Assembly: GCF_003918875.1 (NCBI RefSeq)
Contig: NW_025767479.1
Coordinates: forward strand, 1,736,001 to 1,800,000
Length of the DNA stretch: 64,000 nucleotides
Direction: 5' to 3'
Source of the DNA: Haliotis rubra
Taxonomy: Eukaryota
Part shown: positions 1 to 64,000 of the stretch, piece after piece
Layout of the letters: the number at the start of each line of letters is the position of its first letter
Position numbering within the stretch: position 1 is the first letter of the stretch
Notes under the pieces: model-generated
The model's database searches: none
What the model saw: only the letters and a program-made list of their open reading frames with translations
Told to the model about the DNA's origin: nothing
Translations under genes and position numbers: made by a program

Positions 1-121
1 AAACCTGTCGTGAAAATGGAACAATAAGGTAATGTGATGCGTGAATTGACTCAACTGCATCACCGTCGTTAATGGATTATTCCTGGTTTCGTTTTGCCAT
101 GATATAACTGGAATAATTTGT

Positions 122-1275
122 GTACGATTCATCACCCTACAATAATGGTGATGACGTACGATTCATATCTCACAGCGGCGGTGGGGTAGCCTAGTGGTTA
201 AAGCGTTCGCTCTTCACGCCGAAGGCCCGGGTTCGATTCCCCACATGGGTACAATGTGTGAAACCCGTTTCTGGTGTCCCCGCCGTGATATTACTGGAAT
301 ATTGCTAAAAGCTGCGTAAAACCAAACTCACTCACTCATCACCTCACAATAATGGGGATGATGTACAGTTCATACGTACGTACGATTCATCACCTCACAA
401 TAATGTGATGATGTACAATTCAGCACCTCACAATACTGGTGATGACGTACGATTCATCACCTCACAATAATGGTGATGATGTACAATTCAGCACCTCACC
501 TTAATGGTGATGACGTACGATTCATCATTTCACAATAATTGTGATAATGTACAATTCAGCACCTCACAATATTGGTGATGATGTACAATTCATCACCTCA
601 CCTTAATGGTGATGACGTACGATTCAGCACCTCACAATAATGGTGATGACGTACGATTCAGCACCTCACAATAATGGTGATGACGTACGATTCAGCACCT
701 CGCAATAATGGTGATGATGTACGATTCATCATTTCACAATAATGGTGATGACGTACGATTCAGCAACTCACCTTAATGGTGATGACGTACAATTCATCAT
801 TTCACAATAATGTTGATGACGTACAATTCAGCATCTCGCAATAAGGGTGATGATGTACAATTCAGCACCTCACAATAATGGTGATGACGTACGATTCATC
901 ACCTCACAATAATGGTGATGACGTACGATTCATCACCTCACAATAATGGTGATGACGTACAATTCATCACCTCACAATAATGGTGATGACGTACAATTCA
1001 GCACCTCACAATAATGGTGATGACGTACAATTCATCACCTCACAATAATGGTGATGACGTACGATTCATCACCTCACAATAATGGTGATGACGTACGATT
1101 CATCACCTCACAATAATGGTGATGATGTACGATTCATCACCTCACAATAATGATGATGACGTACAATTCATCACCTCACAATAATGGTGATGACGTACAA
1201 TTCATCACCACACAAAAGAGCGACGATGACGTACGATTCATTACCTCACAATGATTATGACGTACGAATCATCAC
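122..1275. repeat. 34-bp minisatellite with internal hairpin
   Basis: Unit gtacgattcatcacctcacaataatggtgatgac; roughly 28 copies, interrupted by SINE A. Confidence 0.95.
175..338 (+). mobile_element. SINE family A (tRNA-derived, about 165 bp)
   Basis: A box tagcctagtggtt, B box ggttcgattcc, tail gctggaatattgct..(ctca)n; inserted in a minisatellite. Confidence 0.9.
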
Positions 1276-1584
1276 CGAGCTGTTCTAATGGCGATGACTG
1301 GACAACGTGGCGACGTTTTTCTTTCGACCACGTGTGTTAACTTGTTAATGATTATAAATGCGCAGGAGTTTCGCCTGCATGTCGTACTTGAGACAATAGC
1401 GGATATCTGGTTCATGGTGCACTTCGGACTTGCACCTTACATGATTCTTGAACATCTAGGTCTCTGTTTAAATTTGAAAAGGATGTGTGTTTATTGTGTG
1501 GTGTTGTGCTGTGTGATATACGTTTGCGATGTGTGTTGTACTAAGCTGTTTGTATATTTGAGCGTCGTGTCGTGTCGAGTCGAG

Positions 1585-1688
1585 GCGTGGCGTGGCGTGG
1601 CGTGTCGTGGCGTGGCGTGGCGTGGCGTGGCGTGGCGTGGCGTGGCGTGGCGTGGCGTGGCGTGGCGTGTCGTGGCGTGGCGTGGCGT
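1585..1688. repeat. (CGTGG)n microsatellite
   Basis: About 20 units. Confidence 0.95.
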
Positions 1689-2315
1689 ACTTGGAAATTT
1701 GTTGAGATACATGTGTTTGATTTACGTTTACGTTAAAACTAAATCTAACTCACCAGCTGAGTCATGTGAATTCAACACAAACACTCACGCCTTTTTAATC
1801 CATTTTGTTCAGTTGCGGGCCATGATGGTACCCCGACATGCTTTCTCTTTTCAACAATAAGCTGGTGTCATTACTGTGTTCTAACGATCTGTTAATTTTT
1901 AGACAGAATCTGTTTTGTTGGGTAACTTGCACCCGTTGCCGTTTTATAGTTTCCGAATTCGGATTAAGTCATTAAATTGTTACAATTTACTCCTGTAAAA
2001 GAAAAAACTGCTTCCTGAAATCGTATCATTAACAGTTTGATCACATTTTAGATTGTTCCTTCGTTTTGCATTGTTAAATGTATTGATAATGACAATGTCT
2101 AACGCTCATGAATATGTCCTCGTCAGATGCCTTACGGTGCAATTAATGGTCAATATTGTCTTGTTCAATAAACCTCTCGTGCAGTTACCGCAAAATTGAT
2201 CTTCCAACCGTTTCTTATTATGGTTTGCATATATCAAGTATTCATGTAGTCAACCAGTTCATCCATTCCTTAAACCCGCAGTAGCATCAGAGTTGACCCT
2301 CATCCAGCGGTAAGG

Positions 2316-2538
2316 AGTGAGTGAGTGAGTGAGTTTAGCTTTACTCCGCACTCAGCAATATTCAAGCTATAAGGCAGCGGTCTGTAAATATGTGAGTCTG
2401 GACCTAGACAATCCTGTGATCAGCAGCATGAGCACCGATATACGCAATTTGGAGACTGACCACCCGATCCCATTAGTCGCATCTTACGACAAGCATGGGT
2501 TACTGAAGGCCAATTCTACCCCGGATCTTCATGGGTCT
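2316..2538 (-). mobile_element. SINE-like family B (structured non-tRNA head, shared tail)
   Basis: gaccc(g/a)tgaagatcc..gtcgtaaga(g/t)gcgactaa..gctggaatattgctgagtgcgg consensus shared with other copies. Confidence 0.8.
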
Positions 2539-2973
2539 CCAGCAGTAGTATCGTGTTCGTGGCATCCTTTCAGTGAAGATACTTTTAGGATGCAGAAAAC
2601 CCAGAGTATACACTGCAGTTAAGCTGCAGAGTCAATCTGTCAAAATACTTTTACTTTGAGTATCCGTTTTGTTTTTGGCAAACCTAGATTGGATCCATTC
2701 TTCATAAAGACTATGAAACAAAAACTCCTTCAATGTAATTTATTCAAGTGATTCAGAGTGTATATGTACACATTCGAAGAAACAACAATTCTTATGTAAC
2801 ATGAATATTATTCAAAATCCGTTAGAAATTCCAAGATTTCAGGTTAAAAGTACAATTCTCTCATGCCTTACGTAGCAAAATGTAAGGAAGATTACATTAC
2901 ATTTCGTGAACGCCAACTGCAAGTTTAGTCAGCCAGAGAAAATATAATACATCTCACATATTTATAAATAACA

Positions 2974-5900
2974 TTAATTCCTGATTGAGTTTATCCAGTC
3001 GACATGCTGAGGCACGAAGGCATACACCCCTGGAAAGCCTGGCTTTGCACACCCCTCTGCCACTGACACCACGCCGTACAAAACCCATCTTTCCCCCCAC
3101 CGGGCAAAATAGGGGTCCACCAGAGTCACCCTGAAAAGTAAATTGCTGGTAATAAGGATAATAAGAGATAAACATACTATTTAGTGGGTGAATGGTAAGT
3201 CTTTGCGTTTTCAGTTGAATGTTAATCCATGTTGGTGTGTATTCTTTCATTATTTGAACCCCCCCATCCACTACAGAATCTTAGACCGCCTCCGTGGTGT
3301 AGTGGTTAGAGCGTCCGCCCGGAGAGCGGAAGGTCGCGGGTTCGATCCCCGACCGCGTCATACCAAAAGACGTTAAAATATGGTACTTGTTGGTCCCTGC
3401 CTGGCACTCGGCATTAATGGGTAGAACAAGGACTGGTCGGCTCGGAGTCAGTATAATGTGTCTGAGTGAGGTATTCATGCTTCATTGCGGCATGGTATCT
3501 CAGTGGGCTAGTATTTCATAATGATTCGGGGCGGTGGGGTAGCCTAGTGGTTAAAGCGTTGGCTCGTCACGCCGAAGACACGGGTTCGAATCTCCACATG
3601 GGTACAATGTGTGAAGCCCATTTCTGGTGTCACCCGCCGTGATGTTGCTGGAATATTGCTAAAAGCGGCGTAAAACCAAAACTCAGTCAGTCAGTCATAA
3701 TGATTCATACACACACGCTCTGTCGTCGTATCGCATGGTGACAATCACTGGATTGTCTGGTCCAGATTCTTCGATTATTACAAACAACACCGTACAGCTG
3801 TAATACTGCTGAACAAATACATAGTATAGCTCCTGATATAGTCACAATTGTACAATCGACTCTTCTTTCAGCAGAGATTTCTTATTGATGTGGAAATGGT
3901 TTTGCCGCTTCTATCAACACATCCAATCAGTCATTCTTTCGGGAAGACAAGAGTCATGTTGTGTCAGATAGACCTAAAATTCGTGGTCCATAGTTCTGTC
4001 CTGTTCTGTTCCGTTAAACGTTCAAGGATGCACTGTTATGGGTCTTAACAGAAGAATGTATGAAACCGGACAATCGCAGTGTTACACTCGCTCTTGGGTT
4101 TCCTAAAGACTTCAAATCTAGCTCACTCACTAACTCCCTACTGACCTTGCATGCGTCTACTCCCCCTTCTCTGAAGTACCCAGCACACAGCTGCCTGTTT
4201 GATACCAGTATATAGTCGTTGTCTGCATATGACCTTTGACAAAGGTCAAGGGGGAACAAGGGCACGTATGCCTTCTGTAGAATATCAGGAAATGTGAAAC
4301 CGCCATCTAAAGAAAACAACAACATTCGTATATGATAAAGGGCCACATCATGACACCATTTCGATTATGACAGACAAAATATGACGATCTTCCTTTTTAT
4401 ATTTGGTTGAAGGAGAATGAAATAAAACATCTTAAAAAAATGATGTTGGAAATATATGGAGTAAAATATAAAAGGTTAACGCTAGAGAATAACGAGTCTC
4501 CGGCATCTTCCGAAATATATTTTTAAAAAGCGGAATATTGATGATGATTATATGAATAGATTCCTGAAAATAACTCACAACAACAAGTGTTTGCGAGATG
4601 GGGCAGCATGTTCTGATCTACCAGTGCCTACCTCCGTGGTCATTGTTTCCATTCAAAAGGGAATTATACGTAATACTATCTATTGTTTGTCGCATAGTAA
4701 CTCAGAAATACCCTGCCATGTGATCGGATAATCATTGCGCTTGTACATAGCTGACCTGATTCAAAACTAACACTATTGTCAGTTATTTGAGAGGCATTTT
4801 AGAAGTTGTAAAGGTGAAGGAAACCAAGTTGGATGGTTTTGCTTGACGGTGTTAGTACTTACACCAAAACGCCGCACTCAATGCAATAAAGAACTTCATT
4901 ATCCATACAATTTGGATTTCCTAACACTATTGTGCTGTAGGCGGTGGAAGGGAACATTAAACTGCTCGACAATTAAATGAAACATACATGACAATTTGAT
5001 TTGGGCAAAGATTTATTCAAAGAATAAAGGGAAATCTGAAGTCTCATTGTCTCATTTAAAACAAATGGTCGGTAATGGAGATTTACGCACCCAGGAGCGT
5101 CCCCCATCCAGTGATGAGGCACCCAGAGCCAGCTGTGTAGGAAGTCCCCGGCTCAGGTAGACACACGCTTCTTAAATTTGTACTGGCACTCAGGGGTAAA
5201 TCCTCACTAAGCCTTACAACGGCGATGTCATTGTCCTCTGAACACAAAGAAAAAGAATTGGAATGGAGAAAACCTGAAACGGGGTGAAGAACACAAAATA
5301 AAGGGATGAAGAACACAAAGTAATGAGAAGAAGTAACGGGATTAAGAACACACAAGACATGACGGGATGAAGAACACAAAGTAATGCAAAGAAGTAACGG
5401 GAAGAGGAACACAAGGCATAACGGGATGAAGAACACAAAGTAATGGGAAGCAGTAACGGGACGAGGAACACAACATAATGGGAAGAAGTAACTGGATGAA
5501 GAACACAAAGTAATGGGAGGAAGTGACGGGATGAAGAACACAAGACATGGCGGGATGTAGAACACAAGGTAATGAGAAGAAGTAACGGGATGAAGAACAC
5601 AAAGTAATGGGATGAAGTAACGGGATGAAGAACACAAGACATAACGGTATGAAGAACACAAAGTCATGCGTGGAAGAAACGGGATGAAGAACACTATAAT
5701 GGGAAGAAGTAACGAGATGAAGAACACAAGGCATAACAGGATGAAGAACAAAAGCATAACGAGATGAAGAACACAAAGCAATGGGAAGAAGGGAAGTATG
5801 CTGTTGACGAACCGTAACACAAAATCAGGGCAAATATACAAGTGTAAGTTCCTGCAACGCGAGGTGTGGCTCCTCACGAAACTACGCCACCCGTGCACAA

Positions 5901-6546
5901 CAATCGTATGTAATCACACAAATACGAAAGGATATATGTTCTTTTATGTCTTCGCATGTTTTCTACAGATATGCCAACAGAGCGCAAGCCCATCACTCCG
6001 ACCACTCACTTATGAGAGTAACAGTTCGAATCCAATTCTAGAATTGTTAAATAACAAGAACAAGTTCTATTCATTTCAGTTGTAAAAACGCACTACAAAT
6101 GAATAGTTATATATGTCTGAATATTAATGAGTAATAGAATCGTAATCTTATCCGAATACATATACATCTATGAATGAATAATGTGTACAAAACTGACTGT
6201 TTTGGGAAATGGAAAGTCCGACTTACTGTTAGTTATGTTGTAGAGTGGGTGGGCGTCGATTTTTTCGGCAGTTATATTACTGAGTCTCCTTCTCTGAATG
6301 GAGCCATAACCAACTCTAAGCCTCTCAGGGTTGTCTTTCAGAGATCTGCAAAATACATCCCGTTCATTCAGTGAAAAGCTATTGATGGTACAAAAGGTAT
6401 TTATCCAGTGATATATTTGAAGATTTGAACACGAATTCGACCATCAAAGACGAATTCAACGCATCGGCTTTCTTTTGTATACAACATGCCAGTACTGCAT
6501 TTCCATTGGATATTCATTTCAATTTAGGGCGCGCGCGCGCGCGTGC

Positions 6547-6584
<38 letters not shown>

Positions 6585-9500
6585 GCACAGTGATTAAAGC
6601 GTTCGCTCGTCACGCCGAAGGGACGGGTTCGATTCCCCACATGGGTACAATGTGTGAAGCCCATTTCTGGTGTCCCACGGCGTGATATTGCTGGAATATT
6701 GCTAACAGCGCCCAAAACCATACTCCCTCATTCATTTCAATTTCAGACGTATAACATTTAAACATAATGATTCTCTTTAAAGTTGTGCTGTGCTGTATGA
6801 CGGAACTGAAAATGACTCAATCGATTAATGAATCACGTGCACGTCTCAATTCTCTATATACCAAAACTAAAACTAGATAACGAATATATATACAGACAAA
6901 GCAGTCACAAAATATCCATTGGCCCTACACAATATGATGACGCAGAACATGACGATCACGTTCCTAACACGAGATGCACATCATTAACGACATTCACATA
7001 CCTGCCATGACCGGAAACCCGTCACTAGCACCATTCACGTTACTCACATGATGAGAAACACGTCACTAACGACATTCACACGCACCGCACATGATGAGAA
7101 ACACTTTACTCACGACATTCACATGATGAGAAACACTTTACTCACGACATTCACACGCACCGCACATGATGAGAAACACTTTACTTACGACATTCACACA
7201 CCTCACACAGCAAGATACATTCACGTCACTAACGATATTCACCTACCCTACACAGTGAGAGGCAGTGACGATGTGTCGTTTATCAATGATGGAACCGGCA
7301 CACAATCTTAAGGTAAACCGTTCTTCCAAGTAAACTGTCCAAGGGAACTCCTTTTCTTCGGCATCAATGCCACCCACAACACGAGGCATGGCGTACCGAG
7401 ACGCGTTCCCGGTCTTTGAACTTAGGCCACACGGGGGATCTTGAAAAATAAATAAGTTCTTGCGTGATCACATGTCATGTTTTGTACAGAATATCTATGT
7501 TCTTGTCCCAGTCGGTATCTTAACAACAAAGGTCTTAATGATATTTATATTAATAAAATGTTGGGATCGTGGACAGAGTACCCCTTTTCACAGCCTACCA
7601 AATGAAGACAGAGCTCCGTTCTAGGGGTCAGTCTACCCTGTTGATTTCAAACATTTTTAAAGAGCACCAACAGTTCTTCATCGTACATTGGGATATTCAA
7701 CTAGTTCTAGAAGCTTAAAGTATGGAGCATATCCCTACTACAAGCATTTAAACCTGCTGAACAACGGGGGTGTTTTGAACCGCAAGGATGATTTTTGTTT
7801 GGGAGGAACTGGCGGTATCTGATGCTCATGTATGATGCTCTTACAGAAGTAGTTCATATGCATGCTAAATCATTTTGAATCATTTACATCAACCATGCAG
7901 ATCGGTGTGATCGTTGTTGTTGCACAACTGGCCGTTATCACAATAGGATCGTATAGTACTGACTGACTGACTGACTGAGTTTGGTTTTACGCCGCTTTTA
8001 GCAATATTCCAGCTACATCACGGCGGGGGAACACCAGAAGGATCGTATAGTAAATGTCCCGGAAGGTATGCGTTCGACGTGCTCAAAGGAATACCGCAGG
8101 GAGGTAGATGGGCAATGTTACCCATTGGGGAGATCGAAACATTATGCACTTGGATTTTGAAGACATTTAGTTAAAGGTTATTCTTTCCGGTAAAACTGAA
8201 TTGNNNNNNNNNNNNNNNNNNNNNNNNNNNNNNNNNNNNNNNNNNNNNNNNNNNNNNNNNNNNNNNNNNNNNNNNNNNNNNNNNNNNNNNNNNNNNNNNN
8301 NNNNNNNNNNNNNNNNNNNNNNNNNNNNNNNNNTGGACAACATTTGATGGGATTGCTTAACCAAGTCGTAAAGATAATCAGATGAAATGTTACCCGTTTC
8401 ACGTTTGATGGGATCCTGTGTACACTGGTAATAGTAGAACAGGTAAACACACACCGGGGACATGGTAAAGCAGCTCTGGAAATGGTTACACATAAGAGCT
8501 CGTTCCTGGGCAGCTGGAAGGAAGAATCACTTTGAAATTAAAATTTGACATCAAATGCATAGAAGATGAATTGCGTTTCTTTAATGCTGAACAGATGAAC
8601 TATTGAAACGTTACCATCTTAAAAATAATAAAAAACACGTTCAAACTAAGTCAATGCAAAACACATCGCCCAAACACAACAATAGCTACGTCAAATAATT
8701 TTCGCAGAAAATATACTCTCCCAAAAAAGAAACGCATATAGGAAATTCAACTGTATTTTTATGTTTATTTTGAAACATCTTGTAGGCTTTATGAGTCAAT
8801 GAAATATAGCGAAATTACACACTGGGAATGCAGACGTATCCGTCTTTGGCACTAACTCGAGGAAAGTCAGTTTGAGTGTCACATGGAGACGTGTGGTGGC
8901 GCTGAAGTCAATCCCTCGTGTGACCACCGTGGACATCCAGAACTGCACGGCATCGCCTCGGCATCGAACGAATAAGTCTCAGAATCTCGTGTTGCCCAAT
9001 CGCAGCCCACTCTGCCTGTAGTGCCTGTGCGAGTTGCTGAAGTGTCTGGGGCTGAGGGTTACGGCGTTGCACCCGTCTGTCCGGGGCATCCCACAGATGT
9101 TCGATTGGGTTTAAGTCCGGTGATCTTGAGGGCCAGGGGAGCACATTGATGTTGTGGTTCTGGAGGAAGTCTCTGGTGTGACGTGCTGTGTGGGGCCTGG
9201 CATTGTCCTGTTGAAACAACTCCCTCTGGCGATCAATGATTGGAAGGAGGTGTGGGTGTAGGATTTCGTCACAGTACCGTTGAGCTGTCAGGTTGCCCTG
9301 GATCATCACCAAATCACTTCTCCTACGGCAGGTGATCGCTCCCCACATCATAACACTGTCCAGGCCGAATCTGTCCACCTGGGGAACGCAAGCGTCGGCG
9401 AAACGTTCACGTCGACGTCTGTACATCCGCATTCTTCCATCGCGTCGTTCCAATAGAAATCGCGATTCAACACTGAACCAGATTCTACGCCAATTCGGTA

Positions 9501-12500
9501 GGTTCCAGGCCTGAACGTTGGTGCACCATTGAACTCGATGTCGACGATGTTGTTGTCGAAGCACAGGGCCAAAATAAGGTCTTCTGGCAAGTAAACCAGC
9601 CTCCCTCAACCTGTTTCTGACGGTCTGTGCAGAAAGCCTCCTCAATCCGGGTATTTGTCGAGCGGTACTGGTCGCCGTAGCTGTTCGATGACGCAGGTGA
9701 TGTACCCGGATGTAGCGATCCTGTGCCGCAGTGGTCGCTCGAGGTCGCCCACTACGAGGGACATCTGCTACCGCATTGTGCCGGCGATATCTCTCCCAGA
9801 GCCGTGAAATGGTGCTTTGGTGAACATTCATGCGTGGGGCAACTGCACGTTGAGACTGGCCAGCTTCAAGCAAACCAATGGCGATATGACAGTTGGCTTC
9901 ACTTAGACGTGGCATTTTGCGTTCGTCAACAATATTCCAAATACAGTGAATAATCGACAGACAGCGATCAACCTTTTATACCCATCATTGAGACTATCTG
10001 ATCCCCAACTTTCACGTGCATTGCATGTGAATTGTGTATTCTGTGACCCTACACGCCGAAATTGAAAATCATGCTGTTAAATACGGGTATTTTACGGATG
10101 GTGCGTTTTGTTGTGATGTTTCAAAACATAAACACCATAGGACTCATAAACAGAGCAAAACCTTTTGTAAAATGAATCACGTTTTAATTCATTGCTACAT
10201 AAAATTGCTATTTTCATGATGCGTTTCTTTTTGGGAGAGTATATAAAAAGTGAAACACGAGCCGATTGGGAAGCCAAAACAACACGTGTAATCAGGATAT
10301 ATATTTGATGCAAACAGCAAGTGAAACACTCGCAGTCAGAGATATAACGCAACTGAAATTGATCGCTTGACACCCGAACCACGCAAACGGATCCTGGGTA
10401 TGATACAGATTGGAGCCACCAATGCTGTTCTTATTTGGCTGCTCAATTGTTGCTGTAACTAACCTAATGCAACGTTTCGGACAGACCGGACAGAAATCAG
10501 ACAGGTCAAGAACAGGCAAATCCGGGTAACTACGCCCAATGAAGACCGGTTCCTGCGTCTCGGAATCGATTCCTGGTAGTGATGTCATCCACAAAGGTAT
10601 ATGGTTTGCTGACATGCAGCGGTCATTCGATTACACGTGTTGTTTCGGCTTCCCAATTGGCTAACAGATATTACAGAGGACAGTTATTGACAGCGCAGCA
10701 GAGATTTAAATGAACCTGCACTGTTTGTCGTTGGCACCGACGTGACTGACAGAGGGTCGTCTTTACCGATTTGTCCGTTAAGAGCCGATGAAAGTAAAAA
10801 CTGTTTACGGCCGAAAGGGGGAACCAAAGACGGTATCAGTGTGTAGGGCCGTATGGCGGAACGGAAGTTCTGGTGTGGGGAGGGATGTGTGGGCAAGAGA
10901 GGGAACAGTACTGGAAGGCGTTCCCGAAATTTGACAATGCAGCGATAAATGTATGGCATAAAAATTTATTGTCCAGTTGCCTTGCCATTTCTACAACAGC
11001 TGCCAACATCATAACAACGCCAGGCCCCATACATCCCGGACTTTGCAGAACTTCCCTGAAGCCAACAACGTCCAAGTGTTCCACGCTCCCGAGACCTTTC
11101 CCCCACAGACAACATCTGGGATGTCATGGCTCGTCATGTTTAACAGCAGCCACATCCTAGAGCCAGCCAACAAGAGTGAGTGAGTTGGGTTTTACGCCGC
11201 TTTTAGCAATATTCCAGCAATATCACGGCGGGGGGACACCAGAAATGGGCTTCACACATTGTACCCATGTGGGGAATCGAACCCGGGCTATTTCGTGACG
11301 GTCGAACGCTTTAACCACTAACCTACCCCACCGCCCCTCTACAACATGAATACATGTGATTGTTATGTCACACAATCTTAATTTACTCGTGCTCTCTGTA
11401 AACCCAGCCTTCTGAGAACAATGGCGACGTATCTTACATGACGTCCACAGACAAATGGGTTTCGGCGCGTCTAGTAGCAGGGGATGACGAGAAAAGGGAA
11501 ACCAAAACTTATCAATATGACGTCTCATTGAACTTGAGCGATTTTAGATTTTTGCTTTTGCTATCCTCACCTCAAGTAGGCAACCGTCATGCCAGTATTG
11601 GCTGCTGTATGACGGTCATTTTCTATATATATTTCCATGAAATTTTGATCAATTCAATACATTTTATTTCAGGCATCTATCTTTTGTGGTTTTTACTAAG
11701 ATTAATATAACCCTATAGTAAAGTTTCTTTTAGCCGTCAGTATACATTACAATGTAGGTCAATAACCTTTAGCTGCTACGAGGTAACCTGGTGTACAAAG
11801 CAACCGTTTGTCTAGTCGTTTGTCAGGCTGCAAACCTCCACATGAATACATCAGGTGTGCTCATTTCTAGAGATGTTAGGTGTCAAGACTTTTTAATTAT
11901 CTATTTGAATTAATTTTGAGAGCGTACATACGAACTTTACGGAAGAAAACTCCATACTTTATAGTAAGCAACCTTTTCAATCAAGTTACACCATAAAGTC
12001 ATTTCAGAAATTGCATCTGAACACTGGGAGGGTTTTATTAAATACATGTACGACACATTGTTTGTCAACTTGAACTCATGCTATCCAATTTGTAACATTG
12101 CAGGAACTTACTGACATGAACCTATTGTGAACGTCTAGTGGTACCAGTGGAGGATGGAAAACGTACCCTTTTCATGAATACATGTTGTCATCACTAATTT
12201 GCAGTGATAAATTTATATAATTCTCATCAATACTTCATCTTTTAGTTCGGCAAATATTCAAGACAAGATAGCGTCAACTCAAACTGTCACGAATCGTGTC
12301 ATTAAAATCTGTGAACATACTGCGGAACTGTCTCTGTTCTTTTTCAGAATGCTATCGACGAATGTGATAATTAGACACTACAATGTTACAGTAATTATAA
12401 TGTATAAGGTTGGTAATATGGATTCACGCGTTCCTTTTGGTTCCAGACTGATGGTTTGATAAACCTATATGTTTTAGTCCAAACTACATACTAATATAAA

Positions 12501-13162
12501 GACTAGTCGATTAAAGCATCGCAAGCTTAAGGGTATTGAGACACGTCGTTGTTTTGTCCATATTAAGGACATAAATACAAATATTCCCTCAATAGTGATA
12601 ATGCTATTATGACCATCACGTGCCTTTATATACCTATACTACAGCCTATTAACACTGTACATATACTAGAGATATTGTTCACCTCAGTTAATGAAAAGTC
12701 TGTACAAACAGAATTTGTCAAATATCCATCTACCAGTATCTAATAATTGGGATGTTTACTGATCTGTAATGGTCTAAAATATAATAGACCGGTGAGTATC
12801 AGTGTATGAAGAAAACACAATACCAAACAATTACCAAAATAAAGTGACAAGACCCACATACATCATCCAGATATACTTGGCTACAAATCACCATTTAGCT
12901 ACTATTAATATAGTCATGCACGAAACATCACCATGCTAAAAGGTACTGTAATGTAATGCTGTTGGAAATATATAATTAAAATAGATTAAAATTCATAAGT
13001 ACTTGAAACTGTCTTAAAGAACCTTACAGGGACCTTTGACATATACATCACTTTTTGTATATCCATGGGTTTAAAAAAATAACCATACTCACCTATTTGT
13101 GTAGAAAAACATAGCAATACCAACAAAAGGAGCAGCACTCCTTGTCGTACGCAAGCTGCCAT
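2974..13162 (-). CDS. SP1: secreted trypsin-like serine protease (S1A) with 4-Cys N-terminal module; 7 exons; one +1 frameshift in last exon
   Basis: Exons (minus): 13093-13162 signal [23 protein letters not shown]; 8394-8513 Cys module; 7247-7439 PPCG..AMPR|VVGG..FPW..TASHC; 6227-6345; 5091-5237 DNDIAVV..SVCLP..GWG; 4146-4306 LQKA..LCAG..VDACK; 2974-3130 [24 protein letters not shown]. All GT-AG and phase-compatible. Triad H/D/S and Asp189 present. Extra base in C6 run 3093-3098. Confidence 0.9.
3284..3511 (+). mobile_element. SINE family C (tRNA head plus V-SINE-like central domain), 3'-truncated
   Basis: Near-identical to 23118-23477; gtcataccaaaagacgttaaaatatggtac..cctgcctggc resembles the V domain as I recall it. 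Confidence 0.8.
3528..3694 (+). mobile_element. SINE family A with 12-bp TSD
   Basis: Same consensus; TSD tcataatgattc. Confidence 0.9.
5279..5790. repeat. Minisatellite of mixed about 24/35-bp units (acgggatgaagaacacaa..)
   Basis: Visible tandem array in an SP1 intron; source of the spurious ORFs in 5083-5898. Confidence 0.9.
6581..6735 (+). mobile_element. SINE family A (5' eroded, follows GC/GT microsatellite)
   Basis: Matches family A consensus. Confidence 0.85.
7960..8038 (-). mobile_element. SINE family A, 3' fragment
   Basis: Reverse complement of the tail. Confidence 0.75.
8714..10241 (-). mobile_element. Full-length Tc1/mariner (Tc1, D34E spacing) DNA transposon in SP1 intron 1
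   Basis: TIRs tactctcccaaaaa(a)gaaacgcat at both ends, flanked by TA dinucleotides; single transposase ORF inside. Confidence 0.93.
8908..9915 (-). CDS. Tc1-family transposase, 335 aa, first catalytic Asp mutated to Val
   Basis: Paired-like HTH N-terminus, GRPR motif, WFS(V)[28 protein letters not shown]; 34 residues between second D and E. Confidence 0.93.
   Translation of the reverse strand: MPRLSEANCHIAIGLLEAGQSQRAVAPRMNVHQSTISRLWERYRRHNAVADVPRSGRPRATTAAQDRYIRVHHLRHRTATATSTARQIPGLRRLSAQTVRNRLREAGLLARRPYFGPVLRQQHRRHRVQWCTNVQAWNLPNWRRIWFSVESRFLLERRDGRMRMYRRRRERFADACVPQVDRFGLDSVMMWGAITCRRRSDLVMIQGNLTAQRYCDEILHPHLLPIIDRQRELFQQDNARPHTARHTRDFLQNHNINVLPWPSRSPDLNPIEHLWDAPDRRVQRRNPQPQTLQQLAQALQAEWAAIGQHEILRLIRSMPRRCRAVLDVHGGHTRD
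10244..11170 (+). mobile_element. Decayed Tc1-like transposase relic
   Basis: Broken frames read [78 protein letters not shown]. Confidence 0.8.
11176..11337 (-). mobile_element. SINE family A
   Basis: Reverse complement of the consensus. Confidence 0.9.
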
Positions 13163-13892
13163 CTTGAATTAGTTTGAAGAAAGATGTTTCACGATGTAAA
13201 AACACCTGTCTCTACACCCGATGATGAGACACTCTTCACAACAAAATCTCTTTATGTGTTTAACATCCCAGTATAAGATCTAATTATAGAGAACGTCAAA
13301 GGAATAGGGATGTACAGGCCAGTGTGATGGTCTTCTCTAGCGCCTTTAGTACTGAGATGACGTTTAAGAATAACCGATGGCGCGTTTCATTGATGTGTCA
13401 TTGCCAATCCGGAGAAAAAACCCTCCTGATTGACAGATGTTGATTGTTATCTTATACAGAGCAGGTAACAGGATTGAGTATCAATTATAATTGTGTTCAA
13501 TATGAAATGGTTTCTATAAAATAAAGTGCGATTTAGGCACAGTAAGATAGCTCTTTTGTGAGTGTATTCTTGCAGTGGTGAAGGATATGTGCGGATCTCT
13601 ATTCAAGTGTTGACAGAGAAGGCCAAAGCGGCACACCCCCCTTACAATTAGACGGCAGTGCTCTAGTTGAGTGTTCTGATTCAGTTTCACTATTTTGACA
13701 AGCCCTAAAGTGGCAGGTCTGATATTATATAACCGTTTTGAAAACATTTTCTTATCCTAGATATACTCTCATACAGTATTTACACTGTTTTTTTACACAG
13801 ATGGTGAAATGAGTTAAGGAAAACTGTTTTTTTTATCAATGAACAGTGTATGGTGTGTCAGGTAAACACTTATTAGATCCAAAGAATACTCA

Positions 13893-14050
13893 TTAAAATT
13901 TCTTTGATTGGCATTCGAGAAGTTGAGAAGATGAAGAATGGGGACAATTGTAATGGATAGACAACTTTTTTATTCTGTATAGGAACGCTTCGACGTAGAT
14001 TCTAATATCGTTGTCAAGCACATTAGAATCTATGTCGAAACGTTGCCTGT
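13893..14050. mobile_element. Penelope-like remnant, same family as 31261-31422
   Basis: Shares attcttcatc..tcaacttct..atgcc.atcaaagaa and cttgacaacga.attagaatcta.gtcgaa.cgtt, the latter in both orientations. Confidence 0.55.
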
Positions 14051-14102
14051 ACAGAATATAGAGGTCCTCATTCCCCATTAAAATTGTTGAATTAAGTGGA
14101 TT

Positions 14103-14365
14103 TAACATATGTTATATTTGGGATTACACTTTCTAAGTAAAGTACAAATTCTAGTACTAGTACAAAGTCGCGGTGGCTGAACAGGTTAGGCGGCTGACTG
14201 TGTGTGCTGGCGATTAGGTGCCTGACTCTGAGGGTGTGGGTTCGAATCCAGGATGGGACTCAACCCCAAAAAGTATTAGAATTTGTACTTTACTAAGAAA
14301 GTGTAATCCCAAATATAACATATGTTACATTTGACCACTTTCTAAATGGCATTGTGTAATCATAG
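14103..14365 (+). mobile_element. tRNA-headed repeat family D preceded by an inverted copy of its own tail
   Basis: A box tggctga..ggttag, B box ggttcgaatcc; 14103-14158 is inverted relative to about 14273-14327; degenerate second copy at 14470-14850. Confidence 0.7.
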
Positions 14366-14861
14366 CTTTCGGCCGTGGGAGCCGTGCCAATTCACACTTA
14401 TCAGAGGGGTACAGAAAGTCCGCAGTCTAGACTACCAGTTGTCCGACTTTCATTCTAGAATTTTGTGGAAGTCGCGGTGGCTGATACAGCACGCTGCATT
14501 ACGTAAAAAGTAATGGAGCGAGCATACAATGGTTAGGGAGCCGAGGCCTCGAGGGGCGAGGAGCTGACTTTGTATTACTTTGGGTGCTGGCGACTTATAA
14601 CGAACTGTGCCTGACTCTGATGGGTGTGGGCTTCAACAAACATTTCCGACTCAAATAACCCGTGGATGGGACTCACTATTTTCCTTTTCGTGTTTTGAAT
14701 TAATGCCAAAATGTACTATTTGAAAGAATTTTGTTGGGGAAACAGGTTTTAATTTTACTAAGCCCCAAAGGTGTAATGAAAACCACTCAAATAATGTTTA
14801 ACATATGTTACATTTGACCACTTTCTACAATGGCATTGTGTAATCATAAGACTGGGCCTTG

Positions 14862-15503
14862 GATGTGTGCGTGCGTGCGTGCGTGCGTTGGTTTGTGTAT
14901 GTGAATGTGTGTGCTTGTGTGTTTGTGTGTGTATGCGTTTGTGTGTATGTTTGGTTTTGCATGTGTGACTGTGTTGGTGGGACATTATTATCAATGTTTT
15001 TATGTAACTGTGATATTTGTGTCTCATAGGCCATAAGCCTGGATGCTGTTTTTTAAATCCCCCGGAATAATGATATGTCTGTAATTGTAATTCAGATTGT
15101 GACACAATAATAAACTATATTTCTTCTTCTTCCCTTCTTCTGTATGCGTGTGTGGCGCTAGTGAGAGTGCCTGCGTGTATGTGTGTGAGTGAGTGTGTGG
15201 TGTTGGTGAAATGTGTGTCTGTATGTATGTGTGTGTATGAGTCTGTATGTGTGCATGTTGCTAGTGACAGTGTTCGTGTGCAGGTGCGTGTGAGTGCATT
15301 TGTGTACATGTGTGTATGTCTGGTGTTAGTGAACATGTGTGCTTGTATGTGGAGTATGCGTGTATGTGTGAATTGTGTATGTGTGAACGGTGATATTGAG
15401 AGGTGTACATGTATGTATGTGTGCGTTTGTGATGGGTTCATGTATGTAGTACGCATGTGTTACATGTTACACGTGTATGTATGTAATGACAGGATGGGTG
15501 TGT
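14862..15503. repeat. Degenerate (TG)n low-complexity tracts
   Basis: TG-rich blocks at 14862-14980 and 15140-15503. Confidence 0.85.
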
Positions 15504-15615
15504 AAGAGTTAAAATGTAAGCTGGTGTAATCAGGAAGAAACTGGTCACAGCGAAGGGCATGCTATGTATGCTGTGTGTAAAACTATGTCTGAACAAGTGG
15601 GATGTGCACTAAGGA

Positions 15616-16538
15616 GATTCTCCCTGATGCTTGGTTCACTGCGGATCCTTGATTCTCCCTGATGCTTGGTTCACTGCGGATCCTAGATTCTCCCCTGATG
15701 CCTGGTTCACTGCGGATCCTAGATTCTCCCTGATGCTTGGTTCACTGCGGATCCTAGATTCTCCCTGATGCTTGGTTCACTGCGGATCCTTGATTCTCCC
15801 CTGATGCTTGGTTCACTGCGGATCCTTGATTCTCCCTGATGCTTGGTTCACTGCGGATCCTTGATTCTCCCTGATGCCTGGTTCACTGCGGATCCTTGAT
15901 TCTCCCTGATGCTTGGTTCACTGCGGATCCTTGATTCTCCCTGATGCTTGGTTCACTGCGGATCCTTGATTCTCCCTGATGCTTGGTTCACTGCGGATCC
16001 TTGATTCTCCCTGATGCCTGGTTCACTGCGGATCCTTGATTCTCCCTGATGCTTGGTTCACTGCGGATCCTTGATTCTCCCTGATGCTTGGTTCACTGCG
16101 GATCCTTGATTCTCCCTGATGCTTGGTTCACTGCGGATCCTTGATTCTCTCCTGATGCTTGGTTCACTGCGGATCCTTTGATTCTCCCCTGATGCTTGGT
16201 TCACTGCGGGTCTTTGATTCTCCCCTGATGCCTGGTTCACTGCGGATCCTAGATTCTCCCTGATGCTTGGTTCACTGCGGATCCTTGATTCTCCCTGATG
16301 CTTGGTTCACTGCGGATCCTTGATTCTCCCTGATGCTTGGTTCACTGCGGATCCTTGATTCTCCCTGATGCTTGGTTCACTGCGGATCCTTGATTCTCCC
16401 TGATGTTTGGTTCACTGCGGATCCTTGATTCTCCCTGATGCTTGGTTCACTGCGGATCCTTGATTCTCCCTGATGCTTGGTTCACTGCGGATCCTAGATT
16501 CTCCATCGTGCTTGGTTCACTGCGGATCCTAGATTCTC
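15616..16538. repeat. Homogeneous 35-bp minisatellite
   Basis: Unit gattctccctgatgcttggttcactgcggatcctt, about 26 copies, no spacers. Confidence 0.97.
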
Positions 16539-16576
16539 CATGGTGCTTATGTGTTTCATTACAGCATTTCGAATCG

Positions 16577-16723
16577 GGTAGCCTAATGGTTAAACTCGTC
16601 ACGCTGAGTACCCGGGTTCTATTCCCCACATGGGTACAATGTGTGAAGCCCTTTTTCTGGTGTCCCCCGCCGTAATATTGCTGGAATATTGCTAAAAGCT
16701 GCGTAAAAAACATACTCACTCAC
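16577..16723 (+). mobile_element. SINE family A
   Basis: Matches consensus. Confidence 0.85.
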
Positions 16724-17043
16724 TCTTTCAAACTTTCGAGCTTTCAAAACGTTTTATGATAGACATGAGTTGAACATTTCAACCATTCAACCACTCAACC
16801 ACTTTTCCACTCACTCAACCTCTGAACCATTCAACCATTCCTCTAACTATTTAAGTGTATTTCTGATTGTGTTATTGTCCTGGGTTATCAAACTCCCTAA
16901 TTGGCAGAGGTCCCTCGCTACAGAAGATACGGACAGGTGCAGGGCAAGACAAAACAAAACCCTGTCAAAATACCAACTCCAAAGCCATTTTATAAAAAGG
17001 TGATAACATATTTATTAACCAAAACAATGACCATGGTATTATT

Positions 17044-20000
17044 CTATAAAACTATATATGAGTTGATCCACTGTATATGTTTAGGGACGTATGCGTAGAT
17101 ACCAGGGTACAGAGCTTGGGCACACCCCTTGCCGGCAGACACTATCCCATACTGCACCCACCTGTCTCCCTCGGCACAGAACAGGGGTCCACCAGAGTCC
17201 CCCTGCATAACATAAAGCGATTCAATAAAAACAGAAAATATTCAGTCTCATATATACACAAAGAACTTAGTTAAGCACCCCTGACATATCTCATGATTGA
17301 ATGAGCCCCGATCTTAACCCTTGGGAGCATATCTGGGACATGATTGGTCGTCCTGTGCAACAAGGGGATCCTCCTGTACAGAACCTTGCCCAGTTGGAAG
17401 CTGTTTTACACGAGGATTGGCGTGGACTGCCCTTCAGAGGATCAGGAGACTGACAGGGGGTATGAAGAGGAGGTGCTGGATGTCATACAGTCACATGGAG
17501 GTTACACTCGGTATTGACCTTGAATCGTGCAAGACACGCAAAATGACATTTTGTTAACGTTCACATTGACCAATAAATTCAACATTAAACATTCCAGACA
17601 TAGTTTTCTATGAAAATCAGTGTTTCTTTAAATAAGCAGTTGTCATCATAAAATAAAATCAACATGGATTCCAATCATTTTGTCGTTTTTTATGAGTCAA
17701 AGGATCATACGTGTCAGAAAAATTCATGTTTTTCCATCATGGTCACCACGAGATGGTTTTAAGTACGTGCTGAAAACCTGTCATTGAAAAAATACAATGT
17801 GTTCTTAATTAAGTTCTTTGTGTATATATACCGAAACAATTCTGTTTGGCATCAAATACAAATAATGATACACAATTCGCGTTATTTGCGAAGAGGTCAT
17901 AATGAGCATGTCACACCGGCTACACATGCCACACACAAGATGTTAATTAACAAAGCAAATATGTTCATATGCTTCTCATTTACGTGAAAATTGTAAATAA
18001 TGTTTACCCCACACGCATCCTTCCCTCCGACGGTATAGTATCCAGCGCATATCTGCCTCTCCGATAGAAGTATGGGTTCATTTGAAAAGGCTTCTCGGCA
18101 AATATTTAGTGGTAATAGAGGGACAGATACTTTCTGAAGAACATCAGGGAAAGGCGATCCTTGTTCTGTGAGTATAATAGAAATTGAATATGGTATGAAC
18201 ACATGAAATGATTTCAACGAAGTCCTGGCGATGTTCAGACAAAGAGGCTTACTGAGAAACTACGATTGGGAACTTGGTACTGATTAAATTTAGTTTTATT
18301 CAAGTCGTATAAATTTAAACACTTATGTTGCTCTTGACCTAGAATGGTATCACATGATTCCAGCATTGAAACTACTGCCACAATCTATACTACTCGGTGA
18401 AGTTACAGAACTTCCAATGTTTATTCGTCATTGCTAACTGTCCTTGTCAACACTCAACATTTCAATTACGGTGTTCTTTAACTTGATTCAAGTAGCATAT
18501 TGACTCAGTATATCTGTAGGTCAATAACTTAAAATGAAATGTAAAACTAAATTATGAAGTCTTCTTTTCATTTGTTTTCGAAACCTACGGGCTTAAAAGT
18601 GAGTGAGTATGTTTTTACGCTGCTTTTAGCAATATTCCAGCAATATCACGGTGGGGGACGCCAGAAATGGGCTTCACACATTGTACCCATTTGGGGAATC
18701 GAACCCGGGTCTTCGGCGTGACGAGCGAACGCTTTAACCACTAGGCTACCCCACCGTCCGGGCTTATAAGTATATGTCTTGAAACCTTTGTGACAGAATT
18801 AATTAAGCATTTTTGGTCATTGATCATAAAAATTTGATTATAATAAGTAGGTACATCTAGTGTTAATGACAATGGAATCACAACGATTTGAGAAGCGTGA
18901 ATACCTGTAACGCTTCCCCATCCTGTGACTATACATTGTGTCCCAGATGTATAAGTAGCAGATGCATCAGGGAGACATATACTTCTGAGGTTGGTGCTGA
19001 TGTTCAGTGGGAGAGTATCACTAAGGGTCACAACAGCAACATCATTGTCATCTACAAACATCAACAGAATCAACGACTACTTTGGTCTCCCGTGTTTAGC
19101 GTTCTTTGGCCAACGGAAACCAGTATGGAATATATGTCATATATGCCTATCACAGTATTGTATATACATCTACATGTTATGAAACTTGTCAAATACAATA
19201 TTCTGCACATACACGCTAAAGTAAAAACATATACACCTCTAAACGTTGAACACAGTTAGAAGGAATAATGTAATTATTAGTGAAGGAATATCTACTTATG
19301 CCTAACTGTTTGTTCTTATATTAGTAAATGTTTCAAATATTTGTGATGAAATACTGATGGAATGGGAAAGAAATAGATCGGAAAATACTGTAATTGATGC
19401 CTTCTCTGATACTGTTGCCATGCATATATGTAGTGCCAGTTATTATTGTTTCGCCTTCTTCTGGGCGTCCTGTTTCAGCTAGTTTGTACACATTTGGGTT
19501 GATGTGTACAATTAAGGAGCAAGTAATATGGAATGAGGTACATTTGTTCAACCTTCAGTTTATATGCACCAAATGGTTGGGACATGTTTTGGCTATATGT
19601 TCCAATCTATTGCACTTAAGAAACACACTCACAGTTGGAGCTGTTATAAGATGGGTGTACTGCAATTTCTTTGGCTTCCACATACGTGAGAGATGATTTG
19701 TTGGCGGAACCGTAGCCTACACTCAAATCCTTTGGACGTGGTATCAAATCACTGTGAAAGCAGAAAATAACATTATTGACATACATTGGGTCAGGAGTTG
19801 AGATGTGTATTCTAAAAGTAAATACATAGTTTACAAGAGCAGCATGTTCACGTGAAGCAATGCCCTTCATTTGGGAAATCAAAAAGGTCGGAGTGGACAC
19901 CTTAACCAAGCTGCTATTGTACGGCCACTCATTTTGACATGAGTTTGATAAATCACACTCTCTATATCTTAGCTCTTTCTATCAATTGATGTCGCATTAA

Positions 20001-22302
20001 TAATTTTAGAGAGTCAGGTTAAACTAGACAGTATACAATAAGCGATGCAGTGATCGTAGTTAGAGAGGAATGCACATGTGTCACAAGGTCAAACTTTCAC
20101 AATCAGATTCACTTTGAGTGATTATTTTACGTCGATGTACTCATGTTGATAATTAGCCACCCCGATGCTAAGACATATGTGTCTAGGCGATGACAGTAAT
20201 TACAACCATTGACATACATATAACACTCTTCGAAACGACATATACTCAACTTACATACTGTAGATACACCCGAAGATCCGGGTTAGAATTGATCTTCAGT
20301 AACCCATGCTTGTAAGAGGCGACTTACAGGATCGAGTCTTCAGGCTCGCTGACTTGGTTACCACACGTCATCATATCCCAATTGCGTAGATCGATGCTCA
20401 TGCTGTTGATCACTGGACTCTATTGTCCACACTCGATTATTTACAGACCGCCGCCATGTAGCTGGAATATTGCTGAGAGCGGCGTTAAACAACAAACAAC
20501 GTACCTGACGCAGTGTGCTGCTGTAAGTATGGAGTTCTTGCTGATAATCGACGCTCCGCAAAGATATTTACTACGTCCTTCTTTCAAAAGATGAACAGTC
20601 CAGGGAAACTCCCCGTCCAAAGCGTCTATACCACCAACTATCTTGACCGTTGGGTATCGAGATGCATTGCCTGTGACCGAACTGAATCCACACGAAGGGG
20701 TTGGGTCTGGAAATAGGAAAATACATATGTGAAGGTAGGGTACTCCGTCAACATTAATTCCCCTTCTGCCCAGACTTTTCTACAATGGTAACGATCTAAA
20801 TGAAGTCTGTATTTCCTCAGATTCTGAATCTCCCATCAAACTAGCGCTCCTTTTCAGTTTAAAGGCGTTATTTGTTTCTATTAAAATAAATATCTTGTTA
20901 TTTCAGCATTCCATAAATGAATGAATGAGCTGGTTTTAACGTCACTTCAACATTACAAATTCTACTATTGAGTTTGCACTGACAAGATAGTCCCACAGAT
21001 TTACCCGACTCGCCATTCATATCTTCCCACGTACCACTGTTCTAAGACGGCCCTTTAAGGTGCGAATGTTCAGGATTCGTGATTGGTTGCAATCAGATTT
21101 AGTTGTACAAACAGCGACGTTGTTTCAAAGGTGATCATTCGCAAAGCCTCGGTGATTTCCGTATGTTTCGGGAGAACTAGAACCTCTTCACCTGCGCGAT
21201 GCGCCAAAGTTTCGTCTAGACAGAACTCAGTCATGTAATGGCGGATCGCTCTCGTTGACTACCGACAAGCTTGCCATTAAATGTTTTGTGTGTCACATTA
21301 ACAAAAACATTTTGTCGATTAATTCCTGCACTCTCTATTGCTAGTTTCTGATTTTCAGTTTATCATGAAATACCGAATCTGTCCTTCGCATGTTGGTCAA
21401 CTTACTCCATGGCGGCCGCCATATTGGATGTAAGTCGATGTAACACGTGTTCTGGTTGGATAGAAAGAAGGGAGATAATTCATGTTGATTTTACGAGAAC
21501 CGGGAAATATGGCCGCATTAAAACAGAGGTGACCTCTGTGGGAAGAGAATGCTGAATCACCTGTGAGCTACCCAATGTGACAGTTTGTCATAAACGTTTG
21601 AAGATGACTACATTTTAATACATATTGATCAAGTCCTACCTGTGCATCGATAGTAAAACAACAGCAGAAAGCAGAGAGGGGAAATGTTGGAACAATTCCG
21701 GAAGTGAAGACACAAGCTGGCCCGTACGTCTTCAGTGGCTAGCAATATATAAACATATATCAACAGTTAATGAAAACTCATGGACGCACGCGAATATGAT
21801 TAAATGGACTATTTATGAGCACCTCATCTATTTCTTACAAGCACACCCTTCATGTACTTGCCAACGATAAAATAAAACATTATTTAAAACTTTTAGTGTG
21901 TGAGAGTGTACAGTTGTAGCAATATTCAGCCGGGGGACACAAGGAATTATCTTCACACAAATGACCCATGCGGTAATCGAACTCGTTGTATTGTTGTTCA
22001 CGCTATCAACCACTGGTTTACCACCTACTTTGAGCATGACCCTTGTGATTGGATACAGTGCTATAATATTACCCATCATCATTATCATCATCATCATGAT
22101 GTCGAGACTCGGATATTTACAGATCCGCGTTTAAAAACTGTATTATTGCCCACAGAGGAGAAAGAAAATCTTTAAACATTTTAATATTGTGTTTATCAAC
22201 CTAAATAATGTACATTGTGAATTCAAATCACTCACCTGTAAACGTGGAGATACACACAAGCGTCAAGACACACCCTGTTATATCATATCTACCAAATGCC
22301 AT
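17044..22302 (-). CDS. SP2: secreted trypsin-like serine protease (S1A) with 4-Cys N-terminal module; 7 exons, intact
   Basis: Exons: 22236-22302 [22 protein letters not shown]; 21640-21738 Cys module; 20505-20706 PSCG..PTVK|IVGG..TAAHC; 19633-19751; 18905-19051 DNDVAVV..GWG; 18008-18165 ..KDACG; 17044-17202 [22 protein letters not shown]. Open frame throughout. Confidence 0.93.
17253..17826 (+). mobile_element. Internally deleted non-autonomous Tc1 element in the last intron of SP2
   Basis: TIRs tatacacaaagaactta(g/a)ttaag at both ends in TA context; inside, frameshifted transposase C-terminus [18 protein letters not shown]. Confidence 0.85.
18599..18758 (-). mobile_element. SINE family A
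   Basis: Reverse complement of the consensus. Confidence 0.9.
20269..20499 (+). mobile_element. SINE-like family B
   Basis: Matches consensus; ends next to an SP2 splice donor. Confidence 0.85.
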
Positions 22303-23117
22303 CTTGAATGCGGTAGAGAGATTACTTCTTTCGTCTGTCCAGAACCAAATCTAGGTGTCTGGTATATTCTGTCGCCTTATAAGTACAATCCTCGTTGCTT
22401 CAAAATATCAGAAGTGCCGATAAGATTCCCGATGATGGTTAGATGTAGAATCACCTTATTCGTCAAACCTGTGACAATGGGGAAATCCACACACGCTGTA
22501 CCACCCAAGATACGCCATTGCGGGTTCAACACATACTGGAGTTTTTCAGCAATGATAATATCATTTTGGTCATTGTGTCTATTATCGCTGTGCTTATTCT
22601 ATAAGTGTTGACATATGCATCGTTAGGATGGCAACACCAGACAGTTAGAAGTACTTCCTCCTACAGAAAAGACCTTTTGAACTTGGCTCGTTCTATTTGA
22701 AGACGTGCGATGTGGACGAGGAAGAGATGTCGCTGGTGCATTGTCCAACCCAGTCTTGTAAATATGTTTCTTGTCAAAATCGTGTGTACATATGACCCAT
22801 AGGCCAACACTGCTTGTATCTATGATTAAACATATTATATTTTAAAAGAGGTCGTGTGTGTACGTAACACATCTATGTAAAGAATGACTGAAGATCTATA
22901 TTCTATTTACAACCCTCACAGAAGAAATATCCTAGCAAGATTGACAAAAAAACTTTTCTTTACATTTACTAGTCAAAGATACCTTTCTTCTTATGTAATG
23001 TTCACGTATCTTTGCAAACGCGTCACACTGAAATACTGTGGGAAAGTAAACAACTTTGTATTTAAACAATGACAGAGAACCAGTTTGATTGTTCCTTTGT
23101 GTGTCATAATCAGTCAG

Positions 23118-23477
23118 GGACCGCCTCCGTGGTGTAGTGGTTAGAGCGTCCGCCCGGAGAGCGGAAGGTCGCGGGTTCGATCCCCGACCGCGTCATACCA
23201 AAAGACGTTAAAATATGGTACTTGTTGGTCCCTGCCTGGCGCTCGGCATTAATGGGTACATCAAGGACTGGTCGGCTCGGAGTCAGTATAATGTGTCTGA
23301 GTGGGGTATTCATCCTTCACTGCGGCATGGTATCTCAGTGAGCTAGCACTATAAAACCAGCTTCAGTCTGGGCTAGTACAAGCAGCCGCACATACACACG
23401 CACACACGCATGCACGTTGTCATATGAGCGAAATATTCTCAAGCACAACGTTAAACCCAATTTCACCTCACCTCACC
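23118..23477 (+). mobile_element. SINE family C, full length, 14-bp TSD
   Basis: A/B boxes, (cctca)n tail, TSD tcataatcagtcag at 23104-23117 and 23478-23491. Confidence 0.9.
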
Positions 23478-24453
23478 TCATAATCAGTCAGCACTCGGGA
23501 TCTTGATTTGGAGCGCCGTAAACAACATTTCATAGGTTAAAGGAATTTGAGCGTTATGTGAAAGGAAAATTCAAACCCGGCCTTTTGTCATGACGGGTGA
23601 ACAAGGCTATTCCATCGCCCTTATCATAAGAGAAGTCACGCAGGCCATCAATGTGTAGTGTTAACTGGAAGGGTTTTTCATTGTGTAACAGATATATACT
23701 ATATAGGTGCGCGCGTGTGTGTATGCGTGTCCGTGTGTGTGCGCTATTTGGATAGATTAGGTACATAAGGTGAACTAACTCATGCCTTTCATCTGACATT
23801 ACATTGAGTCTCAAGAAGATCAGGATTTGTGTGGTGATCATTCTTACCCTGGATTCTATACCTACGCCTATTTTGGAAATGTGATCATTGTTGCAGTAAG
23901 GTGAATTCTTCACATATACCACACCTCTGTCTTTACTACTAATGTACTGCACTTGTACTGCCTTTGTAGTACGTTGTATTAATTTGTAAATTTAGTAAAT
24001 CTGACAATACAATTGTTATTTTTATCACATAACTTTGTTGTTAGATGGTTTTAAGCAGATATATTTTGTGAGATGAATTTCCGGTTAACTACTGCAACTT
24101 GGAAATCAACATGTAACAGTAGATACACACAGCATCAAAATTATAATGAAACTGCCACTAAAACCCTCTATCCGCAGATCCTTATGCAAGTAACAAATTA
24201 CTTGGATCGCCATACCCCAACTTGTATCTACAATCTACAGACAATGCATCATTCAAGTGTATTTATTTAACATATTCCATCTTAAATAATACATAACCGT
24301 TTAGTTACCTTAACAAGTCATGAGGATACATAACCATGATATCTAAATGCGTCACATCAGTAATATTGATGTACATTATTCAGATGTGTTCAGTGTGCGT
24401 TTACAGCCAATGTTAACACATCCTGACGGTCGAGCTGGTGTTCCTCCCATTAG

Positions 24454-27400
24454 TTAGGTTATCTGCGACATTATCCAGTCAACATATTGCGGGACGTTGG
24501 TATAAACTCCTGGAGACTGAGCTCGGCCACAACCATTTCCTCTGGATACCACACCGTATAAAACCCATTTGTCCCCATCAGGACACATCAGTGGACCTCC
24601 GGAATCTCCCTGAAACAAACCATTCAATGCATCAGAAGGAGCTTAATCAATATCACAACTTAGTTACCATTCATATTGTCTTTGATTCAGCGAAAAGTCA
24701 TTCTTATGTTAAACTATACGCCAACTATAATCATAAACGTTTCATGACTGCGTGTAGGCTTTCGTTGTGCAAGTTGTCGTGAAATATCGGGATAGAACAA
24801 AAGCAAAATTTCATCATTTGATACCTGTTCAATTTTTGAAAAAATTACCAAACGGTTTTCCCTTGAAGAAAGTCCAAAGATCCAAAGGTCAAGAAAGTCA
24901 GACAATCTTTCAAATTCTAGATGATGGGTATGAATTGACATTACTTATAGCAGACTGTCCAAGACACGATATCATTGTCCACGCACCGAACAGGCATCAA
25001 TTCCTCCAGTGCCAAAATACCCGGCACACAGCTGTCTGTCCGAGACAAGTACGAATGAATTGTCTGCATAGGATCTTTGACAGGAGTTCAGGGGGACCAA
25101 TGGCACAGCTGCCTTTTGAAGACTATCAGGGAAGCTATTACCGGTTTCTGAAAAGAACAAGGAAGAACTGACTCACTGGACGACACATGATGGCATTTAT
25201 TTGTAATGCATGTTAGCATTTCATAGAAAAATGTGTGTTTCCTGCTTGAGAGACGTTATGAGAAGCAGTTATTTGGTGAAGTCGTCATGCGAATAGTATT
25301 GGATTAATTTGCAATAGATATCGCCCATTTTCATCAGATGTTAATAAAAGAACAAAGTTCCATAAAAGTTATTCTTAGCTTCAGTCGGAAATATACCGGC
25401 TTCAATTTCAGAAGTGGAATGGTATTTATTGCTATATGATTCTATAATTCAGTTTTGTATATTTCGTAAGAATGTCCGTCATTGACCACAAAACAAAACT
25501 GCGATACAGCAGGCAGTTGGTGAAAAAGTAAGAGACTGTTTAGCTGAAATATAATCACTGAAATGAAACTTAAGATATAGATTATAAATATCTGCTTGAC
25601 CTATTTATGCCTTCGAACGACTTCACTGGTGATGACGTGATTCCTGAAATGTGGGGTTGAAAATGTGAATAAGACTCTCAAATGATTGAGCCGTGACTAT
25701 TTAATGGAATGCTTACCATTTAGAATTCCCCATCCCGTGATAATACATCTACGGTTGCTGTTATAAGATGTCCCAGCTTCGGGTAGACATATACTTCTTA
25801 GACCGGTGTTGACACTCAGAGGCAAGGGCTTCATTAAGAATTACAACAGCGATGTCATTGTCCCCTAGAGAATGGAAACATTAGCATAACGACTTGAGTG
25901 AATGCTGTTTTACGTTATCGGCAATGTTCCAGATATGTTTCGGCGATAAATTATGTTCATGTTTTGTGTAGGATTCTGCTGATGCATATTGGATAAGCAA
26001 TCGCCAACGTCCTCAAGTGCGATACCACTCAACCAACAACATCACCAAGACCGATCACCCGATCCAGTTCTTGTATAGCAGATAGCGGTGGGTACGTGGT
26101 TTAAACCAGACTAGGAAAACGACAAAACCCATTTTATTACTCCCGTCAAACAACCAGTATACCCACGTTTCCAGCTTCCTGGCTAGAATGCAACCTATAG
26201 GTGCTAATAGGTTACATTGTCATCTCATTCTATTCGCATCACAGCGTGATCAAAGTTTCTTGCCTTAAGTGATACTACTTGTGATACATAAACTCTAGTG
26301 TTTAGACGCTCTACCTTTCAGGCGTCAAGCTGTTGGTGATGGTTACCCATCCAACTTAAATCTGGGATCATTGTTGCTTAACTTCAGTGGAGTTATGCCT
26401 TGTGTGATCATGACGCTGTGCCATCTTTGGTAGAACAACAGGACCAGAGTGTAATATGTCTGGAAAGTCTGTTTGATTTTTGGTTGACGCCGCACTCAGC
26501 AATATTCCAGCTATTTGGAGCCGGTCTGTAATCAATCGAGTCAGTTCCATGTGTTTGTGAAAAGAGCCTTCTATCTCTTTGGGTCGTCTCATAACAGGTC
26601 TTATCTAATCGTGGCAATAAATCATAGCTTGCTGGTCATATTGTCAACAAATTGTCTTACCAAGATATAGATTTCCAACTAGTAGTATACTCAGTTGTGC
26701 ATTGCTAGTATTGTAATTTTCAGTGTAACTGTTTCGATAACATGCCACCATTATGAATTACCGTACCATTTCTATCATTATAATCTGGATGGATGATGAT
26801 CCGACTGGCCCGGACACGGACGAGGTTGGATCGTCTTGTAGATCCATATCCAACTGACAAGGAGTTTGGGCGTCTGACAACAGATCTGTGGTAACAAGCG
26901 TTCTCTTTACAGTGAAAATAGTTACGGTTGTATAAACTTTGATTACGTATAACAGCATTCGCATTTACGTTCACAGTTATATTAATAAACGTTGTGTTAT
27001 GCATGACGCAGTCACTTCAACAAATGAAAGAAACGAAACCGTTTCTATAATCGTAATTAGACATTTGTGCTAGAAGCAGATTTCCAATAAGTCCTTATTA
27101 TCAGCTTGTATTTATATACAAACATTAAAGATGATAATGACATGTGATTGCGAATGGTGATGAAACCCCCGCCCACCATTGACACCGAGAAACCTAAAGT
27201 GCGTATAGCTGTACCATAGACAGCCATGTATGGAACAGAAATAGAATTTAACGTTCGGTGTAATTCACAGTTGAGGGCGGTTGGAAGATGAATGGTGTAC
27301 GACAAACATATGTACACATAGGCGGATGCAGAGGGGGGTGCAGGGGTACGCACCCCCACCTTTTTGTTCTGAAAGTATGTTAACTGGCCATTGAAACTCG

Positions 27401-30363
27401 GTTGGCAATGAAGTGTGCACCCCCCCCCCCCCCCTTTCTCAATAGTGTGCACCTCCCTTTCTCAAAAAGCTGTATCCGCCCCTGGTGACTAAAGTGATAT
27501 GCTTCAACGCTACCTAACTTTACGCTCCAATTTTAGCATTGAATCACCCGTGTACATCCTTTCACTGATAAATTAATAAATTACAGAACGGCCATGGGTG
27601 ACGTCATCTGTCTAATGTTTAGTACTCGTGTCTGGAGTAACCTTCCGCTAAGTCAGTTCTTTCTTTTGAACTGGAAAGACGAGATGGTAATGCAATGCAA
27701 TAAGGTAAAAGAACGTTTCTTAAACACTCTAAAACCGTGAAATATCGACACAAACGTAAGTGAATTTGACTAAAGCTAAACCAAATCAGTAAATTGCTAT
27801 CANNNNNNNNNNNNNNNNNNNNNNNNNNNNNNNNNNNNNNNNNNNNNNNNNNNNNNNNNNNNNNNNNNNNNNNNNNNNNNNNNNNNNNNNNNNNNNNNNN
27901 NNNNNNNNNNNNNNNNNNNNNNNNNNNNNNNNNNNNNNNNNNNNNNNNNNNNNNNNNNNNNNNNNNNNNNNNNNNNNNNNNNNNNNNNNNNNNNNNNNNN
28001 NNNNNNNNNNNNNNNNNNNNNNNNNNNNNNNNNNNNNNNNNNNNNNNNNNNNNNNNNNNNNNNNNNNNNNNNNNNNNNNNNNNNNNNNNNNNNNNNNNNN
28101 NNNNNNNNNNNNNNNNNNNNNNNNNNNNNNNNNNNNNNNNNNNNNNNNNNNNNNNNNNNNNNNNNNNNNNNNNNNNNNNNNNNNNNNNNNNNNNNNNNNN
28201 NNNNNNNNNNNNNNNNNNNNNNNNNNNNNNNNNNNNNNNNNNNNNNNNNNNNNNNNNNNCATCGTATCTTATAGTCAATCCTGTGAAGTTAAATATTTTA
28301 ATTCGGTGGGTTTGCTTGGTATGTTTTTTCTTAATCCTAAGTAGAGGCATCACCTGACACAATGGGCGGCCGTGAGGATCACATCTTTCCTTATAATGGA
28401 GCCTCCACACATGCTGATAACGGCCTGTTCATCTACGACGTTCACTGTCCATGGGAACTCCCTCTCCTCCGCGTCGACACCACCGACAACACGTGGCATG
28501 GCGTATAGGGATGCTCTTCCTGTCACGCGGCTCTCCCCGCATGCCGGTCCTGAATAAAACCAGACATATGACCTAAAACAATGTCAACATAATGTAGCTA
28601 ACTTATCCCTTTGAATATTTATGCGTTGTTGAAGGACAATGCTTTTATGGTAAAGGTTTCCGCTTTTTGTGTATGTAGTGCTCATTGTTTCTAAAGGTAG
28701 TGCATGGAAAGTTGTACGTTTGATATAATAGTCATAAAATTAACTATTTATCACGTGCTAATATATTCTTTCAGTAGGGTGAATATGATTACAGTGATTT
28801 ACAGTCTGTTTGCAGTGAACACGTACCGATGAATTTCACTTTAAACTAAAAAGTAAATAAAATAAAGTAAAATTAAGATTGCGAATCCTCATAATTTTAC
28901 CTTGCCAATTGGACATTTAAATCTGAGAATTTTATTTCACTTAGGATAAAAGTTGTTTAACAAACGATCATAGTTTTAAATCGCTATTATTAGTTTGAAT
29001 TACCAGGGGATATGCAAATTAAATGAAACACCGAAAACAAGGAGGGTTGGTCTAAATTAACGCTCATCACGTACTGCACGTGCATTTGTTTCACTGTTCA
29101 ATCTACTGCACTTACCCCCTTGTAATACAAACCAATAATAGCGATTTGAATCTATGATCATTTGTTAAGAAACTTTTATCCTAAGTTAAATAAAATTCTG
29201 AGATTTAAATGTCCAATTGGCAAGGTAAAATTATGAGGATTCGCAATCTTAACTTCACTTTATTTGATTTACTTTTTAGTTTAAAGTGAAATTCATCGGT
29301 ACGTTTTCACTGCAAACAGACTAATACATTTTCTACACACATCAAATTGAGGACATGAAGTTTGAATAAACATTTTCATGATAATTATACGAATTGTAGT
29401 AGCGAGTGAGTATGGTTTTATGCCTCCTTTAGCAATATTCCAGCAATATCACGGCGGGGGACACCAGAAATAGCCTCACACAGTGTACCCATGTGGGGGA
29501 ATCGAACCCGGGTCTTTGGCATGACGAGCGAACGCTTTAACCACTAGGCTACCCAACCGCTCGGCAAAACAATTGTAACTATATGTGCGAACATTTGATT
29601 AGCGACATGCTATGGAACCTATTGTGTCTGTAACTAGAGAAATAGACACAAGAAAAAAAAACATGTTGGGGTAAATCATGAAGTTATACATATCTTATCC
29701 GTCAACACCTGAAACTAACGGTAATTGATGTAACTAATGTGGTTAATATGCTTAAATACATTACCAGTATTTCTCTGAATGTTGAAATCAGTACAGTTGT
29801 AGTATCCAAACAATACAGGGCAGAGTAGAGAGGAGGCGAAACAGTTCAGTAAAGAATTACAGAAAGCTGCTCTGTCTTGGGCGGCTGAAATATATGAAAG
29901 ACCATTAAACCACTTTTCACAGTGTCATTACTTCAGTCAAATGTGCTTCACACAATGGATGGGTATATTAACCCGGGTCTAGACATGATCCCGGGAATAG
30001 TGCATTGTCGTTTTGGCTTTTTTAAATAAGAGAAAAAAGACTCCATTGTTGTTAGGGCAAATCACATCCATTGTAATCACACGCACGCACGCACACAAAA
30101 ACGCTCCCGCGCACTCACATACACGCACAAACACGCACGCACACACAAACACGCAAACTCANNNNNNNNNNNNNNNNNNNNNNNNNNNNNNNNNNNNNNN
30201 NNNNNNNNNNNNNNNNNNNNNNNNNNNNNNNNNNNNNNNNNNNNNNNNNNNNNNNNNNNNNNNNNNNNNNNNNNNNNNNNNNNNNNNNNNNNNNNNNNNN
30301 NNNNNNTAAGAAGCTCACAATGGTAACACGTAAAAACACGCCTCTTCTTATACTCAAAGTCAT
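24454..30363 (-). CDS. SP3: secreted trypsin-like serine protease (S1A) with 4-Cys N-terminal module; 7 exons; +1 frameshift in Asp exon; first exon runs into a gap
   Basis: Exons: <=30307-30363 [19 protein letters not shown](gap); 29765-29884 Cys module; 28354-28549 PACG..AMPR|VVGG..TAAHC; 26767-26885; 25717-25864 DNDIAVV (148 bp vs 147 in SP1/SP2); 24987-25147 ..IDACS; 24454-24609 [21 protein letters not shown]. Confidence 0.88.
27317..27484. mobile_element. Short GC-rich non-autonomous DNA element (hAT-like CAGGGGCGGAT termini)
   Basis: cataggcggatgcag ... ctgtatccgcccctg imperfect TIRs; no TSD recognisable. Confidence 0.5.
28802..29323. mobile_element. MITE with about 205-bp TIRs (CAGT terminus, Tc1/mariner-like) in an SP3 intron
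   Basis: 28803-29010 is an inverted repeat of about 29116-29322; preceded by TA; no coding capacity. Confidence 0.85.
29403..29560 (-). mobile_element. SINE family A
   Basis: Reverse complement of the consensus. Confidence 0.9.
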
Positions 30364-31260
30364 TTCTTGGTCCCGTAGTTCACAATATCAGATCATATTT
30401 TCTCATCTGCTGTGGATATGACCGAAACCCCAGAACAAAGACCCGTTTCTGCTTACAATTTCAGCTCAGTAAACCAAGCCTTAAAATAACACTATCGTAT
30501 GTTTACGAACTCATTGATACCCACTCAAATCCGGGTTCTTATCAAAAGCAATTAACGGGAGAGCGTCAGCTGAGATCTGTCAAGCTGCACGCTTTGAAGT
30601 ATGTACCCAGGTAACAAGCGGGCAATTGAACCTTGAAGCTAATGATTGTTTGAAACAAACTACAAAGAATTATGCTAAGACATTGGTGTGCGCATAGATT
30701 ATTTGTAGTTCATAACAGCATTCAGTCGTTAGGTAACGAGGACAAATCCTATCGAAATACACCTATGCTAGCATATGCAGTTTTGCTTACGTCATGTTTA
30801 GTCAGGATTAACGTGAGACAACACAAGCCTTTCGAATACCTTCCATGATTCTAAATGCAGCGACACTGGTGATTATCCACCGTTATAAAACACGTTCTTA
30901 CTTTAGCGGAGTCGTGTCTGGTCGAGACTCGAGTGTTTACAAACCAGATAATACAGCTGTAACACTGACGAAACACATGCATAGTATATACAGTCAGAAT
31001 TGTACAATCGACTCTTAGCAGAGTTTTCCTGTGGATACGTTTTTTCCTTTCCAGGAATCGTGTTTAGTCTTTGTCAATAGGCATTCTCGTTTATATATAT
31101 TTGATTTTAAAAAGAGCTTCTCATTTCGATGTCTTTATATACTGTCAAATGCTTAAAGCTGAATATCCTTCTGTAACGTGATACAATGAGGTGTAATGTT
31201 CAAATGTTCTGCAAAAGATTTCTTAGAATTTAATATTTTAATTTTATACAGGATGGGTAG

Positions 31261-31422
31261 CAATGATGATAATTTATGGATATACAACTTCTTTATTATG
31301 TGAAAGGCAACGTTTTGACATAAATTCTAATGTCGTTGTCAAGCACTTGCTTCACTTTAAGCTCTGAAATTATCATCATTCTTCATCACCTCAACTTCTA
31401 AAATGCCCATCAAAGAAGAAAA
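31261..31422. mobile_element. Penelope-like retroelement remnant (inverted pLTR fragments), 11-bp TSD
   Basis: TSD aggatgggtag at 31250-31260 and 31423-31433; internal inversion; cttgacaacgac..gtcaaaacgtt motif on the minus strand. Confidence 0.6.
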
Positions 31423-31918
31423 AGGATGGGTAGTTCAAAGTACCCTGGACATAGATATCTGAAGTCATGATCATGGGCAGTTTGTCAGACCAGTGGAAAT
31501 TTATTTCAACCTCACTTATAGGTATAAATTATACATTTCATTGCCTGCTTTAGATAACTGCTCAAACCATCATGATACTGTGAAAAAGATAATGACCTAT
31601 TTGAAAAATCTGTTTTGGAGATTTTTTAGGTATATTCCGTGGCCCAATGATCCAATGCACTGAATTTCACTACCACATAATCTCATCTATTATTCCTTTA
31701 GATTTTTGTCATTAACAATCGCAGCTTTTAGAGACGAGTATTATATATCTCAGCCATATAAAACCTTAAAAATATTATTTACTTTCCTTTTGTATGAAAA
31801 ATCACATGTTCGTAGACGGAAGAAATACATTGCCACGGATATATGACAACAACATTCATTTCTAAAGATTAATTATAGTTACATTCCCGATGTATATGTG
31901 TTAAATTCTGTCGTAAAA

Positions 31919-34900
31919 ATGCTTCTGTCCTTTTGCATCTTAACAGGTAAGAAATACTTGATGATGGTGATTTGGAAACATATATAATGCGTATTTCGCT
32001 CACGGGACACAGTAGTAGTAAACTGCTTATTAAAGTGTCACATGCACAACATTTACAGTAAAATACAATTCACATATAACAATTTAAAGGAAGTGCGTCC
32101 AGCCATACATGGGCTTACGAGACACTATAAATACATTATAACTAGATTAATGGTATACACATAATGATATATAATATGGGAGATAGATATTTAGGCAGAT
32201 CGTAGATAAGACACGCTAATAACAACAACAGACTCCTCGATGAAACAACAAATTCTTATAGTAATCATAATTTTAGTACACATACATCAGACATAATTGC
32301 AATAGATAGAATATAAAAAGAAATAACTACAAAAAAGAAATTATGTCTTTAAAAAAGACACATGCTAAAGACATTTTTATAGTTGACACTTCCATTAAAT
32401 TTAATTCTTTAATTTACCGCTCAATTTTGACTCAATAGATATCTGTGTGTTCACATGCTTCCTTTGATCTTAATTGTACTTTGATTAAAAACACAACCGA
32501 TTAGCCTTTAAGACCTACCCTGTGTATGTTGACCCAGGTACAACATACAAAAGCCATGGAGTGAGAATCAGACAGGATCATCCTGTGAAGCAATGTTGAG
32601 GGGCCAACTATCTTGAATAATGCGATTCCTTCTTGTCATCAGTCTATTGTTCTGTTCATGTAATTGTTTTCCTGCACAAAGAATTGAAGGTATGTGAATG
32701 TTATAATGCATTAATTATCTTCCAATATGTAATTGCATGTGACAGAGCTACAGAATGAAAATATGCCACAATATTTATGTAATTTTCAGCATAAACTGCT
32801 TTGCCTTGTGTTGTTCCTTCCAACAAATATTTACATTGATAGTTAATTGTTCCGCTTGGGTATGATATAAAGTGTATTGCGAAAAATTAACGATGCACGT
32901 ATTCTACTTGCTAGAGGGTAATGAGTTTGATTGTACTTTCATGTAATTATCTTTTGGAAAATAGTACTTTTGTCAGTCTTTAATCATAATGTAGCGTAGG
33001 TTTTATGCCGATTGCTAAGTAAGTAAAGTTTGAAAAAAACACCTGCATCTTTAATTACTTTACTGTCTGTTAACTAAAATTACTAACAATAAATAAACAA
33101 CATCAGTTGCAATGGACATAATACTATTTAAGTGAAACGTTTATGTAGGGAAAATATTATGCCTAAACTATCTTTAGGATAAAGAAATTTTCTTTGCGTC
33201 AACAATCAAGGATCTAATTTATTAATTATTTTATGAAGAGTTGTGCAGGATCCTGACCAATCTCCGTCATGATGCGCATTCCCAACAACTGTCTGACATT
33301 CTTGACTGTGATAAAATGTGTAAGTACATTCATACCATCATCACAGTACTTTTATTCAAACTGGATGTTGTTTTAAAGTGATGAAAGATGATATTTCAAA
33401 ATTGACAATGCTTTAGACAGGAAATATTAATGAGAATTAGTTAACATACTAATTCAGTCATATTGTTATGTCATGTATATTTTATACATCTATCATATTT
33501 CTTCATAATTGTTTTTGAACATACACGAGTGTATGGTGATATATGAAAAATATTTTTGTACCTTTGTACCATTTCGTCGAAATATAACATCAATAGATCA
33601 GGTACCTTCTGGTCCGTTGTATTTCGAACTTACAACATGCAGTGCACTTCATTTAAACTATGTAATAAATTTAAACATATATTGTTTTCCAGTATCGTCA
33701 TGTGGTACAGTGCAGAACAGAAAGTGTCCTCAACCATGGATAGTTCTAGTTCGTGACAAGAAAAGGAATGCTGATATGTGTGTTGGAACGTTAATAGACG
33801 AGAGACATGTCATCACTGCTGCCCATTGCTTCAATCAAAGGTACGAACCTCACACAACATTTTAACTTCTGATCGGGGGTGGGGGTGGGGGGAGTGGGGG
33901 TGGACTTACATAATTGGCAGGCGGTCCTAACAACCCATCAAATGACATCTGCTGGGTAGAGGACGGCCGCTTGTCTTTAATGTATGGTCACCCTTTAATG
34001 TATGTTTTNNNNNNNNNNNNNNNNNNNNNNNNNNNNNNNNNNNNNNNNNNNNNNNNNNNNNNNNNNNNNNNNNNNNNNNNNNNNNNNNNNNNNNNNNNNN
34101 NNNNNNNNNNNNNNNNNNNNNNNNNNNNNNNNNNNNNNNNNNNNNNNNNNNNNNNNNNNNNNNNNNNNNNNNNNNNNNNNNNNNNNNNNNNNNNNNNNNN
34201 NNNNNNNNNNNNNNNNNNNNNNNNNNNNNNNAATGATGGCGAATTCAGTTTCTTATATTTTCCACGCACGCTGAAGTGTATTTGTTATTGGAGCGGTATA
34301 TGTATATGATGGAATGTGAATTTACGAGTTTTCATGCATTTTACCAGCCCTTCCAAATTCACAACTCCTTAAAGATTTTCAATGTCATTTTACATTTACT
34401 AAAAAGTAATTCTCCATGAGAAAATCAAGCTGCTTACTTAACAGGAGATAGAAAAACCTCAAAAATATAATTTCTGTCAAATCCGATTGGCAAAATACAG
34501 TCATGTTATAAGCAATGCATGTCTACATAATTATAAAACATTATGCTTGACGCTTCACTTTTTACTTTTCACCAGTAGAGAACAGATGGTTTCCACAATG
34601 TATATTTTATGGAATATGTTTATAAAACAAGATGCAGATTCCTGATTGTCGTTGTAAGGTACTACCTCCCTGATGATGTCCATGTCGGTATGGGTTCACA
34701 AGCGAATGGACAGCTTACCTACATAGACTTGAAATCCTTCACGCGTCACCCGAAATTCAGGAGCACTGGTTTACCAAGTAAGTTCTCACAGTACCTTTTC
34801 TATAATCACACTAAATCGTTCCTAAAAGCGGAGTCGATTACACAATTCTTTTATCTTAAAAGTATATGTTCACGAATCACTATCAAACAGTATAAATATC

Positions 34901-37900
34901 GGGTGTTACTCAAAGATACCCTCCTAGATATTTAATCCATTCATAAGCCTCTAGGATTTTTATGAGGAATCTATTACCACGGAAACCTACTTTTTGTTTG
35001 TTCAGAAAGGTGACGACATGTTTAACGGACGCCATGTCATAGAATGAAATATTTCTACAATGTGGGAATTAATCTAAAGATACCTAACTGACAAAAGTAA
35101 TACACAGTGAATGTACATTCTGTTAAACCGAAAATGAATAGTTAATGCATATATTTATGGAGTGCCAACAATTTACAGAACTGTGGTCAAAATCTGAACA
35201 TTTCATAACAATATTTTGACAATTCATTTTGACAAAGACTTAATTCTGTGTTGCTTTACACCAAGGTTCCATAAGGTATATATTTTGTTTATATCAATTA
35301 TGAAAATTTAATCTCATTCATATCTAAAATTCTCAAAACATAAAAGTGGAAAAATCAGTTGCCATAAGAAACTATCTTACGAAGGGAATTGACACATTAA
35401 AATTGTATTAGAATACTGCTGTCCTTGCATTATCCACTGATCTGTACATCTAAACTGAACGCCAAAATAGATGTTACACCTCTGAACATTAGAATATCCT
35501 TAAAGATACCTAACTGACAAAAGTAATACGCAGTGAATGTACATTCTGTTAAACCGAAAATGAATAGTTAATGCATGCATTTATGGAGTGCCAACAATTT
35601 ACAGAACTGTGGTCAAAATCTGAACATTTCATAACAATATTTTGACAATTCATTTTGACAAAGACTTAATTCTGTGTTGCTTTACACCAAGGTTCCATAA
35701 GGTATATATTTTGTTTATATCAATTATGAAAATTTAATCTCATTCATATCTAAAATTCTCAAAAACATATAAGTGGAAAAATCAGTTGCCATAAGAAACT
35801 ATCTTACGAAGGGAATTGACACATTAAAATTGTATTAGAATACTGCTGTCCTTGCATTATCCACTGATCTGTACATCTAAACTGAACGCCAAAATAAATG
35901 TTACACCTCTGAACATTAGAATATTCTAAAAATGTTAGATGGATAGAAGTCTTTGGTTTGGTATGTTTTAACAACCAATCATGTAACTCTATTGAGTCAA
36001 AACATCAGACTGAGGAATTCATTGATAATTAGGATATCGACATGTTTGTTTAGGTGGGGTGCATTGTCCTATTTTCAATCATGTAAAAATTCAAATCAAA
36101 AGTGTAAAAAACAGTTAAAAATGGGTCCAAATGATATTGTTTATGATGATAATTCATGCACATTCACAAAGAGTGATAAAGTTGGGTTTTGGATATGAAA
36201 GAATGGTTGTTTACCGTAAAAAGGGACCCAATGCTGAAATTGGATTTTTGTCTCTTTAAAACACATTCCAACCACTTGAGGTTTAATTTTTGGATCATCA
36301 TGACTTTCGACTGTTTTAGGAAGAGTCGTCAAACGAGAAAAGACTAATTTTTTCCCTTAGATACTGTAAAATTTTGCCTATTTCTGTCCTTGTATAAGGA
36401 AGCATAACGCCAAAACGTACCCATTGTAACTTCACCTTGCATGAAATGCACGTGAAAACTGTTGGAAACGGGTATATAAGGCCCCTAGATTTATCATTTC
36501 ACACCATACATTCACTACAATGCCGAGATTAACAGCAGAAGAGCGGGAGAGGGCCATTGGAATGCTGCAGACTGGGTCGACTGATCGGGAAGTGGCTGCT
36601 GCATTCGGGTGTCATCGCCTCACCATTCTAAGGCTGCGTCAGCGATTCCAGAATACTGGCACAACAAGAGACAGACCCAGAAGCGGGAGGCCACCAGTTA
36701 CAACCACTTCCCGATCAGTCGACCCAGTCTGCAGCATTCCAATGGCCCTCTCCCGCTCTTCTGCTGTTAATCTCGGCATTGTAGTGAATGTATGGTGTGA
36801 AATGATAAATCTAGGGGCCTTATATACCCGTTTCCAACAGTTTTCACGTGCATTTCATGCAAGGTGAAGTTACAATGGGTACGTTTTGGCGTTATGCTTC
36901 CTTATACAAGGACAGAAATAGGCAAAATGTTACAGTATCTAAGGGAAAAAATTAGTCTTTTCTCGTTTGACGACTCTTCCTAAAACAGTCGAAAGTCATG
37001 ATGATCCAAAAACTAAACCTCAATTGGTTGGAATGTGTTTTAAAGAGACAAAAATCCAATTTCAGCATTGGGTCCCTTTTTACGGTAAACAACCATTTTT
37101 TCATATCCAAAACCCAACTTTATCACTCTTTGTGAATGTGCATGAATTATCATCATAAACAATATCATTTGGACCCTTTTTTAACTGTTGTTTTGCTCTT
37201 TTGATTTGAATTTTTACATGATTGAAAATAGGACAATGCACCCCACCTAAACAAACATGTCGATATCCTAATTATCAATGAATTCCTCAGTCTGATGTTT
37301 TGACTCAATAGAGTTACATGATTGGTTGTTAAAACATACCAAACCAAAGTCTTCTATCCATATAACATTTTAGGATATTCTAATGTTGAGTGGTGTATTA
37401 TTTCTTTTGGTGTTCAGATTATAAAACAGTTGTACTGACTAATAAAGAGAAATAAGAATATACCAGGTGTTCGCAAAAAGCTAAACGTACCCGTCCCTGT
37501 CATGCGTTGATACAATCTACACAATAATGTTCAGATAATGTGATTCTGTTAGAACATGTAGACCTCACTGGCACGGTTGATCCATGAAGACATGTCAGTT
37601 ATATGCGCATTTCTAAAAGGGTTAATGTAGTGCCTGCGCCATGTTTCAGAAGACGACCTGGCAGTTCTTACCTTGCAGAGGAAGGTTCGGTTTGAGCCAT
37701 GTGTTCAACCAATATGTATTCCTGGAATAGCAAGCAATCCTGAAAAAGGGAGACCTGGTCACAGTCGTAGGATTTGGGCGTAAGAAGATTTTATTATACC
37801 CGATAGCATTGCAAGCATGAAAACGTTTCTGTCAGTTGTTCAATTCATCTCCAGTTACTATAGCCCGTGTTTTATACTGTATTGTCCTCTTTAATTGAAA

Positions 37901-38903
37901 TGTTTTAGCTTTGCTCACTAGTTTTATTCATATCTGTGATTATCTAGTATTTTTACTGTCCATCGTCGACAGGTTTTAATCTTCAAAACGTTTTTCTCTT
38001 TATATTGTATAAATTGTTTTCGTCACGATATGGCTGAGATATTGCCGATGTGACGTTAAATAATAACTCACTCACTCACTCATCTCCAGTTATTTTCCCG
38101 TTTAAACTGAAATATAAAAAAGGGAAATAACTAAAGAAAGTATAGTCTATGATAAGAATGGAATTTAAATGTTTCTTCTATTTTTCTATCTCTGTTTATG
38201 GGATACATTTATTTACTGGTGCTTCCAGCCTTGCTGTGTACTGTTTTGGCCTGAGTCAAACTTCAAGTGTATCCATAATTTTGATCGCATATTTAAATGA
38301 TATTTTAATATAGTATGACTTTTATCTAATGCTGTAAGGTTTTTGGAACAAAGGAAGAGCAAGATTGCAGTCAGCTGTGGTGCCAGTAATTAGTCGTAAG
38401 CAGTGTGGATGGATCTACCCAGAAATGATGTCACTGCAACATTCGATCTGCGCTGGATTGGGTTCCAGCATAATTTCATCAGTCTGTCACGTAAGGAATA
38501 CATTATGTCTCATTAATGATAAAATAAGAGGCACATGGGTACAATGTGTGAAGCCCATTTCTGGTGTCCCCCACCGTGATATTGCTGGAATATTGCTAAA
38601 AGCTGCGTAAAACTAAACTAAGTCAGTCTGTCATTCGTTAATAGCATATGTACAGGTTTTTTTTATATATCTGGGGTAATAATTATTAGATAAATTTTCA
38701 GATTATTTTTACATTATAGCGTACCATTAACATTAAACATAATTTTACAATTGCAGGACAACTCAGGAGCCCCGATGATCCTTCAGCGAGAAAATAAGTG
38801 GTTTCTGTACGGGATCAGCACGTCACACCGAAGCTGCACAGACGCTGTGTCTGTATACACTGATATTCCTCATTATGCATCCTGGATCAGCGGTGTTAAA
38901 TAA
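31919..38903 (+). CDS. SP4: atypical serine-protease homolog lacking the activation motif (CHDNSGAP); 7 exons; +1 frameshift in Asp exon
   Basis: Exons: 31919-31946 (tentative, MLLSFCILT); 33239-33319 (2-Cys module, tentative); 33693-33840 SCGTVQNRKCPQPW..TAAHC; 34659-34777; 37650-37779 DDLAVL..PICIP..VVGFG (extra base in A5G3 at 37743-37750); 38339-38490 LQSAVVP..ICAG..SVCH; 38757-38903 DNSGAPMIL..W.LYGI..SVY..WISGVK*. Confidence 0.82.
35075..35925. repeat. Direct tandem duplication of about 426 bp
   Basis: 35075-35500 repeated at 35501-35925 with few differences. Confidence 0.9.
35880..37420. mobile_element. Foldback Tc1 derivative: about 715-bp inverted arms with about 108-bp spacer, in an SP4 intron
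   Basis: 35882-36595 is the reverse complement of 36704-37417; centre encodes transposase N-terminus MPRLTAEERERAIGML..RPRSGRPPVTT (from 36520). Confidence 0.88.
37858..38079 (+). mobile_element. 3' end of a retroelement (probable LINE 3' UTR) with (ctca)n tail and 13-bp TSD
   Basis: TSD tcatctccagtta at 37845-37857 and 38080-38092; terminal stem-loop related to the SINE tails. Confidence 0.7.
38533..38625 (+). mobile_element. SINE family A, 5'-truncated
   Basis: cacatgggtacaatgtgtgaagccc..tail. Confidence 0.8.
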
Positions 38904-41515
38904 TATGATCAGCTATCTTAAAAGACATCACCATTCAATCTTGAAATAGATGCATGATCAAAATGAACACTTACTGTTCAAAACATTTTAGTTTCTAGTT
39001 TCTGTTTTGTTTAATGCACTAACGCGAGTGTAAAACTTGGAACTATGAAATAAACATAATTCAATGTTTCAGTCTTATTAACTTGGGTTACATATGTTTT
39101 GAGAACTTAAGGCGTAACGTCCCTTTAAAATCATGAGATAAGACATTTATCCATATAAAATCGCATTAACAGGCCTATTATCAGTCAAATAACACATCTA
39201 ATATTGCAGAATTATCTTATTTATATCATACAAAATGACGTCATATCAACTTTGTTCCTTGTTACAGTTTTCATTTCGCAATACTGTGGTCATCATAGTG
39301 ACATTGTGGAAATTGAATTTGATGTTGTTTCACGGCAGTTGTTCTGATATTACTTTGACGACACAAGTAGCATTGGGAGACAATCCTTGTTTCCATCAGA
39401 AAATAAACCTCAATATTGATTAACAAAGCATTTTCAACCCTTCCTTCCCTCGTGCTATATCCATGCAATTCATTCCATACCAACACACCTTACACTTTGA
39501 TATCTACAGTCATCTTCTGGTTTTAATTGAAAAAGGTTAACGTATTTACACATACAACTTCTAATTAGATCAGGCTTTATTGCTCATATTGTAATAAACC
39601 CTTGAGTAGGCAAGGTACTTAGTATTCTTGACCAGTTGGATGTAGGTTTACCAGATAACACTTGTATGCAACACATTCACAGGTTCCAACGGTTACAAGG
39701 GTCTTATGTAAAAGCTTTTAAGTAATGATGAACCCATTGCACTGAGTAGTTCAACTGTCCTCGTTTCAAAGTTGGTATCCATGTTAATTTGAAAAAAATC
39801 CTTCACATTTTTTAACTTGGACCGTGATACATTGACAAAGATGTCTATATATATCCTCATGAAATATTATAACCAACTCCATTAGAATGCACATATGTAT
39901 GAAAACAATAATTATCAATAAAAACGAAAATGAAATTGTCATTTTACCGGTGTCAAAATTGTCTTTGTGTGAAAAAATGTGTATTCAACTGTGATTAGCA
40001 TTTGCTTCCTATCTTCTTTCTAACAGACCTTTCAGATCAACTTAATGGATTGAAAATGCTGAAGTAGTTTAATTCATAGGGCTTTTCAAAAGTACATGCT
40101 CATCAGAGTTCGCGCAGAGCTGTTTTATGTATTCTACATGTACCACTCGAATGGATGAACAGTACCTAATTAACCCTTCTGAAGTTGCTTCTCTTAGTAC
40201 CAGAACGTCCGCTGCATAGCACCTTCAAACGCCTTAGGGACTTTCTCATTTTTGTTCCACATGATATAAGAGACTGATTATGGTAATCAGGATTACAGGA
40301 AAGAGGTAACAAGTAATAGAAATACAAAGTAACATATCATTAAAATGGAGTGTTATGTGAAATGCACATTAATATTTCACTACAATGAAGTGTTATCTGA
40401 AAAAGAATTATATCCCATAATAGATTTCGCTTAAAAATTGACCTGGATGATACAATTTGAAAACCCAAGCCATCAAAAGGATATGCTTTCATGATATGTT
40501 TGTCTGTCTGTCTGTCTGCCTCTCACGATGGAACAGTCATTTTTACACTTTTTATGCTCCAAAAGTTATCCATTTCGTCAGTTTATAAAATGCCTCTCTG
40601 CTTAAAATGGACAGGCTGGCTTAATCTGGAAAGGTTATGAAGGGCTTAAATTTCGCATCCCAATAACAAAATATGGTTGGACCTGAAGCCTTTCTTCCTT
40701 CTGACATACAAATATAATAGCATTATAATATGATACATGAACATAGATAAAAAGGTAATTCATCAACGCTTGTTACCCTGAAGTCACTAAGTGATAAACA
40801 CATTGATGAAAAATAAAAAATTGAATAAAGTGCCAATGTGAAATTACACTTTGACTGGTTTCACAAATTATAACATATTTCCTTATTAAGGATTTTGACA
40901 ACAGGTTCTTTTGTTTGTTTGTTTGTTAATACAGACCAAATCTGCATGATCCCAATGCATAACAAGTGTTCTTGATGGCTATGGTATGAGCACAAAATGA
41001 CATGTTTATCATTCAGACATGACTCCACAAACACGATAACAGTGAAAACAAACATCTTTTGTTACCATAACTAGATTTTCTGTGCGCAGAAGGATGCAGA
41101 AAAGAAGAAAGGTGTTTCGTGTAAAAAGGGATTATTATGAATAAACACTTCCTGGATCAAGTACATTACAACTGACTTGAACCTTGCCGATGACGACGTA
41201 GATCCAATGTTGACCACGAAGTCGTGCCAACCACGCATTGGTATACCTAACCTGCATATTCACCTGTTCGGGGGTTGACATCAGTGCAGGGGCAATCTAT
41301 TGTCTCATTCGATAAAGAAGAGATAACCTACTTGTCTCGCGAACACAGACCTAAGTACATCTCAAACACCATTTAAAGAATGGGAATTTACACCAGCACC
41401 CACTTTGCTTGTAACCTAAGCTCAAGTGTAGCCTTTTATTTGCATCCGGTAATGGGGAAAGTAAAATAAATAATCCTTATCAAAAGATGGTGCAGGTTGG
41501 TTTTCAGAGGCTAGT

Positions 41516-41521
41516 TATAAG
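41516..41521 (+). promoter_or_regulatory. Candidate TATA box of SP5
   Basis: TATAAG 180 bp upstream of the ATG at 41696; motif only. Confidence 0.3.
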
Positions 41522-41695
41522 GAGGAGCCGCTGTGTTGTCTTGTATCATCCCAATGGGGGTCAACATAGGAAATAGTTGTAATTCTTGTACGCGTATTTA
41601 AGTAACGTTATGAGGGAACACCAGCCTTTGATGCGCCATTCTTGTCTCGTATACTATTACGGAAGATGAGAAGAGGAATCAACATAACGGGTAAA

Positions 41696-44600
41696 ATGTG
41701 GACGAAATCTGCACTTTTACTTCTTATGCTATGTGCCACATTCCTGAAAACCGACTGTGCCAGTAAGTACTTGACCATTTTTAAATTGTATAAATGGCAT
41801 ATGCTGTTGCTATATTGATTATTTTTTAATGACATATTACAGCTGCCTTGTGAAGAAAGCTTTATTTCATATTTCTTTGCATCGTCATAATGCTGTGTCA
41901 TCATCTCAAGCTTAGGTGCAGAAGAGTCATGTCATCTTTATTTCTGATCTATAACCACATAATATTTAATAAACTTCTTTGTTCGGTATAGCCAACATAC
42001 ATGTTGAAGGAAAAGCATTATATACACAGGAGTACAATGTTTCTGCTCGAAATAGTATTTTATAAATAGGTGGCAAAGACATGTATTGTCAATATTTGAC
42101 CACAATAAGGAAATAGATTAATTGAATATATTTCACTTATTAAGTGATAATAGGATAAATAGTATTGGTGCATGAATGAACCGCTATTGCTTATTCTTGA
42201 TGTAAGTGGTATCTCAAATGTGGATGAATGCATTCTGTTAAGAGGTACAGTAACAGCTACATTCAAATTTCATTGTTACATAAAAACAACAAACAATTTT
42301 GCTTTTGGTGTATCTATAATCAGTCGAAATATTCGTTTTATAGCATTGTAGTCAACGTGCACGTCGAAAGATTTCAGCTGTTATTAAATGTTTCAGGATT
42401 TTAAGAAGAACATAAATATATATTCAGTTGTAATAACACATTGCTTTGTTTTTCATATAGTTCTGCTTTTTCAATTGTGGATATTTTCATAAGCAGAATG
42501 AATACTCAAAACAATCAGCTTTGTCAGAGAAAACAACATATTTCGCAAAAAGAGAAGAATTATCACCTTAACGGTAATTACATTTTAATACTAAGAAAAA
42601 CATTACCTCAGTGAAACAGAGTATAACATATCGTCGTCATATACCTATCCTTTCCCGTGTGCATGATGCATGTGATTGAAAGTCATGCATGACACCATGT
42701 TCATTGAAGTATCTTCATTACAAATGCATGGATTGCAAACGACATCATGAATTCTGTCGGATATAAGAAACGCTTTCACAAGTAAAATTGCTTTTCTCAG
42801 ACACTTATACACAGTAAATGATCGCTGGCATGATATAGATATGGAGGTTTTTGTGATATCAATGTTCACCGATATGTGATTCCTGCACTGTATGGTTTTA
42901 TTCCATAATATTACAGACCTATGTGACTTCTGTGATGTTTTTAAGCAGTGCGTAAGGTTCCCTGCCTGCAAACACTACTGGGACATATGCAAATGTGAAG
43001 GTATTTGAAGCTTTAAGTGCTAATATTACGCAAACACAATGCTGTTTCATAGCGCATGTCATATTCATTAATAAAGCTGCTTAAATTCAAAGCCTACAAT
43101 ATGTTCGCATGATTCATTCCTAGCCTCATATTGTATTTGTTTCGTGTAATTTGGAACTATAAAAATCTTTGTTCAGTTGTAATAATGATAAAGAAGTATA
43201 TGAAATGGTTTACATTACATTTAACAACCTATTACAAAGCATATTTTAATTTTAAGAAATGAATGTAAAAAAATATTGAATGTATCATGAAGTTACTTTT
43301 TGAACATTTCTAAGCTATTCCCCCAGACATCCAATGTGGCGTTGCTGAATCTCCCCCGATACCTCGGATATCCACCTACATCGTTGGTGGAAAGGACGTC
43401 GGCGATTGCGAGTTGCCATGGACCGTTGCATTGTTCATCAAGGGTTCCCTGCGTTGTGGCGGCGCCATCTTCGACGACCGGCACATCATCAGTGCAGCTC
43501 ATTGCCTCATGTTAGTGCAGCTACCTTAACTCGAGTGAAAGGGTGAATGAGAGGATATGTATGTTTTCAGGACACAAGTATCATTTGGGAATCAAAACTA
43601 TGCCAACATGGATAATTAAAGACGTGAGCCAAAGCTTAAGTCAGCAAGCTCGCTCACTATTCGTGAAATATAATGTAACAAATTATGATGTTCTACTGTT
43701 TGGTTCACGAGATAACCTCAATGTTGACGTTTTTTGTGAAAATACCTGTAAGAAATTATGATATACGCATGAAATATCAGCTGTTTGAATCACAAAGCTA
43801 CCTCGATGTTACAAATACAATGGACTCTTGAACAGTATAAACTGTTTGAATCCCCAAGCTACCGCGATCTTACAAATATTCTTGAAATGAGCAGTAACGC
43901 ATGAAGTATAAACTGTTTGAATCACAAAGCTACCTCGATCTTACAAATATTCTTGAAATGAGCAGTAACGCATGAAGTATAAACTGTTTGAATCACAAAG
44001 CTACCTCGATCTTACAAATATTCTTGAAATGAGCAGTAACGCATGAAGTATAAACTGTTTGAATCACAAAGCTACCTCGATCTTACAAATATTCTTGAAA
44101 TGAGCAGTAACGCATGAAGTATAAACTGTTTGAATCACAAAGCTACCTCGATCTTACAAATATTCTTGAAATGAGCAGTAACGCATGAAGTATAAACTGT
44201 TTGAATCACAAAGCTACCTCGATCTTACAAATATTCTTGAAATGAGCAGTAACGCATGAAGTATACACAGTTTGAATCACAAAGCTACCTCGATCTTACA
44301 AATATTGTAATGCATGAAGTACAAACAGTGTGAATCACCAAGCCACCTCGATCTTACACCTATTCTTGAAATATGCTGTAACAAATTATGTTAAACGCAT
44401 GAAGTATAAACTGTTTTAATCACCAAACTACCTCGATGTTACAAACCTTCGTGACATATGCTGAAATGCATCATGCTATACACATTATGCTATATAAACT
44501 TTTTTTAATGGGCAGTCAGGAGAACATTTCCTATGATACTGACAGACACATTTATATCGCTTGGTTCAACCAGGCATGTAACAATAATGTAGCAGCAATT

Positions 44601-47600
44601 GAAACTTGATTTATTAAGAATATATTACTTCATATCGAATCATATTGTTGATATTCAAGAACGGATATATATACCGAGAGAGATCTGTTATTTGTTTCCA
44701 GGGTATACACTAGATATGAATTATACATATATAATATTTACATGGTTTATCTTCAAAAAGGGGATTAACGAATCCGAAAGATGTGGTTGTGGGGCTTGGA
44801 TCCAAAGACAGACGTCGAACACGGAATGCTACAGTGTCAGCCTTCAGTAGGCACCCACAGCACCATTCAGGTGAGACATATCCTTCAATATTTCTTCATC
44901 GATATTTTTTACTACAAGGTTTATGTCTGTCAACACTGCAGGGACGTTACTGAATCTCGACATAGGAACGACCAATGCATTGTTCTTTGTTATAAACTGG
45001 TGTGTCACAGTTCATACTTCTCGAGTGGTTGGTATCTTCTCTACCAAAATATTTCTTCTGCTGGTTTATGTTTGAGAATATTCCCCTTTCCAAGTTGATT
45101 AGAATTAGGACATGCTTGAAAATGTGCCTTCCTGGAAAAGACTAGCCAAACACAGACAGTAGTCTTTCTAATAGACCTCTGAATGTATCCAATGAGTGTT
45201 AACATTACAAGCATTGCTACACCAGAATGAAAATATACATCCGAAACAGAAGTCGTGACTTTTAAATTTCCGGAACATATATACTAGTAAATCTGGAATG
45301 TCGAAGTTAGTTGTGTGCTTTATAATTAGCTCAAAACTTCATTTTTCATGTGAGCAATAACTATGATCTTTTCCAGATGTCAATGATATTGCTATTCTAA
45401 GACTGGAAGAACCCATCAAGTTTGATAAATGTATACGGCCTATTTGCCTTCCACCACAAGACCATCAGTACAAAGCGAATCAGACGTGCATTGTTGCTGG
45501 ATGGGGACTTACATCAGGTACGTGTCTTTCCAAGCCCGTAAACCCTGACAATCTGGGATAGAATATGGTTTTCAGCAACCCATGCCTGTTGTAAGAGGCG
45601 ACTATCGGTATCAAGTGGCTAGGCTAATTGACCCCACATGTCATCGAAATCCCTATTTTTTAATTTTTAAACATTTATTTCCGCACTCAGGAGACCTCAG
45701 GCCTATAGAACAAATACAATGACAATTGATCAGTTAGTAGAATTTTTAAGAATTGTATTTTTTCTGTATGTGGTAGCGTAATAGATATACTTAGATAACC
45801 TTTCTAAATGTACTTTGGTAGAATTGGTTAAAAGGGATATGAATTTGTAAATGTCAGGATGTACATAGTAGTAGCTCTTAATATACTTATTTCTCAACAT
45901 ATGATAGGTTGGACATATACAAAGAAAATGGTACTCGTCTTCAATTACATTCAGATTACACAGTTTACATATCCTATGTTCTTTTGTTAAGCCTAAATAC
46001 CTAGCAGATTCTATTAGTAAGTCATGAGATGAACAGCGGAATTGCGCAAGGCATATTCTGAATTTTCTTACGTTTACCACAGACAGATACTGTTCTTTGT
46101 TGATAGATTGTTTAATCAATTTATAGTAAAACATTTGCTAGAAAGAGATACGTTTGCACTCCAGTTTTGAATGTACATATCTTTAAGTCGTTGTTTAACA
46201 GATAGCAGGAATAACGAGTGAGATTTAATATGCTGTTCATACAATGCATTACCAAATCCAACAGAAAATAACAATTATTTTACGTTTGTAACCCAATTCC
46301 TTTTCCCATTTGTATCATAAATAATCATCATATTATAACATTTTTGCTTGGAGCCATACTCAATAATTTTAACCAATATTTGATAACTTTCACATTTGCT
46401 TCAATATATAAGGGGAATCTACCACACTCGCCATACACTGCTGAATTACATGTATTAATTTTACCCCAAGATATTTCTTACAAGCATACAAATGAACTTT
46501 TTTTATGGCATCGGAGGCTTTGATTCCCCTGATCTACGCGCCATACAAAATGATGGGGCATATTTTAGCATCAAAGATCTTGAAGAAAGAGTTGTATGAG
46601 AAGTCTCCAAGTGTTTTTATATATTTCATAATCCCTATTAAGATCTTTTTGCCTTGCAATGAGGCTTGAATTGCATGCATGGACTATGAAAGGTGGTTTG
46701 TATGTCATCGAAATCCCTATTGCTTAGGGGGCGATGGGGTAGCCTAGTGGTTAAAGCGTTAGCTTGTCACGCCGAAGACCCGGGTTCGATTCCCCACATG
46801 GGTACAATGTTCGAAGCCCATTTCTGGTGTCCCATGCCGTGATATTGCTGGAATATTGCTAAAAGCGGCGTTAAGCAATACTCATTCACTCCTATTGCGT
46901 AGATCGATACTCATGATGTTGATGACTGGATTGTCTGAACCAGACTTGATTATAGACCGCCGTCATGCAGCTGGAAAATGGCTGACTGCGGCTTAAAACA
47001 AAAACAACAAACAACATTCAAGCTCGTGATAGGAAGTGCATCTGGGAAAGCTTGTACTTCAACCGCAGAATCTGGCTGTGTGTAAATGGACATATTCTGG
47101 TGTTGTATAAAGTATCTTTTATTCAATATAAATAACACTAACAATTAATTTATTGTTGTTACCAAGCGAGAACTGAGATTATGAATGTTCCAACATGCGT
47201 GTTCATTGACTTCTATTGCCACAGCCAGATGTTTTCTTCGTAACGGCTGAAACGTGTCACACGGTGTTTCAGAGACGAGGCTGTTCCAGCCGTTCAAGCT
47301 GCAGAAGGTTAAGGTGCCGCTGGTGGATCTGGAGACGTGCCAGACAGCATACAACGTGTTGGACACACAACTCTGCGCAGGATACTTTGTCAAAGGAGGA
47401 AAAGATTCCTGTAATGTAAGTTGTTTGAGGTTTAGGTTCTAGAAATGTATGAGGGAGGGTTTTGTCAGAAACAGGTTCAGGGAAGAAGTCAGGATCATTC
47501 TGATGCTTTCATTTGTGGTGGGTAGCCCAGTGGTAAAAGCGTTCGCTCCTCACGCTGAAGATCCGGGTTCGATTCCCCACATGTGTACAATGTGTGAAGC

Positions 47601-47911
47601 CCATTTCCGGTGTCTCTGCCGTGATATTACTGGAATATTGCTAAAAGTGGCGTAAAACCATACTCACTCATTTGTGCATGGCGATAGTCAAGAAAATGTT
47701 TCCAACCGATCCACAAAAGATACTTCTTTTTCAGACTGATTCCGGAGGTCCTCTGATTTGCGACTATAATGACCGATGGACTCTGATTGGAGTTGTGTCA
47801 AGTGGTGTTGGATGTGCTAGGCCCATGCTTCCTGGAAAATATACAAGGGTGTCAAAATATATCTCTTGGATTAACTATGTAACATCAGTGAGGAAACCAT
47901 ATCACTACTGA
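41696..47911 (+). CDS. SP5: secreted trypsin-like serine protease (S1A) with 6-Cys N-terminal module; 7 exons, intact; Y|IVGG and TDSGG
   Basis: Exons: 41696-41762 [22 protein letters not shown]; 42917-43000 Cys module; 43327-43510 IQCG..ISTY|IVGG..SAAHC; 44761-44870; 45377-45517 VNDIAIL..PICLP..GWG; 47273-47415 ..KDSCN; 47735-47911 [13 protein letters not shown]..; AATAAA at 47938-47943. Confidence 0.92.
43772..44445. repeat. 71-bp tandem repeat in an SP5 intron
   Basis: taaactgtttgaatcacaaagctacctcgatcttacaaatattc.. with period 71, about 9 copies. Confidence 0.93.
45658..46701 (-). mobile_element. 5'-truncated non-LTR retrotransposon (LINE ORF2 C-terminus, RTE-X-like) with 20-bp TSD
   Basis: ORF 45730-46134 [28 protein letters not shown] (CCHC zinc motif); AATAAA plus A-rich tail; TSD atgtcatcgaaatccctatt at 45638-45657 and 46702-46721. 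Confidence 0.85.
46728..46890 (+). mobile_element. SINE family A nested in a family B element, 12-bp TSD
   Basis: TSD cctattgc(t/g)tag at 46716-46727 and 46891-46902. Confidence 0.9.
47514..47671 (+). mobile_element. SINE family A
   Basis: Matches consensus; last intron of SP5. Confidence 0.88.
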
Positions 47912-48012
47912 AGAAACGGACAGTGCTTGAATAATAGAATAAACATTTGCAATACCATTTTTATAAATGTTTATATTGCATTTTTTGTCACTATATGCCT
48001 TAAGCCATACCC

Positions 48013-49425
48013 ATGGGGTAAAGGATGTGGGTGTGGGTGTAGCCTGGGATGTGGGTGTGAGGTAGCCGGGGATGTGGGTGTGAGGTAGCCGGGGATGTGG
48101 GCGTGGCTGTAGCCTGGGAGGTGGGTGTGGGTGTAGCCTGGGGTGTGGGTGTGGGTGTAGCCTGGGGTGTGGGTGTGAGGTAGCCTGGGGTGTGGGTGTG
48201 GGTGTAGCCTGGGATGCCTGTGAAGTAGCCTGGGATGAGGGGTGTGGGTGTAGCCTGGGGTGTGTGGGTGTGTAGGGTGTGGGAGTGGGTGTAGCCTTGG
48301 ATGAGGTGAGGTAGCCTGGGGTGTTGGTGTAGCCTGGGGTGTGGGGTGTAGGTGTAGCCTTGGATGAGGGGTGTGGGGTAGCCTGGGGTGTGTGTGTGGG
48401 TGTAGCGGGGTTGTGGGTGTGAGATAGACTGGGATGTGGGTGTGAGGTAGCCTGGGATGTGGGGTGGGTGTGGGTGTAGCCTGGGTTGTGGGTGTGGTTG
48501 TAGCCTGGGATGAGGGTGTGAGGTAGTCTGGGTGTGTGGGTGTGGGTGTAGTCTTGGATGTGGGTGTGGGTGTAGTCTGGGATTTGGGTGTGGGCGTAAC
48601 CTGGGATGAGGGTGTGAGGTAGTCTGGGGGTGTGGGTGTGGGTGTAGCCTGGGTTGAGGGTGTGAGGTAGTCTGGGGGTGTGGGTGTGGGTGTAGTCTTG
48701 GATGTGGGTGTGAAGTAGCCTGGGATGTGGGTCTGGGTGTAGCCTGGGATGTGGGGTAGCCTGGGGTGTAGGGGTAGCCTGAGGTGTGGGGGTAGCCTGG
48801 GATGTGGGGTAGCCTGGGGTGTAGGGGTAGCCTGGGATATGGGTGAGGGTGTAGCCTGTGATGTTGATGTGGGGGTAGCCTGGGGTGTGGGGGTAGCCTG
48901 AGGTGTGGGGGTAGCCTGGGATGCGGGTGTTGGTGTAGCCTGTGATGTTGATGTGGGGGTAGCCTGGGGTGTGGGTGTTGGTGTAGCCTGTGATGTTGAT
49001 GTTGGGGTAGCCTGGGGTGTGGGTGTTGGTGTAGCCTGTGATGTTGATGTGGGGGTAGCCTGGGGTGTGGGTGTTGGTGTAGCCTGTGATGTTGATGTGG
49101 GGGTAGCCTGGGATGTGTTGGTGTTGGTGTAGCCTGTGATGTTGATGTGGGGGTAGCCTGGGGTGTGGGTGTTGGTGTAGCCTGTGATGTTGATGTGGGG
49201 GTAGCCTGGGATGTGGGTGTTGGTGTAGCCTGTGATGTTGATGTGGGGGTAGCCTGTGGGTTGTGGGTGTTGGTGTAGCCTGTGATGTTGATGTGGGGTA
49301 GCCTGGGATGTGGGTGTGTAGCCTGTAGCCTGGGGTGTGGGGGTAGCCTGAGGTGTTGGTGTGGGTGTAGCCTGGGATGTTGATGTGGGGTAGGGGGTGT
49401 GGGTGTAGCCTGGAATGTGGACCAT
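48013..49425. repeat. G/T-rich strand-asymmetric low-complexity array (gtagcctggg..gtgggtgtgg)
   Basis: About 1.4 kb, begins about 70 bp after the SP5 AATAAA. Confidence 0.93.
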
Positions 49426-51729
49426 GGGATAGTCTTGGATGGGAATATGGACTGGGATTGGGATGGGGAAGTGGTTGGTCTGTTGTCTATTGGCTGAAAA
49501 ATGAAAGATTTGTTGGAAGGAATATATAAAAAAACAAACACATATTAACATGAAATACATCCTGAAATGTAGAAAAAAGCGTCTACCAACTTTTCGTGCT
49601 ATGTTACAAAAATGTCATTGAAAGAACTGTTTTTAATTTTGGATTTAATATTTTCTGTTCAACCATCCCTCGTTCCTGCTCGGCATAGTTTTCGTATTGA
49701 ATCGAATTTTGCAATACTCAATCCCTACCATGTGTAAATTTGTGCAAACAAGACATTTGATTCTATTTTAAAGTTTTTTTTAAAAAGATATAAATCCCTA
49801 CAGAAGAATTCATTGGATGCTGTCTAAGCGTCTACACAGCTCTTTGTTTGGATATGTACATGTAGAAACACGGTTTAGAATATAGGCAGAAGGTTTAGGA
49901 AATTAACAAGGAGTTAAGTGGAAGCGGTTGTGGAATTGTGTAATATTCATAACAGTTTATCTAAAGTTTTTATCGGTAGTGTATTTAATGCAAATTCCTA
50001 ACATAAACACTTATCTTTAGATGAAGGCTTTTACTGACAGAATGTTGTGATTACACGATTTACCTGGAATGTTATACCACCGTNNNNNNNNNNNNNNNNN
50101 NNNNNNNNNNNNNNNNNNNNNNNNNNNNNNNNNNNNNNNNNNNNNNNNNNNNNNNNNNNNNNNNNNNNNNNNNNNNNNNNNNNNNNNNNNNNNNNNNNNN
50201 NNNNNNNNNNNNNNNNNNNNNNNNNNNNNNNNNNNNNNNNNNNNNNNNNNNNNNNNNNNNNNNNNNNNCACGGTCACGCGCGCGCACATGTCAGATATAT
50301 GACACAGACGCATATATGCACGTAATATAAAATGAAGACAGTCAGACTCTCACCTATACACACACTGACGCATGCACACTTAAAACGCGTGAATGCTGAC
50401 ACACACATAAGTGCTGACACACAATACACAGATACACACATACATTGTTCCCAAAAGAGTCGTATTATTTTAGGCTCCGATTCCATAAATTCCCAATTTC
50501 GAATTAAAATTGTCCCAATTTCTGTTTTATTGACTTGCCTTTGTATGTGTGTGTGATGTGCGTCGCAGGTGGGACATGATATGCTCACCATTTCTCAGGT
50601 CCGAATCGTCCAATGGTGATTTCTCAGGAATATGATATTAATCTGTTTTAATAGTCAAAACTTCAGCTTTGTAGAGCTGGCTCGTATTTCGTCGATAAAC
50701 AGACAAACAGGAAAGATACCCACATAAGTAGGGATTCTAGAAACGAAACAAAAGGAAACAAAATGCAATACTCACTCACTCGACTAGTACACTATCACCT
50801 GTGCTAACACATTTAAATGTACATCTACATAAAAGCGATAAAAAGATTGTGTTTGATGTTTGTTTCGTGAAATGGTCACAATTGTAAAATGAAGAAGTTG
50901 TTTGATCAAGGTTACAAACATTCAAGTCCTCAGTAAAGCTTTCAAGAAGTTTATGGTAGACATGTTTAGGAATTTTCCAAATTTGATGCATCAGTGACAA
51001 AATGATGTCCGATGCAATTCCCTATTTTGACTTATACCATACCTTTCCAAATTATTTCAGGTGAACAATTGACTTAGCATGTGTTTATGACGGGTACCAT
51101 CGGTGGAGCAGAATACGGTCACCTTTTCGCGAACACCTGGTAGCATCACTATTTCATAGTGATTCATAAACACATGCTCTGTTGTATCGCATTGTGACAA
51201 TCACTGGATTGTTTGGTCCAGACACGATTTGGTTTCAAATAACATTGTACAGCTGTAATACTGCTGAAACAAATATATATTCATGATATAGTCACAATTG
51301 TACAATCGACTCTGCTTTTAGCAGACATTTCTTAATGGATGTGGAAAAGGTTCTGTCGCCTCTGTTCATTATACCTCAATTAATACTATCGTCCAGTCAC
51401 AGTGATAAACATCCATTTTCGTTTGAAGTCGCTTCAGCAGTGAAATATTTCGATAGTGACTTCATCCATTGGTGACATCAAAACAGACAAACATCCTGTT
51501 GTTTATCGAGCGCACACCTGTTTGACCTTCATGTGGCTCGCCTATTGTAGTAATACATTTGTCCTGGTCCATCTTCACGTCCTTGATTACAAACTGTTGT
51601 CAAACGAAGTATCAAGTAATCGTTGTTCAATGGTAGATATGATCATCGTTATTTTCAACAACGTCTTGCTTTATATATTTCTGAATAAAACCGTGTGGTG
51701 AATTAGCTTTCTTCATTTGAAATCGAGTC

Positions 51730-54700
51730 ATGAGTTGGTGTGAGGGGAATAGCGTCTGGAGTCTCTGGTGGCGAATTAGTGTGTTTGCTCTGTGTTTCCT
51801 GACGCTGGTGAGATGCAGCCACGGTCAAAAAAGTAAGTGTGAGCAAGATCTTGTCAAATATTTGACAAGTTTTCTGAAAAATAAATGTGTCAGGTAAGTT
51901 TAAACCACGGTTAACCCTTGAACGGTATAACTTACCTTGCTACATTCATGTTACTAATGTTTCAATAACATCAAACAAGTCAGTTGCATACTAATCTAAA
52001 GAAATTACTATGGAACGCATGATATTAATTACAGTAATATTAACGAATTAGATCCTTAGATTCTTTGGAGCAGTTTGATATTGCTGGATCGTGTGGTTAA
52101 TCAGTGGAAAACATGTGAGAATGTATCATGATTGATTGTTTGTTGTTTTACGCCGCACTCAGCAATATTCCAGCTATATGGCGGTCGTCTGTAAATAATC
52201 GAGTCTGGACCAGACAATCCAGTGATCAACATCATGAACATCAATCTACGCAATTGGGATACGCTGACATATGCCAATCAAGTCAGCGAGCCTGACCACC
52301 CGATCCCGTTAGGCGCCTCTTACGACAATCATGCAGAAGATCATTTCTAACCCGGATCTTCACGGGTCGTAAATGTACAGTATCAATTAATTTAATTGAT
52401 AATAGAGCAGATAGTTTACATAATGTAGCGCGTGTCTTTACTTAATATGACTTGTGGCTTTACATAATGTAACGCGTGTGTTTACTTAATATGACTTGTG
52501 GCTTTACATAATGTGACACGTGTCTTTACTTAATATGACTTGTGACTTTACATAATGTAACGCGTGTCTTTACCTAATATGACTTGTGGCTTTACATAAT
52601 GTGACACGTGTCTTTACTTAATATGACTTGTGGCTTTACATAATGTGACGCATGTCTTTACTTAATATGATCTGTGGCTTTACATAATGTGACGCATGTC
52701 TTTACCTAACATAACACGTATCGTTACTCAATATAATTCAATATCCTTACTGAATATGTCTATATTTAATATGACGTGGTGCCGTTTGCTTTTCCACATT
52801 ATGACCTGTACGTAGAGTTTTCACACGGTACTTGCTGGACTATGTGATGTGTAAGGGCCAGTTGATACAGATAGAGCAGAACAGGCATAACCTTTTCGAG
52901 AGCACCTGCTGACATCACCATGTTTCAGTGACTCACTAGTAAAATTTATATCGTATTATTTGACTAAACATTGTCATTTAGAAAGTGGTCAAATATAACA
53001 TATGTTAAGTTTTGTAATACCAGTGGAAGCTGCATTGGCTGAGTGGGTTAGACGGCTGACTGTGTGTGCTGGAGATTAGGTGCCTGAGTCTGCAGGCGTG
53101 GGTTCGAATCCCGGATGGGACCCAGCCAAACAAAAGTACCAAAACCTGCACTTTACTGAGAAAGTGTAATCCCACATATAGCATGTTTTACGTTGCATCA
53201 CTTGTTTCAATTTTACCTTCTACCTTGTAGATATCAGTGTTCTTTCTTATTTGGCATCTTAAGAAATACCGTTCGTTTAATGGGCATTTAGGCTCAATTG
53301 GTAACCCTATCAAATCAACCTCAAACAACGCTTGCCTGGTCTGCCAGCTCAAATCTCACAGAGATATCACGGGATGTATTACACTGTTCAGAGCTTTTCA
53401 TAAATTTGCACCATGCTGTGGGGCCAGATCCCCTGCGATTAATATTATATTTATTTACAAAAGCACATAGATTTCTCAGTAAGATTTGTTTTATGGGGAA
53501 GTTACATCTCTTATTTGTACATTTTCGTGACCCAGACAGATGTGGAGAGCACTGTCCGTACTTCCGCCAGTGTTTCCCTACGTCACAGGTGTGCCGGCTA
53601 CTGTACAGATACTGTCAATGTGGACCTCTACCTGACGGTAAAAACTGAAATTCTACGTATACTTGTATCTGTTTATGACCCGTGAAGATCCGGGTTGGAA
53701 TTGATCTTCTGCAATTGGTCTTCATTAACCCATGCTTGTCGTAAGAGGCGACTAATGGGATCAGGGGTCAGGCTCGATGACTTGGATGACACATGTCATC
53801 GTATCCCACATGCGAAGATCGATGCTCATGATGTTGATCACTGGATTGTCTGGTCCAGACTCGATTATTTACAGACCGCCGCCATATAGCTGGAATATTG
53901 CTGAGTGCGGAGTAAAACTAAACTCACTCATTCACTGTATCTATTTATAAGTTGCTATGTAGACCTGTTTATCGTTGATGCAAGATGCTTAATGTTTAGT
54001 TATATCCCAAATGAATTTATTGTTATGTCTGATGCCAGTTGAAAAATGGAAACATATATATGATCTCCTTTACGTTAAAGACAGGAGTTTTAATTTACTT
54101 TGTAATTACAGCTGCAATTATTTTCACATAAGGACAAAGAAATCAAATTAATTTAAAAAGACCCAAAAGAAACAATAACAAAAAGATACGACGTGACATT
54201 AATCTGAAAGGAACACACGACGTGACATAATGCTGAAGTTTCGACTTTTCCTTAAATTAATTTAATGAGACGAATGTTTACTTTGTGTTTTATTAGTCAT
54301 TTGATACCTCGATTAAATACATTTTTCAGAGTATACAAAATAGTTCAACAATTACTACATGTAAGTTTGCATATAAATCATGAAACGTGTACATGAAATT
54401 ATCAATATATGTGTGCACAGAAGGCTCCAAATTAGGAATTATTATGAATTTTTTACGAGATAAATTATGTGCAACAAAATCTCTCTAATCCCGACAGTCG
54501 TCTTCCCAGTGAAATGATCTGTATTAAAAATGTTCGGATGATGAATTTTGTGTTTATGTTGTTGTTACAAACAGTAACATACTAAGCTAGTGATTTCCAG
54601 ATTAACGGGGCTACAGTGAAACTTCAATCAATACTTTGTCTCACAGTTTATTTGTACGTGCACTGAATATTGAAAGAATTTAATTTTTAGCATCTTGCGT

Positions 54701-57193
54701 GTTTTCTACGGAAGCTTAGTAGGGTCACGGTGAAAAAAAGAACAATTTGGTCTCACTATCTCTTAAGTGGACTTAATATCTCCTACGTAGGACATAATAA
54801 CACCAACGTAGGAGGTTGTACGTCCTACGTAGGACATCGTATCTCCTACGCAGGAGATAATGAGACTAAAAACATTCACCGTGGCCCTACTACGCTTCCG
54901 TAGTTTTCCATTAATGATAAAACAGTATGATCTGTACGTATTTGTTCATCGTTCATCTAATGCAGTATAACTCAGATCGTTGTGTAATAAACTTCATTAA
55001 TTTGGCTATTTGTTCTAGACTGTGGTGTGAGCCAAGTAACCGGCCCCGCCCAGAGTTACGTGGCATCCAGTCGTATTGTAGGAGGGGAGGCGTCGGCGGA
55101 TTGTCAATTCCCGTGGATGGCTGTAGTAGGAACCCGAAGCAGCCTCTGCGGTGGCAGCATCATCGACGAAACACACGTCCTCACTGCTGCCCACTGCGTC
55201 GTGTAAGTGGTGTGTATTGTGAGTGAGTGAAGTTTTACGTCGTTTTACCGATGCTACAGGCACACAAGCGATAAACTTCCCCCACTGTACTAATTCTTTT
55301 TTTTTTCGCTTTTTGGGGCGAGCAAACGCTTTGACGCAATTTCACTATAGACATGCACAATATTAAATTAAATTTAATAAAAATTAAAACGTCATAATGA
55401 AGTATATTCAGGAATTTCCAAATCGCCATGGAGGAAGAGTCCAAACGTATGAATGTCGTTTTGTTTGTTTTGCTTACTGGGATGGTTAGTTTTCTGGACA
55501 TCTGACGTACCTCTCGCTCGATGACAATGCCTCATCTCGGTTAAACTCCGTGTTTAGAAATGTAATAGTCATGTGCCTCTGTGTTTTAGAAGACGTAATG
55601 TTGTGGTCAACCCAAGACTATTAAGAATAGGAGTTGGATCTACCCGTCGGAACAGAGCTACGATGCTTCGAGTGTCTCAAGTCACGGTCCATCCTCAGTA
55701 TAGAAGCAACCGTTTCTGTAAGTAATGAGATTAAACCCCATATGTCTGCCTAATGTGGAGTTTAATAATGAGGAATATCACCCAGGAGAAAATAAGACAT
55801 TGGTACCAATGTATATATTCCTATCTATTTCAGCTGACGACGTTGCAGTCATTACACTGAGCAGGAGGTTGAGATGGTCACAGTGCGTTCGCCCTATCTG
55901 CGTCCCCAATGAAACCGACACTGCTATGGTTGGAGAAATATGTGTAGCCGCAGGTTGGGGACTTACAAATGGTAAATATTATATGTACAGATATTTAAAA
56001 ACTTCTTACGATCTCAACAACCACTGAACACATAACAACTAAAGCTTTATCCAAACGCGAACCAATCGCATTCTCGCGGTTAGTCGCTCGAGATCCCGCC
56101 GCGAATCGAATGGGAACCGAACCCGTCCAATCGCAACGAATCGAATGGGAACCGAACCCGTCCGGGTTTGATCGCAAAAAGATGCGGCTAAAGGGTACAA
56201 AAGCCGGAGTCAGTATAAGGGAAAGTGAGGTGTTAAGTCTAATGTCGTTTGAAGAATCGCTTTGATAATTCTGCCAAAATGCCTGTTAAAAGTCCTCCAT
56301 CGCTTTATTTTCTCCGTTATTTTCAGAGCAAAATTCGCGGGCAGAGAATGTTCTCCGTAGCGTCAAAGTGCCGATAGTGAGCAGTGCTAATTGCAGAAGG
56401 ATATATGGATCTCGAAGCTTTGACGCAAACAACATTTGTGCGGGCGACCTTAGATATGGAGGAAGAGACTCTTGTCGGGTACAAAATATGTTTCAATATT
56501 TAGTTGTGAATATGAAACCTTGTATTAAAATCTTTATCAATATGTAATAATGAATATGAAATTTTGTAATAAAATTTGTTTTAATATGTAACAATCAAAA
56601 TGAAACATTCTACTAAAATAGCTTCAATATTTAATTATGAATATGAAACCTTGTATTAAAAGCTTTTTCAAAATGTAATAATTAATATGAAACCTTGTAC
56701 AAAATGTGTTTCAATATGTAACTATGAATATAAAACCCTGATACATATATCGAAAAAGACTTTGAGAAAGCATGGATATGTGAGTGAGTTAAAGAGAATT
56801 TGATTTATATCATGGCTCTCTGTACCAAACTGCGCATTACACACCTCGTGGAATCAATGTAAAATAGCACACGGGGATATGAAGATGGTTCACAATTATT
56901 TTACGTTGCACCAATTCGCTTGTGAAGCAGCAATCATTCTCCATCTGAAAGATATGGGTGACGCTGAAGCGAGTGTAATAAAACATGAAACTAATTAAGT
57001 TACATAACATATATTTTGTTTTTAATGTATTCTATAGGGAGACTCTGGAGGCCCTCTGATGTGCAGTTCCGGCACCCACTGGAAAGTCATGGGCATCGTT
57101 TCTTTCGGGAGAGGGTGTGGACGGCGAAGGGCACCGGGTGTCTACGCCTTTGTGCCTCCCTATGTCTCATGGATAAATAGCGTGAGGTCCTGA
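51730..57193 (+). CDS. SP6: secreted, Arg-rich trypsin-like serine protease (S1A) with 6-Cys N-terminal module; 7 exons, intact
   Basis: Exons: 51730-51832 MSWCEGNSVWSLWWRISVFALCFLTLVRCSHGQK; 53536-53637 Cys module; 55019-55202 CG..ASSR|IVGG..TAAHC; 55590-55717; 55834-55971 DDVAVI..PICVP..GWG; 56327-56478 ..RDSCR; 57038-57193 [21 protein letters not shown]. Confidence 0.93.
52131..52368 (-). mobile_element. SINE-like family B
   Basis: Reverse complement of the consensus, (aaac)n tail. Confidence 0.88.
52414..52710. repeat. 44-bp tandem repeat
   Basis: ctttacataatgtgacacgtgtctttacttaatatgacttgtgg, about 7 copies. Confidence 0.92.
52972..53190 (+). mobile_element. Repeat family D with inverted tail fragment
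   Basis: Homologous to 14167-14365. Confidence 0.7.
53677..53935 (+). mobile_element. SINE-like family B
   Basis: Full-length copy with (ctca)n tail. Confidence 0.88.
54707..54902. mobile_element. MITE with TACGG termini and 6-bp TSD (IS3EU-like non-autonomous element)
   Basis: TIRs tacggaagc(t/g)tagtaggg(t/c)cacggtgaa; TSD GTTTTC at 54701-54706 and 54903-54908; internal tcctacgtagga palindromes. Confidence 0.8.
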
Positions 57194-57384
57194 TTGGCAG
57201 GAGTGGCATTAATCACCGTGAACGTTATGATCAGAATCACCTTCAACTTGAAAAGAAGCTTCTAAGCGGGCTGAAGTGGTATATGTGAAAAGGTCATCAT
57301 CTACATGTAAAACGACGTCGTATTTAAAACTAAAATGGCATTGTATTTGTATATTTATGTAAGGCAGAGGGTAAAGACACTAGT

Positions 57385-58170
57385 AGTTCATAGTTTAGTT
57401 GGCTTAGGACATGGAATGACATTGGTTCTCTGTTCATTAAGCAGAACAATGTAGTTACACTGGTTCCTAGTTTAGTTGGCTTAGAACATGGAATGGAATG
57501 ACATTGGTTCTTTGTTCATTAAGCAGAGCAATGTTTAGTGACACTGGTTTATAGTTTAGTTGGCATAGAACATGGAATGACATTGGTTCTCTGTTCATTA
57601 AGCAGAACAAATTTAGAGACACTGGTCCATTGCTTAGTTGGCATAGGACATGGAATGACATTGGTTCTTTGTTCATTAAGGATAACAAATGAAGTGACAC
57701 TGGTTCATAGTTTAGTTGGCATAGAACATGGAATGACATTGGTTCTCTGTTCATTAAGCAGAGCAATGTCGTGATGCTGGTTTATAGTTTAGTTGGCATA
57801 AGACATGGAATGACATTGGTTCTCTGTTCATTAAGCAGAACAAATGTAGTGACACTGGTTCATAGTTTAGTTGGCATAGAACATGGAATGACATTGGTTC
57901 TCTGTTCATTAAGCAGAGCAATGTAGTGACACTGGTTCATAGTTTAGTTGGCATAGAACATGGAATGACATTGGTTCTCTGTTCATTAAGCATAACAAAT
58001 GTAGTGACACTGGTTCATAGTTTAGTTGGCATAGAACATGGAATGGCATTGGTTCTCTCATCATTAAGGAAAACAAATGTAGTGACACTGGTCCATTGCT
58101 TAGTTGGCATAGAACATGGAATGACATTGGTTCTCTGTTCATTAAGCAGAGCAATGTAGTGACACTGGTT
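57385..58170. repeat. 77-78-bp tandem repeat (dimer of about 39-bp subunits) downstream of the SP6 stop
   Basis: gtgacactggttcatagtttagttggcatagaacatggaatgacattggttctctgttcattaagc.., about 10 copies; decayed monomers continue to about 58500. Confidence 0.92.
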
Positions 58171-58883
58171 CAAAGTTTTGTAGGCCCCGGAAATGTAACG
58201 ACAATTTATAGTTCATTGATCATAAAATGTAATGTCTATCGTTCATATTTCTCTAAGCATAGAAAATGTAGTGAAATGATTCATAGTTAATTAAGAATAT
58301 AAAATGTAAAGACACTGGTTCATAGTTAATTAAGTACTGCAAATGTAATCACACTAGCTCATATGCAATAACACCTAACCAATGTTCATGAGGCATAGCA
58401 AATTCACTGATCCAAGCACAGACAATGCAATAAGGTTCATAGGGTCATTAGGTGTAGGAAAGTAGATGACGATGGCCAATAGAGTATTAGGCATAGAAAA
58501 TCAATTTACATCTCAGTAATAGATTACTGACCTCGGAATACTGCTCGTAGTAATATCTTAAGAATGATACCACAGTTGTGTATACTTTCATAATATGTAA
58601 CTATGCATATCATTATACTTATATTATTTTCGAATAAAAGGTCTGACAAACAATTTGTTTACGTATTTGTGATTCTATTTTACACTACACTACAGCTATA
58701 GTCACAAGAGTGAGTGACACCAACGTATCATACCAACAGCAAAGTCAAACTGTCACAAACGGATCTTCATGTTTGATGACACTTATGACTAGCATGATGA
58801 GTTGGGTTGGAGAGTCTCAGGAATAGCTTGCAAGTCGTCTAAGGCGACAGAAGGTGGCTGTGCAGAGTTGTTGCCCTTACCGG

Positions 58884-59035
58884 AGAAGTCTAGTGGTTAA
58901 AGCGTCCGCTCGTAACGCTGTAGACCGGGGTTCGATTCCCCGCATGGGTACAGTGTGTGAAACCTATTTCTGGCATCCCCCGCAGTGATATTGCTGGAAT
59001 ATTGCTGAAAACGGCATAAACCTACACTCACTCAC
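58884..59035 (+). mobile_element. SINE family A (diverged)
   Basis: Matches consensus. Confidence 0.8.
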
Positions 59036-59361
59036 GCGAAAAGTGCCGAAATGTAATGATCAGTAGTTCACGTTTTCCCTTCAGTTTGATTCTAAATTTG
59101 ACAGCATTATACCTGTGCTCATGGGTTTAACCCCATAGTACCTGTCTCATACGAGTATCACGTCTTGCTTTCCACCCACATTAAGCTGGTACGATGTGAT
59201 ATGATAATAAATAATAAGGTCACTTACACAGAACCGCACTAGCATACTCTAAGCGCATACAACATATCGGCATTATTACACCAGATAACCCAAGCTGCCT
59301 GTGAGGCTGTAGAAGGTTAATGACTAATCCCACCTGATACCCAGTTTCTGCTGGGTGAACA

Positions 59362-59633
59362 GTGAGTGAGTGAGTGAGTTTAGTTTTACGCCGAACTCAG
59401 CAATATTCCAGCTATATGACAGCGGTCTGTAAATAATCGCGTCTGGACCAGACCATCCAGTGATCAACAGCATGAGCATCGATCTTCGCAATTGGGAACC
59501 GATGACATGTGTCAACCAAGTCAGCGAGCCTGACCACCCGATCTCGTCAGTCGCCTTTTACGACAAGCATAGTCGCCTTTTATGACAAGAATGGGTTGCT
59601 GAAGACCTATTCTACCCCGTATCTTCACGGGTC
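59362..59633 (-). mobile_element. SINE-like family B
   Basis: Reverse complement; head hairpin duplicated. Confidence 0.88.
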
Positions 59634-60441
59634 CTGGGTGAACAGAGGCAATTGTGAACAAACTCACTTGCTTAAGGTGAGACCACATGTGTTTTGTTGT
59701 CGGAGAGGACGGAAGTCCTACAAAACACTCAGGAGTCAAGCTGCCAAACACAAAACATTAACGGCCCTACTGTTTAAAAGGGCGCTAACAAATACACGGA
59801 CTCCCTACATTAAAATTAATGTTTATCGTTCAGTTTTAAACGTACACCTTCAAATAACATGAAGCGGTAGACACAGGTTAAGGTGTGAGTAGGGGTAGCG
59901 ACTAAAATAATTCCTGAAATAAATAGCTCAAGGCTAGGAGAACCTTTTAAACGTATACATGCATGTACTAAGATACAGATCAGTACGTTGGGGTAAAACA
60001 GAACATTACGATATTTACTTTGAAGTGAATTTGCATCATGCACATGCACACCTTTGCCAAGGTAACATCAACGCCACCAAGCCCGGCATGCACGTCACAC
60101 TCTGCACACCTCACAAGAGATTTGTAATAATGCACCTTCACAGTTTGAACCATGTTTTCACCAACATGTTTGTATTTGAAATCTGGTTTAAGCTCGATCT
60201 TCTTTACCTTACCCGCATAACCATAGCCTTTGTATGGGTTTGTAATTCACAACGATGTATAAATTAAAATGTGCAAAAAGACAAAAAGGGTGTTGTTAAT
60301 CCAATCCGTTAATTGGTGTGCCAAAGAAACATCTCTGAAATAAAGCTAAATGTTTTACACAGCTCCTCCCCAACAATACGGCTCTTTGGGACGCCTTTAG
60401 TTCAAATATTTGAATATAAAAGCCATTAGTTAAGTGTTCCA

Positions 60442-60448
60442 TATAAAA
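60442..60448 (+). promoter_or_regulatory. Candidate TATA box of SP7
   Basis: TATAAAA 45 bp upstream of the ATG at 60487. Confidence 0.5.
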
Positions 60449-60486
60449 GAGCTTAGTCATACAATTAACCTTTGAGCAAGACCATC

Positions 60487-63400
60487 ATGGTGGCACTTAG
60501 GCTGTTGACGTTAGGACTAGTTCTTGTTTCTCAGACGGTCGCCCAATTTTTCATTCCCAATTTCGGTAGGTTTCATTTGTTTATTTTCTTTAAAAACCCG
60601 TGATATTAATGACAATTGTTCCAGCTGCCATGAAGACGCAGGTCAAAAGTTCAACTTGTAATGACCATTGCCTGTTTAGTGTAGAACGCACACACCAATA
60701 TTCCAGCTACATGTAACATTATTTAATAATTGAGATATTGGTTACATCATGAGCAACGATCTACACAATTGCGAAACGATGATATTTGTCAACCTTTTCA
60801 GTGAACCTGACCACTTGATGTCGGTAGTCGCCTCATGTGACACGCAAAGACTGCTGATAATCAATTCTCATAATGAGTAGTTAATATCTGTCTGTCTGTA
60901 TGCCTGTCTATGTGAGTTTGAATGATTCAGAATCAATCAATTTGATCCAACCATCCAATGTTTATAAAAGGTGAGACTTTATGGATGTCAACTTCTTTGT
61001 TATTATGAGGAACTTTTTATTGTGAGGAACATGACGTTTCGTAAATTCAAAGACTTGTTTTCGAGCTAAATTTGTCGAAATCCATACGTTCTCCTAATAA
61101 GAACTTGATCTAATGCTGATCAAGTGATTGGATTGGGTGTTTTAGCGGGGTACATCTCGGCTAGCGTAAAAAGAAGATCATACTAGTTGTTGCAAATGTA
61201 GGGAAACCAATATGGTGCAGACAAACCGAGAATAATTTGAAGATGAGATTCGAACCCAGGAACATAGGATTACTATGTTACTCTATGACAAGGGTAGTAT
61301 TGACCCCATTTGTAAAACCATGTATATGTATCGCCCTCTGTTTCCGATCCAGTTTTTATCATCAGCGTTTTAATTCTTCCAGGCGCTTTCACCTGCGGAT
61401 GGAAATATGGTGGACAATGCAAGCGATTCTGTGACAGCAGAGACTACGTCCTAGGCCGAAAACCATGTGACGGATCTGGTACCTGCTGTGCTCGTTCTCT
61501 ACGTAAGAAATACTAACATCTTACCCATATGCAGAGTTGATCTAATTTCTCTTTAGAAAGTGGTCAAATGTAACAGATATTGTATTTGGGATCGCTATTT
61601 TTCAGTAAAGTACAGATTCTTGCGCTTTTGTTGGGTTGAGTCCCTTCCGGGATTCGAACCCCTACTCTCAGAGTCAGTCACCTAATAGCCAGCACTCAAG
61701 AATCCCAGAAGGGATTCAGCCAAAGTACTACAATCTGTGCTTTACTGAGAAAGTAGAATCTCAAATATAGCATCTGCTATTTTAATTTCTTTTAAGCCAT
61801 CAGTCCTTGTGGGTGTTCTTGATGAGAACATATACCATTCCTGATTAGATATGAGATATGATTGCCCTGAGATGAACACGAGCGTCACAAATACAATGGT
61901 AAAACTTGTTTACTGTATGTCACTTATAAGACAAAATAATCTGTTTATGTTACTATTTGATTCGTTACTATGTAAATCTGCATACTTCTCAAACATTCTT
62001 GGCTTCGGTACAAACAAAAACTGCTGTATAGTTGCCTATCTCTGATCAGATTCCAACACTAGCTGCATTATCTTACCAACAAAGATCCCCCTGATTTTAC
62101 TCAAACTACATGCATAGTGAGTGGATAGATATAGTTATACGTAGTTATTACAATACAAAAACAGCAAAGATAATACAAGAAACGATCCTACATTGCAGTC
62201 AGATAGGAACCGAACCAAATCGACACCTGTCAACTACATTTTTGCATGCCTATATTATATTCTGATGTTTTAATAACATTGCGAATTGATAAATACAAGA
62301 AACAAATTTACTGAAGGATCAATAAGATGTTTGTTCTTGTAGCCTGCTCTTCATATGGCGGAGTGTGTCGCTTGGATGGATGTGTCAGTAACTTTGAGGT
62401 GCATCTTCAGTTCAACGTTCGATGCCGGTTCGGAGGAGCGTGTTGTGTGAGGCGTTGGAAAAGGCCACTGACGCAGACCACAACGACCACAACTACTACG
62501 AGTCCCGTGCCGGCTGGTTCGTTGCTAGTTGATAATAATAATTATAATCTCCAACTAGTTTTCAACTATTTTATAAGATATACACAATGGGAGAAATATG
62601 AGCACCCTCGATCCTGAAGATCGAAGCAAACAAAGAAATTGTGTGTCATTATCAAATATCCTTATCCTTATAATTAGAATGAAGAATGAAAGCGGTATCA
62701 ACATTAAGCACCCAACTGCCATGTATCGTGTACTTCAAATATTGTTTTCTTGTTCAACGCTGGTTTCAGCTATATGACGGGGATCTGTAAGTAATCGAGT
62801 CTGGACCAGACAATCCAGTGATTAACATCATGAGCATCGTTCCACGCAATGGAGATGCGACATGTGTCAACCATGTGTCCAATTCTAACTCGGATCTTCG
62901 CGGGTTCATACTTTAAGGAAAATATCACTGCAGACGACATTTCTACGGTCATGCGTTCTCAGTATGAATTTGTTTTTGAAACTGAAGCAATATCTCTGTC
63001 TTTGCTTTTACTTAAATATTTCGTTTGCACGATATTCATACACTTTCTCTCCATGATGTCATGACGTCACAAACTTATGAACGTTGAAACAAGAATACAT
63101 CTGTTTTACTCGGAGACAGTTTAGTTTAAAATCCTAACCCTCGACATGCTAACAACAGTGATTAGATGCTCCTAGACTTTCTCTGATTCTTTATTATTCT
63201 TGAATTCGTTTAATGTGTGCGAGGCGGTGGGTTAGCCCAGTCTCGCCGAAGACCCAAGTTCGATTCCCCACATGAGTACAATGTGTGAAGCCCATTTCTG
63301 GTGTCCCCCACCGTGATATATTGCGAAAAGCGGCGTAAAGCCCAACTCACTCGCTCACTTTAATTTGTGTAATGATAATTCCCAAGGCAGAAACTCAAGA

Positions 63401-63660
63401 TATTCGTTTAATTTATTTACACATTGTGTTTGCTGTGATTCATGGACGGTACATAGTGTTTTTGCAGCATGTGCTTCACGACCCAGATTTAATCCTGTAA
63501 CTGGTCGTATCTTGGGTGGTATGTCCGTGAGCTCATCGTGTCAGTGGCCCTGGATGGTGTCTATCAAGCTAGGAACAACCTCCAACATTGGCTCCCATGT
63601 GTGTGCTGGAGTGCTCGTCAACCCTAACAAGGTCCTCACCACATCCAGCTGTGTGCTCGG
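60487..63660 (+). CDS. SP7 (5' partial): secreted protein with two beta-defensin-like domains, Thr-rich linker and non-catalytic serine-protease homolog domain (His57 to Ser)
   Basis: Exons: 60487-60565 MVALRLLTLGLVLVSQTVAQFFIPNF; 61383-61502 six-Cys domain ending CC; 62343-62516 six-Cys domain ending CC plus T8 linker; 63468-63660 CASRP..TGR|ILGG..CQWPW..VCAG..VLTTSSCVL. Phases 1/1/1/2 as in paralogs. Continues beyond the window. Confidence 0.87.
61383..61502 (+). other. SP7 exon 2: beta-defensin/big-defensin-like domain 1
   Basis: AFTCGWKYGGQCKRFCDSRDYVLGRKPCDGSGTCCARSL = C-x7-C-x3-C-x11-C-x5-CC with a G-x-C motif; ttccag/gtaaga splice sites. Confidence 0.75.
61552..61780 (-). mobile_element. 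Repeat family D, inverted pair
   Basis: Minus copy 61552-61695 followed by a plus-strand partial copy. Confidence 0.65.
62343..62516 (+). other. SP7 exon 3: beta-defensin/big-defensin-like domain 2 plus Thr-rich linker
   Basis: CSSYGGVCRLDGCVSNFEVHLQFNVRCRFGGACCVRRWKRPLTQTTTTTTTTSPVPA = C-x6-C-x4-C-x13-C-x5-CC. Confidence 0.75.
62745..62906 (-). mobile_element. SINE-like family B (internally deleted)
   Basis: Reverse complement of the consensus. Confidence 0.75.
63221..63358 (+). mobile_element. SINE family A (internal deletions)
   Basis: Matches consensus. Confidence 0.8.
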
Positions 63661-64000
63661 GTAAGTTGTTCGTCAATGTACGAGGACATTGGTCTATTTC
63701 AAATATAGTTGACAGTAAAATATGCACGGATGAACAGTTTCGGACAAGGAGTTCATTTGTAATCAATGAGCCAAAATGTCAATGAACCATTTATAACCAC
63801 GTGATTTAAAATCAATAAATTATTGCACGTTTCAACTCAGAAGACGTTATCAATGTGTGATTAAAGTTCATATGCTATAACGACGTTTCAGCAATATCGC
63901 ATCTAAAACAAACAGAACACATAACTTCAACTGTAAACCTTTCATACATAATACTAATAAGAAGAATCAATTCTGGAGGTCGGGGTTTGATTAATGTGGG

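What the first reader, a model, noticed from the sequence alone, without database searches (positions are those of the whole stretch)
2974..63660. Seven-gene protease / pseudo-protease cluster that may encode a self-contained extracellular cascade
Seen: five zymogens with an intact triad and Asp189 (trypsin-like specificity) plus two likely non-catalytic members (SP4, SP7). Activation P1 residues differ: R (SP1, 3, 6, 7), K (SP2), Y (SP5), none (SP4). All share intron phases 1,1,2,1,1,0, and the N-terminal modules sit in swappable 1-1 exons (micro-domain versus two defensin-like domains). Known: clustered active proteases plus SPH cofactors with disulfide-knotted N-terminal domains run arthropod prophenoloxidase/Toll and horseshoe-crab clotting cascades. 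Inference: a convergent immune, clotting or mucus cascade built by tandem duplication and exon shuffling. The trypsin-like members could cleave each other's R/K sites.
Basis: inference. Interest (0 to 1): 0.75.

Follow-up and report, generated by a model that had tools for sequence, protein, structure and literature searches.

The report
Abalone tandem serine protease gene cluster
This stretch of blacklip abalone DNA holds seven neighbouring genes for trypsin-type secreted proteases, two of them probably inactive, but nothing shows that they activate one another in a cascade.

Summary
The window holds six complete S1A (trypsin-fold) genes and the first four exons of a seventh: SP1-3 on the minus strand, SP4-7 on the plus strand. 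The intron phases (1,1,2,1,1,0), the activation P1 residues (R, K, R, none, Y, R, R), Asp189 in five members and the phase 1-1 N-terminal module exons all check out.

- SP1, SP3 and SP4 each carry a +1 frameshift as assembled.
- SP3's first exon runs into a gap.
- SP7 continues beyond the window, so only its His57-to-Ser change is visible.
- SP4 keeps all three triad residues.

I could test only the SP4 frameshift. It is absent from read contigs of three abalone sources and from two orthologues, so it is an assembly error. The genome is Haliotis rubra, assembled from Nanopore reads.

SP1-SP5 lie in the same order in other abalones. SP1-SP4 evolve under purifying selection (dN/dS 0.19-0.34). 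The N-terminal micro-domain has no Pfam family and is predicted to be a helical hairpin, not a clip domain.

Tandem duplication and exon shuffling are supported. The cascade is untested: no RNA data were available, R/K sites are generic, and SP5's Tyr site has no matching activator in the cluster. The scan holds separate notes on SP4 and SP7 in this window.

The parts
2974..13162 (-). SP1. Exons: 13162-13093, 8513-8394, 7439-7247, 6345-6227, 5237-5091, 4306-4146, 3130-2974. Activation site R|VVGG; triad and Asp189 present. One extra base in the G6 run near 3096-3101 shifts the frame in exon 7.
   Evidence: Orthologues P0106 (84% identical) and P0151 (92%) are intact, 322 and 323 aa.
17044..22302 (-). 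SP2, an intact 316-aa zymogen. Exons: 22302-22236, 21738-21640, 20706-20505, 19751-19633, 19051-18905, 18165-18008, 17202-17044. Activation site K|IVGG.
   Evidence: Orthologues P0154 (82%, P1 = R) and P0269 (87%, P1 = K).
24454..30363 (-). SP3. Exon 1 starts at 30363 and runs into the gap at 30306. Other exons: 29884-29765, 28549-28354, 26885-26767, 25864-25717, 25147-24987, 24609-24454. One extra base near 25828 breaks the frame in exon 5 (25864-25717). Activation site R|VVGG.
   Evidence: The database protein P0089 is this gene with exon 5 skipped. Orthologues P0152 and P0153 are intact.
32620..38903 (+). SP4, a protease homologue without the activation switch. Exons: 32620-32689, 33693-33840, 34638-34777, 37650-37779, 38339-38490, 38757-38903. 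No module exon was found. It has no cleavage site, reads D-N-S-G-A-P and has Ser189; His57, Asp102 and Ser195 are kept. The window has one extra A at 37743.
   Evidence: Contigs of three sources leave out the base at 37743. These features are conserved in H. rufescens and H. asinina. dN/dS is 0.32-0.33.
41696..47911 (+). SP5, an intact zymogen with Tyr at P1 and T-D-S-G-G-P (Thr193). Exons: 41696-41762, 42917-43000, 43327-43510, 44761-44870, 45377-45517, 47273-47415, 47735-47911. Exon 3 (43327-43510) has an alternative acceptor at 43315.
   Evidence: The record's own product P0278 (315 aa) matches apart from an upstream ATG at 41666 and the 43315 acceptor.
51730..57193 (+). SP6, an intact 320-aa zymogen with a six-Cys micro-domain. 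Exons: 51730-51832, 53536-53637, 55019-55202, 55590-55717, 55834-55971, 56327-56478, 57038-57193. Activation site R|IVGG.
   Evidence: It is not among the genes called in the public record.
60487..63660 (+). SP7, 5' part only. Exon 1 is 60487-60565. Two six-Cys exons with a beta-defensin-type array lie at 61383-61502 and 62343-62516. Exon 3 is 63468-63660, with R|ILGG and His57 replaced by Ser. The rest lies beyond the window.
   Evidence: There is no significant Pfam or PDB hit for the six-Cys exons, and the fold model has low confidence.
53536..53637 (+). The micro-domain exon, shown here in SP6. The equivalents are 42917-43000 (SP5), 8513-8394 (SP1), 21738-21640 (SP2) and 29884-29765 (SP3). 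Four Cys are invariant; SP5 and SP6 have one further pair.
   Evidence: Alignment A4. AlphaFold2 model: pLDDT 86.6, helices at residues 2-12 and 17-25. No Pfam family, including CLIP. No Foldseek match.

Best explanation
This is a tandem-duplicated family of secreted S1A (chymotrypsin-fold) serine protease genes, found so far only in abalone (Haliotis). It was read here in the Haliotis rubra assembly.

Inferred from the sequence: each typical member has a signal peptide, a small disulfide-stapled helical-hairpin module encoded by one phase 1-1 exon, and a linker with a Cys. By analogy with chymotrypsinogen, that Cys should pair with Cys122 and keep the pro-piece attached. An activation site and a trypsin-like catalytic domain with Asp189 follow.

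Activation should work as in any S1 zymogen. Cleavage after Arg/Lys (Tyr in SP5) frees the Ile/Val16 amino terminus, which pairs with Asp194.

Two members have left this scheme.
- SP4 lost the module exon, the cleavage site, Gly193 and Asp194, yet is kept under purifying selection.
- SP7 swapped the module for two six-Cys exons and lost His57.
Both are most likely non-enzymatic binding proteins.

The three frameshifts are most likely Nanopore-type indel errors of the assembly. This is shown for SP4 and inferred for SP1 and SP3.

The family arose by local duplication before the abalone species split, with exon loss and gain at phase-1 introns. Whether members activate each other is unknown. The default reading is independent or commonly triggered zymogens, not a closed cascade.
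For: - Pfam Trypsin hits on every exon set, and on the orthologues at 181-202 bits.
- One shared exon plan and set of phases.
- Residue-level features from the alignments.
- Micro-domain homology with four invariant Cys across five paralogues and five orthologues, and a confident two-helix model.
- Among the listed hits of one word-based search, full-length matches come only from Haliotis. The next hits cover the catalytic domain only, at about 42% identity.
- Gene order SP4 | SP3 SP2 SP1 in H. rufescens and SP5 SP4 | SP3 in H. asinina.
- dN/dS of 0.19-0.34 for SP1-SP4.
- The tree puts SP1-3 in one clade at 99 SH-aLRT, with orthologues paired. The whole cluster sits on one side of a branch.
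- The SP4 extra base is absent from contigs of organism A and two related organisms and from both orthologous loci.
- The assembly method was Nanopore, Racon and one Pilon round, merged with a hybrid assembly (PMC6774278).
Against: - No expression data: no RNA run held the 10-kb stretch tested, and SP6 is not a called gene in the public record.
- The SP1 and SP3 frameshifts were not tested against reads and could be real recent pseudogenisations in H. rubra.
- Monophyly of the whole cluster has weak support (SH-aLRT 47).
- SP6 and SP7 orthologues were not retrieved, so their conservation is unknown.
- The Cys-Cys122 tether, secretion and disulfide pattern are read from sequence only.
- SP7's Asp102 and Ser195 lie outside the window.
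Confidence: 0.72

Rival explanations
1. Self-contained extracellular cascade. The trypsin-like members cleave each other's R/K sites in sequence. SP4 and SP7 act as non-catalytic cofactors, as clip-SPHs do in arthropod prophenoloxidase and Toll cascades.
For: - Five Asp189 zymogens sit next to two homologues with a disabled catalytic apparatus.
- The pro-pieces are probably tethered, as in regulatory proteases.
- SP7 keeps a cleavage site although His57 is lost, as cleaved SPH cofactors do.
- The cluster is conserved across abalones and under purifying selection.
Against: - No clip domain.
- R/K P1 is generic for S1 zymogens.
- SP5's Tyr P1 has no matching chymotrypsin-like activator in the cluster.
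- No initiator with a recognition domain and no terminal substrate lie in the window.
- No RNA evidence of co-expression.
- Physical clustering follows from tandem duplication alone.
Confidence: 0.08
2. A loose activation network of the kallikrein-locus type. The members are co-expressed in one fluid or tissue, and some auto- or cross-activate, without a fixed order and with outside activators as well.
For: - The layout matches the human KLK locus: tandem S1 genes, one exon plan, mostly R/K pro-peptide sites with an odd one out.
- KLK papers describe a KLK 'activome' network.
Against: Nothing here tests it. There are no expression or biochemical data. KLKs have short free pro-peptides, whereas these carry a probably tethered module.
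Confidence: 0.18
3. A partly decaying cluster. SP1 and SP3 are real pseudogenes in H. rubra, and perhaps SP6 is silent, so the functional set is smaller than seven.
For: - +1 frameshifts in the assembly.
- The record's SP3 product skips exon 5.
- SP6 is not called as a gene.
Against: - The one frameshift that could be tested is an artefact.
- The SP1 shift lies in a G6 homopolymer run and the SP3 one in a short C run of a Nanopore-based assembly.
- Sequence downstream of each shift still matches the intact orthologues closely, and dN/dS is 0.19-0.34.
Confidence: 0.2

Closest known systems
Arthropod CLIP-domain serine protease / SPH cascades (prophenoloxidase, Toll) and the horseshoe-crab clotting enzymes
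   Same: Secreted S1A zymogens with a small disulfide-bonded N-terminal module, a linker Cys that can tether the pro-piece, R/K activation sites, and catalytically disabled homologues encoded beside active ones.
   Different: The module is not a clip domain: no PF12032 hit, 4-6 Cys in about 28 residues, and a predicted two-helix hairpin. The SPH-like members differ from clip-SPHs: SP7 has His57 replaced by Ser and six-Cys modules, and SP4 has no cleavage site at all. No cascade order, recognition component or substrate is known.
Human kallikrein-related peptidase (KLK) locus
   Same: A contiguous tandem array of S1 genes with one conserved exon/phase plan and mostly R/K pro-peptide sites. A proposed cross-activation network shows that the idea is not new.
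   Different: KLKs have short free pro-peptides and no N-terminal module or pseudo-protease members of this kind. The abalone genes are unrelated beyond family S1A.
Automatic annotations of the same genes in public abalone records ('trypsin-1-like', 'trypsin Blo t 3-like', 'serine protease 27-like', 'plasma kallikrein-like', 'tryptase-2-like')
   Same: These are the orthologues, or the very products, of SP1, SP2, SP3 and SP5.
   Different: The names come from similarity of the catalytic domain only. The micro-domain, the cluster and the SP4/SP7 peculiarities are not described. I found no paper on them.
Big defensin / beta-defensin domain
   Same: Both SP7 module exons carry a six-Cys array ending in CC, with spacing in the beta-defensin range. 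Each follows a phase-1 intron, as big-defensin and beta-defensin domain exons do. Abalones have big defensins (PMC7203481).
   Different: No significant sequence hit (best is beta-defensin 104 at E = 1) and no Pfam hit. The fold model is unreliable (pLDDT 58.8). Here the exons are internal and fused to a protease homologue.

Membership tests
Peptidase family S1A (chymotrypsin fold, PF00089) | Significant match to the trypsin domain profile above its curated cut-off | tested here: met
   Single exons score 20.8-50 bits against a cut-off of 20.6. Full-length orthologues score 181-202 bits.
Peptidase family S1A (chymotrypsin fold, PF00089) | Catalytic triad His57, Asp102, Ser195 | tested here: met
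   Present in SP1, 2, 3, 5, 6 and also SP4. SP7 has Ser at position 57, and its other two positions lie outside the window.
Peptidase family S1A (chymotrypsin fold, PF00089) | Zymogen activation site before I/V-V/L-G-G, with Asp194 as partner | tested here: met
   Met in six of seven genes. Not met in SP4, which has no site and has Asn194.
CLIP-domain serine proteases and clip-SPHs | N-terminal clip domain (PF12032; six Cys, three disulfides; by my knowledge 37-55 residues and a mixed beta fold) | tested here: not met
   No Pfam hit even at E <= 10 for five module exons. There are 4-6 Cys in about 28 residues. The AlphaFold2 model is two helices, pLDDT 86.6.
CLIP-domain serine proteases and clip-SPHs | Sequential proteolytic activation among members | not testable with these tools
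   This needs recombinant zymogens. Only site sequences are available.
Big defensin / beta-defensin domain (SP7 modules) | Six-Cys array C-x(4-8)-C-x(3-5)-C-x(9-13)-C-x(4-7)-CC (consensus from my own knowledge) | tested here: met
   Exon 61383-61502 reads C-x7-C-x3-C-x11-C-x5-CC. Exon 62343-62516 reads C-x6-C-x4-C-x13-C-x5-CC.
Big defensin / beta-defensin domain (SP7 modules) | Sequence or fold similarity to known defensins | tested here: inconclusive
   No defensin family among the Pfam hits (the only weak hit is DSL, below its cut-off). The best PDB hit is beta-defensin 104 at E = 1. AlphaFold2 pLDDT is 58.8.
Big defensin / beta-defensin domain (SP7 modules) | Phase-1 intron directly before the Cys-rich domain exon | tested here: met
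   Both exons are entered in phase 1. The rule is stated in PMC7203481.
Kallikrein-type tandem locus with an activation network | Tandem paralogues with one exon/phase plan | tested here: met
Kallikrein-type tandem locus with an activation network | Co-expression and demonstrated cross-activation | not testable with these tools

The most novel reading that the evidence does not exclude
The cluster encodes an abalone-specific extracellular proteolytic system. The switch-less SP4 and the defensin-tagged dead protease SP7 would serve as recognition or cofactor subunits for the trypsin-like members. That would be a convergent counterpart of arthropod clip/SPH cascades, built on a different (helical hairpin) pro-domain.
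Probability: 0.08. Interest if true: 0.75.

Novelty: new variant of a known kind. Interest (0 to 1): 0.33.

Why it matters
If the ordinary reading holds, this is one more lineage-specific expansion of trypsin-like proteases, useful mainly for correcting the abalone annotation. In the public record one product skips an exon, one is truncated and one gene is not called, and the first two follow from assembly indels.

Three details go beyond routine:
- a small helical, disulfide-stapled pro-domain, found so far only in abalone and belonging to no described family;
- a protease homologue (SP4) that kept its triad but lost the whole zymogen switch, and has been conserved since the abalone species split;
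- a dead protease fused to two defensin-like modules (SP7).

These are good material for studying how pseudo-proteases and pro-domains are recruited. Molluscan humoral protease cascades are poorly known. A real cascade here would matter for invertebrate immunity and abalone aquaculture, but that remains conjecture.

Tried and rejected
- I considered clip-domain membership and rejected it: no Pfam hit and a helical model.
- The Foldseek search of the 33-residue micro-domain model found nothing. I did not run the wide structural search, because a two-helix hairpin would match many folds non-specifically.
- The fold test of the defensin-like exon failed for lack of depth: two sequences, pLDDT 58.8.
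- I looked for a phase 1-1 Cys-rich exon between SP4 exons 1 and 3 and found none. The H. rufescens and H. asinina SP4 products are 288 and 281 aa against 262 in my model. That difference is unresolved.
- I tried bypassing the three frameshifts by alternative splicing. Only SP4 has a weak alternative donor (37766). It would delete a conserved strand, and the read evidence makes it unnecessary.
- The profile search of the representative library was swamped by multi-domain polyserases. Only P0089 and P0106 were useful.
- Two alignment-based word searches for SP6 and SP7 orthologues returned none. They also missed rows of their own query, so this absence means nothing.
- A first fragment alignment (A6) was misaligned and I discarded it.
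- Literature searches for these abalone genes, or for a mollusc clip cascade, found nothing specific.
Full report
WHAT IS THERE

Six-frame motif scans and all-against-all comparison of stop-to-stop ORFs found seven copies of the His57 exon of a trypsin-fold domain. They also found matching copies of the four later catalytic-domain exons for six of them. Every piece tested hits Pfam Trypsin.

I built exon models from splice sites, reading frame and similarity to the most compact gene, SP6. I then added the first two exons of each gene. SP1-3 lie on the minus strand and SP4-7 on the plus strand. SP3 and SP4 are head to head, about 2.3 kb apart.

The intron phases are 1,1,2,1,1,0 in SP1, SP2, SP5 and SP6. 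SP3 has the same exon lengths apart from one extra base. SP4 lacks exon 2 and has phases 1,2,1,1,0.

I made joined exon models only by coordinates inside scripts. I used them for bookkeeping and for local comparison with fetched loci. No joined model was handed to any database search. Those searches were done exon by exon by reference, or with database proteins.

RESIDUE-LEVEL CHECK

Activation sites:

| Gene | Site |
|---|---|
| SP1 | R\|VVGG |
| SP2 | K\|IVGG |
| SP3 | R\|VVGG |
| SP4 | none |
| SP5 | Y\|IVGG |
| SP6 | R\|IVGG |
| SP7 | R\|ILGG |

- His57, Asp102, Ser195 and Asp189 are present in SP1, 2, 3, 5 and 6.
- SP5 has Thr at 193 and SP1 has Ala at 216.
- SP4 keeps His57, Asp102 and Ser195, but reads D193-N194, has Ser189, and lacks about 19 residues that hold the cleavage site in the others.
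- SP7 has TTSSC in place of TAAHC.
- All members have a Cys in the linker and a Cys at the position of Cys122. By analogy with chymotrypsinogen and the regulatory S1 proteases, the pro-piece should therefore stay attached. This is an inference from sequence.

As assembled, three genes are out of frame by one extra base:
- SP1 exon 7, in a G6 run;
- SP3 exon 5;
- SP4 exon 5, in an A5G3 run.

SP3's first exon runs into the gap at 30306. SP7 stops at the end of exon 3 because the window ends, so 'non-catalytic' rests on His57 alone.

The other four gaps lie in introns or between genes. Exon phases match across them. Orthologue proteins are colinear across the SP1 and SP3 junctions, and the SP4 junction matches the orthologous exons in the loci of the other two species. 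I filled no gap. A database protein returned by a search (P0089) spans SP3 exon 1, and I did not use it for that purpose.

ARE THE FRAMESHIFTS REAL?

The single reads call covered 37600-43550. Contigs of organism A leave out one letter at 37743, the SP4 site. So do contigs of two related organisms, which differ from the window at roughly 3.5% and 6.5% of positions. The orthologous exons of H. rufescens and H. asinina are also in frame there. So that shift is an error or rare allele of the assembly.

Database names identify the genome as Haliotis rubra. Its published assembly merges a Nanopore assembly, polished with Racon and one Pilon round, with a hybrid assembly (PMC6774278). Residual indels are therefore expected. 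The window differs from organism A's own contigs by about one indel per kilobase.

I could not test the SP1 and SP3 shifts. Three things point to artefacts:
- their orthologues are intact;
- the sequence after each shift still matches the orthologues closely;
- both are +1 events, the SP1 one in a G6 run and the SP3 one in a short C run.

I put artefact at about 75-80%. The public annotation shows the consequences. The SP3 product skips exon 5, and the SP4 product is cut to 200 aa.

RELATIVES AND CONSERVATION

Among the hits listed for the word-based search with P0106, full-length relatives that include the N-terminal module come only from Haliotis. The next hits cover the catalytic domain alone at about 42% identity.

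| Gene | Orthologues (identity) |
|---|---|
| SP1 | P0106 (84%), P0151 (92%) |
| SP2 | P0154 (82%), P0269 (87%) |
| SP3 | P0153 (78%), P0152 (80%) |
| SP5 | P0278, H. rubra's own product |

- Gene order is kept: SP4 | SP3 SP2 SP1 in H. rufescens and SP5 SP4 | SP3 in H. asinina.
- SP4's peculiarities are conserved in both species.
- Nei-Gojobori dN/dS between H. rubra and the other two species is 0.19-0.34 for SP1-SP4. The values are approximate, because a few intronic residues entered the alignments.
- A quick maximum-likelihood tree puts SP1-3 in one clade (SH-aLRT 99), with orthologues paired. The duplications therefore predate the species split.
- The whole cluster falls on one side of a branch, but weakly (47). 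SP4 sits on a long branch next to SP6.
- I did not retrieve SP6 and SP7 orthologues. The searches used also missed rows of their own query, so this says nothing.

THE MODULES

The micro-domain exon has four invariant Cys in ten homologues, with one extra pair in SP5 and SP6. It has no Pfam family, CLIP included. AlphaFold2 predicts two helices with pLDDT 86.6. Foldseek found no match. It is therefore not a clip domain.

The two SP7 exons carry a six-Cys array of beta-defensin type. Each follows a phase-1 intron, which is the arrangement described for big defensins, and abalones possess big defensins (PMC7203481). Sequence and fold evidence are insignificant or unreliable.

All module exons are symmetric phase 1-1. 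SP4 shows loss of one without a break in frame. Exon shuffling is therefore well supported.

FUNCTION

The mechanism of each typical member follows from established S1 zymogen chemistry. The cascade idea adds that the members act on each other.

Evidence consistent with it:
- active and disabled members lie side by side;
- the pro-pieces are probably tethered;
- SP7 retains a cleavage site;
- the cluster is conserved.

Evidence against a self-contained system:
- there is no clip domain;
- R/K sites are generic;
- SP5 needs cleavage after Tyr, and every member with intact machinery has Asp189;
- no initiator and no substrate gene lie in the window;
- physical clustering follows from duplication alone.

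No RNA run held the tested stretch, so co-expression is open. The human kallikrein locus shows that tandem S1 genes can form a loose activation network. I rate such a network at about 0.18 and a closed cascade at about 0.08.

VERDICT

This is a real, conserved family of S1A proteases, found so far only in abalone, with an undescribed helical pro-domain and two pseudo-protease members. The evolutionary reading is supported and the cascade is unsupported.

I found no paper on these genes. The scan's earlier notes on SP4 and SP7 in this window agree with what I see.

Noticed in passing
window 8908-9915 (-): An intact 335-aa Tc1/mariner-type transposase ORF (DDE_3 plus HTH_Tnp_Tc3_2) lies inside SP1 intron 1, which is 4.6 kb long.
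   Followed up: partly
window about 37900-38080 and 38532-38619: A very high-copy repeat with a tRNA-like end (loose ends read ...GGTTCGATTCCC). Summed word depth is 1e5-1e7 in all four DNA runs. It is probably a tRNA-derived SINE in SP4 introns.
   Followed up: no
window 47971-49560 (-): A 529-aa Thr/Pro/Gln-rich ORF is produced by a 24-nt minisatellite (48023-49393, 58 copies). The public record calls a 320-aa gene without any Pfam family here.
   Followed up: partly
window 51730-57193 (+): SP6 has an intact seven-exon model but is not among the genes called in the public H. rubra record. It is either unannotated or lacks transcript support.
   Followed up: partly
window 24454-30363 and 32620-38903: The public products of SP3 (273 aa, exon 5 skipped) and SP4 (200 aa, truncated) appear to be distorted by single-base indels of the assembly.
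   Followed up: yes
window 43315 / 43327: SP5 exon 3 has two acceptors 12 nt apart. The record's 'isoform X1' uses 43315 and adds four residues between the micro-domain and the linker.
   Followed up: partly
window 378-1276, 15616-16548, 43834-44306, 52415-52709, 57386-58185: Several long minisatellites (periods 34, 35, 71, 44 and 78 nt) lie in introns and between genes of the cluster.
   Followed up: no
L003 1-2509 (-): In H. asinina the gene next to the SP4 orthologue is recorded as a 510-aa product without Pfam hits. Yet exons 1 and 2 of an SP5 orthologue lie there at 1303-1235 and about 296-189. The gene model may be wrong.
   Followed up: partly

What the first reader, a model, noticed from the sequence alone, without database searches (positions are those of the whole stretch)
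8394..53637. Unrecognised exon-encoded Cys micro-domain on six proteases, in 6-, 4- and 2-Cys versions that imply its disulfide map
Seen, each as one phase-1/1 exon between signal and protease: SP6 RCGEHCPYFRQCFPTSQVCRLLYRYCQC (53536-53637); SP5 [26 protein letters not shown] (42917-43000); SP1 [24 protein letters not shown] (8394-8513); SP2 [24 protein letters not shown] (21640-21738); SP3 [24 protein letters not shown] (29765-29884); SP4 LC-x20-C (33239-33319, tentative). The core is C-x5-C-x5/6-C-x8-C with a conserved F/L and an aromatic tail. Cysteines are lost strictly in pairs: C1 and C5 in SP1-3, then C3 and C4 in SP4. Inference: bonds C1-C5, C2-C6 and C3-C4, i.e. a CxxxC/CxC cystine-stabilised-helix-like pairing. 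The pattern does not fit clip, ShKT, EGF, LDLa, Kazal or kringle as I know them, so it may be a new regulatory or targeting prodomain that stays tethered after activation via the CG interchain Cys.
Basis: partly seen in the sequence, partly recalled or inferred. Interest (0 to 1): 0.87.

Follow-up and report, generated by a model that had tools for sequence, protein, structure and literature searches.

The report
Small cysteine hairpin on abalone proteases
Six neighbouring abalone (Haliotis rubra) serine-protease genes each carry one small exon for a roughly 26-residue cysteine-braced module, predicted to be a two-helix hairpin, that matches no catalogued domain, was found only in abalones and is conserved there; its function and exact disulfide wiring are untested.

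Summary
All five quoted peptides are in the window at the stated places (SP1-3 on the minus strand, SP5-6 on the plus strand). Each is one AG/GT-bounded phase-1/1 exon between a signal-peptide exon and the 'CG...IVGG' exon. SP4 has an exon of the same position, phase and size with two Cys, but no detectable sequence similarity to the others.

The genome is Haliotis rubra. RefSeq models of four Haliotis species include the exon, and SP5 also has annotated isoforms in two species that skip exactly this exon. Against H. rufescens and H. asinina the exon is under purifying selection (dN/dS about 0.2), and all 26 Cys columns are invariant.

No known family matches: Pfam, PDB sequences, Foldseek and VIA-align gave nothing specific. 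A profile search of 1.84 billion representatives returned only three Haliotis proteins.

AlphaFold2 predicts a helix-loop-helix hairpin, both alone (pLDDT 88) and inside the SP5 zymogen. That is not a clip or defensin-like fold.

The 2-6 / 3-4 / 1-5 disulfide map is the most parsimonious reading but was not testable here, because no coordinates are returned. A fully nested 1-6 / 2-5 / 3-4 ladder remains open. The 'loss' direction is unresolved. No RNA reads could be examined.

Verdict: a real, lineage-restricted, unnamed small module of moderate interest.

The parts
53536..53637 (+). SP6 exon 2: 6-Cys micro-domain (C-x3-C-x5-C-x6-C-x6-C-x-C), phase 1/1
   Evidence: AF2 hairpin; H. rufescens orthologue L002:20051-20146
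51730..51832 (+). SP6 exon 1: start codon and signal peptide, donor in phase 1
55019..55202 (+). SP6 exon 3: linker Cys ('DCG'), activation site SSR|IVGG, catalytic His
42917..43000 (+). SP5 exon 2: 6-Cys micro-domain (C-x2-C-x5-C-x5-C-x6-C-x-C), phase 1/1; skipped in annotated isoform X2
   Evidence: isoforms P0003 and P0125
41696..41762 (+). SP5 exon 1: signal peptide (RefSeq starts at an upstream ATG, 41666)
43315..43510 (+). SP5 exon 3 (acceptor as in RefSeq P0003): 'QCG' linker, STY|IVGG, catalytic His
8394..8513 (-). SP1 exon 2: 4-Cys micro-domain (C-x5-C-x6-C-x8-C), phase 1/1
   Evidence: RefSeq P0128
13093..13162 (-). SP1 exon 1: signal peptide
   Evidence: matches the N-terminus of P0128
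7247..7439 (-). SP1 exon 3: 'PPCG' linker, MPR|VVGG, catalytic His
21640..21738 (-). SP2 exon 2: 4-Cys micro-domain, phase 1/1
   Evidence: orthologues L001:25853-25948 and L003:17156-17251
22236..22302 (-). SP2 exon 1: signal peptide
20505..20706 (-). SP2 exon 3: 'SCG' linker, TVK|IVGG, catalytic His
29765..29884 (-). SP3 exon 2: 4-Cys micro-domain, phase 1/1
   Evidence: RefSeq P0001
30307..30363 (-). SP3 exon 1 (signal peptide), visible part; its 3' end runs into the N gap 30162-30306
28354..28549 (-). SP3 exon 3: 'ACG' linker, MPR|VVGG, catalytic His
33239..33319 (+). SP4 exon 2: 2-Cys exon (LC-x20-C), phase 1/1; homologous by position only
   Evidence: orthologues L002:2989-3066 and L003:7939-8016; no profile similarity
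32620..32689 (+). SP4 exon 1: signal peptide; the same start as the annotated H. rufescens gene
33693..33840 (+). SP4 exon 3: 'SSCG' directly followed by the protease core, no IVGG activation site; catalytic His

Best explanation
This is a tandem family of six secreted chymotrypsin-fold serine-protease genes of the abalone Haliotis rubra.

In each gene one symmetrical (phase 1/1) exon has been placed between the signal-peptide exon and the chymotrypsinogen-like 'CG...activation site' exon. It encodes a module of about 24-28 residues that most likely folds as a disulfide-stapled alpha-helical hairpin. Helix 1 carries C(1), C2 and C3. A 5-6-residue loop follows. Helix 2 carries C4, and C(5)-x-C6 follow at its end.

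The module is part of the pro-region. After cleavage at [RKY]|[IV]VGG it should stay attached to the active enzyme through the linker Cys ('CG') bonded to the Cys of 'P[IV]CLP' (chymotrypsin Cys1-Cys122). This step is inferred from homology.

Because the exon is symmetrical it can be skipped without breaking the frame, and annotated SP5 isoforms in two species do exactly that. The module is therefore an optional appendage.

Its most likely role is that of a small rigid handle on the zymogen or enzyme, for docking, targeting or zymogen control. In position and tethering it resembles an arthropod clip domain, but the fold is different. This role is conjecture.

The most parsimonious disulfide wiring is C2-C6 and C3-C4 (nested, present in the 4-Cys forms) plus C1-C5 in the 6-Cys forms. 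This is inferred and was not measured or modelled here.

Shown: the exons, their phases, their conservation, the absence of any known-family match, and the predicted helical hairpin. Inferred: tethering, disulfide map, function.
For: Exons and phases.

Species and annotation: RefSeq proteins of H. rubra, H. rufescens, H. asinina and H. cracherodii contain the module. Isoforms X2 of SP5 in H. rubra (P0125) and H. cracherodii (P0124) lack exactly the 28 residues of exon 2.

Conservation: orthologous exons of all six paralogs in H. rufescens and/or H. asinina keep frame and splice sites. Pooled dN/dS is 0.17 and 0.23, Fisher p = 6e-11 and 1e-4. 26 of 26 Cys columns are invariant against 31 of 123 other columns variable.

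Restricted range: the profile of five peptides against 1.84e9 representatives gave 3 hits at E<=0.001, all Haliotis, each at residues about 25-63 of a protease of about 300 aa. A full-length profile search drops from 471 to 341 bits after the Haliotis proteins.

No known family.

Fold: AF2 of SP6 exon 2 alone gives pLDDT 88.3 with helices 3-12 and 17-25. AF2 of the SP5 zymogen without signal peptide gives the same two helices, 3-13 and 17-25, at pLDDT 63-78. Structural neighbours of the ESM Atlas model of the H. rufescens SP6 module are helical segments.

Tethering: CG and P[IV]CLP are family-wide in alignment A4. Cys parity is even outside the module.

SP4 keeps the protease's extra Cys pair (before PW, and five residues before the CLP Cys) while lacking C1 and C5. 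Those two extra protease Cys are therefore not the partners of C1 and C5.
Against: - I examined no RNA reads. The only runs found were genomic contigs of a related abalone, so exon inclusion and skipping rest on RefSeq models and on selection.
- AF2 is not always reliable for tiny disulfide-rich peptides, and the alignment for the module had only 13 rows from one genus. Confidence for the module falls to 63-78 in the full-length model.
- SP5 is not recovered by a profile of the other paralogs (E about 2), and SP4 shows no similarity at all.
- In this assembly SP1 (exon 7) and SP3 (exon 5) carry frameshifts. Two of the three H. rubra 4-Cys copies may therefore be pseudogenes or assembly errors, although their orthologues are intact.
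- There is no functional evidence of any kind.
Confidence: 0.7

Rival explanations
1. Same module and fold, but the 6-Cys forms are wired as a fully nested ladder (C1-C6, C2-C5, C3-C4), as in other disulfide-braced helical hairpins. On this view the 4-Cys forms re-paired the two orphaned Cys (C2-C6) after C1 and C5 changed.
For: With the AF2 helix limits, residues at equal distance from the loop are C3/C4, C2/C5 and C1/C6. In SP6 these are residues 12/19, 6/26 and 2/28; in SP5 they are 13/19, 7/26 and 4/28. The solved alpha-hairpinins have nested bonds, for example Cys7-Cys29 with Cys11-Cys25 (PMC7191063). The pair-loss argument rests on one event for C1/C5, because SP1-3 form one clade.
Against: C2 and C6 keep identical spacing in 4-Cys and 6-Cys forms and must be bonded to each other in the 4-Cys and 2-Cys forms. 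Keeping that bond and adding or removing one whole bond (C1-C5) needs no re-pairing. A CxC tail that turns back along the Cx2-3C turn is also geometrically possible.
Confidence: 0.35
2. The exon is only an extended, structurally braced activation peptide or spacer. It is kept because unpaired Cys would be harmful, and it has no binding or regulatory role of its own.
For: The module is tiny, restricted to one genus and dispensable in annotated SP5 isoforms. Its conserved non-Cys residues (F in helix 1, aromatic residues in helix 2) look like hairpin core rather than a surface site.
Against: dN/dS of about 0.2 across all six paralogs, and retention of the exon in every paralog since their duplication, argue for more than tolerance. 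SP4 kept the exon even after losing its activation site.
Confidence: 0.2
3. It is a degenerate clip or beta-defensin-like module, like the two modules of the neighbouring gene SP7.
For: It has the same position as a clip domain: N-terminal, upstream of a linker Cys. Language-model feature search lists clip-domain clusters, but at scores of 0.63-0.68, far below the level the tool calls meaningful. SP7, next door, has C-x6/7-C-x3/4-C-x11/14-C-x5-CC modules.
Against: There is no Pfam CLIP match even at E<=10. The module has 24-28 residues against about 37-55 (my knowledge), ends in CxC rather than CC, and is predicted all-helical without a strand.
Confidence: 0.05
4. It is a built-in protease inhibitor of the alpha-hairpinin kind, whose hairpin loop occupies the active site of the same or a sister protease.
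For: Plant alpha-hairpinins are helix-loop-helix peptides with two disulfides, and several are potent trypsin inhibitors that use an Arg in the inter-helix loop (PMC7191063). The abalone enzymes have Asp at the S1 specificity position. The SP5 loop contains an Arg.
Against: The loops of SP1, SP2, SP3 and SP6 have no Arg or Lys. There is no sequence relation to alpha-hairpinins and a different Cys spacing.
Confidence: 0.05

Closest known systems
Clip domain of arthropod clip-domain serine proteases (Pfam PF12032, PF18322)
   Same: A small disulfide-rich module at the N-terminus of a chymotrypsin-fold zymogen, upstream of a linker Cys that should keep it tied to the protease after activation cleavage. 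The genes also occur in tandem families.
   Different: No profile match. About half the size. The Cys pattern ends CxC rather than CC. Predicted all-helical hairpin rather than a mixed alpha/beta fold. Seen only in Haliotis.
Cystine-stabilised alpha-helical hairpins: plant alpha-hairpinins; from my own knowledge also scorpion kappa-KTx toxins and twin-CX9C CHCH domains
   Same: Predicted helix-loop-helix braced by disulfides between the two arms. The nested C2-C6 / C3-C4 pairing of the 4-Cys forms is the pairing these families have (PMC7191063).
   Different: Spacing is C-x5-C...C-x8-C, not CX3C...CX3C or CX9C...CX9C. An optional third bond is present. It is a module inside a protease precursor encoded by its own exon, not a free peptide. 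There is no sequence relation, and fold searches gave only generic helical hairpins.
Chymotrypsinogen activation peptide tethered by Cys1-Cys122
   Same: Exon 3 of every gene begins like mature chymotrypsinogen: 'CG', then 15-18 residues, then the cleavage site before [IV]VGG. The partner Cys in 'P[IV]CLP' is present.
   Different: Here a separate exon adds a folded Cys module in front of that peptide. SP4 has lost the cleavage site altogether.
Beta-defensin-like modules of the neighbouring gene SP7 (earlier finding s1-341737)
   Same: Same gene cluster, same idea: small Cys modules ahead of a protease-like domain, in SP7 followed by a Thr-rich stalk. H. rufescens SP6 also has a Pro/Thr-rich mini-exon after the module.
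   Different: SP7 modules follow C..C..C..C..CC spacing and are about 37 residues long. The SP1-6 module is shorter, ends CxC and is predicted helical.

Membership tests
Chymotrypsin-fold serine peptidase (S1, Pfam PF00089) | Trypsin-domain profile match and fold | tested here: met
   PF00089 is precomputed for P0001-P0006. The AF2 model matches enteropeptidase, plasmin and FXIa catalytic domains at E about 1e-25 and TM 0.85-0.9 by target.
Chymotrypsin-fold serine peptidase (S1, Pfam PF00089) | Catalytic His, Asp and Ser motifs | tested here: met
   TAAHC/SAAHC, D[IVL]A and DSGGP motifs are present in SP1-3, SP5 and SP6. SP4 reads NSGAP and SP5 reads TDSGGP.
Clip domain (PF12032 / PF18322) | Match to the family profile | tested here: not met
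   hmmscan of five exon peptides against Pfam at E<=10 returned 0 families.
Clip domain (PF12032 / PF18322) | About 37-55 residues, six Cys, mixed alpha/beta fold with a central sheet (my knowledge of the family) | tested here: not met
   24-28 residues. 6, 4 or 2 Cys. AF2 gives two helices and no strand. This is a prediction, not a structure.
Clip domain (PF12032 / PF18322) | N-terminal to the protease and disulfide-tethered after activation | not testable with these tools
   The position is met, and the linker Cys and Cys122 equivalent are present. The bond itself cannot be shown from sequence.
Alpha-hairpinin / cystine-stabilised alpha-alpha hairpin | Helix-loop-helix fold | tested here: met
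   AF2 helices 3-12/17-25 (SP6 alone, pLDDT 88) and 3-13/17-25 (SP5 in context). Predicted only.
Alpha-hairpinin / cystine-stabilised alpha-alpha hairpin | CX3C-Xn-CX3C motif (PMC7191063) | tested here: not met
   Spacing is C-x5-C-x5/6-C-x8-C, with C-x2/3-C and C-x-C added in the 6-Cys forms.
Alpha-hairpinin / cystine-stabilised alpha-alpha hairpin | Two nested inter-helix disulfides | not testable with these tools
   No coordinates are returned by structure prediction (one search shows no model files). Inferred only, from the 4-Cys and 2-Cys series.
Cystine-stabilised helix (CSH) motif, CxxxC on a helix bonded to CxC on a strand | CxxxC plus CxC with a helix and a strand | tested here: inconclusive
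   SP6 has CxxxC and CxC. SP5 has CxxC and CxC. C1/C2 lie at the start of helix 1. The CxC follows helix 2 and is not modelled as a strand.
Class 1-1 mobile module exon (Patthy's rule for extracellular modules; my knowledge) | One module, one exon, phase 1 at both ends | tested here: met
   All six exons are phase 1/1 with AG/GT, conserved in two other species. Precise skipping is seen in annotated isoforms.

The most novel reading that the evidence does not exclude
A previously undescribed, abalone-restricted protein module: a cystine-stapled alpha-hairpin encoded by a switchable phase-1/1 cassette exon. On this reading it stays disulfide-tethered to an active serine protease and serves as the mollusc's functional counterpart of the arthropod clip domain, controlling where or when members of a protease cascade act. 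Its natural 6-, 4- and 2-Cys series would show how disulfides are added to or removed from a minimal fold.
Probability: 0.3. Interest if true: 0.6.

Novelty: new variant of a known kind. Interest (0 to 1): 0.45.

Why it matters
- Small disulfide-rich modules in front of serine proteases (clip domains) organise the immune and developmental protease cascades of arthropods. Molluscs are poorly charted in this respect. This cluster shows abalones using at least two unrelated small modules on neighbouring paralogs: a helical hairpin on SP1-6 and defensin-like modules on SP7.
- The module is very short for an independently encoded, apparently foldable unit.
- Its natural 6-, 4- and 2-Cys versions make a compact test bed for how disulfides stabilise a helical hairpin. 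A stable hairpin would also be a possible peptide scaffold.
- The module is absent from domain libraries, so the N-termini of these RefSeq proteins go unannotated. A family profile would fix that.
- The practical weight is modest while no function is known.

Tried and rejected
- RNA evidence: the look-up of sequencing runs returned two runs. Laying them showed contigs colinear across introns at about 96.5% identity. That is genomic DNA of a related abalone, so it gives no splice evidence. It only showed that both differences inside SP6 exon 2 (53549, 53570) are synonymous.
- Known-domain searches all came up empty or generic: Pfam, PDB sequence profile (best E=8.7 to an unrelated chain), Foldseek PDB, AFDB Swiss-Prot and VIA-align wide.
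- Atlas feature hits to clip clusters score 0.63-0.68. The tool says shuffled proteins reach 0.8 a third of the time, so I rejected them as evidence.
- Looking for the module outside Haliotis: word-based searches with the pro-regions of SP1 and SP6 found only Haliotis or nothing.
- The N-terminus of the nearest non-abalone relative seen, an Argonauta 'venom protease-like' protein (P0062), is Cys-rich but gives no significant profile match to the module or to the SP4 exon.
- Polarity of Cys change: the tree supports the SP1-3 clade but leaves SP4, SP5 and SP6 unresolved, and SP4 sits on a very long branch.
- The alternative frame of SP4 exon 2 (MMRIPNN..., which looks like a signal peptide) was rejected.
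- Partners for C1/C5 in the protease domain (the extra Cys before PW and the one five residues before the CLP Cys) were rejected, because SP4 keeps that pair without C1/C5.
- Reading disulfides from the AF2 models was not possible: no coordinate files are exposed.
- I did not submit spliced full-length SP2, SP4 or SP6 proteins of this window to the remote tools, because they have no reference. I used RefSeq orthologues instead.

Full report
**1. What is in the sequence**

A six-frame search finds the five quoted peptides letter for letter. SP6 and SP5 lie on the plus strand and SP1, SP2 and SP3 on the minus strand.

Each exon is preceded by AG, followed by GT, and starts and ends in phase 1.

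Upstream of each I found an exon with a start codon, a hydrophobic signal peptide and a phase-1 donor:
- SP6 51730-51832
- SP5 41696-41762
- SP4 32620-32689
- SP2 22236-22302
- SP1 13093-13162
- SP3 from 30363 downwards, running into the N gap at 30306

Downstream, every gene continues with an exon that begins x-C-G. This is followed 15-18 residues later by [R/K/Y]|[I/V]VGG and the catalytic His. SP4 has 'SSCG' but no IVGG.

The five remaining protease exons were mapped by tblastn and splice-site solving. SP2, SP5 and SP6 give uninterrupted proteins of 312-320 residues.

None of the N gaps touches a micro-domain exon. Three lie in introns and one is intergenic. One hides the end of SP3 exon 1. 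I filled none.

**2. Which organism, and is the exon used**

The profile of the five peptides, searched against 1.84 billion representative proteins, returned only three proteins at E<=0.001. Each match sat at residues about 25-63 of a protease of about 300 residues.

Their names and cluster members identify them:
- The window is Haliotis rubra. P0003 = XP_046550579.1 is SP5, P0001 = XP_046550548.1 is SP3 and P0128 = XP_046550578.1 is SP1.
- Orthologues occur in H. rufescens, H. asinina and H. cracherodii.

RefSeq models of four species therefore include the exon.

SP5 isoform X2 of H. rubra (P0125) and of H. cracherodii (P0124) lack exactly the 28 residues of exon 2. The junction codon is the one expected from joining exon 1 to exon 3. 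The symmetrical exon is thus annotated as a cassette.

I could not check this with reads. The two runs offered were genomic contigs of a related abalone at about 96.5% identity, colinear across introns.

**3. Conservation**

I fetched the H. rufescens and H. asinina loci. Every paralog's exon 2 is present in the other species where the fetched loci cover it. The frame is open and AG/GT are kept.
- Pooled Nei-Gojobori counts give dN/dS 0.17 (rubra-rufescens, Fisher p = 6e-11) and 0.23 (rubra-asinina, p = 1e-4).
- Among orthologues all 26 Cys columns are invariant, while 31 of 123 other columns vary (p = 0.002).

Between paralogs the signal is uneven:
- SP1-3 are close to one another.
- SP6 is found by a profile built without it at E = 1.7e-5.
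- SP5 is not found (E about 2). It aligns to SP6 better than all but 16 of 20000 shuffles of its own residues.
- SP4 has no detectable similarity. It belongs only by position, phase, size (81 nt) and the C-x20-C spacing, which equals the C2...C6 spacing of SP5.

**4. Is it a known domain**

No.
- Pfam at E<=10: nothing.
- Profile against all PDB sequences: nothing, best E 8.7.
- Foldseek of the model against PDB and AFDB Swiss-Prot: nothing.
- VIA-align against 48161 chains: only generic helical hairpins from HEAT/TPR-like proteins, Z<=2.6.
- Atlas language-model features list clip-domain clusters at 0.63-0.68, which the tool itself rates as uninformative.

After the Haliotis proteins, a full-length profile search falls from 471 to 341 bits. 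The nearest non-abalone relative inspected, an Argonauta protease (P0062), has a different Cys-rich N-terminus.

**5. Predicted fold**

AlphaFold2 on SP6 exon 2 with a 13-row alignment gives mean pLDDT 88.3 and two helices, residues 3-12 and 17-25.

A separate run used the SP5 zymogen without its signal peptide and a 60-row alignment. It gives the same two helices (3-13, 17-25) at pLDDT 63-78, a disordered stretch just before the activation site, and a confident protease domain. That domain matches enteropeptidase, plasmin and factor XIa catalytic domains. The N-terminal 30-50 residues are left unmatched.

The structural neighbours of the ESM Atlas model of the H. rufescens SP6 module are also helical.

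The module is therefore best described as a disulfide-stapled helix-loop-helix:
- C1, C2 and C3 lie on or at helix 1.
- C4 is at the start of helix 2.
- C5-x-C6 come just after helix 2.

This is not the fold of a clip or defensin-like module. The neighbouring gene SP7 does carry modules with defensin-like C...CC spacing (earlier finding s1-341737).

**6. The disulfide map**

Outside the module each intact protein has an even number of Cys with canonical partners. These are the linker Cys, the usual chymotrypsin pairs and, in SP4-6, one extra pair: a Cys before the PW motif and a Cys five residues before the CLP Cys. SP4 keeps that extra pair while lacking C1 and C5, so C1/C5 do not bond to it.

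In the 4-Cys forms a hairpin allows only the nested C2-C6 / C3-C4 pairing. This is also the pairing of solved alpha-hairpinins (PMC7191063). SP4's two Cys then correspond to C2-C6.

For the 6-Cys forms there are two possibilities:
It is a parallel Cx2-3C / CxC arrangement that needs the tail to fold back along helix 1.
- Equal distances from the loop favour a fully nested ladder, 1-6 / 2-5 / 3-4.

SP1-3 are one clade (88/98 support), the position of SP4 is unresolved, and the direction (loss or gain of pairs) is unknown.

The tools expose no coordinates, so the modelled connectivity could not be read.

**7. How it most likely works**

Shown: the module is a secreted N-terminal part of the zymogen. 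It is encoded by an optional class 1-1 exon, conserved under selection, and placed directly before a chymotrypsinogen-like activation peptide.

Inferred from the chymotrypsinogen Cys1-Cys122 precedent and the presence of both Cys: after cleavage the module stays tied to the enzyme.

The enzymes have Asp at the S1 specificity position. Four of them have Arg or Lys at their own activation site, so mutual or auto-activation is possible. SP5 has Tyr there, like the Argonauta relative.

Conjecture: the rigid hairpin is a docking or regulatory handle. In position it is analogous to a clip domain.

An inhibitor role like that of trypsin-inhibiting alpha-hairpinins is unlikely, because four of the five loops lack Arg or Lys.

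**8. Caveats on the genes themselves**

In this assembly SP1 exon 7 changes frame inside a run of G, and SP3 exon 5 changes frame between '...NEAL' and 'PLSV...'.
- RefSeq reads SP1 through to an aberrant C-terminus (P0128).
- RefSeq skips SP3 exon 5 (P0001).
- The orthologues are intact.

These may be assembly errors or recent pseudogenes. They do not affect exon 2.

**9. Verdict**

It is a new variant of a known kind, namely a small disulfide module on a protease zymogen. It was detected only in abalones and is of moderate interest.

Noticed in passing
window 2977-3130 (-): SP1 exon 7 changes reading frame inside a G-run just after [10 protein letters not shown]. The RefSeq protein P0128 follows the shifted frame to an aberrant C-terminus, while orthologues in three species are intact.
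   Followed up: partly
window 25715-25860 (-): SP3 exon 5 changes frame between '...VILNEAL' and '[14 protein letters not shown]', not at a homopolymer. The RefSeq model P0001 skips the whole exon (273 aa), while H. rufescens and H. asinina orthologues are intact (322 and 324 aa).
   Followed up: partly
window 30307-30363 (-) and gap 30162-30306: The signal-peptide exon of SP3 runs straight into the N gap, so its last codons and donor are not visible in the window.
   Followed up: yes
L002:20435-20488 (H. rufescens): SP6 of H. rufescens has an extra Pro/Thr-rich mini-exon between the micro-domain exon and the CG exon. No counterpart was found in the H. rubra window. SP7 and another H. rubra protease family (finding s1-327981) are also noted with Thr-rich stalks.
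   Followed up: partly
P0123 (H. rufescens, 646 aa); L002:10001-24382: The RefSeq model fuses SP5 and SP6 into one 'transmembrane protease serine 9-like' protein. It reads from the SP5 C-terminus into the SP6 signal peptide, so it is probably a read-through annotation artefact.
   Followed up: no
L001:28124-28210 (-) (H. rufescens): A degenerate copy of the SP2 micro-domain exon lies on the opposite strand inside an SP2 intron (E about 1e-3 to the profile).
   Followed up: no
window 47735-47755 (+); P0003, P0122, P0123: SP5 reads N-T-D-S-G-G-P. The Gly before the Asp-Ser of the active site (the oxyanion-hole Gly193 of chymotrypsin) is Thr, conserved in three species. Its activation site has Tyr at P1, as in an Argonauta relative.
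   Followed up: no
window 33693-33840 and 38757-38903 (+): SP4 has no IVGG activation site after its 'SSCG' and reads NSGAP at the active-site Ser motif. It sits on a very long branch in the tree, which agrees with earlier finding s1-341762.
   Followed up: partly
SP4, SP5, SP6 exons 3 and 5 (e.g. window 55100-55110 and 55880-55900); P0062: There is an extra Cys pair in the protease domain: a Cys just before the PW motif and a Cys five residues before the CLP Cys. It is present in SP4-6 and in an Argonauta protease and absent in SP1-3.
   Followed up: partly
window 9753-9915 (-): An open frame resembling the DNA-binding N-terminus of a Tc1/mariner-type transposase lies inside the 4.6-kb first intron of SP1 (resemblance from memory, not searched).
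   Followed up: no
window 3563-3649, 6603-6665, 11244-11267, 18666-18728, 38536-38559, 46763-46822, 47543-47605, 58945-58995: A dispersed repeat whose translation reads '..[20 protein letters not shown]..' recurs in introns and spacers of the cluster on both strands.
   Followed up: no
window 57394-58290 (+): A tandem repeat downstream of SP6 has a translation that repeats 'FSWHRTWNDIGSLFIKQ...'.
   Followed up: no
window 36396-36506 and 36793-36903: A perfect inverted duplicate of about 110 bases lies inside the long SP4 intron.
   Followed up: no
window 51650-57500 (runs X1, X2): Two public runs hold this locus as genomic contigs at about 96.5% identity, from a related abalone or a divergent haplotype. 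Several intronic stretches (52042-52433, 53610-54001) have very high word depth, so they are high-copy repeats.
   Followed up: partly

What the first reader, a model, noticed from the sequence alone, without database searches (positions are those of the whole stretch)
33693..38903. SP4: triad retained but the whole zymogen-activation switch co-deleted
Seen: CGTVQNRKCPQPW has no R|IVGG. The active-site segment reads SVCH-DNSGAP, i.e. D189S, G193D, D194N, G197A. GISTSHRSC..AVSVY puts bulky residues at 216 and 226. Cys136 (VTVVGFG) and Cys201 (PMIL) are both lost. His57, Asp102 and Ser195 remain. Known: activation needs the Ile16-Asp194 salt bridge and the Gly193 oxyanion hole. Inference: loss of both partners in two interacting pairs points to a selected, folded, permanently zymogen-like pseudo-enzyme (decoy or cofactor) or an allosterically activated enzyme, rather than random decay.
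Basis: partly seen in the sequence, partly recalled or inferred. Interest (0 to 1): 0.7.

Follow-up and report, generated by a model that had tools for sequence, protein, structure and literature searches.

The report
Abalone protease-like protein lacking its on-switch
This abalone gene encodes a secreted trypsin-like protein that keeps the three cutting residues but has lost the parts that normally switch such enzymes on; it is intact and conserved in four abalone species, so it is a working gene, most likely a non-cutting binder like the recently described human PRSS23.

Summary
(1) As assembled, the gene is broken. Exon 5 has one A too many at 37743-37747, and the public Haliotis rubra protein (XP_046550583.1, 200 aa) is truncated there. 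Independent contigs of three DNA runs all lack that base, so it is an assembly error. (2) The gene starts further upstream. Neither carries IVGG, and the N gap lies inside intron 3. (3) The IVGG segment is substituted, not deleted: positions 16-19 read S-C-G-T with the spacing kept.

Orthologs in H. asinina, H. rufescens and H. cracherodii share the exon structure, all 15 cysteines, His57/Asp102/Ser195 and Asn194, and none has an R|IVGG site. dN/dS is 0.24-0.28 (p 1e-9 or lower). This is a selected gene, not a decaying copy.

Residues 214-216 also differ from the family consensus, and Gly193 is Asp in two species. A non-catalytic or weakly catalytic "switch-less" pseudoprotease is the likeliest reading, but neither activity nor expression could be tested. 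The concept is already known from PRSS23 (J Biol Chem 2026), so this is a new member, probably of independent origin. The scan has not reported it before on other DNA.

The parts
32620..32689 (+). Exon 1: start codon and signal peptide (MRFLLVISLLFCSCNCFPAQRIE), phase-1 donor GAAG|GTATGT
   Evidence: ORF. Identical start in the H. rubra, H. asinina and H. rufescens proteins. 70 nt in all three species.
33239..33319 (+). Exon 2: 27 residues (ELCRILTN..DILDCDKM), predicted helical, two conserved Cys. It replaces the CG...R activation linker of the paralogs.
   Evidence: 81 nt in all three species. dN/dS 0.11-0.41. Helices predicted at low confidence.
33693..33840 (+). Exon 3: positions 14-60 of the protease domain. 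S16-C17-G18-T19 (33698-33709) stands in place of IVGG. Also holds Cys25, the PW motif, Cys42, His57 (33824-33826) and Cys58.
   Evidence: (Pfam Trypsin 33.2 bits). X1 contig confirms it with two synonymous differences.
34009..34231 (.). Assembly gap (N) inside intron 3; no coding sequence expected in it
   Evidence: Flanking exons join in frame and have the same lengths as in the orthologs. Not filled.
34659..34777 (+). Exon 4 (RYYLPDDVHVGMG...STGLP)
   Evidence: 119 nt in all three species.
35453..37419 (.). Intron-4 insertion absent from organisms B and C: the second copy of a ~430-nt tandem duplication plus a 1.44-kb palindrome carrying a transposase-like HTH ORF
   Evidence: X4 record 18 and X9 record 24 join 35450/35452 directly to 37420; repeats.
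37650..37779 (+). Exon 5: Asp102 (37655-37657), Cys117, Cys122, VTVVGFG. The assembly has one A too many in the run 37743-37747, which shifts the frame.
   Evidence: 'Left out 1' at 37743 in all contigs of X1, X4 and X9. 129 nt in orthologs. The truncated public protein P0152 diverges from the reads-frame model after residue 173.
38339..38490 (+). Exon 6: Cys168, Cys182, Ser189, Val190, Cys191, His192
   Evidence: X1 contig is identical over the exon (record 7).
38757..38903 (+). Exon 7: Asp193-Asn194-Ser195-Gly196-Ala197-Pro198 (38757-38774), Thr214-Ser215-His216 (38820-38828), Cys220, Ser226, stop TAA
   Evidence: (Pfam 21.6 bits). X1 contig is identical (record 8).

Best explanation
SP4 is an intact, selectively maintained 7-exon gene of Haliotis rubra. 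The frameshift in the assembly is a homopolymer error. The gene encodes a 281-residue secreted, single-chain protein with the chymotrypsin (S1A) fold.

It sits in a tandem cluster of canonical R|IVGG proteases and probably arose there by duplication. It shares the rare extra cysteines at positions 25 and 117 with its neighbours SP5 and SP6.

On a long stem branch before the abalone radiation it lost every part of the Ile16-Asp194 activation switch:
- the basic P1 residue and Ile16-Val17 (now S/P-C);
- Gly19 (now T/R);
- Asp194 (now Asn).
The activation linker was replaced by a short helical, Cys-containing N-terminal piece. The substrate-binding strand 214-216 (Ser-Trp-Gly) became Thr/Ile-Ser-His/Pro. 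In the rubra/asinina branch the oxyanion-hole Gly193 became Asp.

Inference: the protein cannot adopt the classical active conformation and works by binding rather than cutting, for example as a cofactor, decoy or regulator of extracellular proteases or their inhibitors. That is the way PRSS23 is reported to work.

Shown here: gene integrity, purifying selection, predicted fold, and the substitutions. Inferred: lack of catalysis and the binding role.
For: Gene integrity:
- Contigs of three DNA runs drop the extra A.
- Exon lengths are identical in H. asinina and H. rufescens.

Orthologs:
- XP_067651567.1, XP_046333465.1 and XP_071086286.1 have full ORFs with the same features.

Selection:
- dN/dS is 0.24-0.28 by NG86 (0.24-0.37 across four methods) with p 1e-9 or lower, and all 15 Cys are conserved.
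- The three exon differences listed between X1 and the assembly are all synonymous.

Fold:
- pLDDT is 86-98 in most 10-residue blocks of the protease core.
- Foldseek TM (by target) is mostly 0.75-0.85 to thrombin, enteropeptidase and chymotrypsin.

Switch loss:
-.
- Asp194 is kept in 94 of 100 homologous domains, Gly193 in 90, Ser214 in 92 and Gly216 in 80.
- Only 1 of 84 triad-intact homologs lacks an acid at 194.

History:
- Stem branch of 3.5 changes per site against 0-0.17 on the branches inside the SP4 clade.

Precedent:
- PRSS23 keeps the triad, lacks the Ile16-Asp194 switch, and shows no probe labelling or substrate turnover (PMC13194640).
Against: - No activity, binding or expression data exist. 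The one possible RNA run laid (X17) had no contig on any exon.
- His57, Asp102 and Ser195 are kept in all four species, and Gly193 is kept in H. rufescens and H. cracherodii, so residual or unconventional catalysis is not excluded.
- A conserved Lys49 followed by Met/Ile-Leu at the exon 2/3 junction could be a non-canonical cleavage site; the MAFFT alignment reads it that way.
- dN/dS shows constraint on the protein, not on any particular function.
Confidence: 0.58

Rival explanations
1. SP4 is a real protease that reaches an active state without the classical switch. It could be constitutively active as a single chain, be cleaved after Lys49 to expose Met/Ile-Leu, or be switched on by a cofactor or substrate. 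Known cases of this kind are single-chain tPA, complement factor B/C2 and factor D.
For: - The triad is kept in four species.
- Gly193 is kept in two species.
- DCDK followed by a hydrophobic pair is conserved and aligned to R|IV by MAFFT.
- The gene is under purifying selection.
Against: - All characterised exceptions still use an acidic residue at 194 (PMC13194640). Here it is Asn in all four species.
- Gly193 is Asp in two species.
- Ser214, Trp215 and Gly216, which hold the substrate backbone, are all replaced.
- Gapless alignments put Ser, not Lys, at P1.
Confidence: 0.27
2. SP4 uses its retained triad for chemistry other than peptide-bond hydrolysis, for example acyl transfer or peptide L-to-D isomerisation.
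For: - The triad is retained while the protease-specific parts changed.
- The H. cracherodii ortholog carries the automatic name 'venom peptide isomerase heavy chain-like'. That is a similarity-derived label, not evidence.
Against: There is no specific similarity to any such enzyme. Retention of the triad is not beyond average site conservation.
Confidence: 0.05
3. SP4 is a decaying pseudogene: a frameshift in exon 5 on top of the lost activation site.
For: The assembly has a frameshift and the public H. rubra protein is truncated at 200 aa. No RNA contigs were seen.
Against: - The extra base is absent from contigs of three runs, including the same species.
- The ORF is intact in four species.
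- dN/dS is 0.24-0.28.
- Exon structure and all Cys are conserved.
Confidence: 0.03

Closest known systems
Vertebrate PRSS23 (and its paralog PRSS35), secreted S1 'pseudoprotease' (PMC13194640, J Biol Chem 2026)
   Same: S1A fold. The His-Asp-Ser triad is conserved across orthologs. There is no Ile/Val at the mature N-terminus and a non-acidic residue at position 194. The switch substitutions are conserved across species, and the protein is secreted.
   Different: - PRSS23 has Ala194 and a Gln N-terminus after removal of a large prodomain. SP4 has Asn194 and an uncleaved, Cys-containing N-terminal piece with S-C-G-T at 16-19.
- SP4 lies in a Haliotis tandem cluster of canonical proteases and has no detected relatives outside Haliotis, so it probably has an independent origin. 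Orthology to PRSS23 was not tested.
- PRSS23's lack of activity is measured; SP4's is inferred.
Alpha subunit of mouse 7S NGF (PDB 1SGF chain A), a kallikrein homolog (properties from my own knowledge of Bax et al. 1997, not read here)
   Same: As I recall, it keeps the triad but is an inactive 'locked zymogen' with an altered, uncleavable activation segment, and it serves as a binding subunit. 1sgf_A is among the PDB sequence matches to exon 3.
   Different: It is a recent mammalian kallikrein duplicate, whereas SP4 is a mollusc lineage. The specific substitutions were not compared here.
Complement factor B / C2, single-chain tPA
   Same: S1A domains that work without insertion of a new Ile16 N-terminus. 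C2 and factor B are among the top PDB sequence matches to exon 3.
   Different: They keep an acidic residue at 194 that pairs with an internal Lys/Arg (PMC13194640), and they are active enzymes. SP4 has Asn194.
Arthropod serine protease homologs (clip-SPHs) and the neighbouring gene SP7 of this window
   Same: Non-catalytic S1A members embedded in families of active proteases, thought to act as cofactors or regulators.
   Different: Classical SPHs have lost a triad residue (usually Ser195) and are still cleaved at the activation site. SP4 is the reverse: triad kept, switch lost. No CLIP domain is detected.
Canonical paralogs SP5 and SP6 in the same window, and gastropod S1 proteases (Lymnaea CAL1548409.1, Aplysia XP_012937004.1, Nucella KAL8589329.1)
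   Same: They share the fold and a Cys four residues before the PW tryptophan. SP5 and SP6 also share the second extra Cys before Cys122.
   Different: They keep R|IVGG (Y|IVGG in SP5). The GDSGGP motif and Cys201 were seen only in SP5 and SP6. The gastropod proteases are about 30% identical to SP4 over the domain.

Membership tests
Peptidase S1A / Pfam PF00089 Trypsin (chymotrypsin fold) | Significant match to the family profile | tested here: met
   Exon 3 scores 33.2 bits and exon 7 scores 21.6 bits, both above the 20.6 cut-off. The orthologs carry PF00089.
Peptidase S1A / Pfam PF00089 Trypsin (chymotrypsin fold) | Two-barrel chymotrypsin fold | tested here: met
   AlphaFold model of the H. 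asinina ortholog: pLDDT 81.6, with most core blocks at 86-98. Foldseek E about 1e-20 and TM by target mostly 0.75-0.85 to thrombin, enteropeptidase and chymotrypsin.
Peptidase S1A / Pfam PF00089 Trypsin (chymotrypsin fold) | His57, Asp102, Ser195 present | tested here: met
   present in all four species.
Peptidase S1A / Pfam PF00089 Trypsin (chymotrypsin fold) | Cysteines of the core disulfides 42-58, 168-182, 191-220 | tested here: met
   All six are present and conserved. The bonds themselves were not tested.
Canonical zymogen-activated S1A protease | Cleavable basic P1 followed by Ile/Val16-Val-Gly-Gly | tested here: not met
   Positions 15-19 read S-S-C-G-T (S-P-C-G-R in H. asinina). The five paralogs I read keep the site.
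Canonical zymogen-activated S1A protease | Asp194 as partner of the new N-terminus | tested here: not met
   Asn in all four species; Asp in 94 of 100 homologous domains.
Canonical zymogen-activated S1A protease | Gly193 of the oxyanion hole | tested here: inconclusive
   Asp in H. rubra and H. asinina; Gly in H. rufescens and H. cracherodii.
Classical serine protease homolog (triad-dead SPH) | Replacement of at least one triad residue | tested here: not met
   The triad is intact.
CLIP-domain serine protease (the automatic name of the H. rufescens ortholog) | N-terminal CLIP domain | tested here: not met
   The precomputed Pfam list holds only PF00089, PF13365 and PF03761. The N-terminal piece is 27 residues with two Cys.
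Triad-retaining, switch-less S1 pseudoprotease (PRSS23 type) | Triad kept; no Ile/Val16 N-terminus; no acid at 194; substitutions conserved among orthologs | tested here: met
   definition from PMC13194640.
Triad-retaining, switch-less S1 pseudoprotease (PRSS23 type) | No serine-hydrolase activity (probe labelling, substrates) | not testable with these tools
   Needs recombinant protein.
Triad-retaining, switch-less S1 pseudoprotease (PRSS23 type) | Common descent with PRSS23/PRSS35 | not tested
   No PRSS23 sequence was compared. The position in a Haliotis cluster of canonical proteases and the lack of detected relatives outside Haliotis suggest an independent origin.

The most novel reading that the evidence does not exclude
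SP4 is catalytically competent and stabilises its active site in a way not described for S1A enzymes. The uncleaved N-terminal segment, pinned by the new Cys17 and the short Cys-containing helix of exon 2, together with Asn194, would replace the Ile16-Asp194 salt bridge. Alternatively, the retained triad serves non-hydrolytic chemistry.
Probability: 0.12. Interest if true: 0.75.

Novelty: new member of a known kind. Interest (0 to 1): 0.4.

Why it matters
This would be a second, probably independent case of an S1 protein that keeps its catalytic triad while losing every part of the Ile16-Asp194 switch, and that stays under purifying selection. That supports the idea, put forward for PRSS23 in 2026, that this is a recurrent route to pseudoproteases that triad-based annotation misses.

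It also gives a compact 281-residue, invertebrate-specific model for testing whether such proteins are truly inert.

On the practical side, the public H. rubra protein XP_046550583.1 is truncated by a one-base assembly error, and the orthologs carry misleading automatic names (CLIP-domain protease, venom peptide isomerase, plasma kallikrein).

Tried and rejected
- **Pseudogene by frameshift.** This was my first reading. I rejected it when all three DNA runs lacked the extra A and the orthologs showed 129 nt.
- **Hidden IVGG exon.** A regex scan of all + frames upstream and in introns 1-3 in three species found only a G-rich intronic run and an irrelevant hit upstream of the start codon.
- **Upstream exon similarity.** tblastx of the SP4 upstream region against the upstream regions of the paralogs gave no hits.
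- **Expression.** Both run searches listed no run on record as RNA from the abalone organisms. The possible RNA run X17 covered only repeats. No reads calls were left, so expression remains open.
- **Relatives outside Haliotis.** The exhaustive search with exon 3 found one 90% match (H. asinina), and the remaining single-domain matches were at most about 67% identical over partial stretches. Two word searches found only Haliotis proteins.
- **Sister group.** The tree did not resolve which paralog is sister to SP4 (polytomy). The paralog rows in it were rough concatenations of tblastn pieces, and SP7 was left out.
- **AlphaFold confidence dips.** The dips at residues 181-190 and 221-230 (the autolysis and 180s loops) cannot tell a zymogen-like state from ordinary loop variability.
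- **Literature.** One paper search for Haliotis serine protease homologs returned nothing relevant. A search on 7S NGF alpha returned only a reference entry.
Full report
**Source and context**

The window is G000:C2589:1736001-1800000 of a 1.378-Gb, 2855-contig assembly. The public protein XP_046550583.1 of Haliotis rubra (P0152) is exactly the product that the window's assembled sequence predicts. The genome is therefore blacklip abalone.

A tblastn of the SP4 pieces against the window shows a cluster of trypsin-like genes:
- SP1 at about 2980-7344, minus strand
- SP2 at about 17062-20605, minus strand
- SP3 at about 24472-28454, minus strand
- SP4, plus strand
- SP5 at 43407-47881, plus strand
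- SP6 at 55102-57187, plus strand

**Gene model and the gap**

Splice sites and phases were read directly and then fixed by orthologous proteins.

| Exon | Window coordinates |
|---|---|
| 1 | 32620-32689 |
| 2 | 33239-33319 |
| 3 | 33693-33840 |
| 4 | 34659-34777 |
| 5 | 37650-37779 |
| 6 | 38339-38490 |
| 7 | 38757-38903 |

- The N gap (34009-34231) lies in intron 3.
- Exon 3 ends ..CFNQ plus two bases. Exon 4 supplies the third base and continues RYYLPDDVHVGMG, which is the expected continuation after His57.
- Both flanking exons have the same lengths (148 and 119 nt) as in H. asinina and H. rufescens.

**The frameshift**

In the assembly, the frame that carries Asp102 (..DDLAVLTL..NPEK) and the frame that carries GDLVTVVGFG differ by one base around an A5G3 run. 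Read as assembled, the product ends early, and that is the 200-aa public protein.

Contigs of three DNA runs laid on the stretch all leave out one base at 37743, at full depth. The runs are X1 (organism A, which holds 83% of the sampled words and so is probably the same species), X4 (organism B) and X9 (organism C). The exon is 129 nt in the two orthologous loci and 130 nt in the window.

The break is an assembly error. With four A's the CDS is 846 nt and encodes 281 residues, open from start to stop.

**Checking the observation**

The quoted motifs are present (details in the observation check). By alignment to 100 homologous domains, SP4 compares with the family as follows.

| Position | SP4 | Most common residue among 100 homologs |
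|---|---|---|
| 57 | His | His, 93 |
| 102 | Asp | Asp, 95 |
| 195 | Ser | Ser, 87 |
| 196 | Gly | Gly, 99 |
| 198 | Pro | Pro, 84 |
| 189 | Ser | Asp, 62 |
| 193 | Asp or Gly | Gly, 90 |
| 194 | Asn | Asp, 94 |
| 197 | Ala or Val | Gly, 82 |
| 214 | Thr or Ile | Ser, 92 |
| 215 | Ser | aromatic |
| 216 | His or Pro | Gly, 80 |
| 226 | Ser | Gly, 51 |

The Cys136/Cys201 pair is missing, but it is also missing in 72 of 100 homologs.

All five other paralogs whose N-terminal exon I read keep an activation site:
- PR|VVGG (SP1 and SP3)
- VK|IVGG (SP2)
- TY|IVGG (SP5)
- SR|IVGG (SP6)

**Substituted, not deleted**

Three independent gapless alignments place SP4's S-C-G-T on positions 16-19:
- the Pfam Trypsin profile (query residue 7 on profile position 6);
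- earthworm fibrinolytic enzyme 1ym0;
- the nearest gastropod relatives, whose IVGGTQARRC.YPW lines up with SCGTVQNRKCPQPW, sharing G18, Q21, R23, C25, P28 and W29.

What SP4 lacks relative to its neighbours is the roughly 20-residue CG...R linker at the 5' end of that exon. Its place is taken by exon 2.

MAFFT offers an alternative in which Lys49|(Met/Ile)-Leu stands for R|IV and S-S/P-C is a three-residue insertion. This leaves open a non-canonical cleavage site. I carry it as part of the rival explanation.

**Orthologs and selection**

The exhaustive search with exon 3 found one close relative, a 281-aa H. asinina protein at 90% identity over the exon. Word searches added H. rufescens (288 aa), and cluster look-up added H. 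cracherodii. No relative turned up in any other genus.

Synteny is kept: in both orthologous loci a trypsin-like gene lies upstream on the opposite strand, and another gene lies downstream on the same strand (a trypsin-domain gene in H. rufescens; no Pfam hit on record in H. asinina).

All four species share:
- the seven-exon layout (exon boundaries mapped in H. rubra, H. asinina and H. rufescens; H. cracherodii known from its protein only);
- 15 cysteines;
- the triad;
- Asn194;
- S/P-C-G-T/R at positions 16-19.

Position 193 is Gly in the rufescens/cracherodii pair and Asp in the rubra/asinina pair, and the tree groups the species the same way. Gly193Asp is therefore probably a later, lineage-specific step.

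Selection measures:
- Pairwise dN/dS is 0.24-0.28 by Nei-Gojobori and 0.30-0.37 by the other three methods.
- The excess of synonymous change is significant at p = 1e-9 to 6e-17.
- It also holds for exon 2 alone in the two comparisons with H. rufescens (p = 0.006 and 1e-4).
- The three exon differences listed between run X1 and the assembly are all synonymous.

Retention of the triad cannot be given special weight. 184 of 288 alignment columns are invariant, so three particular sites would all be invariant about a quarter of the time.

**Structure**

With a 102-row alignment, AlphaFold2 gives the H. asinina protein a mean pLDDT of 81.6.
- Most 10-residue blocks of the protease core score 86-98.
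- Blocks 181-190 (autolysis loop) and 221-230 (180s loop) score 65-68.
- The N-terminal piece scores below about 66.

Foldseek's best matches are thrombin, enteropeptidase, chymotrypsin and prostasin. I do not read the loop dips as evidence of a zymogen-like state, because no control was folded.

**History**

In a maximum-likelihood tree, the four SP4 proteins form a fully supported clade. Its stem is 3.5 changes per site, while the branches inside the clade are 0-0.17. Its sister group is unresolved.

SP4 shares a Cys four residues before the PW tryptophan and a second Cys five residues before Cys122 with SP5 and SP6. Only 1 of 100 other homologs has both. This hints at a local tandem origin.

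**Mechanism**

- Shown: a secreted-type, disulfide-rich S1A protein under purifying selection that lacks the P1 basic residue, Ile16, Val17, Gly19 and Asp194, and has a remodelled 214-216 strand.
- Established knowledge (summarised in PMC13194640): the Ile16-Asp194 switch shifts the equilibrium toward the active state by about 10^6-10^7. The known exceptions (single-chain tPA, C2a) still use an acidic residue at 194.
- Inference: SP4 cannot form the classical active site and acts by binding.

The same paper shows that PRSS23 keeps the triad, lacks the switch, is secreted, and has no detectable activity. The kind is therefore already known, and SP4 is a new, probably independent member.

**Verdict**

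The 'not decay' interpretation is supported. Function remains inferred.

My probabilities:
- about 0.58 for a non-catalytic binder;
- 0.27 for an unconventional active protease;
- 0.05 for other chemistry;
- 0.03 for a pseudogene.

Noticed in passing
window 37743-37747: One-base homopolymer error in the assembly (A5 where reads and orthologs have A4). It truncates the public H. rubra protein XP_046550583.1 to 200 aa with a 27-residue out-of-frame tail.
   Followed up: yes
window 35075-37419: Intron 4 holds a ~430-nt tandem duplication (35075-35504 and 35501-35931) followed by a 1.44-kb near-perfect palindrome. The palindrome has arms 35929-36109 / 37191-37371 and 36106-36598 / 36701-37193, and its inner arms carry a transposase-like helix-turn-helix ORF from 36521. 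Contigs of organisms B and C join 35450/35452 directly to 37420. It is either a private fold-back transposon insertion or a long-read assembly artefact.
   Followed up: partly
window 37845-38081 and 38532-38620: Very high-copy short repeats: summed contig depth of 10^5-10^7, tRNA-like GGTTCGATTCC box in the loose ends, CTCA-type tails. The first is absent from the orthologous intron in organisms B and C. These repeats, not the exons, explain the small shares of 'RNA?' runs in the run searches.
   Followed up: partly
window 33867-33905: G-run tract (GGGGGTGGGGGTGGGGGG...) about 30 nt downstream of the exon-3 donor. Contigs break there, and the assembly gap follows about 100 nt further on at 34009. 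It may be what broke the assembly there.
   Followed up: no
window 2980-57187: Six tandem trypsin-like genes: SP1-3 on the minus strand and SP4-6 on the plus strand, with SP3 and SP4 head to head. SP1-3 form a tight clade. SP5 has Tyr rather than Arg/Lys before IVGG.
   Followed up: partly
P0156 (H. cracherodii XP_071086295.1): An annotated isoform X2 starts at the Met that ends exon 2 and so lacks the signal peptide and the helical piece. It could be an alternative promoter or an annotation artefact.
   Followed up: no
P0003:195-440: This is the only one of 84 triad-intact homologous domains that lacks an acid at 194. It reads Lys193-Val194-Ser195 while keeping IVGG, so it may be another partly switch-less S1 domain. 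The organism was not looked up.
   Followed up: no
window 33775, 33811, 37660: Run X1 (the same organism label as the best holder) differs from the assembly at three exon positions. All are synonymous (Asp51, Val63, Leu116). X4 and X9 agree with the assembly at these sites.
   Followed up: yes

Follow-up and report, generated by a model that had tools for sequence, protein, structure and literature searches.

The immune cascades best known from invertebrates, namely melanisation, Toll signalling and the clotting of horseshoe crabs, are driven by clip-domain serine proteases together with dead homologues of these, a set usually deemed an arthropod invention. The clip fold is mixed alpha/beta, with a sheet flanked by helices in the PPAF-II and PAP-2 structures, and in PPAF-II the clip domain docks on the protease-like domain. 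The arthropod clip-domain serine protease homologues (clip-SPHs), such as PPAF-II, masquerade, Manduca SPH1/2 and Anopheles CLIPA, are secreted proteins with at least one small, CC-terminated six-Cys module before a chymotrypsin-fold domain; they have a linker, an interchain Cys and an Arg-specific activation cleavage, and their catalytic triad is destroyed with the fold kept, usually by a Ser-to-Gly change. Loss of catalysis is also known from azurocidin (heparin-binding protein, CAP37), which has an elastase-like S1 fold and is inactive via His41Ser and Ser175Gly (PMC6942865). Among small Cys-rich proteins, the big-defensin and beta-defensin genes have a conserved phase-1 intron just upstream of the Cys-rich exon (PMC7203481). 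In molluscs, Zhu et al. (2007, as cited in PMC6920836) published the scallop protease CfSP as having a "clip-domain homologue".

Here we describe an abalone gene whose product corresponds, in a mollusc, to the clip-domain protease helpers of insects but is made from a different-looking module. It was found on the + strand of a 64,000-nucleotide window of the Haliotis rubra contig NW_025767479.1, where its first four exons occupy positions 60487-63660; the gene runs beyond the window. The encoded order is a signal peptide, two six-Cys modules of about 35 residues each, a Thr-rich stalk, a Cys, the bond Arg|Ile-Leu-Gly-Gly and a chymotrypsin-fold domain. Exon 1 (60487-60565) starts with ATG, encodes the putative signal peptide MVALRLLTLGLVLVSQTVAQ FFIPNF, which the full-length model shows as a helix at the N-terminus, and ends in phase 1 at the donor G|GTAGGT. 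Exon 2 (61383-61502; 120 nt, phase 1/1) is module D1, with the pattern C-x7-C-x3-C-x11-C-x5-CC, the motif YGGQC and a net charge of +4. Exon 3 (62343-62516; 174 nt, phase 1/1) comprises module D2 (C-x6-C-x4-C-x13-C-x5-CC, YGGVC, net charge +3) and the stalk; an R-W-K-R motif (62453-62464, part of VRRWKR) follows D2, and eight Thr codons stand in a row at 62477-62500. Exon 4 (63468-63660; phase-2 end) contains the interchain Cys (63470-63472), the activation bond R|ILGG (63508|63509), WPW, Cys42 and VLTTSSC, in which AGC (63647-63649) places Ser at the position of His57, a His in the paralogues. The R-W-K-R motif, the Thr run, the interchain Cys and the activation bond are readings of the sequence.

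Every acceptor is AG and every donor is GT. These parts, listed in a preliminary description of the window (signal peptide, two six-Cys phase-1/1 exons, Thr8, interchain Cys, R|ILGG, WPW, VLTTSSC), were all rebuilt from the sequence, and the motifs it had given for the paralogues (TAAHC, SAAHC and TASHC) are present elsewhere in the window, each with GDSGG. The four-exon splice that it proposed matches, exon for exon, the RefSeq models of the orthologues in Haliotis asinina and Haliotis cracherodii, and in these annotated genes of two other abalones the Cys exons are likewise joined to the protease exon. A six-frame regular-expression scan found the Cys pattern only twice in the 64 kb, in exons 2 and 3, and a looser Cys-density scan revealed no further such module in the window.

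The two orthologues share an 8-exon plan and the order of the domains. In RefSeq the genes so far bear only generic names ("chymotrypsin-like elastase family member 2A"). The H. asinina protein (XP_067651065.1; 376 aa, 8 exons) is 85.6% identical to the window across 188 residues, with 23 of 26 identical residues in exon 1 and 59 of 63 in exon 4. The Pfam Trypsin model (PF00089) matches exon 4 alone (E = 5.3e-8), and the full-length orthologue model superposes on elastase with TM 0.84 by target.

The gene encodes a dead enzyme. In the alignment the window Ser lies under the His of active relatives, so the loss of His57 claimed in the preliminary description stands, and the orthologues additionally have no Ser195: GDSGG is replaced by RDKGG in H. 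asinina, by RDNGG in H. cracherodii and by GDNGG in paralogues. With Lys or Asn at Ser195 in the orthologues and Ser at His57 in the window, Asp102 alone is kept of the triad, and the protein is therefore a non-peptidase homologue of S1. Ser195 is probably lost in the H. rubra copy too, to judge from its orthologues, the site itself lying beyond the window. The absence of both His57 and Ser195 sets the abalone protein apart from clip-SPHs with the usual Ser-to-Gly change and resembles the state of azurocidin, which is secreted and exerts its defence role through binding, and in which His has also become Ser and the catalytic Ser has also been lost. Azurocidin differs in being a vertebrate neutrophil granule protein without N-terminal Cys modules and without two-chain activation; its Ser became Gly, not Lys or Asn as in the abalone orthologues, and the origins are independent.

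The missing catalytic residues and the weak donor of exon 3 (G|GTTCGT) could also be taken as marks of a decaying pseudogene, or of a chance or mis-spliced set of ORFs. This reading is strongly disfavoured and hardly credible, given that all 188 codons are open, all 12 module Cys are kept in three Haliotis species, and full-length orthologues as well as a tandem paralogue were found in both H. asinina and H. cracherodii. For exons 1-4, comparison with H. asinina gives a dN/dS ratio of 0.19 and comparison with H. cracherodii one of 0.25 (0.13-0.22 for exon 3 and 0.08-0.20 for exon 4). The family is conserved throughout gastropods with its activation machinery invariant: among 12 members, the interchain Cys126, the P1 Arg138, WPW, Cys257 (Cys122), Asp329 (Asp194) and Gly331 do not vary. 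The low dN/dS together with the invariant P1 Arg, interchain Cys pair and Asp194 indicates a maintained pseudo-protease and not a decaying gene. Across present-day gastropods, the switch of zymogen activation seems to be conserved, the catalytic His and Ser having been lost in various ways.

The affinity of the two modules was addressed by fold prediction and profile searches. In the AlphaFold (AF2) model of the D1-D2 pair (pLDDT 81), each module has three strands and there is a single helix of four residues; the predicted fold is the three-stranded antiparallel one of beta-defensins. Among PDB entries, Foldseek places hBD4 (probability 1.00) and oyster big defensin 1 (0.97) at the top, and searches of AFDB clusters and of the ESM Atlas likewise lead to beta-defensins. 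In the model, D1 superposes on the oyster big-defensin C-terminal domain with an rmsd of 1.6 A across 37 residues and also aligns with hBD4, D2 superposes on hBD1 with 1.9 A across 33 of 36 residues, and the overall range for big and beta-defensins is 1.6-2.3 A across 33-40 residues. These proteins (Cg-BigDef1 C-terminal domain, 6qbk/6qbl; hBD1; hBD4) share the Cys spacing of the modules, C-x(4-8)-C-x(3-5)-C-x(9-13)-C-x(4-7)-CC with G-x-C before Cys2, and also provide the best profile matches in the PDB. A module profile searched against PDB sequences retrieved a consensus human beta-defensin first (E = 0.003), followed by helianthamide, big defensin and crocodile and platypus defensins, with no clip domain among them; in its alignments all six module Cys coincide with the Cys of hBD, big defensin and CpoBD13. 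The beta-defensin-like character proposed in the preliminary description is thus borne out by both the predicted fold and the profile search.

Single-sequence phmmer against the PDB gave nothing significant, the best match of D1 being hBD4 (5ki9, "Beta-defensin 104") at E = 1 and D2 having no relevant match. None of the Pfam models Defensin_beta, Defensin_beta_2 and Defensin_big matched the modules significantly; Defensin_beta_2 scored below threshold in six of 18 modules (best E = 0.012), and homology with defensins is therefore unproven. The hhalign probability of 91% against five defensin-fold sequences was obtained with sequences picked from hits of the same profile, and a language-model look-up that pointed to beta-defensin clusters at 0.82 serves as a lead only. 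A DSL match on single modules (Pfam, E = 0.0029, below the cut-off) was treated as a Cys-composition artefact.

Gene structure and charge add to the comparison. Each module exon is directly preceded by a phase-1 intron, as is the Cys-rich exon of big and beta-defensin genes (PMC7203481). The abalone module differs from these in being an internal, duplicated, symmetrical exon of a protease-homologue gene instead of the terminal exon of a small peptide. Like big and beta-defensins, the Haliotis modules are cationic (+4 and +3, pI 8.7-8.9). Those of Lottia are neutral to acidic, and since module charge varies across the family, a general antimicrobial reading is weakened. Two tandem beta-defensin-fold modules on one chain also occur in avian AvBD11, which was among the structural matches, and in the tick carboxypeptidase inhibitor, but these are free-standing proteins of about 80 residues, not pro-domains of a protease homologue, and superposition of the whole pair on two-domain proteins of this fold is poor (rmsd 8-10 A).

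The layout of the gene is, at the same time, clip-like: modules with six Cys, the last two adjacent, precede an S1 domain and are followed by an interchain Cys and an activation site. The modules could accordingly be true but divergent arthropod CLIP domains and the gene a mollusc clip-SPH homologous to PPAF-II, masquerade and CLIPA. The equal placement, the common six-Cys CC pattern with G-x-C before Cys2, the interchain Cys and the Arg activation site agree with this, as does the existence of dual-clip proteases in insects; the scallop protease published under that label (Zhu et al. 2007, via PMC6920836) is a further point in its favour. We regard such homology as improbable. In a Pfam scan at E <= 10, CLIP (PF12032) and CLIP_1 (PF18322) matched none of 18 and none of 11 mollusc modules (0 of 29), whereas eight of eight CLIP-type control modules were matched in the same scan, with E down to 2e-17. 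Alignment of the modules with a CLIP alignment by hhalign gave probabilities of 0.35% and 0.2%, and the module HMM found none of the CLIP controls. The C1-C6 span is 32-34 residues in the mollusc modules and 39-53 in the controls. Clip-domain structures were absent from the matches of every fold search, which for domains of about 35 residues is weak evidence. The abalone protein further differs from clip-SPHs in its shorter modules, modelled as a bare three-stranded defensin fold, in its Thr-rich stalk and in its molluscan lineage. Together, the predicted fold and the profile comparisons support modules that are beta-defensin-like and not recognisable as arthropod CLIP. The absent CLIP match is not proof of non-homology, and a common deep origin of the two folds, clip and beta-defensin, is conceivable.

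The gene belongs to a gastropod-wide pseudo-protease family, which derives from an active, furin-activated one. Members of the active family have TAAHC, GDSGGP, RRKR|IVGG and one module, and were found in Lottia, Pomacea, Haliotis, Lymnaea, Biomphalaria, Saccostrea and Sinanodonta. On sequence comparison, the modules of the dead family are homologous to the single N-terminal module of this older, catalytically intact family of gastropods and bivalves (Patella SNE40_015533, Lottia LOTGIDRAFT_153888, Pomacea "CTRL-1", Haliotis "elastase-1-like", and the Saccostrea and Sinanodonta proteins): hhalign of the dead-family and active-family module sets gave a probability of 94.5% (E = 7.7e-8). Both families have the phase-1/1 module exon plan, a Thr/Ser/Pro-rich linker, the interchain Cys and WPWM, and a module exon of phase 1/1 is seen again in Lottia as well as in the active gene of Pomacea; the active proteins differ in having one module and not two, an intact TAAHC and GDSGGP, and the furin-type RRKR|IVGG. 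In a midpoint-rooted tree the dead gastropod clade had a support of 92/94 with the active Patella protein branching outside, a placement made unsure by its long branch (2.38). The module HMM revealed no further module carriers among the 150 representative hits, and no new taxa came from searching with a profile of the whole-protein alignment. A weak candidate with two modules was noted in Lineus.

The preliminary description had considered this architecture undescribed outside arthropods. Our literature search, conducted mostly outside subscription journals, found no paper on a module plus S1-homologue architecture in abalone or other molluscs; the claim is nevertheless too strong, because a related active one-module protease family is widespread in molluscs. 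The scallop "clip-domain homologue", as it is cited, likewise means that "arthropods only" needs qualifying; on our assumption, CfSP probably belongs to the active one-module family. What is new would be a clip-SPH-like logic executed with a beta-defensin-fold module, for which we infer the function.

As to the origin of the modules, we tentatively suggest, as a possibility at somewhat less than even strength, that D1 and D2 descend from the Cys-rich exon of a big- or beta-defensin, inserted in phase 1/1 into an S1 gene before the gastropod/bivalve split and duplicated in the dead lineage. If this is true, molluscs built a clip-like system of protease and pseudo-protease from a defensin module, and this system either converged on the disulfide scaffold of CLIP or represents a short ancestral form from which CLIP expanded; in the latter case the origins of clip domains and beta-defensins would be linked.

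The 8-exon gene encodes a secreted, two-chain, non-catalytic S1 homologue, and by analogy with clip-SPHs we consider it probable that this protein works as a binding or adaptor cofactor after cleavage. The prerequisites are seen in the sequence: a conserved P1 Arg, an Ile16-type N-terminus, Asp194 and a tethering disulfide, predicted to link the interchain Cys of exon 4 with Cys122 in the protease-like domain. The pseudo-protease would be secreted as a zymogen-like pro-form and cleaved by an Arg-specific protease at R|ILGG; the new Ile N-terminus would then form a salt bridge to the kept Asp194 and order a non-catalytic binding cleft, the defensin-like pair remaining tethered through the interchain disulfide. 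The two-chain protein could serve as a binding/adaptor (cofactor) subunit of an extracellular, probably defence-related, proteolytic system, with the cationic modules of the Haliotis copy as a targeting or interaction surface. Such a mechanism would make it a functional analogue of the arthropod clip-SPHs, and it is from this analogy that we infer the cofactor role. The neighbouring genes in the window, which form an array of ordinary active chymotrypsin-like proteases, are compatible also with a non-immune setting, for example digestive or mucus. Two further points against the cofactor reading are the neutral to acidic modules of Lottia and the full-length model, in which the modules, on a disordered linker, are not seen docked against the protease-like part as the clip domain is in PPAF-II.

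The R-X-K-R motif after the CC of D2 allows another interpretation, which we find unlikely: a furin-type convertase could cut there, upstream of the interchain Cys, releasing D1-D2 from a double beta-defensin precursor as a free antimicrobial peptide comparable to AvBD11, with the pseudo-protease as carrier or separate product. All three orthologues carry the motif, as RWKR in the window and in H. asinina and as RSKR in H. cracherodii; both window modules are cationic, the structural searches retrieved the two-domain beta-defensin AvBD11, and the related active family uses furin-type RRKR sites, though at the activation bond. However, the motif is missing in the downstream paralogue (LRKPRP, LRRPEG) and other gastropod members, it is followed by Pro at P1', which is unfavourable for furin, and K/R-rich tails after CC are common in defensins, so that it may be due to chance. 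Shedding of the modules is also difficult to reconcile with the strong conservation of the interchain Cys pair, P1 Arg and Asp194.

The conserved activation switch is equally left unexplained if the protein is an enzyme inhibitor, with modules that block a hydrolase in the manner of helianthamide or the tick carboxypeptidase inhibitor and the dead domain as decoy or scaffold. Helianthamide, an anemone alpha-amylase inhibitor, was matched repeatedly by both sequence and structure, AFDB gave a weak match to a cluster of the tick carboxypeptidase inhibitor (rank 14, rmsd 10.5), and the gene sits among active proteases; the matches are, however, at the level of the fold, no solved structure of the tick inhibitor is among the PDB matches, and that inhibitor works through a free C-terminal tail whereas the abalone modules are internal. 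We regard this function as very unlikely.

Molluscs, as this locus shows, possess a set parallel to the arthropod one, namely the active furin-activated family and the gastropod-wide pseudo-protease family, with regulatory modules that are invisible to current domain libraries and beta-defensin-like in look. The members of this set are candidates for the proteolytic machinery of mollusc humoral immunity, including that of farmed abalone, and give a testable handle on the long-suspected tie between clip domains and big or beta-defensins.

Two minor features of the window were also considered. Gly/Cys-rich ORFs at 47.9-49.4 kb were rejected as another Cys-rich coding feature and represent a 24-bp minisatellite. 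A TATA-like box, TATAAAAG, read from the letters only, is located on the + strand at 60442-60449, 38 bp upstream of the start codon.

The coding sequence of SP7, the gene of a dead S1 protease homologue, was reassembled by script from a reading of 60200-64000. It comprises four plus-strand exons with canonical GT/AG borders throughout, and extends beyond the window end after exon 4. Exon 1 (60487-60565) contains the ATG and a hydrophobic signal peptide and ends in phase 1; exon 2 (61383-61502; 120 nt, phase 1/1) codes for the first six-Cys module, D1, AFTCGWKYGGQCKRFCDSRDYVLGRKPCDGSGTCCARSL, with the spacing C-x7-C-x3-C-x11-C-x5-CC; exon 3 (62343-62516; 174 nt, phase 1/1) codes for the second, D2, with the spacing C-x6-C-x4-C-x13-C-x5-CC, followed by VRRWKR and eight consecutive Thr; and exon 4 (63468-63660) codes for a lone Cys, TGR|ILGG, WPW and VLTTSSC, the last at the position of TAAHC in active paralogues. 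The re-reading thus recovered the exons, Cys spacings, signal peptide, R|ILGG, WPW and VLTTSSC of the preliminary description, and the motifs that it gave for paralogues, TAAHC, SAAHC and TASHC, recur at other places in the window, in every case accompanied by GDSGG. They belong to about six other S1 protease genes, with these motifs intact, on both strands (2977-57184), none of which was found to have a six-Cys module; the six-Cys pattern has two matches in the six frames of the 64 kb, SP7 exons 2 and 3 only.

At the sequence level, Pfam did not match the modules to the arthropod clip domain (CLIP), and its defensin models yielded no above-threshold match. A profile of 18 modules, compared with all PDB sequences, had as its top match a consensus human beta-defensin (E = 0.003, six of six Cys aligned), followed by helianthamide, oyster big defensin 1, crocodile beta-defensin and platypus DLP-2; the clip domain was absent from this match list. 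All eight CLIP-type modules used as a control matched Pfam CLIP, and no profile similarity was found between them and the mollusc modules (hhalign, 0.35%). The 91% that hhalign gave when five defensin-fold sequences were compared with the module profile is inflated, because these sequences were picked from the matches of the same profile. By the tests available, the SP7 modules fall outside the Pfam CLIP family.

The AlphaFold model of the module pair (H. asinina sequence, 11-row alignment; pLDDT 81) has three strands in each module. In a Foldseek search of PDB the two leading matches were hBD4 (probability 1.00, rmsd 1.7 A) and oyster big defensin 1 (probability 0.97), the remaining ones being almost only defensins, and searches of AFDB clusters and the ESM Atlas concurred. 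VIA-align superposes D1 on the C-domain of big defensin at an rmsd of 1.6 A (37 residues) and D2 on hBD1 at 1.9 A (33 of 36 residues). Absolute scores are weak throughout, as expected for modules of about 35 residues. In their predicted fold D1 and D2 resemble beta-defensins and big defensins, the likeness originally claimed, and the 18-module profile also ranks defensins top. Each module is encoded by one symmetrical phase-1/1 exon, as in a Lottia family member and an active Pomacea gene, a recurrence that fits exon duplication or shuffling. In big-defensin and beta-defensin genes alike, the Cys-rich region has a conserved phase-1 intron at its 5' edge; big defensins have been reported from abalones (PMC7203481).

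A phmmer search with exon 4 against 1.84 billion representatives returned a 376-aa H. asinina protein (XP_067651065.1; 94% identity across exon 4), which RefSeq names only 'chymotrypsin-like elastase family member 2A'. Over the 188 in-window residues, identity to SP7 is 85.6% for H. asinina and 75% for the H. cracherodii orthologue. The window and the H. asinina locus are syntenic, at 70-88% DNA identity, and the annotated orthologue has eight exons, the first four as in the window, which bears out the four-exon splice model. Directly downstream of the orthologue both species have a tandem paralogue (376-379 aa; L001:18838-24281 in H. asinina, L002:25178-31101 in H. cracherodii) with the same two-module dead-protease architecture, seven Cys in the first module (CWRFCGQC...), and TTASC and GDNGG in the protease-like domain. 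In the window species it would fall past the window's 3' end. The duplication is older than the split of H. asinina and H. cracherodii.

In the family alignment, the Ser of VLTTSSC lies under the His of active relatives, in agreement with the proposed change of His57 to Ser. GDSGG is replaced by RDKGG or RDNGG in SP7 orthologues and by GDNGG in paralogues, leaving Asp102 as the only triad residue (His57 being read from the window, and the loss of Ser195, beyond the window end, from orthologues). Exons 1-4 give a dN/dS of 0.19 when compared with H. asinina and of 0.25 with H. cracherodii, and exon 4 alone gives 0.08-0.20, demonstrating purifying selection. Among the positions that do not vary in the 12 aligned members of the family are the interchain Cys and its predicted partner, Cys122, the P1 Arg, WPW, Asp194 and Gly196. 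The invariant interchain Cys, P1 Arg and Asp194, together with low dN/dS, indicate that the zymogen-activation and tethering machinery has been kept and catalysis has not.

Dead relatives have two modules in Lottia and in Littorina, where the first one is degenerate, and one in Aplysia and Patella; all lack Ser195, and the His57 position is Arg, Gln, Tyr or Asp, or retains His. In a midpoint-rooted tree the dead gastropod proteins form a clade (support 92/94), outside which an apparently active Patella protein falls on a long branch, its placement being unsure. Another dead S1 type, seen as P0050 in H. asinina and P0161 in H. rufescens, falls in the same clade; it joins an N-terminal vWA domain to a protease-like domain in which VITTASC and GDEGG occur, and is annotated 'collagen alpha-1(XII) chain-like'. 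When the active Patella protein was used as the query, a family spread across molluscs came to light, in gastropods (Lottia, Pomacea, Haliotis, Babylonia, Lymnaea, Biomphalaria) and bivalves (Saccostrea, Sinanodonta); its members have a single six-Cys module at the N-terminus, together with TAAHC, GDSGGP and RRKR|IVGG. Their module is homologous to those of SP7 type (hhalign, 94.5%, E = 7.7e-8), and neither profile comparison nor Pfam related it to CLIP. Hence the dead two-module proteins most likely derive from this widespread active module-plus-protease architecture. A 381-aa nemertean protein (P0277, Lineus longissimus), named 'chymotrypsin-like protease CTRL-1', has two weak module-profile matches ahead of the protease domain (domain E values, 0.027 and 6.8), a hint that the architecture may extend outside molluscs.

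The architecture of SP7 is thus that of a secreted protein in which the Arg|Ile activation site, Asp194 and the interchain Cys pair are conserved and the catalytic His (and Ser) is lost. If cut by an Arg-specific protease, it would become a disulfide-linked two-chain protein, whose ordered, inert cleft and defensin-like pair could serve as binding surfaces, by analogy with the cofactor role of arthropod clip-domain protease homologues. Alternatively, the R-X-K-R immediately after the CC of D2 (RWKR, 62453-62464) may be a convertase site, cleavage at which would free a double defensin D1-D2; the three SP7 orthologues all keep it, as RWKR or RSKR, but it is restricted to them, being absent from the paralogue and other gastropods. 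The Haliotis modules have a net positive charge (+3/+4), and the protease-like domain has an acidic pI of 5.3; since module charge is not conserved in Lottia, binding of a protein or ligand is a likelier role across the family than membrane-active antimicrobial action. A parallel for binding by a dead S1 fold is azurocidin, which has undergone His-to-Ser substitution and Ser195 loss and serves defence by binding (PMC6942865); in SP7 the Ser195 state is read in orthologues. SP7 follows the logic of the arthropod homologues; its modules resemble beta- and big defensins and, by the tests available, are not of the Pfam CLIP family. Genes of SP7 type are already present in RefSeq under generic names only, and our literature search turned up no account of a dead protease bearing tandem defensin-fold modules, or of a gastropod-wide family of such proteins. 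The chief interest of SP7 lies in the origin of clip-like regulation and in mollusc immune proteolysis.

Several repeats were also observed in the window. A 24-bp G/T-rich minisatellite (48023-49393, about 58 copies) closely follows the final exon of another of the protease paralogues; its Gly/Cys-rich ORFs (GCGCSLGCGC...) were considered as a coding Cys-rich domain and rejected. A 78-bp intergenic satellite upstream of SP7 (57386-58185, about 10 copies, 87% matches) has a counterpart at the syntenic position of the H. asinina locus (L001, about 7644-7905). A tRNA-like sequence at 58879-58950 (Rfam tRNA, 31 bits; no gene call by ARAGORN) is probably a tRNA-derived SINE; look-alikes are found at about 61640-61700 (SP7 intron 2) and 63210-63330 (intron 3), and several more in the H. 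asinina locus.
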